Part shown: positions 1 through 64,000 of the stretch, piece by piece
Layout: each line of letters starts with the position of its first letter
How positions within the stretch are numbered: position 1 is the first letter of the stretch
NCBI GenBank assembly: GCA_964016885.1
Contig: OZ024741.1
Location: 252,464,001-252,528,000 of the forward strand
Direction of reading: 5' to 3'
DNA length: 64,000 nt
Source of the DNA: Eledone cirrhosa
Lineage: Eukaryota
Translations under genes and position numbers: made by a program
The notes under the pieces: model-generated
What the model was told of the DNA's origin: nothing
The model's input: the letters and a program-made list of their open reading frames with translations, nothing else
Database searches by the model: none

Positions 1-1448
1 GGAAGGGCTGTTAAAAGCCATGGTATAAATATTTTAGAAGAAAACATCTGTTCTGTCATGTGTATGATAACATCTTTAGCATTGGTGACATGACAAAATA
101 CACACAGAACACTCTGTAAAATGGTTGGTTATGGGAAGGGTATCCAGCCATAATAATCTTATCAAGCCAATGATCAAGAGGTCTCCTCAGTTGTGCCAAA
201 GACATAACGTGTATGATCATGATGAATGTATGACAGATAATATGTCTGAGCAATGAATGACAAACATAAAATATTTGGTCAATGTAGGAGAGGCAATATA
301 TCTGATCAATGTGTAACAATGAAAATATCTGGCCAATATATGATTTTCATATCTCACCAATATATATGAAAGAAAATATGTTTGTCCAATGTATGACAGA
401 CATATGTTTGACTAAATTATGAATTATAACATATCTGATAAATGAATGACAGATAATAACCAACGTATGACATATCTAAGTTAGAATACTAAATGGTGAG
501 GATCTACATATTTTTGTCAAATATTTGAGATCATTGAATATATTATAAAGTGGATTATGGGATTGGAACTTGACCTCTGTTCAGGAAAATCATCAAAACT
601 TAAAATTATCTCTGACTTTTACAATCACCATTATTTCTTCCTAAACAATATGAACATCTCTATATTCATCAGATCATCAAAGTATTGCTTAATCATGGTA
701 ACACACCTTAGAATGTCTGACAGCTCAAAGCAATTGGTAGATCAAAGCAATTGATTGGTCAGATTCTGCCAGTTAGCTGCAGACTTGTCAATGAGCGCAA
801 CTCATTTCTGACTCATCTGGATATGAGCCTATCCCAATCTCCTCTGTTAGTATTGCCTGCTACATATACCAAGGAAAATGTCTTCCACTTGACCTCCATT
901 ACAGAAATAGTCTTACACTCCATCTTCACAAGATATGTGTTAAGAAATACCTATACAGTCCAGTCTATCTACATATTTTTCCAGAAATATTATTACAGTA
1001 CATCTTCCCTAGAAAGTTGATAAAAATAAACCATTCAGTCTAGTCTAACTACAGATTTTTCCAGAAATAGTTTTGCACCCTAACTTCACTATAACTATTT
1101 TCTAAATCAATCTTCCACTCCATTTCCACAAGAAATAATCCAACACTAGAAATATTTTAAGAATTATTCTTTCACTCTCATTCGCGACAAATATTTGTAA
1201 AATAGCTTTAAACCCAAATGAAAGACACGGAAATAAAACAATGAAGGTTGTTACCTAATTAGTGTCTCACAACACCTTATGAACTTTAATTAGTGGTATT
1301 GGGAGGTGGTGGGAATGAAGATGATGATGATGAGGTGGAGCAGGAAGAAGAGACATTTAAAACAGGGGAAAATGGTGATTATGAATGAATATATTTAGTG
1401 GTGATATATAAAAGTTGATGGATATATAATATATGAAATATAACTTAC

Positions 1449-3881
1449 CAATATTGTATTTGGTGGACTCTTCTCAAGGGTACCTGTGTCTATCCATTCA
1501 CTCTGGGATTCATACTGGGGGTAGAAATCTCCCTGACATTCTATATACTGGATGTTTCTATAATTCAAATCTGTAGAATACCTCACTGGGGTACCAGGAA
1601 CACTGCTGTTGCTGCTCTGACATGGTAAAGGTTGATCAATTCTGTTACATATAGCTGACCGATCAACACCTCTCCTAGTGGCCTTTGTAGATTGAGATTG
1701 ACCACTGCTACATTTAAAAATACACAGTGTGATGGACACTACAATGACCACAGCCACTATTACAGCTGCTACTATAATTATAATTAATATTGGTATATCA
1801 AATATTTTGTTCTTCTCTAACTGGACAGTGGTCATCTGTGGTGATGATGTCTTGTTAGTGACCTTTAGTGATAAAGACACAGTAGTTGTGGCTGACATCA
1901 CTGGGGTACCAGAATCCTTGACCACAAGTACCAGTTGATATGAGCCAGCTTCATTGAGATAAGGTGAACGTGAGAAAGACATTTGACCAGTAAAAGAGTT
2001 CAGTGTAAACAACTGTTTATTATTACCATCAAGTATTCCATATTTGAGGAAGGCATTTAAATGACTGTCTCTATCAGTGGCTTTAATCACAGTGATAGCA
2101 TTGGTACTTTGTGGATGGTAGTGGACATTGATATGGAATGGGTCAGTTGTAGGGTAGATAAAATATGGACTATTGTCATTTCTGTCTAAAACCTCAATAA
2201 CAACATTGGCTGTATTATTCAATGATGGTTGACCATTGTCTTTGACAAATACTACAAATTTATAAATGTCTTCTTCTTCTCTATCTAATGGTATGTTGCT
2301 GGTAATAAAACCATAGTCACTCACCTTAAATGGTATATTATTTCTGTCTTTACTTAATATTGAGTAAGTTAGTTGACCAGCACTTCCTAGGTCTAGGTCA
2401 GTGGCATTAATAAAACCTATAGGAAAGTTAGCTTTACCATTCTCATAAGTAAGGAAGTGGAATTTATCTTTGGTAAATTGTGGTTTCACATCATTTACAT
2501 CCATTACTTCAATAGAAATCTTTCTCTCTGCCTCTAAAGGAGGACTTCCATTGTCTTCACATACAATTTTTATGTTAAAATGGTCCAATATTTCTCTGTC
2601 AAGTGATTTTTTCAAAGTAATTTTATATTCCTTAGATTCTAAATGTGAGAGGACAACTTTATCATGTTTTAAATTACAAGTCACCTCTCCATTCTCTCCT
2701 GCATCATTGTCCACTACATTGACGTAAGCTATATAACTGCCCACTTCAGTTCCTTCATAAATTGCTGCTGTATCTTTCTTTAGTTCAGACACAAAATTTA
2801 TTCCAATTTTAGGAGCATGGTTCTCTTCATTAAGAATATTCACCCGTACAATGGCAAGGGAATTTAGTGGGGGATTTCCACCATCTTTTGCTTCTACATA
2901 CAACTTGAGAATGTTCTTTTTTTGTGATGTAAAATGTTTTTTTACAAATAATTCTCCTGTTTGACGGTTTATTTTAAAGTAACTACCAGTGCGCCCTGGA
3001 GTTTTTGAACTGATATAATAAGTAACTTGACCATTTTGTCCAGAATCTGGGTCTTTGGCTGTCAATGTCACAATAGGAATATCATTAGCCTGTGTATTTT
3101 TGATGGAAATATTGTAGATATGCTTTGAAAAAGCTGGTGAGTTATCATTAACATCAATTATTGTTATATGAACATGTAAAATTCCTTGTTTTGGAGGTTG
3201 TCCTCCATCTTGAGCTATCACTTCTAGATTGTAACTATCTTTTAGTTCCCTGTCTAGTTTGTCTCCCAGAACAATCCCTATTTTAGCTCCACCTGTGATA
3301 GTTTTCCTAACAGACAATATAAATGGTTCATTGAATTTTTTCTTCAATTTATATGTAACTTCAGAGTTCTCCATTCCAATATCCTTATCAATGGCATCTG
3401 GTATTAATCTTTCTGCTCCTTCCCGATCTTCTTCATTGAATAAAACTTTTACTTCAGTTTTAGGAAATTCAGGGCCGTGATCATTGATGTCTTGTATAAT
3501 GACTTTAACTTTTATGATTTTCAAAAATGTCTTCCGTTTATGTACAGCAACTTTGATGTATCTAAAACAATCTGATTCATATGTACATAGTTCCTCAGCA
3601 TCAAGTGTTTGTGTAGTGTACAATTTACCATCTTTTGTGACATTAAATAAGTGTGACTCTTCTGTCCATTGCTGTTGCATTTGGTTATATGTGATGAAGT
3701 TATTTTCTACAAGCGAGGCACTATTTTCCATCTGTGTGTCAGCAGCAATATCCCCAACAAATGTAAAGGGACTACTTTCTTCTTCTACATGGTAGCTCAG
3801 ATCAACACAGACACAACTATGTAGTAATAGACTGAGGACATTGGCAAGTAAGTATGTATTCCACACACAGTCTACTTCCAT
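1449..3881 (-). CDS. PCDH: Protocadherin copy 1, large exon (signal peptide, EC1-6, TM, proximal tail; 811 codons); terminal exon expected left of the window
   Basis: Cadherin motifs (LDRE, AxDxG, DxNDNxP), EC1 C-X5-C (CTYESDC), TM ILIIIIVAAVIVAVVIVVSI. ATG at 3881 (the ORF-track start at 3884 is GTG). Acceptor ttttcag, exon starts at 3914. Phase-0 donor TTG|GTAAGT at 1449/1448. Confidence 0.95.
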
Positions 3882-4725
3882 CACAGAATATTAAATCATA
3901 TCTTCTGATTTTATCTGAAAATACAGGAAAAAAAATATTTTCTTTTGAGATAATTCACTGAATATTTGTATTTATATAAACAACCCCTTGTTAAAATACA
4001 TTAAAAGATGCTAAGTAAAAATTTAACCATAGTATAATATAATGTAATAATGCTTAATATAGACATAAAATAGATCACATATCTGAAATATTAATGGTAG
4101 ATAAACCATGCCAACGAAACTCAAGCAGGTGTGAAACTTAACTGCACAATGTGTGGTAAGGCATCTAAGTCAGATCCATGTTTGATATGCCATCTAAGGC
4201 GGCATCAGCAACCCTAACTCCAATAACATAAGTTTGGAATTGTCTATATGTCTTTTTTTTTTCGTTCTAAGAAGTGACCATACTCAGACATGAGTAGGCT
4301 TTCCACTCTGTATGTCTGTATGCATGTCTCTGTATATATTTATGTAATCATGGATGGAATGATAGTTAAGGGATGAGACGATCTGCTTGACATGATTGAA
4401 AGAATATAGTCTGTCATGACAAAGAACTTCATGCACAAACTGAAAGTAGTTGAGAATATACTGAATAACACCATTTTTCTGTGATGAAAACTATCATAAA
4501 TTATTAGTCAATGTTTACTGTATATGTGTGTATGGGTAAGTGTATAATTTTGTGAAGGTATATAAGATGAATATATGTTGTGATAGGTAATTTAGAGGAT
4601 ACAATTTATATGATAAATGGAATACTTCAAGCATTTGTAGTGGATTAGTTGTTTTTTTTAAAATAAAATATATATATGAACTTCAATCTTTTCTTTTTCC
4701 ATATATTCATATCCGGTAAATTCAT

Positions 4726-4771
4726 GGGAGATAACTATATGTATAGTGTGTAGTTACACTAATTATCTCCC
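4726..4771. promoter_or_regulatory. Conserved 46-bp inverted motif GGGAGATAA-N28-TTAT(C/G)TCCC in intron 2; also at 13858-13903, 23666-23711, 33141-33186, 42745-42790, 54380-54425
   Basis: Same length in all six copies, with arms conserved and spacer divergent. Function is inferred. Confidence 0.5.
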
Positions 4772-4971
4772 TTAATCTAACATAGCTTTCTAATCTATCA
4801 TCTTTTATATAGATTCGCCAGAAATTGTGGGTTGTAATAATGAATTTAACACTATAAATAAACCTTGGCTGTTTAAAGATAAATAATTAAACAGTTTCAG
4901 ATTTCCATTTTTAAAATCAGATTCAAAGAAACGAAGATGAATACTAAATAACGATGTAAGTGTTTGTGGTA

Positions 4972-5245
4972 TTGTGTGATAAATTACAGTATGTCTGGTA
5001 TTACATCATATATTAAGAGAAAGAACATCTCTTAATGTGATATTGTGAGTACAGTATGTCTGGATATCACAACATATGTTAAGAGATGCTACATAATATA
5101 TATCAATATGATATTGTTATAGGTACAGTATGTCTGGATATCACATTATATATCAAGAGATGTAACATAGTATATGGCAATGTGATATTTTGTTATAATG
5201 TATAGTATATCTAGATATCACAACATATATTAAAGGAAAGAACAT
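4972..5245. repeat. About four tandem copies of a ~60-bp unit (tgtgatattg...tatgtctggatatcaca)
   Basis: Direct repeats visible. Copies 2-6 carry a single unit at the equivalent position. Confidence 0.7.
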
Positions 5246-5400
5246 AATATATGTGAGAGTGCCGATATGTTGTTGGTCTGTATTGATACTCTTCTACATT
5301 AAGTTAAAATCATTTAATCTGGCATTTAAGAAATTAATTAATTTTATATATTAATAAAATTTCAAATTTTAAAAGTTATCCAGATGATATGAAAACTTAC

Positions 5401-5547
5401 CAAAAGTGGGAAATATAAGACATCCAAACTGAATGAGAAAACTTTTTTAAGTTGAACATTTCAAGTCATCTTATTTTGATAACAACAGAAGAATCTATCA
5501 GTTGTCCCCTGTATACAATAGTAATAGACCTTCCATCAAATGTGACC
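5401..5547 (-). other. PCDH copy 1 putative 5'-UTR exon 2
   Basis: tattttag acceptor and TTG|GTAAGT donor, both conserved in all six copies. Confidence 0.7.
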
Positions 5548-7318
5548 CTAAAATATACAAAAATATAACAACAATATTGAATTAAAGTAAAGAAAAGAGA
5601 ATGAAATAGCTTTTACAGAAATATCTCTCCATCTCTCTCTCTCTCTCTTTATATATATATATACATATGTGTGTGAGTCCCAGGTTCAATTGGGAGTAAC
5701 CAGAATAAGGTACTCAATACATTAGTAAAGAGTAAACATCATGTTTAATATGTTTCAGATAGAAATGCCTTCTACAGGAATATAACAGTTTCAAATTTAC
5801 AAATGTTAAAAGTCAAAATATGTGTATATATAATTTATATATTACACTCTAAACTGTAAATATAAAAATTCTAACTAATAGACATTTAACTCCTAATTAG
5901 GTCACAGAGGTGCCATAATGATATACAGCCCATCCCTCCCCAGCTCTGATTTCTTCCAGAGTAAGAGAGAGAGAGAAAAGGAGTAAGAGATATATATGAA
6001 GAATCTATCATAGTACTGGACTTGAATATTATTTAGTGACCTCAAAAGTATAAAAGCTAAAGATGATCTTTGCAGGATTTAAACACAGGGACGAGATATC
6101 CATAAGAAATATTACAAGTTCTTCTATCCAATACTTTAGCATCTCTGCCAATTCAGCAGGGATTTAATTCAGAGCCCAGAGAGCCAAGGCAAATAAGACA
6201 AAATATTCTATTTGATATTCAAACAGCACTGCTATGTATTTCCCTAAAACTAAAATGTACTATACTGTACTAGATCATAAATTATGAATAATGAGAAATC
6301 AATATATATATCTTGTAAAGACAAAATGGAGATTTACTGTCAGCAATGTTGTTTAGTTATACAAGCTACACATACAATTTTAACTACCAAACAATATAAA
6401 GTATGAAGTAAAAGATGTGATGAAAGTTATATCAAAATTGTAAGCTCAATGTCGTTCCACAATCATCAGAGAAAAACAAAAAATACGAATCAGTTATAAT
6501 CCATGTTGTAGAGGGAATTGAACTTTCAGTAAACAACTCAGACAAGTTGTGTGAACAGATATAATGGCTTTCTATGCATTATATATATAATCCATCTAAA
6601 AAATAACGGTATATCCTTCAATATGCTAGAATTCTCAATAAACAACAATGTTTCTAACAGAAATTTATCAATATCATCATTATTATTGTTATCATTATTA
6701 TTATTTTCAAAATGACTAATCCACATACATATTAGAGAATCAATATCCACTGACAGACATATATGTTGTCTTTAATAATACACTAATATATACATTTCAG
6801 ACCATAAATTTCTCTCAGATTTTGTCATACAACAATGTCTGACATCAGCACGATATCTGCTGCTCTGTAATTATAGATTCATTAAGATGTCTTCCTATAT
6901 TTTGTTAAGATATTTCTACAATGTTCTGAAAACATCATTTAATGATGACATGATACAATATATATATAAAATATTACTTTAGAAATATTTCTGCTATATA
7001 TATATGCTGCTATATATATATGCTAGTGGAAAGTGGACATTAAACGAGGATGATGATGATGGATGATGATATATATATAATGATAATGTGATTGAATTGC
7101 CTATAGAAACTTTAGAAGTAAAATAATATAATTTAGCAAACATCGAGTAAAGGCAAGATGTTGTGAAGACAAAATGGAGATTTATCATCAGAAATGTTGT
7201 TTATGGAGAGAAGCTACACACATAATTTTAACTAATGTTATATTTTCACACATTATATCAAATTTTCACACATTATATCAAATATGAAATATGTGAATAA
7301 AACAAGATGTATACTTAC

Positions 7319-7740
7319 CTCCATTGTCTCATCCATAATCTATGTCTGTATATGATACTCTGTGTTAGTGTGTGGTAGAGTGTGATAGTGTCTCTATGGT
7401 AGTAGTAGAGAGAGGGATCACAAGATGTAACTACTACTACTGCTGTTGTTACTGCTTTTGTCGTTATTGTTGCTGTTGGTATTGTTGTTGTTATTGCTGC
7501 TGTTGTTACTGATTCAGTTGTTATTGCTGCTGTTGTTGTTTTTCTACTGTTCTTCTTATTATTAATGTTGTTATTGCTACTATTGTTACTGCTGCTGTTG
7601 TTATAGATACTGTTGTTACTGCTGCTGTTGTTACAGATACTGTTGTTGCTGCTGCTGTTATTATTGCTGTGTTGTTACTGTTGTTTTTGTTATTACTGCT
7701 GCTGTTTCCCTGCTGCAGCAGTCTACTACACACACACACA
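7319..7740 (-). other. PCDH copy 1 putative leader exon 1 (5' boundary uncertain), with degenerate CAG/CAA tract ~7430-7720
   Basis: Donor GAG|GTAAGT at 7319/7318 preceded by ATGGATGAGACAATGGAG, conserved in all six copies. Confidence 0.6.
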
Positions 7741-7830
7741 ATATTACTACACATATTCTACAGTATACTCCAATGATGTGTCATAAGAGAGCTGTATAGT
7801 CTGTGTAGTGTATAGTCTATATATGAGTTC
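7741..7830 (-). promoter_or_regulatory. Conserved putative promoter block (also ~16905-16985, 27198-27290, 36490-36582, 46250-46342; partial at 58127-58200)
   Basis: Plus-strand cagtatactccaatgatgtgtcataag...gtgtatagtctat recurs directly upstream of each leader. Confidence 0.5.
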
Positions 7831-7960
7831 TAGTTTTATCATGTACAGTGTAACAATGGTGTGTAGTATATATTTATATGTGAAATTTAGATATATTTTG
7901 TGTTGTACAAATATATGATGTTTTGAATTAGATGGAATATCACTCCATGTTCTGTTGTGC

Positions 7961-7962
<2 letters not shown>

Positions 7963-8022
<60 letters not shown>

Positions 8023-8051
8023 GTAAATTTAAGCACATATGTGTGTATGTA

Positions 8052-8093
<42 letters not shown>

Positions 8094-8119
8094 AATTTAA
8101 GCACATATGTGTGCATGTA

Positions 8120-8156
<37 letters not shown>

Positions 8157-8470
8157 ATGTATGTATATACATCTATAGATATACACACACACACATATAC
8201 ATATACATCAATATATGTATATATATATGCATAATTCCACATATATATGCATACATTTACATGCATATGTATGGAGAAATATATACATATATATCATCAT
8301 CATCATCATCTTCGTTTAACGTCTATTTTCCATGGTAGCATGGGTTATATATATATATATATACATATTCACACTCAAACATATACGTATATACATACAC
8401 ATGCATATAAATATATATGTGTGTGTGTCTGTGTGCATGTGTCTATTTGTGTGTATATGTATCTATAGTA
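7963..8470. repeat. (TA)n/(CA)n/(TG)n microsatellite field; similar fields lie between all gene copies and near 60.8 kb
   Basis: Directly visible dinucleotide runs. Confidence 0.95.
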
Positions 8471-8589
8471 TATGTCTGTGAAAATGTCTTCATGGAATAG
8501 TACAGATAGTTAAGAACCTGACACAATATTCCACAGTCTCACCCCCACCCCCCTCTCACAATGTCTGTTTGTCTGGTGGAAATGTGGTT

Positions 8590-8613
8590 TTATTTTTTAA
8601 TTCTTGTTGGTAA
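8590..8613 (-). CDS. PCDH: PCDH copy 2 terminal coding exon LPTRIKK*
   Basis: Acceptor gttttctctgttccag|TTA CCA ACA AGA ATT AAA AAA TAA. Phase 0 matches the donor at 10528. Confidence 0.8.
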   Translation of the reverse strand, partial: LPTRIKK

Positions 8614-8805
8614 CTGGAACAGAGAAAACAACATATAAAAGTTGACAAAATATTACATTTCAGACACATCAAACATATGTCTGATCAATGTAATATGTCT
8701 GAAGGAATATGATAGACAATATGTCTGACCAATATATGAGAGACAGTCTTGAATATACTATATATGACAAACACTATAACTGGAGATGTGGCTTTATTTT
8801 TTAAC

Positions 8806-8817
8806 TCATGTTGGTAA
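8806..8817 (-). other. Duplicated proximal terminal exon of copy 2 encoding LPT*
   Basis: gttttctctgttctag|TTA CCA ACA TGA GTT AAA AAA TAA. Confidence 0.6.
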
Positions 8818-10527
8818 CTAGAACAGAGAAAACAATGCATATATATCAATAAATCGTTGAATAAAACATTTTATGTGTAACTGGTTGGGAGGACTCCTCA
8901 GTCATTTGATGGGATATCTTGTATTTGTGCTATAGAGAAAGCACCCAGAACAATCTGGAAGTTGTTTAGTGATAGGAAGGGCATCAGCTGTTAAAAGCCA
9001 TGGTATAAATATGTTGGAAGAAAACATCTGTTCTGTCATGTGTATGGCAACATCTTTAGCATTGGTGACATGATAAAATACACACAGAACACTCTGTAAA
9101 ATGGTTTATTATGGGAAGGGTATCCAGCCATAATAATCTCATCAAGCCAATGATCAAGAGGTCTCCTCAGTTGTGCCAAAGACATAACGTGTATGATCAT
9201 GATGAATGTATGACAGATAATATGTCTGAGCAATGAATGACAAACATAAAATATTTGGTCAATGTAGGAGAGGCAATATATCTGATCAATGTGTAACAAT
9301 GAAAATATCTGGCCAATATATGATTTTCATATCTCACCAATATATATGAAAGAAAATATGTTTGACCAATGTATGACAGACAATATGTCTGACTAAATTA
9401 TGAATTATAACATATCTGATAAATGAATGACAGATAATAACCAACGTATGACATATCTAAATTAGAATACTAAACAGTGACGACCTACATATTTTTATAA
9501 ATATTTGAGATCATTGAATATATTATAAAGTGGATTATGGGACATGAACTTGACCACTACTCTGGAAAATCATCAAAACCGTTCAGGAAAATCATTATTA
9601 AAACTCTTAAAATTATCTCTTTTACAATTCCCATTATTCTTTTCAAAAACAATATTATCAACTCTACATTCATCAGATCATCAAACTATGGTAACACACT
9701 TTACAGTGTCTGATAGGACAAACTTTGAACAAAGCATTTGATTGGTCAGATTTGCGAGTTAGCTGCAGACTATCCCTTCTTAATGAAAATGACACTCCCA
9801 TCTGACTCATCTGAATATGAACCTATCCCAATCTCCTATGTCTTTGAACATTTTCTGGTACCTCAAAGCAATTGATTGGTCAGATTCTGCCAGTTAGCTG
9901 CAGACTATATTCTTTTCAATGAACATGACTCATTTTTGACTCGTCTGACTCATCTGACTCATCTGAATATGAGCCTATTCCAATCTCCTGTGTTAGTATC
10001 TCCTGCTACATAGATCAAGAAAAATGTCTTATACTTGACCTCCATTACAGAAATAGTCTTACACTCTATCTTCACTAGAATATTATGAAATACCCATACA
10101 GTTCAGTCGAACTATAGATTTCCCCCGAAATAGTCTTACATGTTATCTACTCTGTAAATATTTTCTGAATCAATTTTCCACTCCATTTCTACAAAATATT
10201 TGGTAAAAAATAATCTTACACTAGAAATATTTTAAGAATTATTCTTTTGCTCTTCTTCACTACAAATGTTTTTAAAAATAGCTTTACACACAAATGAATA
10301 AGACATAAAAAAAATTGAAGGTTGTTACAAAACTAGAGACTCATGATACCTCATGAATTTCCATTAATGGTATTATGTGGTGATGCTGGCAATGATGATG
10401 ACAAGGTGAAGGATGACAAGCAGGAGGAGGCTACATGTGAAATGGGGGAAACTGATGATTATCAATGAATATATTTAGTGGTGATATATAAAGTTGATAA
10501 ATACATAATATGTAAAATATAACTTAC

Positions 10528-12954
10528 CAATATTGTATTTGGAGGACTCTTTTCCAGGGTACCTGTGTCTATCCATTCACTCTGGGATTCATACTGGGGG
10601 TAAAAATCTCCCTGACATTCTATATACTGGATGTTTCTATAATTCAAATCTGTAGAATACCTCACTGGGGTACCAGGAACACTGCTGTTGCTGCTCTGAC
10701 ATGGTAAAGGTTGATCAATTCTGTTACATATAGCTGACCGATCAACACCTCTCCTAGTGGTCTTTGTAGATTGAGACTGACCACTGCTACATTTCAAAAT
10801 ACACAGTGTGATGGACACTACAATGACCACAGCCACTATTACAGCTGCTACTATAATTATAATTAATATTGGTATATCAAATATTTTGTTCTTCTCTAAC
10901 TGGACAGTGGTCATCTGTGGTGATGATGTCTTGTTGGTGACCTTTAATGATAAAGACACAGTAGTTGTGGCTGACATCACTGGGGTACCAGAATCCTTGA
11001 CCACAAGTACCAGTTGATATGAGCCAGCTTCATTGAGATGAGGTGGACGTGAGAAAGACATTTGACCAGTAAAAGAGTTCAGTGTAAACAACTGTTTATT
11101 ATTACCATCAAGTATTCCATATTTGAGGAAGGCATTTAAATGACTGTCTCTATCAGTGGCTTTAATCACAGTGATGGCATTGGTACTTTGTGGATGGTAG
11201 TGGACATTGATATGGAACGGGTCAGTTGTAGGGTAGATAAAATATGGACTATTGTCATTTCTGTCTAAAACCTCAATAACAACATTGGCTGTATTATTCA
11301 ATGATGGTTGACCATTGTCTTTGACAAATACTACAAATTTATACATGTCTTCTTCTTCTCTATCTAATGGTATGTTACTGGTAATAAAACCATAGTCACT
11401 CACCTTAAATGGTATATTATTTCTGTCTTTACTTAATATTGAGTAAGTTAGTTGACCAGCACTTTCTAGGTCTGGGTCAGTGGCATTTATAAAACCTATA
11501 GGAAAGTTAGCTTTACCATTCTCATAAGTAAGGAAGTGGAATTTATCTTTGGTAAATTGTGGTTTCACATCATTTACATCCATTACTTCAATAGAAATGT
11601 TTCTCTCTGTCTTTAAAGGAGGATTTCCATTGTCTTCACATACAATTTTTATATTAAAATGGTCCAACGTTTCTCTGTCAAGTGATTTTTTCAAAGTAAT
11701 TTTATATTCCTTTGATTCTAAATGTGAGAGGACAACTTTATCATGTTTTAAATTACAAGTCACCTCTCCATTCTCTCCTACATCATTGTCCACTACATTG
11801 ACATAAGCTATATAACTGCCCTCTTCAGTTCCTTCATAAATTGTTGCTGTATCCTTCTTTAGTTCAGACACAAAATTCATATCAATTTCTGGGGCATGGT
11901 TCTCTTCATTAAGAATATTTACTCTTACAATGGCAAAGGAATTTAGTGAGGGATTCCCACCATCTTTGGCTTCTACATACATCTTTAGAATATTCTTTTT
12001 TTGTAATGTAAAGTGTTTTTTCACAAACAGTTCGCCTGTTTGATCATCCAGTTTGAAGTAACGTCTTGTGCGTTCTGGTGTTTCTGAACTAAAATAATAA
12101 GAAACTTGACCATTCTGTCCAGAATCTGGATCTTTGGCTGACAATGTCACAATAGGAATATCGTCAGCCTGTGTATTTTTGATGGAAATATTGTAGATAT
12201 GCTTTGAAAAAGCTGGTGAGTTATCATTAACATCAATTATTGTTATATGAACATGTAAAATTCCCTGTTTTGGAGGTTGTCCTCCATCTTTAGCTATCAC
12301 TTCTAGATTGTAACTATCTTTTAGTTCCCTGTCTAACTTGTCTCCCAGAATAATTCCTATTTTAGATCTACCAGTAATAGTTTTTTTAACAGACAATATA
12401 AATGGTTCATTGAATTTTTTCTTTAATTTATATGTAACTTCTGAATTTTCCATTCCAATATCTTTATCAATGGCATCTGGTATTAATCTTTCTGCTCCTT
12501 CCCGATCTTCTTCATTGAATAAAATTTTTACTTCAGTTTTAGGAAATTCAGGGCTGTGATCATTGATGTCTTGTATAATAACTTTAACTTTTATAATTTT
12601 CAAAAATGTCTTCCTTTTGTGTACAGCAACTTTGATGTATCTAAAACAATCTGATTCATATGTACACAGTTCCTCAGCATCAAGTGTTTGTGTAGTGTAA
12701 AGTTTACCATCTTTTGTGACATTAAACAAAGAATCTGTTCTTTGTCGCTGTATTTGGTTATATGTGATGAAATTATTTTCTACAAGTGAGGCACTATTCT
12801 CCATCTGTGTGTCAGCAGCAATATCCCCAACAAATGTAAAGGGACTACTTTCTTCTTCTACATGGTAGCTCAGATCAACACAGACACAACTGTGTAGTAA
12901 TAGACTGAGGACATTGGCAAGTAAGTATGTATTCCACACACAGTCTACTTCCAT
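10528..12954 (-). CDS. PCDH: Protocadherin copy 2, large exon (809 codons)
   Basis: Same motifs as copy 1. Exon starts at 12987; donor at 10528/10527. Confidence 0.95.
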
Positions 12955-14574
12955 CACAGAATATTAAATCATATCTTCTCTTTTTATCTGAAATTACAGG
13001 ATATTGATTACAGGAAATTGATTACAAATGTAATAATTTATGTTAACATAATATGGCTAAAATAAATAATTTATGTTAATATAATAAGGGTAATTATAAT
13101 ATTGAATTTAAACATATATATGTTTTTATACTTTTACAAGTTTATATCATTAGACATAAGCCATACTAGGCAACTACCTACACTGTCCAATATTCATATT
13201 TTAAATCAGGATTTTGTAAAGTGTTTGGTGAAAGAAGGGTAACTAAGCACAGAAACGTTGACAAACACAGGATCAAGAGCATTCTTCAGATGTGTCAAAG
13301 GCATGACAATGTACCCAATTCTGGTACCATGATGAAATGCACCCAGTCCACTCTGTAGATTATGGGAATGTACGTAGGAGTGATGTGGCCCTAGGTAAGT
13401 CAGAGAGGTTAGTAGCTGCAATTAATTAGTTTTTTTGTCTATGACAACCTATCCAAACTTTGTGAAAGAGTGAGTGTGTGGTGATAGACAGACAGTTTAG
13501 GAAATTATTTTTCTGATATCAGAATTGAATATATATATATATATATAAAGTGTGTGTGTGTCTCAAGGATGAATTGGATATATCTGAAAATAAATTGATA
13601 AAAAACCTTTCTGATGATTCACCATAAATGAGTCACCTTTTTTAGTGTGTCAAAGTGTGTTGGTATTTTATATGGAATCAGTGTTTAGTAAGTTGTGTAA
13701 TAATAAAATGAATGTAAGTTATTTATAGATAATACAAATGATACAATTTATCATGTTATAAATAAAATATCTTTCAGCAAGTTTGTTAAGAAATGAAAAA
13801 ATATATAGAAGTATTAGATAATTTTCGAGAGGTTTTGATAAATGTTTAGGTATTCATGGGAGATAACTACGTGTAAGCTGTATAGAGATTATAATTATGT
13901 CCCTTCTAAATGAAATTATTTCGTCTTTCAGACTTAAGTATCTTGTATTTATGTGATTAGTTCTACATGTTACGGATATTTTAGTTCATAATGAAAAACT
14001 TTCACATTTTAAATAGACCTTGGGTGACTAAATTGAAAAAAAATTCCTATTTATTAAAAAAAAACAGATTCAGAGAAACTTAGATATTTTTCGTTTTTGA
14101 AATTGTATTGCAAAATTCTTAATGCAAATCCGTGTGTTGAAACAGATACTGTTGTACTTTGTGAGGGTGATGTTGCCAATAAAAATACATTCATTAGTTG
14201 AGTGTTGCTTCAGTCTTTATTATTATTAATCACATAATTAGGGTGATGGATTTATAGAATTCTTAGAGTATCAGGCACAATTCTTTGAGGATATTTAGTT
14301 ATGGACTTTTACGTGAAGTACCAGTCAAGCACAGGTAGAGATATAATCGACTTGTGATATTGTGTGATAGCATGGTGTATGTCCAGATATCACATCATAT
14401 AAATGCATTATCAAATAAATGATACTATTCAAAACAAGGTTTAAAATAGTTAATTAGATTTCAATTTAATTTAACAATATCAATACATTTTCAACAATAT
14501 TAAAAAAAAAATCCTTGATATCAATTCTTGATAATTTCTCACTAAATGATTCATCAGAAATATGTAAAACTTAC

Positions 14575-14743
14575 CAAAAGTAGGAATAATATAACATCCA
14601 AGCTTAAAGAGAGAACTTCTTTAAGGTAACAATTTCAAGTCATCCCATTATGATGACAATAGAAAAACCTGTTAGTTGTCCCCTGTATCTAATAGCAACA
14701 GACCTAGTCATCAATATATTGGTCCATTCCATCAGATATGATC
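14575..14743 (-). other. PCDH copy 2 putative 5'-UTR exon 2 (169 nt)
   Basis: Conserved AG and GTAAGT boundaries. Confidence 0.7.
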
Positions 14744-15380
14744 CTAAAATATATGGCAATATAATAACAATATTGAAATACTGTAAAGAAAGGAGAGAGA
14801 AATAATTTTTGCTATATAATATATTTCTAAGAGTTATGACTTAAGAAACATTGGAAAAACATTGTAATTTAGAGTGTAGTTATCCCAACATAAATGTCCA
14901 AAGAAAGGAGAAAGAAATCATTTTTACTGCAATGTTTAGTAACAAATTATCTTCTATTACAACCTTGTTGAAAATTTATACATTCTATTCTAAACACTAA
15001 ATATTAATGATTCTGTTGTTCCATGTTATATAAATAAGAGTTTCATGATCTTGATGTTTATATAAAAAAGTTTAAATAGATTTCTGACTGGCATAGAAGT
15101 GTTGGAAAAATGTACATTCTGTAAGAATTCTCTTCTTCCATGTTATGTAAATGGGAGATGAATGATGTTAGTGAAATGTTATATATAGTTAAGTTTTAAA
15201 ATATTTCTCAAGAATATAGCTATATTCAAAGTATGTACAGCCTATACTACACATTAAGCTGTAAATATACAATGTCTATCTATTACTAATATGTAAATAT
15301 ATGAATTGTATAATATCATAAACCTATAAGTAATGGGAGAGTTATGTATATCTATGTATACATATACATACATAATATAT

Positions 15381-15654
15381 CATTTCATTTCATTTCATTT
15401 TACGTCCACTTTTCCCTGCTTGCAAGGGTGGGACGGGAACTGATTGTGGCTTGATTTCTACAGCTGGATGCCCTTCCTAACACCAACCTCATTTACAGTG
15501 AGTGGTGGATGCTTTTTTGCCGTGGCACATCCACGACCACTTTGCAGTGGAATGATAGGAACCCCAGTCCCTATCATCTCATTTCTACAGCTGAGTAAAC
15601 TGGAGCAATGTGAAATAAAGTGTCTTGCTCAAGGAAACAACACATCACCCGGTC

Positions 15655-15657
<3 letters not shown>
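15381..15657 (-). mobile_element. CORE-type SINE with RTE-like 3' tail; longer orthologous copies at 25720-26040 and 44806-45123
   Basis: CCTTGAGCAAGACACTT CORE-like motif and GGAAGGGCATCCAGCTGTAGAAA tail. tRNA-like A/B boxes are present in the longer copies. Confidence 0.7.
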
Positions 15658-15705
<48 letters not shown>

Positions 15706-16609
15706 TAGTTTCAGACTCTCCCCAAAAAACAAATATGTGGCACAAGAGAACTATATATATATATATAACTATTTATACTGCTATTTACGTCAGAAATTTG
15801 ATGAGCAAATGACACTGCATCACATCAATATGTCTGCTGTTATTCGCAAAATACAGCACTGTTTCTAAGAGAAATTTATCTTCATTATTACTATTAATAT
15901 TATTATTGTTTGATTGATTATTCTACACAGACACTAGAGAAACACTATCCATTTACATTAATGTATGTTGTCTTTAATAAGACACTAAAATATGCCACAT
16001 TTTAAACAATAAATCTCTCACAGAATCTGTCATACAACAATGCCTGACATCAGAACGATATCTGCTGGTCTGGGATTATAGATTAATTAAATTGTCTTTC
16101 ATTATTATGTCAAGTTATTTCTACGGTGTTCTTAAAATATCATTTAACGATTATGATATGATAAAATATATATATAGAATATTACATTAGGAGTATTTCT
16201 GCTCTTTGTATAATGGGATTAGACTGTTTATAATAAATACAGTAGTGAAATAATATAATTTAGCAAAAATGGAGTAAAGTCAATATGTTGTAAAGACAAA
16301 ATGGAGACGTACTCTTAAATATGATGTGTAGTTACAAAAGCTACACTCATAAATTAAATTAATAAATAATATAGTTAACTAAAATTATAGTTATTAGCTA
16401 TATTAAAATATAGCTAGTATATTTCTAACACTGAAATATTGTAATAATTTTATACTAATAAGTATGTTATATGTAGGACAGCAGTTGATGGTACTTCTCA
16501 GTGATAGAAATGGTCTTTTATAAATCTCTTTTGATAATTTCTTACATGTTATATTTTCACACATTATATTAAAGATGAAATATGTGAATAAAACAAGATG
16601 TACACTTAC

Positions 16610-16900
16610 CTCCATTGTCTCATCCATAATCTATGTCTGTGTATGATAGTGTGTCTGTGGTAGTAGTAGAGAGAGGGATCACAAGATGTAACTACTGCTG
16701 CTACTATTGTTACTGCTGCTGTTGTTATTGCTGTTGTTGCTACTAGTGTTGTTACTGATGTTATTGTTTTTATGTTACTGCTGTTATTGTTGTTGTTATT
16801 ATTGTTGTTACTGCTGCTGTTGGTACTGTTGTTGTTACTACTGCTGTTGTTATTGTTGCTGTTGTTGCTACTGCTGTTGTTATTCCAACAGCAGCAGTCA
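16610..16900 (-). other. PCDH copy 2 putative leader exon 1 with CAG/CAA tract
   Basis: Donor at 16610/16609; uORF ATG at 16627. Confidence 0.6.
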
Positions 16901-17319
16901 ACTGTACATATTCTACAGTATACTCCAATGATGTGTCATAAGGGATGTGTATAGTCTGTGTGTAGTGTATAGTCTATATATGATTTGTGTAACGATGGGG
17001 TGTGCTATATTGTTATAAAATGCTGTGTATATAAATCTATTATATATAGAGCAATTGTAGATATTTCATTCAATAAAGTGTGTAAGCAGGCGATGAATAT
17101 TATTATGACATATTTATACATATATATGTATACACACATGCACACACATATTTATGTATATATATGTATATAAATAAATATATATATATACATGCACATA
17201 TATATGCATATACATATATACATGCACATATATATGCATATATATATATATACATGCACATATATATGCATGTATATATATATATATATATATATGAGAT
17301 TGGAGCTGGTAAAACCCAG

Positions 17320-17459
17320 TTAGACCATTACTCACCAGAGTGCTCAATACTTGGGGTAGTAGAGTGGGTACGGCTGAGCTCTGGCCGTTTCAACAGCTCA
17401 ATTCAAGTTCGGATCTAGCTGTTGAAATGGCCAGAGCTCAGCCATCAGGGTATGAATTT

Positions 17460-17465
<6 letters not shown>
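17320..17465. mobile_element. Unclassified (TA)n-embedded short repeat with internal hairpin; relatives at ~27660-27785, 35209-35390 (inverted), 36952-37075, 46712-46835
   Basis: Shared ggtagtagagtgggta and gctgt.gaaa.ggc..gagctc motifs. 27-bp inverted arms at 17372-17398 and 17417-17443. Confidence 0.55.
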
Positions 17466-17502
<37 letters not shown>

Positions 17503-17693
17503 TATAAAACATATATATTTTTGTGTGTACTTGTATATTTCTATATGTGTATGTGTGTGTCTGTGTGTGTGTGTGTCTGTATATAGTAGCATAAAAATGT
17601 CTTCATAGAATGTTCCACAATGATAAGATCCGGACAATATTCCACAGTCTCTTTCTTTCTTTCTCTGACGTTTTCTCTGGGAGAGATGTGGTT

Positions 17694-17717
17694 TTATTTT
17701 TTGATTCTTGTTGGTAA
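17694..17717 (-). CDS. PCDH: PCDH copy 3 terminal coding exon LPTRIKK*
   Basis: ctctattccag acceptor; synonymous ATC for Ile. Confidence 0.8.
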   Translation of the reverse strand, partial: LPTRIKK

Positions 17718-18200
17718 CTGGAATAGAGTAAATAACATGTAGAAATCAACAAAATATTAGATTTCAGACACATCAAACATATCATGCCTGATCAATGTAT
17801 GACATGTAATATGTCTGAAAACTATGACTTGCAATATGTCTGACCAATACATGACAGTCAATGGGATTAACTAACTATGACTTTTATGGCTGCCCAACGT
17901 ATGACAGAGGTTATGGCTGATGAACTATAAGACATAATATGTCTGATTAATGTATGACGACAATAGGGCTAATCAGCTCTATGACTTTTATGACTGGCCA
18001 ACTCTAAGACATTATATCTGACCAATATATGAAAGACAATGTTGAATATACTATGTATGACAAACAATATATCAGACTTATAAATTTTGACATCCCAATT
18101 ATATCTGACATATAAATTATAACAAGCCATGTTTGATCAATGCACAACATATCTTATGTCGGATTAAATTATGACTGACAATTTGTATAATATACATAAT

Positions 18201-18385
18201 TGTTTCTACTTTAGGCACAAGGCCAGCAATTACCCAGTGCATTACTGGTACTTTATTTTATCGACCTCGTAAGGATGAAAGGCAAAGTCAACCTCGGCGG
18301 GATTTGAACTCAGATTGTAAAGGGACGTAACTATGCTGGAAAGCATGGCGTCCGACTCTCTACCGATACTGCCAATACACCGTCC
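18201..18385 (-). mobile_element. tRNA-derived SINE, full length, 18-bp target-site duplication
   Basis: A box TGGCAGTATCGG, B box GAGTTCAAATCC, central GCCTTTCATCC...GTCGATAAAATAAAGTACCAG. TSD ttgtataatatacataat at 18183-18200 and 18386-18403. Confidence 0.9.
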
Positions 18386-18589
18386 TTGTATAATATACAT
18401 AATGTATGACCAATATGTATGACATATAATGTATATCATTAATGTATAGCAATCAATATATAACTGACGATATTATTGCCCTATCTACGCCAGAAAATAC
18501 ATCTGATCTATGTTTGAAATATATTATACCTGTCCAGTGTATGACAGATATTATGTCTATCCAATGCATGACAGACAATATGACAATAT

Positions 18590-18672
18590 TGCCTTTCATC
18601 CTTATGGGGTCGATAAAATAAAGTACCAGTAATGCACTGGTAATTGCTGGCCTTGTGCCTAAAGTAGAAGCA
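18590..18672 (+). mobile_element. 3' half of the same SINE family in the opposite orientation
   Basis: Reverse complement of ~18201-18286. Confidence 0.8.
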
Positions 18673-20306
18673 ATTATATGATAGTTATTATGCTTGACAA
18701 AATGTTTACCAGACAATATGTCTGAACAAACATATGACAGACATTGTCATAATGATGTATTACAAAAATTACCATATCATCATCATCATCGATTAACATC
18801 TATCTTCCCTCGCTAGCATGAGTTAGATGGGTTTGTACCATTTAGAGGCAAGTTGGGTTGGGTGACCATGTCTCGCTTATATAGGAGTGTTTCTGGCAGG
18901 TTTTCTATTGTTGGATGCTCTTCATAATGCCAACCACATTGACAGTGTGTGCCGGGTGCATTTTGCTGTGTCCTTTACACATCCACTTTACTCTGTGTTC
19001 AGAGTGCTTTCAGGGCTGGTATACTCGAATATAGGTCTAGTAATATGTGACCAAATAATCAATAATAAATTGGGTGACCAGCTTATATTTGGGGTTAATA
19101 TTTTGAGGATTTTCACTAACTTCAAATTCTATACAAAAAAGTTGCTAAATTAGCTGGACTGATTATTTCCGTCAAACATTATTTTTCTACATTTCCTATA
19201 TCATCTTGAGTTTTATTAAAGCATTGCCTTGCGAACATTGCCACAAAGTTTTTATTCAAACTTTTTAATACATGAATATCCCCTGCACATATACACATAC
19301 ACATGCATGCACAGACATACATATGTGACAACTGTTTTTCTGTCACTTGATTATGCATTTTCTTTCAATCTTCTTTTGTTTTATTTCACTCTCATTTTCT
19401 TACTGTCTCCTTCTCCCTCTTCTACTCTGAATATTTATCTAGAGTTCCCTAAGTTGATCTCTTTCAACTATTCCCTATTCATTTTGACCCCACTAGTGTT
19501 TTTAAAGATCTCCCTAACGTTTAAAGAAAATTTATTTTTTAATATTAATTGAACTAAAGATATATCTCCATTTTTTTATATTATATCAATTGAGAATTTT
19601 CTCTCATGCCTTTTTACTTTCTAAATAAAAAGAAATACAATATTCTAAAGATGTGGGAGAGAGATGTTTTATTTTTACTTGAGGGTTTTGTACATATTAG
19701 ATTGGTAAAACAAAAACTTATTTAAATAACAGTTAAAACAATTCAAAAATATTAAAAGTAGGTAAATATTTTCTCCACTCATAAGAATTACAAAACAGTG
19801 CCATAAAGAGTTATTTAACTGCCTCAGCTTATAAACAGAGTTTGGATTTTTTCCCATTTCTCAGACATAAAACAGGGGGATGGATCAGCTTATATATGAG
19901 TATATTCGGTATGTCTAATCAATGTGGGATAGAGAAGTAAAATGACCAAACAGTAGAGAGGCAATCTGAGTAATGTGTGAAAGACCAGTGAATCAGTTTT
20001 AGGAGAGAGGGCAGGTATTTCAATAAGATTAAATGATGGTAATTATGATGATCATGATGATGATGGTGGTTTTGATGATACCGATAATGAGAAACAATGA
20101 GGAAATTGAAGAGAAGAATGAGAAAGATGATGATGATTACAAAGGAATTAGTTTAGAATTAAAACAATGGCAAGACAACGATGTTGACAATAATGATTAT
20201 TATGGTTGTTTACACCACTGGCCATTATGGTCTGAGACAATTCTTATGTAGAGATGAGGATGTGATATAAAGTTGATAAATACATGATATATGAAATATA
20301 ACTTAC

Positions 20307-22733
20307 CAATATTGTATTTGGAGGACTCTTCTCCAGGGTACCTGTATCTATCCATTCACTCTGAGATTCATACTGGGGGTAGAAATCTCCCTGACATTCT
20401 ATATACTGGATGTTTCTATTATTCAAATCTGTAGAATACCTCACTGGGGTACCAGGAACACTGTTGTTGCTGCTCTGACATGGTAAAGGTTGATCAATTC
20501 TGTTACATATAGCTGACCGATCAACACCTCTCCTAGTGGCCTTTGTAGATTGAGATTGACCACTGCTACATTTCAAAATACACAGTGTGATGGACACTAC
20601 AATGACCACAGCCACTATTACAGCTGCTACTATAATTATAATTAATATTGGTATATCAAATATTTTGTTCTTCTCTAACTGGACAGTGGGCATCTGTGGT
20701 GATGATGTCTTGTTAGTGACCTTTAATGATAAAGACACAGTAGTTGTGGCTGACATAACTGGGGTACCAGAATCCTTGACCACAAGTACTAGTTGATATG
20801 AGCCAGCTTCATTGAGATGAGGTGGACGTGAGAAAGACATTTGACCAGTAAAAGAGTTTAGTGTAAACAACTGTTTATTATTACCATCAAGTATTCCATA
20901 TTTGAGGAAGGCATTTAAATGACTGTCTCTATCAGTGGCTTTAATCACAGTGATGGCATTGGTACTTTGTGGATGGTAGTGGACATTGATATGGAATGGG
21001 TCAGTTGTAGGGTAGATAAAATATGGACTATTGTCATTTCTGTCTAAAACCTCAATAACAACATTGGCTGTATTATTCAATGATGGTTGACCATTGTCTT
21101 TGACAAATACTTCAAATTTATACATGTCTTCTTCTTCTCTATCTAATGGTATGTTACTGGTAATAAAACCATAGTCACTCACCTTAAATGGTATATTATT
21201 TCTGTCTTTACTTAATATTGAGTAAGTTAGTTGACCTGCCCTTCCTAGGTCTAGGTCAGTGGCATTAATAAAACCTATAGGAAAGTTAGCTTTACCATTC
21301 TCATAAGTAAGGAAGTGGAATTTATCTTTGGTAAATTGTGGTTTCACATCATTTACATCCATTACTTCAATAGAAATCTTTCTCTCTGCCTTTAAAGGAG
21401 GACTTCCATTGTCTTCACATACAATTTTTATGTTAAAATGGTCCAATGCTTCTCTATCTAGTGATTTCTTCAAAGTAATTTTATATTCCTTTGATTCTAA
21501 ATGTGAGAGGACAACTTTATCATGTTTTAAATTACAAGTGACCTCTCCATTCTCTCCTACATCATTGTCCACTACATTGACATAAGCTATATAACTGCCC
21601 ACTTTAGTTCCTTCATAAATTACTGCTGTGTCCTTCTTTAGTTCAGACACAAAATTTATATCAATTTCTGGGGCATGGTTCTCTTCATTTAGAATATTCA
21701 CCCGTACAATGGCAAAGGTATTTAGTGGGGGATTCCCACCATCTTTGGCTTCTACATACATCTTTAGAATATTCTTTGTTTGGGATGTAAAATGTTTTTT
21801 TACAAATAATTCCCCTGTCTGATGATTTATTTTGAAGTAACCTATTGTGCGTTTTGGTGTTTCTGAACTAAAATAATAAGAAACTTGACCATTCTCTCCA
21901 GAATCTGGGTCTTTGGCTGACAATGTCACAATGGGAATATCATTAGCATGTGTATTTTTGATGGAAATATTGTAGATATGTTTTGAAAAAACTGGTGAGT
22001 TATCATTAACATCAATTATTGTTATATGAACATGTAAAATTCCTTGTTTTGGAGGTTGTCCTCCATCTTTAGCTATCACTTCTAGATTGTAACTATGTTT
22101 TAGTTCCCTATCTAGTTTGTCTCCAATAATAATTCCTATTTTAGATCTACCAGTGATAGTTTTTCTAACAGACAATATAAATGGTTCATTGAATTTTTTC
22201 TTCAATTTATATGTAACTTCTGAATTCTCCATTCCAATATCTTTATCAATGGCATCTGGTATTAATTTTTCAGCTCCTTCAGCATCATCTTCATCAAACG
22301 TGATGTTTAATTCTGTCTGTGGAAATTCTGGGCTGTGATCATTGATGTCTTGTATAATGACTTTAACTTTTATGATTTTCAAAAATGTCTTCATTTTATG
22401 TAATGCAACTTTGATGTATCTAAAACAATCTGATTCATATGTACACATCTCCTCAGCATCAAGTGTTTGTGTAGTGTACAGTTTACCATCCTTCGTGACA
22501 TTAAACAAAGAATCTGTTCTTTGTCGCTGTATTTGGTTATATGTGATGAAGTTATTTTCTACAAGTGAGGCACTATTCTCCATCTGTGTGTCAGCAGCAA
22601 TATCCCCAACAAATGTAAAGGGACTACTTTCTTCTTCTACATGGTAGCTCAGATCAACACAGACACAACTGTGTAGTAATAGACTGATGACATTGGCAAG
22701 TAAGTATGTATTCCACACACAATCTACTTCCAT
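20307..22733 (-). CDS. PCDH: Protocadherin copy 3, large exon (809 codons)
   Basis: Exon starts at 22766; donor at 20307/20306. Confidence 0.95.
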
Positions 22734-24560
22734 CACAGAATATTAAATCATATCTTCTGTTTTTATCTGAAATTACAGGAGAAAATATAATTCCATTGAA
22801 ATAATTCACTGAATGTTTGAGCTTATAGTGAAAAACATTTTGAAAATTGATAAAAATGTAAATTATATCATTTTTTATCATTATATATCAGAATTATCAT
22901 TTCAATAGTAAATTTATAGATATGTACTTATTTGTTATCCTTTTATGCAATCCTTTGACTGCAGCCATGCTAGAGCTCTGCCCAGTGCTCTGTAAATGAT
23001 GTTAACCCCTATTTGATACAATTTATATTTCCAAGTCTGGAATTTTTAAAGTGTTTGGTGAAAGAAGGATATCTAACAACACAAAACTTGTTAAACAAAG
23101 GACAAAGACATAATGACCTTCCAAGTGCTATGATGAAATGCACCCATTCTACTCTGTACATTTTGGAAATGCCTGTAGGTGTGATATAGCTCTAGATCTG
23201 TCTAGGTGGTCAGTAGCTCTAATTAATTACTTAGTCTATGATGACCTGTGAAACTCTTGATAGCAGAGCAAACAGATATCTAATGACGATGAAGGTGAGA
23301 GAAAGGTTGTGAGGATAGACAGATCCTTTAGGAAATTATCTTTTTGATATTAAAAGTGAATATATACAGTCTTTCTCAAAGATGAACTTGATATATATGT
23401 CAGTAAATCTATAAACACCATTCTGATGATTCACTATAAATGAGACAACATCTATAGTATGTCTATGTATAAGGTGGTATTTTATATGGAATTAGTGTTT
23501 AGTAAGTGATATAATAATACAATGCACGTAATATGTTTATAGATAATACAAATTATACAATTTGTCATGTTAAAAATAAAACATCGTGCAGCATATTTGT
23601 TAAACGAAAAAATATATTAAAGTAATAGATATTTTTGGAGAAGTCTTAAACGTTACAGTATGCATGGGAGATAACTACACGTACAGTGTGAAGACATTGT
23701 AATTATGTCCCTTATTTCATGACCGGCGTCTATCTCCTGATACTAATGAAACTATTTCGCCATTGTTTAAATTAGACTGAAGTATCCTTATATGCATGTG
23801 ATCAGTTCTACTTGTTACTGATATTTAGGTACATAATAAAGAGTTACACATTTTAAATGGACCTTGAGTGACTAAGTTAAAAAAGTAAAACATTCATATT
23901 TAATTTAAAAAAAACTGATACATGAAACATAGATATATTTCGTTTTGTATTTGATTTGCAAAGTTCTTGATGCAAGATTGTATGTTGAAACATATATTTG
24001 TGTACCTTGTGAGTGCCATGTTGCCAATTAAAACACCCGCACTGGTTTTATTATTAATTATATACTAATGATAGTGGATTGGTGGAATTGTTTAAGTAAC
24101 AGACACAATACTTTGAGGCATTTAGTTGTGGCCTTTTTCATAAAGAACCAGTGAAGTACTGATGTCGATATAATCGACTTTTCCTTCCCCCAAATTGCTA
24201 GCCTTATGCCTCACTTATAATCCATTATGAATCAGGTAATTTGTCCATCCACCTTTTGATTAATCAACCCATTAGTTAATTAATTGTTAAATATCTTTAT
24301 CAGTAGGGTTTTACTCTCTGCATTATTAAATATTATAATATATACAAGTATGATATTAATGGAGGGGTGTTTTATGTGAGATAACACTTCATATGAGGGA
24401 AAAACCATAATACAAGTGAATGTGATATTGTGTGACAGCATGATGTATGTCATGATATCACATCTTATAAATGCAGTATCAAATGTATGATACTATTCAA
24501 AATAAGATTTAAAAGAGTTAATTATATTAAATTTAACAATATCAATTAATTTTCAACAAT

Positions 24561-24778
24561 ACTTCCATGCTTCCCGAAATTCGCCAACACTACACCTGAT
24601 ATTTCCCTCCATATACACATATGCATGTGTGTGTGTGTTTGTCTGTGTGTATATCATGACTCATACACTGTTCACTTTCCTGCCATTTGTACATTATTCT
24701 ATGTATTATACTTGCAGCTTTCATGAGTTGTAGTGCACCTGAGCACTGTGCACAATAATTTTCACTATTATTATTATT
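24561..24778 (+). mobile_element. CR1/L2-like LINE 3' end with (ATT)n tail; orthologous insertions at ~34057-34272 and 43641-43858
   Basis: Matches the 3' end of the longer LINE fragment at 57641-58127. Absent at this site in copies 1, 2 and 6. Confidence 0.7.
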
Positions 24779-24849
24779 AAGAAAGAAACTTTATATAGAT
24801 TATTGATAGTTTCTCAATAAATGCCCCATCAGAAACAAGTAAAACTTAC

Positions 24850-25018
24850 CAAAAGTAGGTATGATACAAAATCCACGCTGAAAGATAGGAATTCTTTAAG
24901 ATAAAAATGTTAAGTCATCCCATTTTGATGACAACAGAAGCATCTATCAGTTGTTCCCTGTATCTAATAGCAACAGATCAGGTCATCAATATATTGGTCC
25001 CTTCCATCAGATATTATC
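24850..25018 (-). other. PCDH copy 3 putative 5'-UTR exon 2
   Basis: Conserved splice sites; 169 nt. Confidence 0.7.
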
Positions 25019-26901
25019 CTAAAATATATTGAAATATAACAACAATATTGAAATACTGTAAAGAAAGGACAGATAATAAATTTTGTAGCAATATATTTTA
25101 ATAAACCTTCTATGATGAACATGTTAAAAATTATACGGTCTATATACTAAACACTAAATTGTAATAATTCTGTTTCTTGGTGTTATATAAATGAGAGATG
25201 TATGATGATATTGGTGAATTGAATAGTTGAGTTTAAATAGATTTCTCTTTAATATAGCCATATTAAAAATATGTACACCCTTTACTAATGATAAACTGTA
25301 AATGCAGAGAATTTCATTTACAGGAAACTGTAAATATTGAGAGTCACACATTCCTATTTTTTTTAATGCTATCACAAATGCAAAATATAAAAAGAAAATT
25401 TCATCGAGAAATGTCTCTGAAAGGAACATTTGTAAAATATTTTCATCCGTACTCAAAATTTCTAACTAAATTTTCTAAATACTAGATACTACACATTAGG
25501 CTGTAAATACACATTAGGCTGTAAATATACAATGTCTATCTATTACTAATATGTAAATATATGAAGTGCATTGTATCATAAACTTATAATAATGAGAAAA
25601 TCAAATATATATATCCTATGCTATCCTGGATGATAGACATTAAACAATAATGATGATGATGATTATATATATAGAGAGAGAAAAATCAAATGTGTCGGGC
25701 GAAAGGACAATATATATCAATCATCATCATTTTTTGTCCGCTTCTCCCTGCTTGCAAGGGTGGGACGGGAACTGATTCTGGCTTTATTTCTACAGTTGGA
25801 TGCCCTTCCTAACACCAACCTCATTTACAGTGAGTGCTGGGTGCTTTTTTGCCGTGGCACCTCCACGACCACTTTGCAGTGGAATGATAGGGACCCCAGT
25901 CCCTATCATCTCAATTCTACAGCTGAGTAAACTGGAACAATGTGAAATAAAGTGTCTTGCTCAAGGAAACAATACATCACCCGGTCGTCTGAGAATTGAA
26001 CTCACAACCTTTCGATTGTAGGGCCAATGCTCTAACCACTTATATGTATATATATATATATATATTGCTATTTATTTGAGAATTTTGATGAGAAAATTAC
26101 ATTGTATCACATCAATATGTCTGCTGTTATTCACAAAATTCAGCACTGTTTCTAAGAGAAGTTTATCTTTATTATTACTGTTAATATTATTATAGTTTGG
26201 TTGATTAATCTACACAGACGCTAGAGAAACACTATCCATTTACCTTAATATATGCTGTCTTTAATAAGACACTAACAGATACAACATTTTAGATAATAAA
26301 TCTCTCACAGAATCAGTCACGCAACAATGTCTGACAGAACAATAACAGCTATTCGGGATGATAGATTCATTAAATTGTCTTTCATTATTATGTTAACATA
26401 TTTCTATGGTGTTCTTAAAATACTATTTAAACATTATGACATGATAAAATTTATATATCAAATATTGCATTAGAAATATTTCTGCTCAATATAAAATATG
26501 ATTAGACTGTTTATAATAAATAGAGAAATGAAATAATATAATTTAGTTAAATTGGAGAAGAGAGAGGATGTAAAGACAAAATGGAGATTTACTGTTAAAT
26601 ATGGCGTATAGTTACAAAATCTACACTTATAATTTTAATTACCAAACAATATAGTAAAATGAAACAATAATTATTAGCTATATTAATATATAGCTATTAT
26701 ATTTCTAACACTGAATTATGAAATAGTGTAATAATAGGTTAGTATTTTATAATAAAAAGTATGTTATATGGGAAACATCAGTTGGTAGTATTTCTCAGTG
26801 CTAGAAATGGTCTTTTATAAATATCTTAATTTCTTACATGTTATATTTTCACACATTATATCAAAGATGAAATATGTGAATAAAACATGATGTACACTTA
26901 C

Positions 26902-27190
26902 CTCCATTGTTTCATCCATAATCTATGTCTGTGTATGATACTCTGTGTTAGTGTGTGATAGAGTGTGATAGTGTCTCTATGGTAGTAGTAGAGGGATCAC
27001 AAGATGTAACTACTACTACTGCTACTACTGTTGTTGTTGTTGTTTCTGCTGCTGTTGTTATTGCTAGTGTTGACAGTGTTGCTGCTGTTACTGCTGCTGT
27101 TTGTATTGTTGTTGTTATTGCTGCTGTTGTTACTGCTGCTGTTGTTATTGTTGCTGCTGTTGTTATTCCTTCAGAAGCAGCCTACTGCAC
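26902..27190 (-). other. PCDH copy 3 putative leader exon 1
   Basis: Donor at 26902/26901; uORF ATG at 26919. Confidence 0.6.
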
Positions 27191-27857
27191 ATATACAATA
27201 TTACAACACATATTCTACAGTATACTCCAATGATGTGTCATAAGGGATGTGTATAGTCTGTGTGTAGTGTATAGTCTATAAATGAGTTGTGTAACGATGG
27301 GGTCTGCTATATTGTTATAAGATGCTGTGTATATAAATCTATATAAATATATAGAGAGCAATTGTAGATATTTCATTCAATTTATTGTGTGTAAGCAGGA
27401 GATGATGATAAGGATGATACATATATACTTATATATACATACATATACACTTATACACACACACAGATATGTGTATTTATACATATTTATACACATATCT
27501 ATATATACACACACAGATCATATTTATACATGTGTATATATGAATGTATGTATATAAATGTATATATATGTATGTGTGTGTGTATATATGCATATTTATA
27601 CATATCTATATACACACACATATCATATTTATACATGTATGTATATATATATATATATAACGAAGGAAGTGTGGCACCAGAGTACTCGATATTTTCGGTA
27701 GTAGAGTGGGTAATAGGAAAAGAGTCAGAAACAGCTGTCAAAACGGCTTGAGCTCTGCCGTCGGGGTTCTGACTCTTTTCCTATATATATAATATATATC
27801 TGTATAAATACAGATGGTGAAGACGAGACTGCACCAATGTGTATTATATATACACAT

Positions 27858-28230
27858 ATCTAATATGTAGGTATGTAAACATGCCAGAAAATATGAATTT
27901 CTCTGTAAATTGAAAACCATGATAAACTCCTTTAATCCATCTCCATATCTTATTGGACTCTCATCAGAAGATGTGTATATCATCCAATCAAGCACAAGGA
28001 AACATGTAATTAGTATTATTCTGAAATGGACTTAATAATTTGCCGTAATTAGTACTCCTGTTGGTAATTAGGAACAATAGATATATCCCTGTGGTTGATT
28101 TGATGATATACATTCCTTCTGATGAGGATCCAATTAGATTTGAAAATCAATTAAAGGTGTTTTTTCACTTTTTCATTTGAGAGGTAAATTCCTATATTCT
28201 GGCATGATTACATGTTTACACATTAGATAT
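27858..28230. repeat. Degenerate inverted pair of Penelope-like terminal repeats; also ~37155-37556, 46915-47284, 58716-59118
   Basis: Arms are imperfect reverse complements, and each carries CTGATGA on opposite strands. Confidence 0.6.
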
Positions 28231-28321
28231 GTGTTTATATGTTGGTACAGTCTTGGTTACACACTGTATTGTGTACTTCACGTGCTAGCGCATTTCTTAA
28301 TATATATATAAATATATACAT

Positions 28322-28354
<33 letters not shown>

Positions 28355-28454
28355 CAGGGTGGCCCTAAAAATGTATACACACTTTGATTATATATATAGG
28401 CAATAATTATTAGAATGCTGTTGAAGTGTGTACACAGTTTTTTTGTATACCCTG
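28355..28454. mobile_element. ~100-bp Tc1/mariner-type MITE; also 37690-37789, 47402-47502, 59234-59352
   Basis: TA|CAGGGT...ACCCTG|TA termini and imperfect subterminal inverted repeats. Confidence 0.7.
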
Positions 28455-28514
28455 TACATATATATATATATAGATACATATCTACACACACACACACAAT
28501 ATATATATATATAG

Positions 28515-28555
<41 letters not shown>

Positions 28556-28680
28556 TGTGAAAATGTTTTCATGGGATGTTCCAGAACGTTAAGATCGAAG
28601 CACTATATTCCACAGTCTCTCTCTCTCTCTCAAACCCTGCTCTCTGTTACAATGTCTCTTTCTCTAGTAGAAATGTGGTT

Positions 28681-28704
28681 TTATTTTTTAATTCGTGTTG
28701 GTAA
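28681..28704 (-). CDS. PCDH: PCDH copy 4 terminal coding exon LPTRIKK*
   Basis: ttttctctgttccag acceptor; synonymous CGA for Arg. Confidence 0.8.
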   Translation of the reverse strand, partial: LPTRIKK

Positions 28705-29311
28705 CTGGAACAGAGAAAATACATAGAAATCAATAAAATATTTGATTCCAGACACATCAAACATATCATGTCTGATATGTAATATGACTGAACAAATATG
28801 ACAGACAATATGTCTGACCAAATATATAAGAGACAGTCTTGAATATACTATGTATGACAAACAATATAACCAATTTCTTACAAACATTATGCCTGACTAT
28901 AAAATTATGACAAACAATATTTGACCAATGTGCAGCATATATTATGCCGGACCATTGTATGACATAATATGTATGACATATATTAATTATGAGTGATGTA
29001 TGAAAACTAATATATAATAGTCAGTATGATTGAACTATATATAGCAGTAAAGATGTCTTATCTATGTTTGCAACACATTATGTCTGTACAGTGTATGATA
29101 GAAAATATCTTGATCCAATACATGATAGACAATATGGCTGACCAAAATATGATAGTTATTATGTGTAACAAAATATTTCACAGTATGTCTGAAGGAACAT
29201 ATGACAAATACTGTCAGAATGATGTATGATAAAAGATTATGCTTTACCAATGTAGCATAGAGAATTAAAATGACCAATGTAGGACAGATAAACTGTCTGA
29301 GCAATGTAAAA

Positions 29312-29655
29312 TGGTCATGTAGGTTTCATGGCAAATAGCACCCAGCCCACACTGTAAAGTAGTTGTGTAGGTCTCATGACAAAATCACCCAGCCCACACT
29401 GTAAGTGGTCATCAAGGTGTCACAACAAAAAGCAGCCACCCCACACTGTAAAGTGCTCATGTAGGGTCACGACAAAAAACACGCAGTACTCTCTGTAAAT
29501 GAGGTTGGCATTAGGAATGGCATCCAGCTGTAGAAACCAAGTTAAAATAAGCTCTGTATGAGAAAGGCATGGTCACCTGGCCTGACATTGCCCACAACAG
29601 CACAACTCCCCTAACCAATGCTAATATGAAAAAATGGACATAAAACGGTGATGAT
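29312..29655 (+). mobile_element. RTE-like tail fragment preceded by ~40-bp tandem repeats; also ~38659-39015 and 50752-51050
   Basis: Repeated catgtagg...cccacactgtaaagt units, then GGCATTAGGAATGGCATCCAGCTGTAGAAACC. Confidence 0.6.
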
Positions 29656-29718
29656 ATATTATAATATATAATATATAATTTACCAATATTGTACCAATAT
29701 ATATAAAATATAACTTAC

Positions 29719-32145
29719 CAATATTGTATTTGGTGGACTCTTCTCCAGGGTACCTGTGTCTATCCATTCACTCTGGGATTCATACTGGGGGTAAAAATCT
29801 CCCTGACATTCTATATACTGGATGTTTCTATAATTCAAATCTGTAGAATACCTCACTGGGGTACCAGGAACACTGTTGTTGCTGCTCTGACATGGTAAAG
29901 GTTGATCAATTCTGTTACATATAGCTGACCGATCAACACCTCTCCTAGTGGCCTTTGTAGATTGAGACTGACCACTGCTACATTTCAAAATACACAGTGT
30001 GATGGACACTACAATGACCACAGCCACTATTACAGCTGCTACTATAATTATAATTAATATTGGTATATCAAATATTTTGTTCTTCTCTAACTGGAGAGTG
30101 GTCATCTGTGGTGATGATGTCTTGTTGGTGACCTTTAATGATAAAGACACAGTAGTTGTGGCTGACTTCACTGGGGTACCAGAATCCTTGACCACAAGTA
30201 CCAGTTGATATGAGCCGACTTCATTGATATGAGGTGAACGTGAGAAAGACATCTGACCAGTAAAAGAGTTCAGTGTAAACAACTGTTTATTATTACCATC
30301 AAGTATTCCATATTTGAGGAAGGCATTTAAATGACTGTCTCTATCAGTGGCTTTAATCACAGTGATGGCATTGGTACTTTGTGGATGGTAGTGGACATTG
30401 ATATGGAATGGGTCAGTTGTAGGGTAGATAAAATATGGACTATTGTCATTTCTGTCTAAAACCTCAATAACAACATTGGCTGTATTATTCAATGATGGTT
30501 GACCATTGTCTTTGACAAATACTTCAAATTTATACATGTCCTCTTCTTCTCTATCTAATGGTATGTTGCTGGTAATAAAACCAAAGTCACTCACCTTAAA
30601 TGGTATATTATTTCTGTCTTTACTTAATATTGAGTAAGTTAGTTGACCAGCCCTTCCTAGGTCTGGGTCAGTGGCATTAATAAAACCTATAGGAAAGTTA
30701 GCTTTACCATTCTCATAAGTAAGGAAGTGGAATTTGTCTTTGGTAAATTGTGGTTTCACATCATTTACATCCATTACTTCAATAGAAATCTTTCTCTCTG
30801 TCTTTAAAGGAGGACTTCCATTGTCTTCACATACAAGTTTTATGTTAAAATGATCCAATATTTCTCTGTCAAGTGATTTCTTCAAAGTAATTTTATATTC
30901 CTTTGATTCTAAATGTGAGAGGACAACTTTATCATGTTTTAAATTACAAGTCACCTCTCCATTCTCTCCTACATCATTGTCCACTACATTGACATAAGCT
31001 ATATAACTGCCCACTTCAGTTCCTTCATAAATTGCTGCTGTATCCTTCTTTAGTTCAGACACAAAATTCATATCAATTTCTGGGGCATGGTTCTTTTCAT
31101 TAAGAATATTCACCCGAACAATGGCAAAGGAATTTAGTGGGGGATTACCACCATCTTTGGCTTCTACATACATCTTAAGTATATTCTTTGTTTGGGATGT
31201 AAAATTTTTTTTTACAAATAATTCCCCTGTTTGATGATTAATTTTAAAGTAGCCTCTTGTGCGCTTTGGCGTTTCTGAACTAAAGTAATACGAAACTTGA
31301 CCATTTTCTCCAGAATCTGGGTCTTTGGCTGACAATGTTACAATAGGAATATCATTAGCATGTGTATTTTTTATGGAAATATTGTAGATATGTTTTGAAA
31401 AAACTGGTGAGTTATCATTAACATCAATTATTGTTATATGAACATGTAAAATTCCTTGTTTTGGAGGTTGTCCTCCATCTTTAGCTATCACTTCTAGATT
31501 GTAACTATCTTTTAGTTCCCTATCTAGTTTATCTCCAATAATAATTCCTATTTTAGATCTACCAGTGATAGTTTTCCTAACAGATAATATAAATGGTTCA
31601 TTGAATTTTTTCTTCAATTTATATGTAACTTCAGAGTTCTCCATTCCAATATCCTTATCAATGGCATCTGGTATTAATCTTTCTGCTCCTTCACTATCAC
31701 GCTCATCAAATGTGATATTTATTTCTCTCTGTGGAAACTCTGGGCTATGGTCATTGATGTCTTGTATAATGACTTTAACTTTTATGATCTTCAAAAATGT
31801 CTTCCTTTTATGTACAGCAACTTTAATGTATCTAAAACAATCTGATTCATATGTACACAGTTCCTCAGCATCAAGTGTTTGTGTAGTGTACAATTTACCA
31901 TCTTTTGTGACATTAAACAAAGAATCAGTTCTTTGTCGCTGTATTTGGTTATATGTGATGAAGTTATTTTCTACAAGTGAGGCACTATTCTCCATCTGTG
32001 TGTCAGCAGCAATATCCCCAACAAATGTAAAGGGACTACTTTCTTCTTCTACATGGTAGCTCAGATCAATACTGACACAACTGTGTAGTAATAGACTGAT
32101 GACATTGGCAAGTAAGTATGTATTCCACACACAGTCTACTTCCAT
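29719..32145 (-). CDS. PCDH: Protocadherin copy 4, large exon (809 codons)
   Basis: Exon starts at 32178; donor at 29719/29718. Confidence 0.95.
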
Positions 32146-34344
32146 CACAGAATATTAAATCATATCTTCTGTTTTTATCTGAAATTACAGGAGAACATAT
32201 AAAATTTCCATTGAATGTCTGAGATTATAGTAACAAACAATTTGAAAATGCATAAAAACATGAAATAAATATATTATTTTATATCATATGTGTAATGATG
32301 CCTAGATTTTAATGTTGAACATTTATACTGAAAGTTTAAAATTACAGTAATCAATGTTTAGAAAATTGACAAATAATATAAAATATATAATTTCTTCTAT
32401 TATATATCAAAATTATCATTTCAATAGTGAATTTAGACATATGTAGTTATTTTTTATACTTTCATTGGTTGAAATCCTTTGACTGTAGCCATGCTATAGC
32501 TCTGCCTAGTGATTTGTCAATGATGTAAGCCTTTCTTTGACAAAATTTATTTTTCCAAGTTTGGAATTTTTAAAGTGTATGGTGAAAGAAGAGTGTTTAA
32601 CAACAGAAAATTTGTTAAACAAAAGATCAAAAGGATTTTTTAGACGTGTCAAATAAATGACAATCTTCAAAGTGCTAGTGCTATGATGAAATGCACCCAT
32701 TCTACCCTGTAGATTTTGGAAATTCATATAGGTGTGATATAGCTCTAGACATGTCTGGGAGGTCACTAGCTCCAACTAATTACTTAGTCTATGATGACCT
32801 CTTGATAGCAGAGCAAACAGATATTAAAAGTGAATATATAGAGTCTGTCTCAAAGATGAACTTGATATATCTGAGAATAAATGTATAAACACTATTCTGA
32901 TGATTCATTATAAATGAGTTACCATTTATAGTATGTCTATGTGTTTGTTGGTATTTTATACGAATTGGTGTTTAGTATGTAATATAACAATAAAATGCAC
33001 GTAAGTTATTTATAGATAATACTGATGGTAGAATATTTTTATGTGATAAATAGAATATCTTGCAGGGTATTCGAAACTAACATATATATTAAAGTAATAG
33101 ATATTTTTCGAGAAGTCTTGATAAACGTTACAGTATTCATGGGAGATAACTAGCCGTACAGTGTGCAGACATTGTGATTATCTCGCTTGTTTCATTACGG
33201 CGTTTGTCTTCAACATACTATCACTTAAATTTAATGAAACTATTTCGTCATTTTTAGACTGAAATATTCTGTATGCATGTGATCAGTTCTACATGTTACT
33301 GATATTCAGGTACATAATAAAAGTTACACATTTTGGATAGACCTTGGGTGACTAAATTACAAAACTAAAACATTCATATTTAATAAAAAAAAACAAAAAA
33401 ACACCCGATACAGAGAAACAGATATATTTCGTTTTGCATTTGATTTGCAAATTTCTTGATGCAAGATCGTATGTTGAAACAGATATTGTTGTACCTTGAT
33501 AGTGCCATGTTGCCATTAAAACACCTGTCCTTGTTTTATTATTAATTATATACTCATGATAGTGGATTGGTGGAATTGTTGAAGTAACAGACACAATACT
33601 TTAAGGCATTCAGTTATGGCCTTTTTCATAAAGTACCAGTGAAGTACTGATGTCGATATAATCGAATTTTTCTTCCCCCAAATTGCTAGCCTTATGCCTC
33701 ACTTATAATCCATTATGAATCAGGTAATTTGTCCATCCACCTTTTGATTAATCAACCCATTAGTTAATTAATTGTTAAATATCTTTTATCAATGGGTTTT
33801 ACTCTCTGCATTATTAAATATTATAATATATACAAGTATTATATTAATGGAGGGGGTGTTTTATGTGAGATAACACTTCATATGAGGGAAAAACCATAAT
33901 ACAAGTGAATGTGATATTGTGTGACAGCATGATGTATGTCTGGATATTGCATCTTATAAATGCAGTATCAAATATATGATACTATCCAAAATAAGATTTA
34001 AAAGAGTTAATTATGTTTCAATTATATTTCACAATATCAATCAATTTTCAACAATACTTCCATGCTTCCCGAAATTCGCCAACACTACACCTGATATTTC
34101 CCTCCATATACACATATGCATGTGTGTGTGTATGTGTCTGTGTGTATATGATGACTCATGCACTGTTCACTTTCCTGCCATTTGTACATTATTCTATGTA
34201 TTATACTTGCAGCTTTCATGAGTTGTAGTGCACCTGAGCACTGTGCACAATAATTTTCACTATTATTATTATAATGAAAGAAAATTTATATAGATTCTTG
34301 ATAGTTTCTCAATAAATGCCCCATCAGAAACAAGTAAAACTTAC

Positions 34345-34513
34345 CAAAAGTAGGTATGATACAAAATCCACGCTGAAAGATAGGAATTCTTTAAGATAAA
34401 AATTTTAAGTCATCCCATTTTGATGACAACAGAAGCATCTATCAGTTGTTCCTTGTATCTAATAGCAACAGACCTGGTCATCAATATACAGGTCCCTTCC
34501 ATCAGATGTTATC
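34345..34513 (-). other. PCDH copy 4 putative 5'-UTR exon 2
   Basis: Conserved splice sites; 169 nt. Confidence 0.7.
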
Positions 34514-35078
34514 CTAAAATATATAGAAATATAATAACAATATTGAAATACTGTAAAGAAAGGACAGATAATAAATTTTGCAGTGATATATTTTAATAAA
34601 CCTTCTATGATAAACATGTTAAAAATTATACGGTCTATATACTAAACACTAAATTGTAATAATTCTGTTTCTTGGTGTTATATAAATGAAAGATGTATGA
34701 TGATATTGGTGAATTGAATAGTTGAGTTTGAATAGATTTCTCTTTAATATAGTCATATTAAAAATATGTACACCCTTTACTAATGATAAACTGTAAATGC
34801 CGAGAATTTTATTTACAGGAAACTGTAAATATTGAGAGTCACACATTCCTATTTTTTTTAATGCTATCACAAATGCAAAATATAAAAAGAAAATTTCATC
34901 GAGAAATGTTTCTGAAAGAAATATTAGTAAAATATCTTCATCTGTACTCAAAATTTCTAACTGAATTTTCTAAATACTAGATACTACACATTAGGCTCTA
35001 AATATACAATGTCTGTCTATTAATAATATATAAATATATGAAGTGCATTATATCATAAACCTATAATAATGAGAAAAT

Positions 35079-35126
<48 letters not shown>

Positions 35127-35151
35127 TAGTTGCATATCAAAAGAGAAAAAA

Positions 35152-35191
<40 letters not shown>

Positions 35192-36251
35192 ATTATTATT
35201 ATTATTATATAGGAAAAAGTTATGACCCCGACGCAGAGCTCAAGCCGTTTTGACAGCAATTTCTGGACTAAATTAGAATTTTTAGCCCTAAATTAGAATT
35301 TGTTTCCTATTTCCCACTCTACTACCCTAAGTTTTGAGTACTCTGGTGCGTTATGGTCCATTTGGTTCATTACCACGATTCCTTTGTTATATTATTATAT
35401 ATATATGTAAATATACTGCTATTTATGTCAGCTATTTCATTAGCAAATTACATTGTATCACATCAATATGTCTGCTGTTATTCAAAAAATCAGCACTGTT
35501 TCTAAGAGAAGTTTATCTTTATTATTACTATTAATATTATTATTGTTTGGTTGATTAATCTACACAGACGCTAGAGAAACACTATCCATTTACATTAATA
35601 TATGTTGTCTTTAATAAGACACTAAAACATACAACATTTTAGATAATAAATCTCTCACAGAATCAGTCACGCAACAATGTCTGACAGAACAATAACAGCT
35701 ATTCTTGATGATAGATTCATTAAATTGTCTTTCATTATTATGTTAAGATATTTCTATGGTGTTCTTAAAATACTATTTAAACATTATGACATGATAAAAT
35801 TTATATATCAAATATTACATTAGAAATATTTCTGCTCAATATAAAATATGATTAGACTGTTTAAAATAAATAGAGAAATGAAATAATATAATTTAGTTAA
35901 ATTGGAGAAGAGAGAGGATGTAAAGACAAAATGGAGATTTACTGTTAAATATGGCGTATAGTTACAAAATCTACACTTATAATTTTAATTACCAAACAAT
36001 ATAGTAAAATGAAACAATAATTATGAGCTATATTAATATATAGCTATTATATTTCTAACACTGAATTATGAAATAGTGTAATAATAGGTTAGTATTTAAT
36101 AATAAAAAGTATGTTATATGGGAAACATCAGTTGGTAGTATTTCTCAGTGCTAGAAATGATCTTTTATAAATATCTTAATTTCTTACATGTTATATTTTC
36201 ACACATTATATCAAAGATGAAATATGTGAATAAAACAAGATGTACACTTAC

Positions 36252-36485
36252 CTCCATTGTCTCATCCATAATCTATGTCTGTGTATGATACTCTGTGTTA
36301 GTGTGTGATAGTGTGTCTGCAGTAGTAGTAGAGAGAGGGATCACAAGATGTAACTACTACTACTACTGTTGTTGTTGCTGCTAGTGTTGACAGTGTTGCT
36401 GCTGTTACTGCTGCTGTTGTTGTTATTGCTGCTGTTGTTACTGCAGCTGTTGTTGTTATTCCTTCAGAAGCAGCCTACTGCACAT
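36252..36485 (-). other. PCDH copy 4 putative leader exon 1
   Basis: Donor at 36252/36251; uORF ATG at 36269. Confidence 0.6.
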
Positions 36486-37644
36486 ATACAATATTACTAC
36501 ACATATTCTACAGTATACTCCAATGATGTGTCATAAGGGATGTGTATAGTCTGTGTGTAGTGTATAGTCTATAAATGAGTTGTGTAACGATGGGGTCTGC
36601 TATATTGTTATAAGATGCTGTGTATATAAATCTATATAAATATATATAGAGCAATTGTAGATATTTCATTCAATATATTGTGTGTAAGCATGAGATGATG
36701 ATAAGGATGATACATATATACTTATATATACATACATATACACTTATACACACACACAGATATGTGTATTTATACATATTTATACACATATCTATATATA
36801 CACACACAGATAATATTTATACATGTGTATATATGAATGTATGTATATAAATGTATGTATATGTGTGTGTGTATATATGCATATTTATACATATCTATAT
36901 ACACACACATATCATATTTATACATGTATGTATATATATATATATATATATAACGAAGGAAGTGTGGCACCAGAGTACTCGATATTTTGGGTAGTAGAGT
37001 GGGTAATAGGAAAAGAGTCAGAACAGCTGTCGAAACGGCTTGAGCTCTGCCGTCGGGGTTCTGACTCTTTTCCTATATATATATATAATATATATCTGTA
37101 TAAATACAGATTGTGTAGACGAGACTGTACCAATGTGTATTATATATACACATATCTAATATGTAGGTATGTAAACATGCCAGAAAATAGGAATTTCTCT
37201 GTAAATTGAAAACCATGATAAACTCCTTTAATCCATCTCCATATCTTATTGGACTCTCATCAGAAGATGTGTATATCATCCACTCAAGCACAAGGAAACA
37301 TGTAATTGATGGGTATATATATATACTCATTCACTGTTAGTATTATTCTGAAATGGACTTAATAATTTGCCGTAATTAGCACTCCTCTTGGTAATTAGGA
37401 ACAATAGATATATCCCTGTGGTTGATTTGATGATATACATTCCTTCTGATGAGGGTCCAATTAGATTTGAAAATCAATTAAAGGTGTTTTTTTATTTTTC
37501 CATTTGAGAGGTAAATTCCTATATTCTGGCATGATTACATGTTTACACATTAGATATGTGTTTATATGTTGGTACAGTCTTGGTTACACACTGTATTGTG
37601 TACTTCACGTGCTAGCGCATTTCTTAATATATATATAAATATAT

Positions 37645-37689
<45 letters not shown>

Positions 37690-37849
37690 CAGGGTGGCCC
37701 TAAAAATGTATACACACTTTGATTATATATATAGGCAATAATTATTAGAATGCTGTTGAAGTGTGTACACAGTTTTTTTGTATACCCTGTACATATATAT
37801 ATATATAGATACATATCTACACACACACACACAATATATATATATATAG

Positions 37850-37902
<53 letters not shown>

Positions 37903-38027
37903 TGTGAAAATGTTTTCATGGGATGTTCCAGAACGTTAAGATCGAAGCACTATATTCCACAGTCTCTCTCTCTCTCTCAAACCCTGCTCTCTGTTACAAT
38001 GTCTCTTTCTCTAGTAGAAATGTGGTT

Positions 38028-38051
38028 TTATTTTTTAATTCGTGTTGGTAA
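38028..38051 (-). CDS. PCDH: PCDH copy 5 terminal coding exon LPTRIKK*
   Basis: Same acceptor and phase as the other copies. Confidence 0.8.
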   Translation of the reverse strand, partial: LPTRIKK

Positions 38052-39082
38052 CTGGAACAGAGAAAATACATAGAAATCAATAAAATATTTGATTCCAGAC
38101 ACATCAAACATATCATGTCTGATATGCAATATGACTGAACAAATATGACAGACAATATGTCTGACTAAATATATAAGAGACAGTCTTGAATATACTATGT
38201 ATGACAAACAATATAACCAATTTCTTACAAACATTATGTCTGACTATAAAATTATGACAAACAATATTTGACCAATGTGCTGCATATATTATGCCGGACC
38301 ATTGTATGACATAATATGTATGACATATATTAATTATGAGTGATGTATGAAAACTAATATATAATAGTCAGTATGATTGAACTATATATAGCAGTAAAGA
38401 TGTCTTATCTATGTTTGCAACACATTATGTCTGTACAGTGTATGATAGAAAATATCTTGATCCAATACATGATAGACAATATGGCTGACCAAAATATGAT
38501 AGTTATCATGTGTAACAAAATATTTCACAGTATGTCTGAAGGAACGTATGACAAATACTGTCAGAATGATGTATGATAAAAGATTATGCTTTACCAATGT
38601 AGCATAGAGAATTAAAATGACCAATATAGGACAGATAAACTGTCTGAGCAATGTAAAATGGTCATGTAGGTTTCATGGCAAATAGCACCCAGCCCATACT
38701 GTAAAGTAGTTGTGTAGGTCTCATGACAAAATCACCCAGCCCACACTGTAAGTGGTCATGTAGGTGTCACAAGAAAAAGCACCCACCCCACACTGTAAAG
38801 TGCTCATGTAGGGTCACGACAAAAAACATGCAGTACTCTCTGTAAATGAGGTTGGCATTAGGAATGGCATCCAGCTGTAGAAACCAAGTTAAAATAAGCT
38901 CTGTATGAGCAAGGCCTAGTCACCTGACCTGGCACAACTTAAACAACTTAAACGACAGCACAACTTGCCCTAACCAATGCTAGCATGGAAAAATGAACAT
39001 AAAACGGTGATGATAAATTATGATGAAATATATAATATATAATTTACCAATATTGTACCAATATATATAAAATATAACTTAC

Positions 39083-41515
39083 CAATATTGTATTTGGAGG
39101 ACTTTTCTCCAGGGTACCTGTGTCTATCCATTCACTCTGGGATTCATACTGGGGGTAGAAATCTCCCTGACATTCTATATACTGGATGTTTCTATAATTC
39201 AAATCTGTAGAATACCTCACTGGGGTACCAGGAACACTGTTGTTGCTGCTCTGACATGGTAAAGGTTGATCAATTCTGTTACATATAGCTGACCGATCAA
39301 CACCTCTCCTAGTGGCCTTTGTAGATTGAGACTGACCACTGCTACATTTCAAAATACACAGTGTAATGGACACTACAATGACCACAGCCACTATTACAGC
39401 TGCTACTATAATTATAATTAATATTGGTATATCAAATATTTTGTTCTTCTCTAACTGGACAGTGGTCATCTGTGGTGATGATGTCTTGTTAGTGACCTTT
39501 AGTGATAAAGACACAGTAGTTGTGGCTGACATCACTGGGGTACCAGAATCCTTGACCACAAGTACCAGTTGATATGAGCCAGCTTCATTGAGATGAGGTG
39601 GACGTGAGAAAGACATTTGACCAGTAAAAGAGTTCAGTGTAAACAACTGTTTATTATTACCATCAAGTATTCCATATTTGAGGAAGGCATTTAAATGACT
39701 GTCTCTATCAGTGGCTTTAATCACAGTGATGGCATTGGTACTTTGTGGATGGTAGTGGACATTGATATGGAATGGGTCAGTTGTAGGGTAGATAAAATAT
39801 GGACTATTGTCATTTCTGTCTAAAACCTCAATAACAACATTGGCTGTATTATTCAATGATGGTTGACCATTGTCTTTGACAAATACTTCAAATTTATAGA
39901 TGTCTTCTTCTTCTCTATCTAATGGTATGTTACTGGTAATAAAACCATAGTCACTCACCTTAAATGGTATATTATTTCTGTCTTTACTTAATATTGAGTA
40001 AGTTAGTTGACCAGCACTTCCTAGGTCTGGGTCAGTGGCATTAATAAAACCTATAGGAAAGTTAGCTTTACCATTCTCATAAGTAAGGAAGTGGAATTTA
40101 TCTTTGGTAAATTGTGGTTTCACATCATTTACATCCATTACTGCAATAGAAATCTTTCTCTCTGTCTTTAAAGGAGGACTTCCATTATCTTCACATACAA
40201 GTTTCATGCTAAAATGGTCCGATGTTTCTCTGTCAAGTGATTTCTTCAAAGTAATTTTATATTCCTTTGATTCTAAATGTGAGAGGACAACTTTATCATG
40301 TTTTAAATTACAAGTCACCTCTCCATTCTCCCCTACATCATCGTCCACTACATTGACATAAGCTATATAACTGCCCACTTCAGTTCCTTCATAAATTGTT
40401 GCTGTATCCTTCTTTAGTTCAGACACAAAATTTATCCTAATTTCTGGGGCATGGTTCTCTTCATTAAGAATATTTACTCTTACAATGGCAAAGGAATTTA
40501 GTGGGGGATTCCCACCATCTTTGGCTTCTACATACATCTTAAGTATATTCTTTGTTTGGGATGTAAAGTTTTTTTTTACAAATAATTCCCCTGTTTGATG
40601 ATTAATTTTAAAGTAGCCTCTTGTGCGCTCTGGCGTTTCTGAACTAAAGTAATACAAAACTTGACCATTCTCTCCAGAATCTGGGTCTTTGGCTGACAAT
40701 GTCACAATAGGAATATCATTAGCATGTGTATTTTTGATGGAAATATTGTAGATATGTTTTGAAAAAACTGGTGAGTTATCATTAACATCAATTATTGTTA
40801 TATGAACATGTAAAATTCCTTGTTTTGGAGGTTGTCCACCATCTTTAGCTATCACTTCTAGATTGTAACTATCTTTTAGTTCCCTATCTAGTTTGTCTCC
40901 AAGAATAATTCCTATTTTAGATCTACCAGTGATAGTTTTCCTAACAGACAATATAAATGGTTCATTGAATTTTTTCTTCAATTTATATGTAACTTCTGAA
41001 TTCTCCATTCCAATATCTTTATCAATGGCATCTGGTATTAATTTTTCAGCTCCTTCAGCATCATCTTCATCAAACGTGATGTTTAATTCTGTCTGTGGAA
41101 ATTCTGGGCTGTGATCATTGATGTCTTGTATAATGACTTTAACTTTTATGATCTTCAAAAATGTCTTCTGTTTATGTAGAGCAACTTTGATGTATCTAAA
41201 ACAATCTGATTCATATGTACACAGTTCCTCAGCATCAAGTGTTTGTGTAGTGTACAGTTTACCATCGTTTGTGACATTAAACAAGTGTGGCTCTTCTGTC
41301 CATTGCTGTTGTATTTGGTTATATGTGATGAAGTTATTTTCTACAAGTGAGGCACTATTCTCCATCTGTGTGTCAGCAGCAATATCCCCAACAAATGTAA
41401 AGGGACTACTTTCTTCTTCTACATGGTAGCTCAGATCAATACTGACACAACTGTGTAATAATAGACTGAGGACATTGGCAAGTAAGTATGTATTCCACAC
41501 ACAGTCTACTTCCAT
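39083..41515 (-). CDS. PCDH: Protocadherin copy 5, large exon (811 codons)
   Basis: Exon starts at 41548; donor at 39083/39082. Confidence 0.95.
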
Positions 41516-43929
41516 CACAGAATATTAAATCATATCTTCTGTTTTCACCTGAAATTACAGGAGAACATATAAAATTTCCATTGAATGTCTGAGATTACAG
41601 TAACAAACATTTGGAAAATGCATAAAAACATGAAATAAATATATCATTTTATATCATATGTGTAATGATGCCTAGATTTTAATGTTGAACATTTATATTG
41701 AAAGTTTAAAATTCCAGAAATCAATATTTAGAAAATTGACAAATAATATATAATATATAATTTCTTCTATTATATATCAAAATTATCATTTCAATAGTGA
41801 ATTTAGACATATGTAATTATTTTTTATACTTTCATTGGTTGAAATCCTTTGACTGTAGCCATGCTATAGCTCTGCCTAGTGATTTGTCAATGATGTAAGC
41901 CTTTCTTTGACACAATTTATTTTTCCAAGTTTGGAATTTTTAAAGTGTTTGGTGAAAGAAGAGTGTTTAACAACAGAAAATTTGTTAAACAAAAGATCAA
42001 AAGGATTTTTCAGACGTGTCAAATAGATGACAATCTTCAAAGTGCTAGTGCTATGATGAAATGCACCCATTCTACTCTGTAGATTTTGGAAATTCATATA
42101 GGTGTGATATAGCTCTAGACATGTCTGGGAGGTCACTAGCTCCAACTAATTACTTAGTCTATGATGAACTCTTGATAGCAGAGCAAACAGAAATTAAATG
42201 ATGAAGAAAGCGAGAGAAAATTATCTTTTTCAAATTAAAAGTGAATATATAGTCTGTCTCAAAGATGAACTTGATACATCTGAGAATAAATGTATAAGCA
42301 CTATTCTGATGATTCATTATAAATGAGTTACCATTTATAGTATGTCTATGTGTTTGTTGGTATTTTATATGGAATTGGTGTTTAGTATGTAATATAACAA
42401 TAAAATGCACGTAAGTTATTTATAGATAATACTGATCATAGAATATTTTTATGTGATAAATAGAATATCTTGCAGGGTATTCGAAACGAAAATATATATT
42501 AATTTGGAAAAGTAGATATATTTTAATTATGTCTCATATAAAATAATATTACTGGCCTTCCGCAAAATACATATAGTTAGCACCCCAAACGTAAAATCGG
42601 GATTATACTAAGGTATATTCTAATGTTTGTTGAGTGAGATGGAAACCAGTCAGAGTAAAGCTTAAACTTTCTCTGTTAATGTATTGAATATATTAAAGTA
42701 ATAGATATTTTTGGAGAAGTCTTGATAAACGTTACAGTATGCATGGGAGATAACTACCCGTACAGTGTGAAGACATTGTAATTATGTCCCTTATTTCATA
42801 ACAGGCGTCTATCTCCTGATACTAATGAAACTATTTCGCCATTGTTTAGATTAGACTGAAGTATCCTGTATGCATGTGATCAGTTCTACATGTTACTGAT
42901 ATTTAGGTACATAATAAAGAGTTACACATTTTAAATGGACCTTGAGTGACTAAGTTAAAAAAGTAAAACATTCATATTTAATTTAAAAAAAAAAACTGAT
43001 ACAGAGAAACAGATATATTTCGTTTTGTATTTGATTTGCAAAGTTCTTGATGCAAGATCGTATGTTGAAACATATATTTATGTACCTTGTGAGTGCCATG
43101 TTGCCAATTAAAACACCTGCACTGGTTTTATTATTAATTATATACTAATGATAGTGGATTTGTGGAATTGTTGAAGTAACAGACACAATACTTTGAGGCA
43201 TTTAGTTGTGGCCTTTTTCATAAAGTACCAGTGAAGTACTGATGTCGATATAATCGACTTTTCCTTCCCCCAAATTGTTAGCCTTATGCCTCACTTATAA
43301 TCCATTATGAATCAGGTAATTTGTCCATCCACCATTTGATTAATCAACCCATTAGTTAATTAATTGTTAAATATCTTTATCAATAGGGTTTTACTCTCTG
43401 CATTATTAAATATTATAATATATACAAGTATGATATTAATGGAGGGGTGTTTTATGTGAGATAACACTTCATATGAGGGAAAAACCATAATACAAGTGAA
43501 TGTGATATTGTGTGACAGCATGATGTATGTCATGATATCACATCTTATAAATGCAGTATCAAATGTATGATACTATTCAAAATAAGATTTAAAAGAGTTA
43601 ATTATATTAAATTTAACAATATCAATCAATTTTTAACAATACTTCCATGCTTCCCGAAATTCGCCAACTCTACACCTGATATTTCCCTCCATATACACAT
43701 ATGCATGTGTGTGTGTGTTTGTCTGTAGGTATATCATGACTCATACACTGTTCACTTTCCTGCCATTTGTACATTATTCTATGTATTATACTTGCAGCTT
43801 TCATGAGTTGTAGTGCACCTGAGCACTGTGCACAATAATTTTCACTATTATTATTATTAAGAAAGAAACTTTATATAGATTATTGATAGTTTCTCAATAA
43901 ATGCCCCATCAGAAACAAGTAAAACTTAC

Positions 43930-44098
43930 CAAAAGTAGGTATGATACAAAATCCACGCTGAAAGATAGGAATTCTTTAAGATAAAAATGTTAAGTCATCC
44001 CATTTTGATGACAACAGAAGCATCTATCAGTTGTTCCCTGTATCTAATAACAACAGACCAGGTCATCAATATATTGGTCCCTTCCATCAGATATTATC
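43930..44098 (-). other. PCDH copy 5 putative 5'-UTR exon 2
   Basis: Conserved splice sites; 169 nt. Confidence 0.7.
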
Positions 44099-45984
44099 CT
44101 AAAATATATTGAAATATAACAACAATATTGAAATACTGTAAAGAAAGGACAGATAATAAATTTTGTAGCAATATATTTTAATAAACCTTCTATGATGAAC
44201 ATGTTAAAAATTATACAGTCTATATACTAAACACTAAATTATAATAATTCTGTTTCTTGGTGTTATATAAATGAGAGATGTATGATGATATTGGTGAATT
44301 GAATAGTTGAGTTTGAATAGATTTCTCTTTAATATAGTTATATTAAAAATATGTACACCCTTTACTAATGCACACCCTTTCCTGTAAATGCAGAGAATTT
44401 CATTTACAGGAAACTGTAAATATTGAGAGTCACACATTCCTATTTTTTTTAATGCTATCACAAATGCAAAATATAAAAAGAAAATTTCATCGAGAAATGT
44501 CTCTGAAAGAAACATTTGTAAAATATTTTCATCCGTACTCAAAATTTCTAACTAAATTTTCTAAATACTAGATACTACACATTAGGCTGTAAATACACAT
44601 TAGGCTGTAAATATACAATGTCTATCTATTACTAATATGTAAATATATGAAGTGCATTGTATCATAAACTTATAATAATGAGAAAATCAAATATATATAT
44701 CCTATGCTATCCTGGATGATAGACATTAAACAATAATGATGATGATGATTATATATATAGAGAGAGAAAAATCAAATGTGTCGGGCGAAAGGACAATATA
44801 TATCAATCATCATCATTTTTTGTCCGCTTCTCCCTGCTTGCAAGGGTGGGACGGGAACTGATTCTGGCTTTATTTCTACAGTTGGATGCCCTTCCTAACA
44901 CCAACCTCATTTACAGTGAGTGCTGGGTGCTTTTTTGCCGTGGCACCTCCACGACCACTTTGCAGTGGAATGATAGAGACCCCAGTCCCGATCATCTCAT
45001 TTCTACAGCTGAGTAAACTGGAACAATGTGAAATAAAGTGTCTTGCTCAAGGAAAAAACACATCGCCCGGACTGAGAATTTAACTCACAACCTTTCGATT
45101 GCAGGGCCAATGCTCTAACCACTTATATGTATATATATATATATATATTGCTATTTATGTCAGAATTTTGATGAGAAAATTACATTGTATCACATCAATA
45201 TGTCTGCTGTTATTCACAAAATTCAGCACTGTTACTAAGAGAAGTTTATCTTTATTATTACTGTTAATATTATTATTGTTTGGTTGATTAATCTACACAG
45301 ACGCTAGAGAAACACTATCCATTTACCTTAATATATGCTGTCTTTAATAAGACACTAAAACATACAACATTTTAGATAATAAATCTCTCACAGAATCAGT
45401 CACGCAACAATGTCTGACAGAACAATAACAGCTATTCGGGATGATAGATTCATTAAATTGTCTTTCATTATTATGTTAACATATTTCTATGGTGTTCTTA
45501 AAATACTATTTAAACATTATGACATGATAAAATTTATATATCAAATATTGCATTAGAAATATTTCTGCTCAATATAAAATATGATTAGACTGTTTATAAT
45601 AAATAGAGAAATGAAATAATATAATTTAGTTAAATTGGAGAAGAGAGAGGATGTAAAGACAAAATGGAGATTTACTGTTAAATATGGCGTATAGTTACAA
45701 AATCTACACTTATAATTTTAATTACCAAACAATATAGTAAAATGAAACAATAATTATTAGCTATATTAATATATAGCTATTATATTTCTAACACTGAATT
45801 ATGAAATAGTGTAATAATAGGTTAGTATTTTATAATAAAAAGTATGTTATATGGGAAACATCAGTTGGTAGTATTTCTCAGTGCTAGAAATGGTCTTTTA
45901 TAAATATCTTAATTTCTTACATGTTATATTTTCACACATTATATCAAAGATGAAATATGTGAATAAAACATGATGTACACTTAC

Positions 45985-46245
45985 CTCCATTGTCTCATCC
46001 ATAATCTATGTCTGTGTATCATACTCTGTGTTAGTGTGTGTCTGTGGTAGTAGTAGAGAGAGAGGGTCCACAAGATGTAACTACTACTACTACTACTGTT
46101 GTTGTTGTTGTTTCTGCTGCTGTTGTTATTGCTAGTGTTGACAGTGTTGCTGCTGTTACTGCTGCTGTTTGTATTGTTGTTGTTATTGCTGCTGTTGTTA
46201 CTGCAGCTGTTGTTGTTATTCCTTCAGAAGCAGCCTACTGCACAT
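45985..46245 (-). other. PCDH copy 5 putative leader exon 1
   Basis: Donor at 45985/45984; uORF ATG at 46002. Confidence 0.6.
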
Positions 46246-47500
46246 ATACAATATTACTACACATATTCTACAGTATACTCCAATGATGTGTCATAAGGGA
46301 TGTGTATAGTCTGTGTGTAGTGTATAGTCTATAAATGAGTTGTGTAACGATGGGGTCTGCTATATTGTTATAAGATGCTGTGTATATAAATCTATATAAA
46401 TATATATAGAGCAATTGTAGATATTTCATTCAATTTATTGTGTGTAAGCAGGAGATGATGATAAGGATGATACATATATACTTATATATACATACATATA
46501 CACTTATACACACATACACATGTGTATTTATACATATTTATACACATATCTATATATACACACACAGATCATATTTATACATGTGTATATATGAATGTAT
46601 GTATATAAATGTATATATATGTATGTGTGTGTGTATATATGCATATTTATACATATCTATATACACACACATATCATATTTATACATGTATGTATATATA
46701 TATATATATATAACGAAGGAAGTGTGGCACCAGAGTACTCGATATTTTGGGTAGTAGAGTGGGTAATAGGAAAAGAGTCAGAACAGCTGTCGAAACGGCT
46801 TGAGCTCTGCCGTCGGGGTTCTGACTCTTTTCCTATATATATATATAATATATATCTGTATAAATACAGATTGTGTAGACGAGACTGTACCAATGTGTAT
46901 TATATATACATATATCTAATATGTAGGTATGTAAACATGCCAGAAAATAGGAATTTCTCTGTAAATTGAAAACCATGATAAACTCCTTTAATCCATCTCC
47001 ATATCTTATTGGCCTCTCATCAGAAGATGTGTATATCATCCAATCAAGCACAAGGAAACATGTAATTAGTATTATTCTGAAATGGACTTAATAATTTGCC
47101 GTAATTAGTACTCCTGTTGGTAATTAGAAACAATAGATATATCCCTGTGGTTGATTTGATGATATACATTCCTTCTGATGAGGGTCCAATTAGATTTGAA
47201 AATCAATTAAAGGTGTTTTTTATTTTTCCATTTGAGAGGTAAATTCCTATATTCTGGCATGATTACATGTTTACACATTAGATATGTGTTTATATGTTGG
47301 TACAGTCTTGGTTACACACTGTATTGTGTACTTCACGTGTTAGCGCATTTCTTAATATATATATAAATATAAACACACACACACACACACATATATATAT
47401 ACAGGGTGGCCCTAAAAATGTATACACACTTTGATTATATATATAGGCAATAATTATTAGAATGCTGTTGAAGTGTGTACACAGTTTTTTTTGTATACCC

Positions 47501-47536
<36 letters not shown>

Positions 47537-47538
<2 letters not shown>

Positions 47539-48497
47539 GAAAAATTGAACAGGGACAGAACAGAGAGGCAGTACAATAAATGTTTATTAAATTCACGCTC
47601 AGGAGAGTGGGGGGTAGGTGGGGACGACGTTTCGGGCATAAGCCCTTCTTCAGGTGAGAAGTGTGTGGGAACAGAGTTCAAAAGGTGTGTAGGGGAGTGG
47701 TGGAGAGACATATAGCGAAAGGAAACGGTGCGAATGAAAAATTAACAAATAAAGACAAAAAATATAATAAATAAAAATAAAGCATGATCAAAATACAAGG
47801 AATGAGAAAATTAAAAAATAAAGGCATGATCAAAATAAACTGAAATAAAAGGGGGGTAAACAGGTGGTGGAAGGGTGTGGGGTGAGTAGGGGTGGTGGCG
47901 GGTAGAGTGGGGAGAGGGAGACGGGGTGTCCGAGCGGAGAGGGCTGAAGGTGGTGTGTGTGGTTAGGTGTGCGTGTGTGTGTGTGTGTGTGTATGTGAAA
48001 GTGAGGGTTGGGGGAAGAACGGGGTTGCATGTTCAGGAAGGTGTGTGTGGGGGGTGTTTTTGTGGGTCGGAGTGTCTGTGCGTGTGTGGATAGGGGGTGG
48101 GGGGAGAGGAATCAGGAGGCTGAGGGTGTAAATATGTGGTGGGAAGCACGTGTGTGTGGTTTAAGCGTGTTGTGGGTGTGGGTGGCGTGTGGATAAAAAT
48201 AAATTTTTGGGGGTGTGTGTGTCGGTGAGTTATATAGGTGATGGTGTAAGAGGATGGTTGAAAAGTTGGTAAGTTCCACGGATGTTTGGAGATTTGGTTA
48301 GAAGTCAATTTCGCGTGTGGGTAATCCAAGAAGCGGTGGTCGGAAGAGGAGAGATGTGGGGTGCGCGCGCAACAGGAAGTGGTCAGCAGTGGGAGTGCTG
48401 TGGTCAGTTGGTGCTGAGAGGTGGTCGGAAGGGCATAGCAGCAGTCGGCGGAATGGTAGGGAGGTGAGGATGGGTAGGTGTGAGACTTGGAGTGAGG

Positions 48498-48576
<79 letters not shown>

Positions 48577-49750
48577 TAGTAGGGGTGTTAGTGGGATGAG
48601 TGAGTGTGGAGCGGGGAGAGAAGGGTGTGTGTGGTTCTATGGAGGGAGTGTGGTGTACTGGTGAAGAGGTGTTAGTGGGTGTTAGTATACGGGAGGTGGG
48701 GAGGGGTGGAATGCAGGTGTGAGTGGGGGTTAGTGGTGGTAGGGTGTGTAGAGTTGGTGGTGTACGAGGGTGTGTGGCTACGTGTGCGTGGAGTTGGGGG
48801 GTGTTAGTGATGTTAGTTGCGTGTGGGGTGGGTGGTGTAAGTGGGTGCGTGTGTGCGTGTGATAAGGAGGGGGGAGGAGGATAAGAGGGGAGGGAGGGGA
48901 TGTTAGTATGTTAGTTGGGGAAGGGTGGTCAGATGAGGGGTGGAGTGGAGGTGTTAGTATTGTTAGTGTGGGGTGGGCGGTGAAAAGGAGGGGCGTGTTA
49001 GTGGTGTTAGTGGTGGATAAGTGTGGGGGGAGGGGGGCGGTCGAACGCTAAAGGAATAAGGGTGGGGAGTTCAGGCCGGGGGAAGTGTGGGTCTGTAAGA
49101 TGAAGATAGTGCGTTGTTCGACCGTAAGGCGATGGGCGGGTGTTCCGTGGCACTGGAGTAGGCCACAGACTGTGAGATGGCGTGCGGAGTGTCCAGGGCC
49201 ACCAAAGTGGCGGGCGATGAGGGAACTGCCCCCGAGACGAATATCCCGGAGGTGCTCCGTGACTCGGTCCGCCAGGCGACGTCCCGTCTGTCCGATATAA
49301 GTCGCGCTGCACTCCGTGCAACGAAGTCCGTAGACTAGGTTGGAGGAGGTGCAGCGGAAGGCATGCCGGACCGAGAGAGAGTGGCCGTTGGGACCCTGGA
49401 AGGTGGTGGTGTTGGTGATGTGGGGACAGGTGTTGCAGCGGGGCCTAGAACAGGGGAAGGAACCGGGGGGGACCGGAGCGTGGGTTGGGGGGTAGGGAGC
49501 TGTGGACGAGGAGGGTGCGGAGATTGCGTGCGCGTTTGAAGGAGGGGAGTGGTGGGGTTGGGAAGATGTGGGAGGTGGAGGGGTCGGACTGGAGGCGTCG
49601 GAAGAGGCGGCGGATGGTGCGGTGGAGGGGTAAGGTGGAGGGGTGGTAGGTGATTGGGGAGGGGAGACGGTGGGTGGGTGTGCGGTGGCGTGGAGTGAGG
49701 GTGGTGGAGCGGGGGATAGCACGGGCGCGGGTGAGAGTGGTGTAGACGAG
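47537..49750 (-). mobile_element. 5'-truncated Penelope-like retroelement (probably Neptune-type)
   Basis: GIY-YIG domain, C-rich 3' region with (CA)n, hammerhead-like core CTGAAGAAGGGCTTATGCCCGAAACGTC at ~47626-47653. Empty site visible in the paralogous regions (~28470, ~37808). Confidence 0.9.
49048..49750 (-). pseudogene. Penelope-like linker, Zn-finger and GIY-YIG endonuclease fragment with one frameshift
   Basis: GSFPCSRPRCNTC...CTSSNLVYGLRCTEC...YIGQTGRRLADRVTEH...EQRTI...GLN. The upstream linker ITYHP...LQSDPSTSHIFPTPPLPSFKRARNLRTLLVHS is in another frame, joined at the G7 run 49465-49471. Confidence 0.85.
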
Positions 49751-49935
49751 CTACACACACACACAATATATATATATATATATATAGTTATATATATATA
49801 TATATATGAATGTGAAAATGTTTTCATGGGATGTTCCAGAACGTTAAGATCGAAGCACTATATTCCACAGTCTCTCTCTCTCTCTCAAACCCTGCTCTCT
49901 GTTACAATGTCTCTTTCTCTAGTAGAAATGTGGTT

Positions 49936-49959
49936 TTATTTTTTAATTCGTGTTGATAA
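49936..49959 (-). CDS. PCDH: PCDH copy 6 terminal coding exon LSTRIKK*
   Basis: Same acceptor; Pro to Ser change. Confidence 0.78.
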   Translation of the reverse strand, partial: LSTRIKK

Positions 49960-50149
49960 CTGGAACAGAGAAAATACATAGAAATCAATAAAATATTTGA
50001 TTCCAGACACATCAAACATATCATGTCTGATATGTAATATGACTGAACAAATATGATAGACAATATGTCTGACCAAATATATAAGAGACAGTCTTGAATA
50101 TACTATGTATGACAAACAATATAACCAATTTCTTACAAACATTATGTCT

Positions 50150-50328
50150 AATTGGCAGTATCGGTAGAGGGTTGGACGCCATGCTTTGACGCATAGAGTT
50201 ACGGCCCTTGCCATTCTGAGTTCAAATCCCGCCGAGGTTAACTTTGCCTTTCATCCTTACGGGGTCGATAAAATAAAGTACCAGTAATGTACTGGATAAT
50301 TGCTGGCCTTGTGCCAAAAGTAGAAACA
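50150..50328 (+). mobile_element. tRNA-derived SINE with 9-bp TSD, private to copy 6
   Basis: A/B boxes; attatgtct duplicated at both ends; empty site in copies 4 and 5. Confidence 0.9.
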
Positions 50329-51113
50329 ATTATGTCTGACTATAAAATTATGACAAACAATATTTGACCAATGTGCAGCATATATTATGCCAGACCATTG
50401 TATGACATAATATGTATGACATGTTTTAATTATGACTGATGTATGAAAACTAATATATAATAGTCAGTATGATTGAACTATGTATAGCAGTAAAGATGTC
50501 TGATCTATGTTTGCAATACTGTACAGTGTGTGACAGAAAATATCTTTATCCAATCCAATACATGATAGACAATATGGCTGACCAAAATATGATAGTTATC
50601 ATGTGTAACAAAATATTTCACAGTATGTCTGAAGGAACGTATGACAAATACTGTCAGAATGATGTATGATAAAAGATTATGCTTAACCAATGTAGCATAG
50701 AGAATTAAAATGACCAATGTAGGACAGATAAACTGTCTGAGCAATGTAAAATGGTCATGTAGGTTTCATGGCAAATAGCACCCAGCCCATACTGTAAAGT
50801 AGTTCTGTAGGTCTCATGACAAAATCACCCACCCTACACTGTAAAGTGCTCATGTAGGTGTCACGACAAAAAACACGCAGTACTCTCTGTAAATGAGGTT
50901 GGCATTAGGAATGGCATCCAGCTGTAGAAACCAAGTTAAAATAAGCTCTGTATGAGCAAGGCCTAGTCACCTGACCTGGCACAACTTAAACAACAGCACA
51001 ACTTGCCCTAACCAATGCTAGCATGGAAAAATGGACATAAAACGGTGATGATAAATTATGATGAAATATATAATATACCAATATTGTACCAATATATATA
51101 AAATATAACTTAC

Positions 51114-53543
51114 CAATATTGTATTTGGAGGACTTTTCTCCAGGGTACCTGTGTCTATCCATTCACTCTGGGATTCATACTGGGGGTAGAAATCTCCCTG
51201 ACATTCTATATACTGGATGTTTCTATTATTTAAATCTGTAGAATACCTCACTGGGGTACCAGGAACACTGCTGTTGCTGCTCTGACATGGTAAAGGTTGA
51301 TCAATTCTGTTACATATAGCTGACTGATCAACACCTCTCCTAGTGGCCTTTGTAGATTGAGACTGACCACTCCTATATTTCAAAATACGCAGTGTGATGG
51401 ACACTACAATGACCACAGACACTATTACAGCTGCTACTATAATTATAATTAATATTGGTATATCAAATATTTTCTTCTTCTCTAACTGGACAGTGGTCAT
51501 CTGTGGTGATGTTTTGTTAGTGACTTTTAATGATAAAGACACAGTAGTTGTGGCTGACATAACTGGGGTACCAGAATCCTTGACCACAAGTACCAGTTGA
51601 TACGAGCCAGCTTCATTGAGATGAGGTGGACGTGAGAAAGACATTTGACCAGTAAAAGAGTTCAGTGTAAACAACTGTTTATTATTACCATCAAGTATTC
51701 CATATTTGAGGAAGGCATTTAAATGACTGTCCCTATCAGTGGCTTTAATCACAGTGATGGCATTGGTACTTTGTGGATGGTAGTGGACATTGATATGGAA
51801 TGGGTCAGTTGTAGGGTAGATAAAATATGGACTATTGTCATTTGTGTCTAAAACCTCAATAACAACATTGGCTGTATTATTCAATGATGGTTGACCATTG
51901 TCTTTGACAAATACTTCAAATTTATAGATGTCTTCTTCTTCTCTATCTAATGTTATGTTGCTGGTAATAAAACCATAGTCACTTATCTTAAATGGTATAT
52001 TATTTCTGTCTTTACTTAATATTGAGTAAGTTAGATGACCACCATCTCCTAGGTCTGGGTCAGTGGCATGAATAAAACCTATAGGAAAGTTAGCTTTATT
52101 ATTCTCATAAGTAAGGAAGTGGAATATATCTTTGGTAAATTGTGGTTTCACATCATTCACATCCATTACTTCAATAGAAATCTTTCTCTCTGTCTTTAAA
52201 GGAGGGCTTCCATTATCTTCACATACAAGTTTTATACTAAAATGGTCCAATGTTTCTCTATCTAGTGATTTCTTCAAAGTAATTATATATTCCTTGGATT
52301 TTAAATGTGAGAGGACAACTTTATCATGTTTTAAATTACAAGTCACCTCTCCATTCTCCCCTACATCATTGTCCACTACATTGACATAAGCTATATAACT
52401 GCCCACTTCAGTTCCTTCATAAATTGCTGCTGTATCCTTCTTTAGTTCAGACACAAAATTTATATCAATTTCTGGGGCATGGTTCTCTTCATTAAGAATA
52501 TTTACTCTTACAATGGCAAAGGAATTTAATGGAGGATTCCCACCATCTTTGGCTTCTACATATAACTTGAGAATTTTCTTTTTTTGTGATGTAAAGTGTT
52601 TTTTTACAAACAATTCTCCTGTCTGGTGGTTTATTTTAAAGTAGCCTCTTGTGCGCCCTGGAGTTTTTGAACTGATATAGTAAGTAACTTGACCATTCTG
52701 TCCTGAATCTGGGTTTTTGGCAGACAATGTCACAATAGGAATATCATTAGTATGTGTATTTTTGATGGAAATATTGTAAATATGTTTTGAAAAAACTGGT
52801 GAGTTATCATTAACATCAATTATTGTTATATGAACATGTAAAATTCCTTGTTTTGGAGGTTGTCCTCCATCTTTAGCTATCACTTCTAGATTGTAACTAT
52901 CTTTTAGTTCCCTGTCTAGTTTGTCTCCCAGAACAATTCCTATTTTAGCTCCACCTGTGATAGTTTTCCTAACAGACAATATAAATGGTTCATTGAATTT
53001 TTTCTTCATTTTATATGTAACTTCAGAGTTCTCCATTCCAATATCTTTATCAATGGCATCTGGTATTAATCTTTCTGCTCCTTCACTATCACGCTCATAA
53101 AATGTGATATTTATTTCTCTCTGTGGAAACTCTGGGCTATGGTCATTGATGTCTTGTATAATGATTTTAACTTTTATGATCTTCAAAAATGTCTTCCGTT
53201 TATGTACAGCAACTTTGATGTATCTAAAGCAATCTGACTCATATGTACACAGTTCCTCAGCATCAAGTGTTTGTGTAGTGTACAGTTTACCATCTTTTGT
53301 GACATTAAATAAGTGTGAAGAATCTGATCTTTGTCGCTGTATTTGGTTATATGTGATGAAGTTATTTTCTACAAGTGAGGCATTATTCTCCATCTGTGTG
53401 TCAGCAGCAATATCCCCAACAAATGTAAAGGGACTACTTTCTTCTTCTACATGGTAGCTCAGATCAACACAGACACAACTGTGTAGTAATAGACTGAGGA
53501 CATTGGCAAGTAAGTATGTATTCCACAAACAGTCTACTTCCAT
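51114..53543 (-). CDS. PCDH: Protocadherin copy 6, large exon (810 codons)
   Basis: Exon starts at 53576; donor at 51114/51113. Confidence 0.95.
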
Positions 53544-54474
53544 CACAAAATATTAAACCAAATCTTCTGTTTTAACCTGAAATTACAGGAGAAAATATGA
53601 AATTTCTATTAGAATTATTCACTCAATAATTGAGATTATTTGGAAAATTTATAAAAATCATCATCATAAACGATTTAACGTCCATCTTCCTTGCTAAATA
53701 TAAAATAAAAATATCATTTTTATATCATATGTGTAATGATACCTAAATTAAAATTTTGAAATTTCAATAATAAAGATTTGGAAAATTGATACAAATGTAA
53801 AATATATAATCTTTTAATCATATATCTGAATTATCATTTCAACAGAAAATTTGTTAAACAAAGGATCAAAATAAATATTCAGATGTGTCAAATAGATGAT
53901 AATGTTTTAAGTGCTAGTGCCATGATGAAATTCACCCAGTCTATTCTTTACATTTTGGAAATGCGTGTAGGTGTGATATAGCTCTAGACCTGACTGGGAG
54001 GTCAAACTCTTGATAACAGAGCAAACAGATATTTAATGATGATGAAGGTGAGAGAAAATTATCTTTTTGATATTAAATGTGAATCTATAGAGTCTGTCTC
54101 AAACATTAACTTGATATATCTGAGAATATATGTATAAACACTATTCTGATAATTTATTATAAATGAGCTTCTATTTATAGTATGTCTATGTGTTTGTTGG
54201 TATTTCATATGGAATTAGTGTTTAGTAAGAAATATAATAAAATGTTTATTTGATAATACAAATGGTACAATTTGTCATGTTATAAGTAAAACATCTTGCA
54301 GCGTATTTGTTAAAAATAACAAACATATAAAAGTAATAAGTATTTTTCTAGAAGTCTTCATATACGTTACAGTATTCATGGGAGATAACTAGCCGTAAAG
54401 TGTGTAGACATTGTAATTATGTCCCTTGTTTCATTATGGGCGTTTGGCTTCAACATTTTATCTCCTGATATTAA

Positions 54475-54693
54475 TGATTTCTAGTATAGGCACAAGACCA
54501 GTAATTTTGGGGGAGAGGATAGTCAATTAAATCGAACCCAGTACGTCACTGGTACTTTATTTTATCGACCCTGTAAGGATGAAAGGCAAAGTTAAAGTCG
54601 GCGAGATTTGATTTCAGACCGTAAAGGACTATAACTCTATCCTGCAAAGCATAGTTTCCAACTCTCTACTGATACTGCCAATCCACAGAACTC
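54475..54693 (-). mobile_element. tRNA-derived SINE with 14-bp TSD
   Basis: tctcctgatattaa at 54461-54474 and 54694-54707. Confidence 0.88.
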
Positions 54694-55221
54694 TCTCCTG
54701 ATATTAAATAAACTATTTCGCCATTGTGCTGATCGATTACTGATGTCGATATAATCGACTTTTCCTTCCCCTAAATTGCTAGCCTTGTGCCTCAATTAAA
54801 ATCCGTTATGAATCAGGTAATTTGATTAATCAACCCATTAGATTATTAATTCTTAAATATCTTTTATCAATAACCTTTTGCTCTCTGCATCTTATCAAAT
54901 ATTATAATATATACAAGTATGATATTAATGGAGGAGATGTTTTATGTGAGATAACACTTCATAAAAGGGAAAAACCATAATACAAGTGAATGTGATATTG
55001 TGTGATAGCATGATGTATATCAGGATATCACATCTTATAAATGCAGTATAAAATACATGATACTATTTAAAGCAAGTTTTAAAAGTGTTACTTAAATTTC
55101 AAAGCAATCTAACAATATAAATATCAACAATATAAATTTCAACATTATTTAAAAAATAAACTTGATAAAGATTCTTGATAATTTTTCACTAAATGTCTCA
55201 TCAGAAATAAGTAAAACTTAC

Positions 55222-55391
55222 CAAAAGTAGGAATGATACAAAATCCCCGCTGAAATATAGAACTTCTCTAATATAACAATTTCAAGTCATCCCAATTTGA
55301 TGACAACTGAAGAATCTATCAGTTGTTCCCCTATATCTAATAGCAACAGACCTGATCATGAATATATTGGCCCATTCCATCAGATATGATC
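55222..55391 (-). other. PCDH copy 6 putative 5'-UTR exon 2 (170 nt)
   Basis: Conserved splice sites. Confidence 0.7.
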
Positions 55392-56010
55392 CTAAAATAT
55401 ATGGTAATATAATAACAATATTGAATTACAGTAAAGAAAAGAGACAGAAATAATTTTTACTGCAATGTGTTAGTAACAAATTCTCTTCTATCACAACCAT
55501 GTTGAAAGCTTTTATATTTTATCCTATACACTAAACTGTAACAATTCTGTTTTCCCATATCTAATGAAAATATACACATCCTTCACAGTACAATAAGCAA
55601 TTATATAAATAGGATATAAATGATGTTGTGGCTGAAATGTTATTTATAGTTTAAATAAATTTCTCAATAATATAGCCATATTCAAAACATGTACACTCGG
55701 TACTAATGATAAACTGTAAATTTGAAATAAACAGTAAATGAAGTGTGTTTAATGTTCAGGAAAGTGTACAATATAAAGTACAACATAAAAAGGAAAATTC
55801 ATTGAGAAATATTTCTGATTGAAAGAAAAATTTGAAAAATATTTTCATCTGGACTCAAAACTACTCACTAAATATTATAAATACATTATACTACACATTA
55901 AGCTGTAAATATACAATGTCTATCTATTACTATTATATAAATATATGAACAGTATTATACCATAAACTTATAATAATGGGGAAATCACATATATATATAT
56001 ATATACATAT

Positions 56011-56354
56011 CAGTGGCGAAGGGTAACCTGGAAAGCAGGGCATGCAGTCCAATCGCCATGGCAGAAAGTGGCGCTGTGCAGCCTTACCCCGCCCCCAATT
56101 CCCTCTAAATGACCATCCCGGTCAAAGCCGCATGTAGTGTTATCTAGTGTGTGTATGTGTGTTATCTTTTTATGTGTCTATGATTTAGCAAGCAGCTAAA
56201 ATTCTGCTTGCTTGAACCGACGCTGTCGTGTGTTTGTGTGTATGTGTTATCTTTTTATGTGTCTACGGTTTAGCAAGCAGCCAAAATTCTGCTTGCTTCA
56301 ACTGATGCAATGATCAACTCAAGATTCTATAATGCATGCACGCACCCTTCGCCC

Positions 56355-56357
<3 letters not shown>
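56011..56357. mobile_element. 347-bp non-autonomous DNA transposon (hAT-like termini) in (TA)n
   Basis: 14-bp TIR CAGTGGCGAAGGGT / ACCCTTCGCCCCTG with one mismatch; internal tandem duplication. Confidence 0.75.
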
Positions 56358-56387
<30 letters not shown>

Positions 56388-56395
<8 letters not shown>

Positions 56396-57000
56396 CGTAA
56401 AATAAGAAAATTATAAAATTAACTTACTTACTAAAATATCACTTCCAACTAATTAGTTTCTGGAATGGAATATATATATTTTCCGAAGAAAACAGAGAAT
56501 CATTCCGTCGTCAGGTAAGACTATTCTCATCTAAGTATCCAGGCAAAGCGTAGACTCTGGAAACTTATTAAAAAATAATTCAGTGGATAGAAAATATCAA
56601 AACGTGGACTGAATTCCTAGCCATTGAGAAAATCACTGCCTCTGCGTCGGTGGCAAATTCAAAAAGAATCAATCACGTGACATCGAGGTCAATCAGTGGA
56701 AAGTGGTTTGCTAATAAGACAGCGGCCTGCCTGCTACCATAGCAGCAGGCGTGGCCAATATTGCTCGACAAATAATTTGGAGATAATTATAAAGAATTAA
56801 TATCTAGTAACATATATATACATACAGATGCATATCAATGCTAGCAAATATATAGGTTTTGTCTTAGTAACTCTGTGGTTCAATGCATGGGGTTTCAGAA
56901 CAATAATATGAGAGACGTAAAATAATATATTTTAGTAAGTAAGTTAATTTTATAATTTTCTTATTTTACGTCTCTCATATTATTGTTCTGCAACCCCATG
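56388..57000. mobile_element. Probable Penelope-like remnant with direct and inverted terminal repeats
   Basis: atgagagacgtaaaataa is direct at ~56388 and ~56908 and inverted at ~56961-56978. Degenerate CCGAAGA...GAAAC core at 56483-56564. Confidence 0.55.
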
Positions 57001-57288
57001 AATTAGATTAATATTAAATTAATATATAATATAATATAACTAAAATAATAGTTATTAGCTATATTAAAATATAACTAGTATATTTTATAACACTGAATTA
57101 TGAAATAGTGTAATAATAGGTTAATATTTCTTACTAACATCTATGTTATATGTGGAACAGCAGTTGATGGTATTTCTCAGAGATAGAAATGGTCTTTTAT
57201 AAATCTCTTTTGATAATTTTTTACATGTTATATTTTCACACATTATATCAAAGATGAAATATGTGAATAAAACAAAATGTACACTTAC

Positions 57289-57640
57289 CTCCATTGTCTC
57301 ATCCATAATCTATGTCTGTGTATGATACTCTGTGTTAGTGTGTGGTAGAGTGTGATAGTGTCTCTATGGTAGTAGTAGAGAGAGGGATCACAAGATGTAA
57401 CTACTACTACTGCTATTGTTGCTGTTCTTATTGCTAATGTTAGCAGTGATGCTGTTGTTATTGCTGCTGTTGTTACTGCTGCCGTTGTTATTGTTGATGT
57501 TGTTATTACTGCTGTTGTTACTGCTAGTGTTGTTAGTGCTGCTGTTGTTATTGTTGTTACTACTAGTGTTGTTATTACTGCTGTTGTTGTTGCTGTTCTT
57601 GCTGCTGCTGCTGTGATTCCTTCATCAGCAGTCTACTGTA
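57289..57640 (-). other. PCDH copy 6 putative leader exon 1
   Basis: Donor at 57289/57288; uORF ATG at 57306. Confidence 0.55.
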
Positions 57641-58127
57641 CACCAAGTGAATACCCTCCATCAGGCATCTACCATACTCTGAACGCCTTGCTTCCCTGGG
57701 CATGATACAATGGAGCTCCGATGTCTGGCAACTGACTTGGTAAACACCCACAAAATTATTAGCCATCTTGTCAACAACAACCCTGAGCATCTTTTTGAAT
57801 TCCATGTGTCTAACACCCGTAGGCATGCCTACAAAGTCAGCACAGCTCCCATGACTTTTGGAAACATTTTTTCACGCTCAGAGTTGCTGAGGCATGGAAA
57901 CTACCTGCATCAGTTGTTAGCTGTCGAGACACTGCATCCTTTAAAACCTCCATGCTTTCTGAAATTCGCCAACACTATACCTGATATCCCCGCTCCATAC
58001 ATGTATACCATGATTCATCACTTTCCTGACATTTTACATTATTCTATGTACTATACATGCACCTTTGATGAGTTGTAGTGCACCTGAGCACTGTACACAA
58101 TAATTTCATTATTATTTTAATTTTATT
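57641..58127 (+). mobile_element. CR1/L2-like LINE 3' fragment
   Basis: Frameshifted peptide LPYSERLASLG...DLVNTHKII...NTRRHAYK...WN-LP-like, typical of the CR1 ORF2 C-terminus; ATT-rich tail. Confidence 0.75.
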
Positions 58128-58431
58128 ACAGTAAGGTCCAATGTTGTGTCATAAGAGAAGTTTATAGTCTGTGTATAGTGTATAGTCTATCTATGAGTTG
58201 TGTAATGATGGGGCATGTAGTACAATTATAAGATGCTGTGTATATAAATCTATTATATATTGTAGATATTTCATTCAATATATTGTGTGTAAGCAGGCGA
58301 TGATGATAATGATGATACATATATACTTATATATACATACATATACACTTATACATACATCCATACATGTATATATAAATAAATAAATAAATACAATCAT
58401 ATATGTGTATATAGATATGCATATATATATT

Positions 58432-58467
<36 letters not shown>

Positions 58468-59589
58468 TATTTATACATATATATACACAGATATTTATGC
58501 ATGTGCATATATGTATATATATATGTATATATACACATATATATACATATATGCACATGTATAAACACATGTAAAGATATATGTATATATATATATATCA
58601 TATATATGCACACACATATATTTATACATATGTATATATGTGTGTATCACACATATATTTATACATATGTATGTGTGTATATATGTATAGATACAGAGTA
58701 TATAGACAAGACTGCATCTAATATGTAGGTATGTAAACATGCCAGAAAATATGAATTTCTCTGTAAATTGAAAACCATGATAAACTCCCTTAATCCATCT
58801 CCATATCTTATTGGACTCTCATCAGAAGATGTGTATATCATCCAATCAAGCACAAGGAAACATGTAATTGATGGGTATATATATATACTCATTCACTCTT
58901 AGTATTATTCTGAAATGGACTTAATAATTTGCCGTAATTAGCACTCCTCTTGGTAATTAGGAACAATAGATATTTCCCTGTGGTTGATTTGATGATATAC
59001 ATTCCTTCTGATGAGGGTCCAATTAGATTTGAAAGTCAATTAAAGGTGTTTTTTCACTTTTTCATTTGAGAGGTAAATTCCTATATTCTGGCATGATTAC
59101 ATGTTTACACATTAGATATGTGTTTATATGTTGGTACAGTCTTGCTTACACACTGTATTTGTACAGATATAACTCTTCAAATATACACTTCAGCTGCTAG
59201 CGCATTTCTTTATATATATATATTATGTATATACAGGGTGCCCCCCCCCCCCCCCCCCAAAAAAAAAAATGTATACACACATTGATTACCTGTACAGGCA
59301 ATATTTATTTAAATGTTGCTGATCTGTGTATACGTTTTTGGGGGATACTCTGTATACATATATATATATATATATAAATGAAAATAGAGAAATTAATGTA
59401 AGCAAAAACCAGCCCTTACCACCACACACCATCTCAACCAGCCCTTACCACTACACACCATCTCAACCAGCTCTGACCACTACACACCACCTCATGCTTT
59501 ACACCTTGAAACCAATACACAATACCACTTCTTCAGCCGAGTTTACACTCGCAAAGATTCAGCACGCTTTCTCCAATCATCTCGGTCGA

Positions 59590-60600
59590 GCAGGACATTT
59601 CACAGTTCGTCGATGTTTTCAATGTTAGCATCTCTCAGCAGGGTATCAATGAATGAGACGGCCTGTCTTCCCACATTTCTTTGTCTGACTGCCAGTTTCC
59701 AGAACACAAGTTGAGATGCTCTCTCTCCTAGAACTTTAGTCTTAGACAAGTTAACTTTAAGGCCTTTTGATTCTAGGCCATGCTTCCATATTTTGAATTT
59801 CTTCTCTAGTTCAGCCATAGATTCAGCTATGAGATTAAGATCATCTTCATATAGAAGTTCCAAAAGGGCAGCCAGTCTTAAACTCCTCTGTTATAGCCTG
59901 AAGGGCAATAATAAACTGGAGGGGGTTAAGGATGGAGCCTTGATGAACACCAACTTTTACACTAAATTCTTCACTATATTCATTGTTAATTCTAACCTTG
60001 CTGACTGTTTTTTTTATACATGGCTTTCACAAGCCACTTATCTACTCCTAGTTTTCTAAGGGCCTACCAGATAATGGAGTGGGGACTCTGTCAAAGGCTT
60101 TCTCCAAGTCAACAAAAGCTAAGTAGAGGGGTTTACTTTTAGCTAGGTACTTCTCCTGTAGTTACCATTCAAGAAAAAGAGCATCCGTGGTACTTTTACC
60201 TGGCACAAACCCAAACTGCATTTCATCTAGATCAATTTGTGCTCTAATTAGTTGTGCAATAACTCTTTCTGTGACCTTCATGACCTGGTCAATTAACTTA
60301 ATGCTTCTATAGTTTTCTCTATCTAGAGCACCTCTTTTGCCCTTGTAGCAGTTAACGATGCTGCTGCTATGCCAGTCATTTGGTATGACCCGATTCTGTA
60401 TTACCTGGTTTACTATCCGGGTGACCATAGTATGTCCTACCATTCCAGATGCTTTCAACATCTCAGCAACTATCTCCAAAGGGCCAGCTGCCTTGCCTGT
60501 CTTCATATCTTTGATTGTCTTACTTATTATACTACCATTAACTTGCAGAGCTTGTCCCTCTCTTGGATTGATTTGGGGCAGACTATCTCTTTCCCATTTA
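59590..60600 (-). mobile_element. Degenerate RTE-clade LINE reverse transcriptase fragment(s)
   Basis: MKTGKAAGP...KGK..ALDRENYRSIKL...QFGFVPGKSTTDA, LAFVDLEKAFDRVP and ELLYEDDL (YADD degenerate), with frameshifts and stops. Confidence 0.9.
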
Positions 60601-60856
60601 CTCTCCTGCTGCCTAAAGGTCTACTCCAGCCACAGATTTCATGTTACCTTCAGCAAGTTAACTTTCAAGAATTCCTACTTTTCTGCTATATTGTACATCG
60701 CTAATTGCTCTTCCTTTACTGTCAAAAGCATCAAGTAATATGCTCTTAAACTTTTTACTGGTTGTGGGGTCCTTCAACTTGCACACACACATATATATAT
60801 ATACATACATACACATGCATATATATATATACATATTATATATATATATATATACA

Positions 60857-60908
<52 letters not shown>

Positions 60909-60911
<3 letters not shown>

Positions 60912-61279
60912 ATTAAATAAATGGAAAACTATATTTATAAAACCATATCTATTTCATTATATATATTTCGGGGATATCATATTAACAATATGCTATGCCT
61001 TCATCAGACAAAATACAATATAAACAGTTTTATAGATAAATATATTCGACATACCGTAATAAACATCAACTTCATTTGAAGAGGTTTACTCTGCTAGAGT
61101 AAACCTCTTCAAATGAAGTTGATGTTTATTACGGTATGTCGAATATATTTATCTATAAAACTGTTTATATTGTATTTTGTCTGATGAAGGCATAGCATAT
61201 TGTTAATATGATATCCCCGAAATATATATAATGAAATAGATATGGTTTTATAAATATAGTTTTCCATTTATTTAATATT
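60909..61279. repeat. Perfect palindrome, 184-bp arms and 3-nt loop (Penelope-like inverted terminus)
   Basis: 60909-61092 reads as the exact reverse complement of 61096-61279. Confidence 0.92.
61173..61238 (+). ncRNA. Putative minimal type I hammerhead ribozyme (mirror copy at 60950-61015 on the minus strand)
   Basis: Stem I UAUUUUGU/AUGAAAUA, core CUGAUGA, stem II around CAUAUU/AAUAUG, GAAA, palindromic stem III UAUAUA, AUA cleavage triplet. Confidence 0.6.
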
Positions 61280-61981
61280 TAATATTGTAAATATACTCCA
61301 AATATTTGTCGAGTGCTTTTATATCAGTTATAAATATTTACTAGTTGTAACCCAACAATTTTAAATATAACTTTACATATATATATATATATATATAAAT
61401 ATATATATATGTATGTATGCATGTATGCATATGTATATGGATGTATATATAAATATGTATATATATGACTTGGTGCCAATCCTGTCTTGACAGTTTGTTA
61501 TGATGGTTCCATCTAGGTGGTTTACTATATTTACTAGTAGTAATACCTGAAATTGCTTGGAAAACAGATGGTTAAAGCAGTGAACAGAACTTTGGAAAAT
61601 TTCTCCGAAACATATTATTTGAAATACAACATTTATTTCCTTTGTAACAACATATGTTGTAGTTATCATTTGTTGATGGCTATTTCTGATGACAGAAATG
61701 TGAAAAAAAAAATAAATAATAATAATTTGATACTATCTGCAGGAATTTACAAAGAGTATAAATGGTTTTTAAAATACCACCGAGTCTCACATATGTTGGG
61801 GGAGGATTGTAATTGATTATATGAATTCAGGTACTTGACTAGTGTTTTATTTTATTAACCATGGAAGCAGAAAAGGCCAACTCACTTTCACAGAGCTTAG
61901 AATGTTAACAGACCTAATACAAATCAGCAATTGCATCGCTTTCAACAACTAACTATGCTAAAATAGTTATAATAACTAATT

Positions 61982-64000
61982 TGTGTGGCGAATTAGCAGA
62001 GTCATTTGAATGTCAGATATAATGCATTATGGTATTCGTTTTGGCTCTTTGTGTTCAACTCTCATAGAGGTCTGTTTTGCCTTTCATCCTTTTGAGGTCA
62101 ATAAAAAATAATGTTCCAGTACAGGGCTAGCATCAATTCTTCCTCTATATCTCTTTCACATTTCGATACTCTCTCCTTTTCTAGAAGAAATCGGCTGTAT
62201 TATAACCTGGAGAAAGGATATTTCTATGACTACATCAATATCAGTAGTTACAGATCTGTCATATTTTGTTTCTTTTTCCTACACTCTTCATTTCAAAACA
62301 TAACCAGTTGCTGTGTATTCAATTTTTGCTAACCACTCAAAAATAGATCTAATTAATGGTTTCTCATTTAGGCACATGGCCAACAATTTTTGGGGGGAGA
62401 GGAAAGTCGATTAAATGGACTCCAGTGCGCTACTGGTACTTTATTTTATCGACCCCATGAGGATGGAAGGCAAAACTAACCCTCTGGGATTTGAACTGAG
62501 AATGTAAAGGGCCCTAACCATATGCTTTAACGATACTGCCAATCCACCGCTCTAGCTAATTGGTTGTTTCTATTTTTGGCACAAGGCCAGCAATTATTCC
62601 AGTGCATTACTGGTATTTTATTTTATCGGCCCTGTAAGGATAGCTATGCTAGTATCATGACGTTTGAGGTGTTTTGTTATGCTTTTTTGACGTTCTCGTT
62701 TCAAATACACTCAAGGTCAACTTTGACTCGTATCCCCTCAAGTTGATAAATAACCACTGATGAGTCTATTTCAACGAGAGTTCTTCCACCCCACCTCTCT
62801 TGTACTGATGTTAAACATCAATACGATAGCGTTTGTGAAACTAACAAAGTCAAGGGAGATAACTTAGGATTACTTATTTTAAATTGTCAAACAGTGACGT
62901 TGAGCTGGTTATAGCAATGTAATTAATGATTTCTACTATAGGCACAAGGCCAGCAATATTGGGTGAGGAGAGGAGAAAGTCGATTAAATTGACCCCAGTG
63001 CATTGCTGGTACTTTATTTTATCGACCTCGCAAGGATGAAAGGCATAGCTAACCTCGGCGGGATTTGAACTCAGACCGCAAAGAACTGTAACTCTATGCT
63101 GTAAAGTATGGGGTCCGGCGCTCTACCGATTAATGTTATTTGGCACGATTGAACTGATCTATGATAAAAGTGGTTCCAACCATGACTCCACCATCTTGTT
63201 TCTTGGAGTACAGTATTCAGTGTGTTGTTTCGTTTGTCAGCATTTTGAGGAAAACGTTGCTTCCCCGGGAATGTAGTGAGTTACGGAGATCAGAAAAGTA
63301 ATTTGTGGACCACAAAGTAGCTCTGGCTTCTATTTACCACAACATAATAGCATGTAGGGTGAACGATTGTAATGTTATGGGTGCGATTCATGTAGCAGGC
63401 ACCGTGTTGTGTTCTTCAGCAAACTGCTTTATTTCACGTTGATCCAACAAAGGAAATTATCATCAGCAGTTGGGATGTTAGCTTTGCAGTGGACTGACAT
63501 CTTCTCCGTGAGGTAGTTATATACTCATAGTCACTTTAGAAACTATGAAACTGGGATAAACTGAACCTGGTGAGCCTATATATTCAGGACTAACTTTCAT
63601 TATAACAGCAACCCATTTACGTCAAATGTAGTTCTATGTAGTATGGATCACCAAATCGTACAAGGCCCTGTTTATAACGTAGCAGTTACTACGTTGTGTG
63701 GATCACACACTAGCTGTGTGTCACCTTAACTATAATAAAGAAAGGAGTGCGGGACTGCGTCCAGAATATATGTTTTTATCTCGTTTGTAAAATAAGTTGG
63801 ATTACTTTGAATAAATAATTGTTTCTACTTTTGGCACAAGGCCAGCAATTATCTCAGGGTATTACTGGTACTTTATTTTATCGACCCTGCAAGGATTAAA
63901 GGCAAAGTTAACCTCGGCGGGATTTCAACTCAGATCATAAAGGGAGGTAACTCTATGCTTCAAAGCATGGCGTCCGACCCTCTACCGATACTGCCAAACC
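61982..64000. mobile_element. Cluster of tRNA-SINE copies: ~61982-62105 (+), 62363-62550, 62565-62640, 62928-63130, 63820-64000 (-)
   Basis: Repeated ggcacaaggccagcaatt...ctggtactttattttatcgacc...ggatttgaactcag. Confidence 0.85.

Follow-up and report, generated by a model that had tools for sequence, protein, structure and literature searches.

Introduction

Clustered protocadherins of coleoid cephalopods are placed in sub-arrays of multi-exon whole-gene duplicates, for which duplication together with gene conversion was suggested (Albertin et al. 2022, PMC9068888; Styfhals et al. 2019, PMC6339937). The arrays, the conversion and a possible convergence are already in print (PMC9068888, PMC6339937, PMC9795677, PMC10084454). 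According to the 2019 report, nothing was known about the adhesion specificity of cephalopod protocadherins (PMC6339937). In Octopus vulgaris some protocadherins are ubiquitous and others are cell-type enriched, and the neurons have about 21 protocadherins each (PMC9712504).

In vertebrate clustered protocadherins the repeats EC2 and EC3 largely escape gene conversion (PMC4978886, PMC1852091), and the structures contain three calcium ions at every EC junction (PMC5106212). The interface elements described by Nicoludis et al. are the EC2 beta4-beta5 loop, the EC3 Phe-X10-Phe loop and EC4 beta1a, with couplings between residues 77-371, 39-320 and 159-255 (PMC5001838). In swaps between alpha7 and alpha8, the alpha7 residues 36/38 and 322/324 are specificity switches (Goodman et al. 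2016, PMC5106212). Mouse beta6 and beta8 are 92% identical over EC1-4 and do not cross-bind, and beta6 residue 117 is one of the five that separate them (PMC8901172). The vertebrate delta-protocadherins use the same interface and bind heterophilically within their family (PMC8901172).

The presence of a vertebrate-like recognition code in the cephalopod protocadherin expansion has been a question since the octopus genome. A literature search that covered few subscription papers retrieved none on cephalopod protocadherin interfaces, covariation or calcium-site loss.

The window analysed here is a stretch of 64,000 nucleotides from Eledone cirrhosa (assembly GCA_964016885.1, contig OZ024741.1, positions 252,464,001 to 252,528,000). 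It contains six tandem whole-gene protocadherin duplicates, all on the minus strand. The locus is like other coleoid clustered protocadherin sub-arrays, with head-to-tail whole-gene duplicates and no shared constant exon, and the orthologous arrays of O. vulgaris and Argonauta are 81-82% identical to the window copies. The copies form a patchwork, their alleles are shared among three octopod lineages and the linkage between variable blocks is nested. Beyond the accessible content of the coleoid array papers (PMC9068888, PMC6339937), the analysis concerns individual tracts, shared alleles, locked pairs and the candidate interface.

Organization of the array

The ORFs of the six copies have 821-841 codons each and a spacing of about 9.5 kb (Table 1). 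Each copy encodes six cadherin repeats, a transmembrane (TM) segment and a short tail, with Pfam matches to Cadherin_2 and Cadherin. The best named matches are octopod protocadherins, the closest from Octopus vulgaris (82%) and Argonauta hians (81%).

At the ORF ends a GTAAGT donor is read through, and the predicted C-terminus is encoded by a separate small exon in each repeat unit. The seven codons of this exon give the same C-terminus as in the O. vulgaris and Argonauta proteins. An own upstream exon is predicted in all six units and an own last exon in the five units that have it inside the window; that of copy 1 would fall just before the window start. A constant exon common to the copies was ruled out, since the last exon is repeated in each unit. 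The non-coding flanks of the units are 75-96% identical where alignable, often only partly so, and identity drops at the exon edges; the alignment also reveals upstream blocks conserved among the units.

The predicted upstream exon carries a conserved ATG (7319-7336; 3891-3914; equivalents in all six units) that opens a short uORF once spliced. In all six copies the stop of the spliced uORF lies three codons before the main ATG and in frame with it. This conserved uORF may limit translation. The predicted first exon of each unit follows a long tract of degenerate trinucleotide repeats, which varies in length (7420-7700 and equivalents). Unit 2 has, 200 nt upstream of its intact last exon, a degenerate duplicate of that exon interrupted by an in-frame stop (8794-8817). 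Between the genes, several units contain recurrent inverted-repeat elements, each 400-650 nt long. Just downstream of the last exon of copy 6, at about 47540-49750, there is a GC-rich insertion of about 2.2 kb, which we take to be a likely fragment of a Penelope-like retroelement. Its minus-strand ORF (49048-49827) has a weak GIY-YIG match (E 0.004, below the Pfam cut-off).

Table 1. Positions of the features within the window; codon and residue numbers are those of copy 1.
Feature	Position	Strand
Copy 1 ORF	1395-3881	-
Copy 2 ORF	10462-12954	-
Copy 3 ORF	20244-22733	-
Copy 4 ORF	29680-32145	-
Copy 5 ORF	39044-41515	-
Copy 6 ORF	51018-53543	-
Copy 1 large exon, coding part (signal, six cadherin repeats, TM, tail to splice donor)	1449..3881	-
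Copy 2 large coding exon	10528..12954	-
Copy 3 large coding exon	20307..22733	-
Copy 4 large coding exon	29719..32145	-
Copy 5 large coding exon	39083..41515	-
Copy 6 large coding exon	51114..53543	-
EC1 C-strand end and CD-loop cassette, codons 68-77, alleles Q70/W72/E74 or R70/R72	3651..3680	-
EC2 first-strand and AB-loop cassette, codons 141-153, three alleles in the window	3423..3461	-
EC2 DE-loop cassette, codons 198-204, G198 or R198	3270..3290	-
EC3 C-strand and CD-loop cassette, codons 287-296, K293 or E293	2994..3023	-
EC4 first-strand cassette, codons 358-360, K-I-G, E-x-D or E-I-R (copy 5)	2802..2810	-
EC3-EC4 linker NEENH replacing DxNDN	2817..2831	-
Lost EC3-side ligand positions, copy 1 (all copies alike)	2817-2831, 2925-2936, 3096-3101	-
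Predicted upstream exon, copy 1, conserved GTAAGT donor at end, 5' limit approximate	7319..7420	-
Upstream-exon equivalents in the other units	ends at 16610, 26902, 36252, 45985, 57289	
Predicted last coding exon, copy 2 (7 codons and stop)	8590..8613	-
Equivalents of the copy 2 last exon	17694-17717, 28681-28704, 38028-38051, 49936-49959	
Inverted-repeat elements	27846-28270, 37103-37597, 46863-47325, 58716-59117, 60777-61424	

Mosaic structure of the large exon

The initial annotation of this DNA had described multi-residue variant blocks that group the copies in incompatible ways. All the blocks that it quoted were found in the six ORFs with the groupings given, and the alignment confirmed that each copy holds a distinct combination of them. 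The identity among the six copies in EC1-4 is 89-96%. Among the 113 informative sites of the six copies, incompatibility increases from 6.5% for sites up to 10 nt apart to 32% for those 31-60 nt apart and 56-66% once the distance exceeds 120 nt. Neighbouring informative sites are incompatible in 22% of the pairs, compared with 56% after permutation (p=1e-4, 10,000 permutations), and the minimum number of recombination events is 36. The far-minus-near difference in incompatibility is 0.47, whereas it does not exceed 0.13 in 200 single-tree simulations. A single tree for all segments, which had been named as the outcome contrary to a mosaic, was not found: in the AU tests, none of the 105 topologies was left unrejected by all seven segments.

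The exchange operates on a small scale. The two halves of EC2 have incompatible topologies with no tree in common, and 216 of the 496 informative pairs within EC3 are incompatible. Synonymous sites are as incompatible as the remainder (59% of pairs, 42 sites), which supports the proposed shuffling of short blocks at the DNA level. These short tracts are likely exchanged by gene conversion.

The mosaic extends over the whole large exon. Shuffling had been assigned to EC1-EC3, but conversion is not confined to these repeats and EC4 is also part of the code. The homogenisation claimed for EC5-EC6, TM and tail holds in that this part is less divergent (pS 0.050 vs 0.184 in EC1-4; amino-acid identity 96.5% vs 91.9%) and fails in that it is mosaic as well, with 6 of 10 informative pairs incompatible in EC5 and 9 of 15 in the tail. 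The individual pS values of EC1-EC4 are 0.17, 0.18, 0.29 and 0.10, against 0.05 in EC5-tail. No positive selection was seen at the level of domains (pN/pS 0.21 in EC1-4). EC1-EC4 stand out by older variation, not by more amino-acid change per silent change.

Alleles shared among octopod lineages

The orthologous arrays were obtained by cluster look-up, with fused models split, and provided 13 rows from O. vulgaris, 8 from O. sinensis and 7 from Argonauta. Together with the six window copies the full set has 34 rows, in which the relatives are compared as protein sequences. The same alleles occur in the arrays of all three species. The variable columns of EC1-4 coincide among lineages, with 24-26 shared where 7-11 would be expected (p=0.002, the lowest value that the shift test can give). 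At eight columns (68, 70, 72, 151, 198, 293, 358 and 360), one and the same pair of residues is found in the window, in O. vulgaris and in Argonauta.

In the EC1 cassette the difference is 0.17 across species within an allele and 0.54 within species across alleles; the corresponding values for its flanks are 0.18 and 0.01. The cassettes group by allele and the flanks by species, which argues that the alleles most likely predate the split of these octopod lineages. Repeated convergence would be a less likely, though conceivable, origin of the same pattern.

Locked long-range pairs

The cassette mosaic had been called combinatorial in the initial annotation. The combinations are restricted, however: the EC1 cassette goes with the one at the start of EC4 (residues 358-360), which had been missed, and the EC2 DE loop goes with the EC3 CD loop. 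R72 of EC1 and D360 of EC4 are concordant in 27/27 copies that cover both sites, and R198 of EC2 and E293 of EC3 in 29/30, counts drawn from paralogous copies that are not independent of each other. The sole exception, Ov37 (R198 with K293), is a 351-residue model in which the matching ends at residue 332; it stands outside the core set because it is partial.

Covariation was evaluated as a lineage-centred association between polymorphic columns at least 40 residues apart in a core of 20 of the 34 rows, which leaves out the 8 rows of the sister species O. sinensis, 4 partial O. vulgaris models and 2 divergent end-of-array copies. After family-wise correction 10 of 788 long-range pairs pass (p 0.007-0.008). 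Nine are EC1-EC4 pairs (70/72/74 with 358/360) and one is the EC2-EC3 pair 198 with 293; |r| does not exceed 0.62 for any EC1-EC2, EC1-EC3, EC2-EC4 or EC3-EC4 pair in the 20 core copies. Among the 27 full-length copies no pair passes the correction (best p 0.15), because the shared ancestry of the divergent end-of-array copies dominates. The window alone gives p=0.067 per lock.

The residues in phase are of complementary charge. Basic R70/R72 occur with acidic E358/D360, and R198 with E293; in the alternative states E74 occurs with K358 and neutral G198 with K293. Copy 5 combines the acidic EC1 allele with E358 plus a unique R360. The two locks assort freely relative to each other (cross pairs concordant in 18-20 of 28-29, p 0.07-0.26), and all four lock combinations are present in the window, in O. 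vulgaris and in Argonauta. In the window, copies 1, 2, 5 and 6 represent the four, and copies 2, 3 and 4 have both locks in common. For the 141-153 cassette, no locked partner was found by long-range covariation in the 20 core copies. With the pairs locked, the main cassettes therefore yield about 2 x 2 x 3-4 classes.

Position of the cassettes in the predicted ectodomain

In an AlphaFold monomer model (pLDDT 86, pTM 0.56) the cassettes are placed in the EC1 CD loop, the EC2 first strand, the EC2 DE loop, the EC3 C strand and CD loop, and the EC4 first strand. Over EC1-4 the model aligns with extended vertebrate structures (TM 0.6-0.74, rmsd 5-8 Å, about 30% identity). By this model and by motif anchoring, the blocks map to the loops that carry specificity in vertebrate clustered protocadherins. 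Cadherin topology puts the two sites of each locked pair far from each other within one chain, whereas an antiparallel dimer would bring them into register. In an EC2-EC3 pair, the EC2 DE loop and the EC3 CD loop occupy opposite ends.

The motif-anchored equivalents of the vertebrate couplings 77-371, 39-320 and 159-255 are 110-418, 66-362 and 198-294. Residue 198 corresponds to S159 of PcdhgB3, 293 approximately to 254, and 360 approximately to T322 of alpha7 if chain and paper numbering agree. The EC1 lock partners 70/72 fall 4-8 residues beyond the alpha7 specificity residues 36/38. The 141-153 cassette covers the equivalent of beta6 residue 117, as mapped via gammaB3 numbering and not on beta6 itself.

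Two non-overlapping family-wide sets were compared, one with 117 other, mostly octopod, proteins and one with 117 relatives of a cuttlefish query. EC1-EC4 or EC2-EC3 account for 37/50 and 38/50 of the top inter-domain couplings, respectively, and for about one third of all pairs. Of 70,586 pairs, 110-418 ranks 2nd in the first set and 4th in the second. The pairs 70-362, 195-292 and 196-293 are in the top 20 of the first set and far down in the second, and the pairs 70-360, 72-360 and 198-293 rank poorly in the first. The 110/124-388/418 charge swap traces essentially to a single event on the tree of the first set; with 6 pairs at most, none of the tree-based independent-pair and sign tests on this set reached significance. 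The covariation gives indirect support to a putative antiparallel EC1-4 trans interface.

In a second octopod sub-array (P0017-P0097, 21 members) the EC1/EC4 interface positions are near-constant and the same EC2/EC3 loops are variable. E197 occurs there with a basic residue 292, and L197 with I290-S-P-Q. The best pairs are 197-290, 142-336 and the non-antiparallel 46-298 (p=0.08). Covariation in this subfamily fails correction (p 0.24 with 15 Argonauta rows; p 0.08 with 20 of the 21 rows, a gapped one being omitted), and its pairings are suggestive only.

Calcium linker between EC3 and EC4

EC3 has no xE, DRE and DxNDN calcium ligands, in the window and in 234/234 related protocadherins, and DxND at EC3-EC4 is found in 0/117 relatives of either set. 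At the other linkers, conservation of the ligands tested is 93-100%, the EC4-side ligands of EC3-EC4 are kept and the EC2-EC3 linker is fully canonical. A profile search of 50% representatives matched mostly giant cadherins. This composition predicts a partly calcium-free EC3-EC4 junction, possibly bent or flexible, and both locks would be read there. Since the EC3-side ligands are absent, the geometry may differ from that of the vertebrate dimer.

Interpretation

On balance we favour an octopod protocadherin array that is reshuffled by conversion and in which two charge-matched pairs are probably kept in phase by head-to-tail self-binding. Each protein would bind its own copy across the cell gap as an antiparallel EC1-4 dimer. 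Purifying selection would remove the tracts that move one half of a lock, and both states of each lock would be maintained because distinct self-preferring isoforms would be useful. New isoforms would arise when conversion re-deals whole locks together with the free 141-153 cassette. The charge-complementary locks are at or beside vertebrate trans-interface positions, and it is therefore likely that selection retains the matched pairs for self-binding as conversion redistributes them.

The interface and the locks could instead be real and serve self-binding only, with wide cross-reaction among copies or with a role as cell-type or tissue adhesion tags and not as identity tags of single neurons. 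This is a less probable reading, to which we give perhaps one chance in four. It agrees with the small number of classes, the likeness of copies 2-4 in both locks, the heterophilic binding of delta-protocadherins through the same interface (PMC8901172) and the ubiquitous or cell-type-enriched protocadherins of O. vulgaris (PMC9712504). Nevertheless, both lock alleles persist in three lineages despite homogenised flanks, which argues for selection for difference and not for function alone. It appears improbable that the pairs covary through intrachain contacts or contacts of a cis dimer, aided by a calcium-poor, bendable EC3-EC4 hinge. The EC3-side ligands are indeed gone in all 234 relatives, and covariation does not separate cis from trans; but the EC2 DE and EC3 CD loops are at opposite ends of a pair with a fully canonical calcium linker, the monomer model matches the extended vertebrate EC1-4, though with a pTM of only 0.56, and the couplings agree with known trans contacts.

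A neutral patchwork would need four ancestral types, blocks that escaped conversion or rare long tracts, and an incidental charge match, and is regarded as very improbable. The copies are few and related, and a long tract over 198-293 would mechanically yield nested linkage. However, the locked EC2 and EC4 blocks differ by few bases, whereas the most divergent block, 141-153, moves freely. The sites between locked blocks have incompatible partitions or lineage-fixed changes; there are 24-31 lineage-fixed differences in the stretch from the EC1 block to the EC4 block and 9-13 in that from 198 to 293. A neutral conversion simulation, a toy model with 6 or 8 copies, tracts of 100-600 nt and stopping points chosen by the analyst, kept perfect phase in 6/629 outer and 13/749 inner informative runs, about 1-2%, and in at most 3/25 in one setting. 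The slightest chance is left to an assembly or polishing artefact that mixes paralogs. Short-read contigs and RAD reads are too short to phase the blocks, but the same alleles occur in the same phase in protein models from the assemblies of three other species, the unit flanks are distinct where alignable, and both EC4 alleles are found in contigs of run X1 and of run X5 from a second organism.

Our preferred reading of conversion filtered by self-binding can be extended, more tentatively and with slightly less than even confidence. Ancient two-state EC1:EC4 and EC2:EC3 locks plus a free multi-state cassette might form a modular self-recognition code, re-dealt by conversion in the germ line and read where the EC1-EC2 junction meets the calcium-depleted EC3-EC4 junction of the partner. 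Neuronal barcodes, which vertebrates obtain by promoter choice and insects by Dscam splicing, might then be reached in cephalopods by a third route. The use as neuronal identity tags, proposed in the initial annotation, is the least supported element.

Arrays and conversion were known, and the locked pairs with their putative interface residues and the apparent calcium-site loss would be the new contribution. The sequence evidence names a likely interface: allele swaps at the paired sites 70/72 and 358/360, or 198 and 293, should switch or break self-binding. The residues are a handful, and therefore few constructs suffice for testing. With one calcium site lost throughout the family, a distinct shape is predicted for the ectodomain. 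The results suggest convergence at the level of the binding surface by another genetic route, in which conversion acts within the specificity domains and selection on the paired sites filters its products.

Comparison with known recognition systems

Like vertebrate clustered protocadherins, the window copies have a six-repeat ectodomain on one exon and variable EC2 beta4-beta5, EC3 Phe-X10-Phe, EC1 C-strand and EC4 beta1a segments. Charge complementarity between partners and the strongest homogenisation in the membrane-proximal repeats are also common to both. On the other hand, the octopod genes are an independent expansion with about 30% identity. They lack the shared constant exons of the vertebrate alpha and gamma clusters, EC2 and EC3 are converted in short tracts, and EC3-EC4 has no EC3-side ligands, unlike the vertebrate junctions with three ions each.

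Modules that match a partner are known from the modular specificity of Dscam1, and old alleles kept across species from the trans-species polymorphism at MHC and self-incompatibility loci. Unlike those of Dscam1, the modules of the window move between paralogous genes in the germ line and are not shuffled by splicing. Unlike those at MHC or self-incompatibility loci, the old alleles segregate here among paralogs and not at one locus.

Follow-up and report, generated by a model that had tools for sequence, protein, structure and literature searches.

Covarying residues at the putative adhesive interface of a tandem array of octopod protocadherin genes

In coleoid cephalopods, protocadherin genes form sub-arrays, and the available part of the account of Albertin et al. 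(2022, PMC9068888) already describes them as whole-gene duplicates that undergo gene conversion and do not use shared final exons. That part makes no functional claim for the cephalopod expansion, and nothing is known about the adhesion specificity of cephalopod protocadherins (PMC6339937). For the vertebrate clustered protocadherins, correlated residue pairs of EC1:EC4 and EC2:EC3 set the specificity, e.g. the EC1:EC4 bridge E41:K338/R340 of gamma-B7 (PMC5106212), and the synonymous divergence peaks in EC2/EC3 and has its minimum in EC5/EC6 (PMC4978886). Variable interfacial elements named in PMC7082078 are the C-D loops of EC1 and EC3, the D-E loop of EC2, and the A strand of EC4.

The window, i.e. 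the whole stretch of 64,000 nt of Eledone cirrhosa DNA that was analysed, contains six real protocadherin units, arranged head-to-tail on the minus strand (Table 1). Assembly duplication was ruled out, because the copies differ by 4-8% at the protein level and by up to 70% in the introns. A sequence-only reading had announced six complete genes; the six units stand, and five of them are complete, while the terminal exon of copy 1 is predicted about 0.4 kb to the left of base 1, beyond the edge of the window. The ATG spacings it quoted (9073, 9779, 9412, 9370, and 12028 bp) are exact, as calculated from the ATG positions. As in the coleoid sub-arrays, the units have six EC domains, a TM, a tail, and final exons of their own, and their closest relatives are octopod protocadherins. 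Copy 6 is the 5′-most and the most divergent copy, and an insertion of ~480 bp lies immediately upstream of its exon 1.

Table 1. Coordinates of the six units and of the dimorphic segments (all on the minus strand; residue coordinates refer to copy 1 unless stated otherwise)
Feature	Position	Details
Copy 1, large exon	1449..3914 (-)	33 nt predicted UTR, ATG 3881; signal peptide, EC1-6, TM, most of tail
Copy 1, predicted untranslated exon 2	5401..5428 (-)	28 nt
Copy 1, predicted exon 1, 3′ part	7319..7430 (-)	donor 7319, upstream ATG 7336
Copy 2	8590..16720 (-)	terminal exon 8613-8590; large exon 12987-10528, ATG 12954; exon 2 14602-14575; exon 1 donor 16610
Copy 3	17694..27010 (-)	terminal exon 17717-17694; large exon 22766-20307, ATG 22733; exon 2 24877-24850; exon 1 donor 26902
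Copy 4	28681..36360 (-)	terminal exon 28704-28681; large exon 32178-29719, ATG 32145; exon 2 34372-34345; exon 1 donor 36252
Copy 5	38028..46090 (-)	terminal exon 38051-38028; large exon 41548-39083, ATG 41515; exon 2 43957-43930; exon 1 donor 45985
Copy 6	49936..57400 (-)	terminal exon 49959-49936; large exon 53576-51114, ATG 53543; exon 2 55249-55222; exon 1 donor 57289
EC1 C-D loop, residues 68-75	3657..3680 (-)	copy 1 Q70/W72 type
EC1 C-D loop, copy 4 counterpart	31930-31938 (-)	R70/R72
EC2 A strand to B strand, residues 140-158	3408..3464 (-)	three types: copies 1+2, 3+5, 4+6
EC2 D-E loop, residue 198	3288..3290 (-)	G in copies 1 and 6, R in copies 2-5
EC3 C-D loop, residue 293	3003..3005 (-)	K in copies 1 and 6, E in copies 2-5; covaries with 198
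EC4 A strand, residues 358-360	2802..2810 (-)	copy 1 K-I-G; covaries with EC1 C-D loop
EC4 A strand, copy 4 counterpart	31072-31080 (-)	E-I-D

The large exon is open in each copy and encodes a signal peptide, six cadherin repeats (in copy 4 one Pfam Cadherin_2 and five Cadherin stretches), a TM, and ~90 cytoplasmic residues. It ends at a phase-0 GTAAGT donor in all six copies. The terminal exon (24 nt, phase 0), found for five of the six copies within the window, codes for only seven residues (LPTRIKK-stop, LSTRIKK in copy 6), and in all five an AATAAA overlaps the stop codon. The annotated homologues of O. vulgaris and Argonauta have LPTRIKK or LPTRLKK at the C-terminus. Two small 5′ exons with canonical splice sites were found in all six copies, within introns that average just 43-58% identity. 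These exons are predicted to be untranslated, because an in-frame TAA is located two codons upstream of the large-exon ATG. That exons 1, 2, and 4 are used is a prediction, based on their conservation and on how homologues are annotated, and each copy is predicted to be a transcription unit of its own. The earlier statement that all junctions are phase 0 was not confirmed, since exon 2 has 28 nt in every copy and exons 1 and 2 precede the in-frame TAA.

Two further gene structures were rejected. The first, a possible terminal exon around 800-860 and 9930-10005, is present in copies 1 and 2 only, and the homologues end with LPTRIKK. An in-frame N-terminal extension via an AG just past the ATG was set aside in view of the polypyrimidine tract at the upstream acceptor and of the homologues, which begin at the same Met. 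Upstream of the exon 1 donor, at a distance of 286-321 nt, three short blocks are conserved, and a single CTCF-like consensus had no match on either strand. Among the sequencing runs listed for the sequence, none was an RNA run. Four sequencing runs compared with copy 5 resemble DNA contigs, with X1-X3 filling all 30 bins, introns included; among the 15 joints listed of 232 none matched an exon junction, and these runs are uninformative on splicing. They may share their source material with the assembly.

The window copies are 92-96% identical to each other, and their differences are unevenly distributed. EC6 differs by 1.8%, EC1 by 5.3%, EC2 by 8.6%, and EC3 by 10.9%, so that the term "variable ectodomain" is overstated; the near invariance claimed for the TM and the tail was confirmed (2.6% and 3.1%). 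The synonymous divergence is 0.17 in EC1, 0.18 in EC2, 0.29 in EC3, 0.10 in EC4, 0.04 in EC5, 0.06 in EC6, and 0.07 in the tail; it spans 0.02-0.07 from EC5 to the tail versus 0.17-0.29 in EC1-3. Diversity is concentrated in EC2/EC3 and homogenisation in EC5/EC6, the same trend as in vertebrate Pcdh-alpha/gamma. The final 1 kb of the large exon has 97.5% identity, far above the intron average. The 104 informative sites show 20 different splits, 56% of the site pairs are incompatible, and the splits are clustered (p=0.0002; 0.0014 thinned); the ancestry of the copies is mosaic. Blanket positive selection was not supported, the pN/pS being <1 for every domain.

Orthologous arrays with consecutive accessions were found in O. 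vulgaris (CAI9733532-CAI9733544) and Argonauta hians (GAB1610339-GAB1610346). Their proteins have 81-83% identity with the window copies, the same start, and an LPTRIKK-type end. In five of five domain trees, each species is monophyletic. Together with the synonymous divergence and the contrast between 3′ identity and introns, this bears out the proposal of whole-gene duplication plus homogenisation, and the large exons are likely held alike by patchy gene conversion. Because of this conversion, dating of "recent" expansions by sequence distance is confounded.

The comparison covered three lineages, i.e. Eledone cirrhosa, Octopus vulgaris (to which O. sinensis is near-allelic), and Argonauta; sequences from outside the window are predicted gene models, compared at the protein level only. 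For 20 core units, residue polymorphisms shared across species number 18 in EC1-4 and 0 elsewhere; of the species-fixed differences, 44 lie in EC1-4 and 63 elsewhere (Fisher p=8e-7). Interface-face elements, which build the antiparallel dimer interface in vertebrates, were set by AF2 secondary structure and the face rule of PMC7082078 and make up 39% of EC1-4; they hold 17 of the 18 shared sites versus 10 of the 44 fixed differences (p=2e-7). The three types of EC2 residues 140-158 have similar counterparts in O. vulgaris and Argonauta.

The 17 sites that are polymorphic in all three species form 108 long-range pairs. Only four pairs have an identical copy split in all three species: residues 70, 72, and 74 with 360, and residue 198 with 293. 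The exact p values for these two modules are 7.9e-5 and 1.6e-4, which become about 0.05 and 0.11 after Bonferroni correction over 672 pairs, and they have to be read in view of the fact that copies within one species are not independent. In a wider set, the concordance is 22/22 for 72x360, 21/22 for 72x358, and 23/24 for 198x293. One exception is copy 5, which has W72 alongside E358/R360 (R360 was coded as non-acidic post hoc), and another is the truncated model P0127, which has R198 alongside K293. The outer (EC1:EC4) and inner (EC2:EC3) pairs assort independently, and all four combinations are found in each species. With the EC2 A-strand types included, no two of the six window copies share a three-module code. 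No partner for this three-way module was found.

Correlated EC1:EC4 and EC2:EC3 pairs, as expected for an antiparallel EC1-4 homophilic dimer, are present. The EC1 segment aligns to positions of about 38-45 of gamma-A9, which coincides with E41 of the gamma-B7 bridge. The putative contacts were placed at the loop level from vertebrate structures of ~30% identity; complex prediction for a pair of EC1-4 chains, made without an alignment, gave a score of 0.00, which carries no verdict. The AF2 monomer (mean pLDDT 74, pTM 0.45) had an rmsd of ~50 Å to EC1-4 structures and of 4.5-6.9 Å to EC3-6 structures. Its inter-domain arrangement is unreliable, and nothing but secondary structure was taken from it.

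We regard it as probable that the copies are converted tandem duplicates in which selection preserves matched pairs across an antiparallel dimer, giving each copy its own homophilic code. Tandem whole-gene duplicates would be kept alike by patchy conversion, and an EC1:EC4 / EC2:EC3 trans dimer would bring matched residues together: in trans, R70/R72 of EC1 would contact E358/D360 of EC4, or Q70/W72 would contact K358/G360, and R198 of EC2 would contact E293 of EC3, or G198 would contact K293. Mixed dimers would be weaker than matched ones. By reshuffling the two paired modules together with the three-way EC2 A-strand module, conversion could generate up to about 12 codes, and selection would purge recombinants whose pairs do not match.

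The coupling might instead be a neutral relic of ancestral haplotypes copied or converted in blocks, with the paired sites still unseparated. The few, non-independent copies per species, the evident conversion, and the modest corrected p values are compatible with this, as is the fact that the covariation scan did not show the nested pattern in two other Argonauta sub-arrays (20 and 10 proteins), in which EC4 hardly varies and the strongest covariation is between EC1-EC2, EC1-EC3, and EC2-EC3 blocks. However, linkage does not decay with distance, as 72x360 is perfect over 288 residues and 293x358 reaches only 16/24 over 65 residues, and sites between 198 and 293 show different splits. Residue 199 is fixed as A in O. 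vulgaris and as S in Argonauta, yet the adjacent residue 198 is still G/R in both. Moreover, the shared sites are carried by interface elements, and according to neutral patchwork simulations the probability that three arrays show the nested pattern is at most 3e-3. We thus consider a neutral origin unlikely. Still less probable is that selected pairs touching in trans merely tune affinity or homodimer stability, so that the copies cross-bind and have no distinct identities. The 92-96% identity would fit, as would the substantial heterophilic binding within delta-protocadherin subfamilies (PMC7082078), but stability alone would be satisfied by one fixed form, whereas each module retains two forms in three lineages, and every one of the six window copies has a combination of its own.

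Diversification by transcripts that splice across neighbouring copies, an extension of the sequence-only reading, would fit the phase 0 and the near-identity common to all donors of the large exons and acceptors of the terminal exons, but is highly improbable and would have no protein payoff: the whole ectodomain is one exon, so that no new ectodomain can be built; joining a large exon to a neighbour's terminal exon leaves the tail identical or changes one residue, joining it to the next large exon gives a stop after seven residues (in-frame TAA), and a join through exon 2 gives an out-of-frame tail of 46 residues; each terminal exon in the window has its own AATAAA, and cephalopods lack shared final exons according to the available part of PMC9068888.

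The coupled interface polymorphisms, which that reading missed, are the most informative feature of the array; the architecture it stressed was already known, and the residue coupling is the new part. We infer that octopod protocadherins use an antiparallel EC1-4 interface with paralog-specific codes, for which the coupled pairs would be the sequence evidence. This bears on how similar the cephalopod expansion is to vertebrate self-recognition, and the coupling names four residues and natural isoform pairs that are open to direct test. More tentatively, and with somewhat less than even confidence, octopods may have an independent, modular combinatorial code for neuronal self-recognition, in which conversion would shuffle lock-and-key modules (EC1:EC4, EC2:EC3, and the three-way EC2 strand) and homogenise the rest, alleles would be balanced across genera, and ~95%-identical copies would be strictly self-binding.

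With vertebrate Pcdh-alpha/gamma, the array shares one large exon for six EC domains and the TM. It differs in the absence of shared constant exons, each copy having (at the DNA level) a private terminal exon with its own AATAAA, in the presence in every copy of two 5′ exons that are predicted to be untranslated, and in its independent expansion. The proposed analogy to the vertebrate constant tail is weak, as ~90 of the ~97 tail residues are encoded in the large exon and seven in the terminal exon. While vertebrate clustered protocadherins are kept as one-to-one orthologues across species, isoform identity in this array would consist of reshuffled short modules. Vertebrate Pcdh-beta genes are self-contained and have their own tail, and the octopod copies follow the same plan. 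In structure and sequence, Xenopus pcdh8.1 and human PCDH10 match best, at about 30% identity only, and the loops that vary at the interface are the same as in delta-protocadherins (PMC7082078). Four predicted exons and an octopod-specific tail distinguish the octopod copies from both Pcdh-beta and delta-protocadherins. From the coleoid sub-arrays, as described in the available part of PMC9068888, the architecture does not differ: these are likewise multi-exonic whole-gene duplicates, head-to-tail in one orientation, homogenised by gene conversion and devoid of shared final exons. Residue variation and coupling are not analysed in that part, and the paired, shared interface residues are the addition made here.

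Six long protocadherin-encoding ORFs lie on the minus strand of the window, and their start codons match the five ATG spacings of the sequence-only reading. In every large exon, a 33 nt leader is followed by a signal peptide, six cadherin repeats (EC), a TM, and ~90 residues of the tail, and a phase-0 donor closes the exon. The genes had been described as complete; a 24-nt terminal exon, which codes for LPTRIKK-stop with an AATAAA overlapping the stop, was found 1.0-2.6 kb downstream in copies 2-6, but none was found within the window for copy 1, for which it is expected left of base 1. The annotated homologues of O. vulgaris (82% identity) and Argonauta (81%) have the same Met start and end in LPTRIKK or LPTRLKK. 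Besides its terminal exon, copy 2 has a proximal duplicate of it whose acceptor is intact and whose reading frame stops early (LPT-stop). A short duplication in copies 4 and 5 has placed another version of the large-exon donor motif, the weaker GTAAAT, 35 nt beyond the first.

Coordinates of features of the protocadherin array
Feature	Position	Strand
Copy 1, large-exon ATG	3881	-
Copy 2, large-exon ATG	12954	-
Copy 3, large-exon ATG	22733	-
Copy 4, large-exon ATG	32145	-
Copy 5, large-exon ATG	41515	-
Copy 6, large-exon ATG	53543	-
Copy 2, terminal-exon duplicate	8817-8794	-
Copy 4, repeated donor motif	~29684	-
Copy 5, repeated donor motif	~39048	-
Exon 1 (example)	36269-36252	-
Copy 6 (edge copy)	49936-58120	-
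Reverse transcriptase remnant	59550-60760	

Two small upstream exons are present in all six copies. Not all junctions are phase 0, as had been claimed: exon 2 is always 28 nt long, and a TAA is in frame two codons 5' of the large-exon ATG, so that exons 1 and 2 are predicted to be untranslated. A fused O. vulgaris gene model, itself a prediction, reads through exon-2-like sequence and the large-exon start, which suggests that exon 2 is conserved in another genus. Two in-frame ATGs with a strong context lie in exon 1 of every copy. If exon 2 is included, the upstream ORF that results overlaps the main ATG in another frame in copies 1-5 (47-52 codons) and ends early in copy 6; if exon 2 is skipped, the ORF has 13 codons and stops 9 nt 5' of the ATG. 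Exon 2 inclusion could be a translational switch.

Whole-gene duplication with homogenisation, as had been proposed, is borne out by three observations. Synonymous divergence is 0.17-0.29 in EC1-3 but drops to 0.02-0.07 in the part that starts with EC5, the 104 informative sites show 20 different, spatially clustered splits, and identity reaches 97.5% in the final kb of the large exon, versus 43-58% on average for introns. The noncoding parts are mosaic (intron 1 is 98% alike in copies 3 and 5, intron 3 95% in copies 4 and 5, and the exon 1 end 99% in copies 1 and 6), pointing to probable unequal crossing-over on top of conversion. Splicing between copies could not make the ectodomain more diverse, because the predicted joins would yield the same tail or an early stop.

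Copy 6, at the array edge, has 25 private residues, compared with 5-11 in the other copies, and a ~480-bp insertion immediately upstream of exon 1. Five of these residues occupy positions whose conservation among 129 homologues is 90% or higher, and the changes at conserved sites include a calcium-motif Asp replaced by Asn and a juxtamembrane Cys replaced by Arg. Judged from its sequence, this copy appears to be decaying or escaping conversion. Since no seventh unit was found up to base 64000, the array apparently ends near a broken LINE-type reverse transcriptase remnant (weak RVT_1 match, E 0.0037). The last-numbered genes of two orthologous arrays, O. vulgaris P0129 (CAI9733544) and Argonauta P0003 (GAB1610346), have a divergent signal peptide and EC1 fused to a homogenised EC2-tail, and each adjoins an orthologous, non-homogenised neighbour gene.

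Orthologous arrays were obtained by cluster look-up, and 32 units were aligned (6 from the window, 12 O. vulgaris, 7 O. sinensis, and 7 Argonauta), leaving out P0130 and P0133, fragments that begin after EC3. A core set of 20 units excluded the near-allelic O. sinensis units, three partial O. vulgaris models, and the two edge genes with divergent EC1. Species were monophyletic in every tree (EC1, EC2, EC3, EC4, EC5-tail); therefore, the copies are not one-to-one orthologues. In the core set, 18 positions, each of them in EC1-4, show an identical pair of alternative residues in two or more species, whereas species-fixed differences occur throughout (44 in EC1-4, 63 elsewhere; p=8e-7). According to PMC7082078, EC1 CFG faces EC4 ABED and EC2 ABED faces EC3 CFG; with elements assigned by this rule and AF2 secondary structure, 17 of the 18 shared sites, versus 10 of the 44 fixed differences, map to predicted interface elements.

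The scan for coupling took in the 17 sites that vary in all three species, which form 108 pairs separated by 30 residues or more. Eleven pairs gave the same split of the window copies; four of these also split O. vulgaris and Argonauta identically, i.e. 70x360, 72x360, and 74x360 (EC1 C-D loop with EC4 A strand) and 198x293 (EC2 D-E loop with EC3 C-D loop). All four elements are described as variable and interfacial in delta-protocadherins (PMC7082078). PMC5001838 reports that in beta isoforms an EC3 Phe-X10-Phe loop wedges against the EC2 beta4-beta5 loop, and PMC5106212 describes an EC1:EC4 charge pair involving position 41; the coupled EC1 segment aligns with this position. Among the 25 non-sinensis units, counted where both sites are present, 72x360 matched in 22/22 (copy 5's Arg scored as non-acidic, one Glu set aside), 72x358 in 21/22, and 198x293 in 23/24, the exception being a truncated model. 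Cross pairs between modules matched in 15-16 of 22-24, which is not significant. The paired residues are chemically complementary: EC1 is basic where EC4 is acidic and Gln/Trp where EC4 is Lys/Gly, and Arg198 goes with Glu293 or Gly198 with Lys293. Together with a three-way EC2 A-strand module, these pairs give distinct codes to 6/6 window copies, with 6 codes in 8 O. vulgaris and 5 in 6 Argonauta units. Under a simulated neutral conversion process, such nesting in three arrays had a probability of <=3e-3 over 15 settings.

Several points weigh against a selected paired code. Copies are non-independent data points, Bonferroni correction over 672 pairs yields p values of ~0.05 and ~0.11, there are two exceptions to the pairing, and contacts were assigned at loop level from ~30%-identical structures. 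Other Argonauta and Octopus sub-arrays have the same polarity (EC2/EC3 31-42% divergent, EC5/EC6 <2.5%), but the nested pairs were not seen in the two that were scanned for covariation.

Alongside the observed anatomy, conversion signature, and shared and coupled polymorphisms, a selective mechanism can be proposed. The copies would form antiparallel trans homodimers, across which the paired residues would touch; conversion would shuffle modules among copies, and selection would remove mismatches while keeping both forms, with paralog-specific recognition as the putative outcome.

Most of what the sequence-only finding says is already known, and some of its details are wrong. The coupled code did not turn up among the results listed by full-text literature searches or in the parts consulted of PMC9068888, PMC9795677, PMC4978886, and PMC6339937; domain-level diversity analyses may exist in Albertin 2015, Wang and Ragsdale 2017, and supplements. 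The array itself belongs to an already known type, and the proposed paired interface code is the addition.
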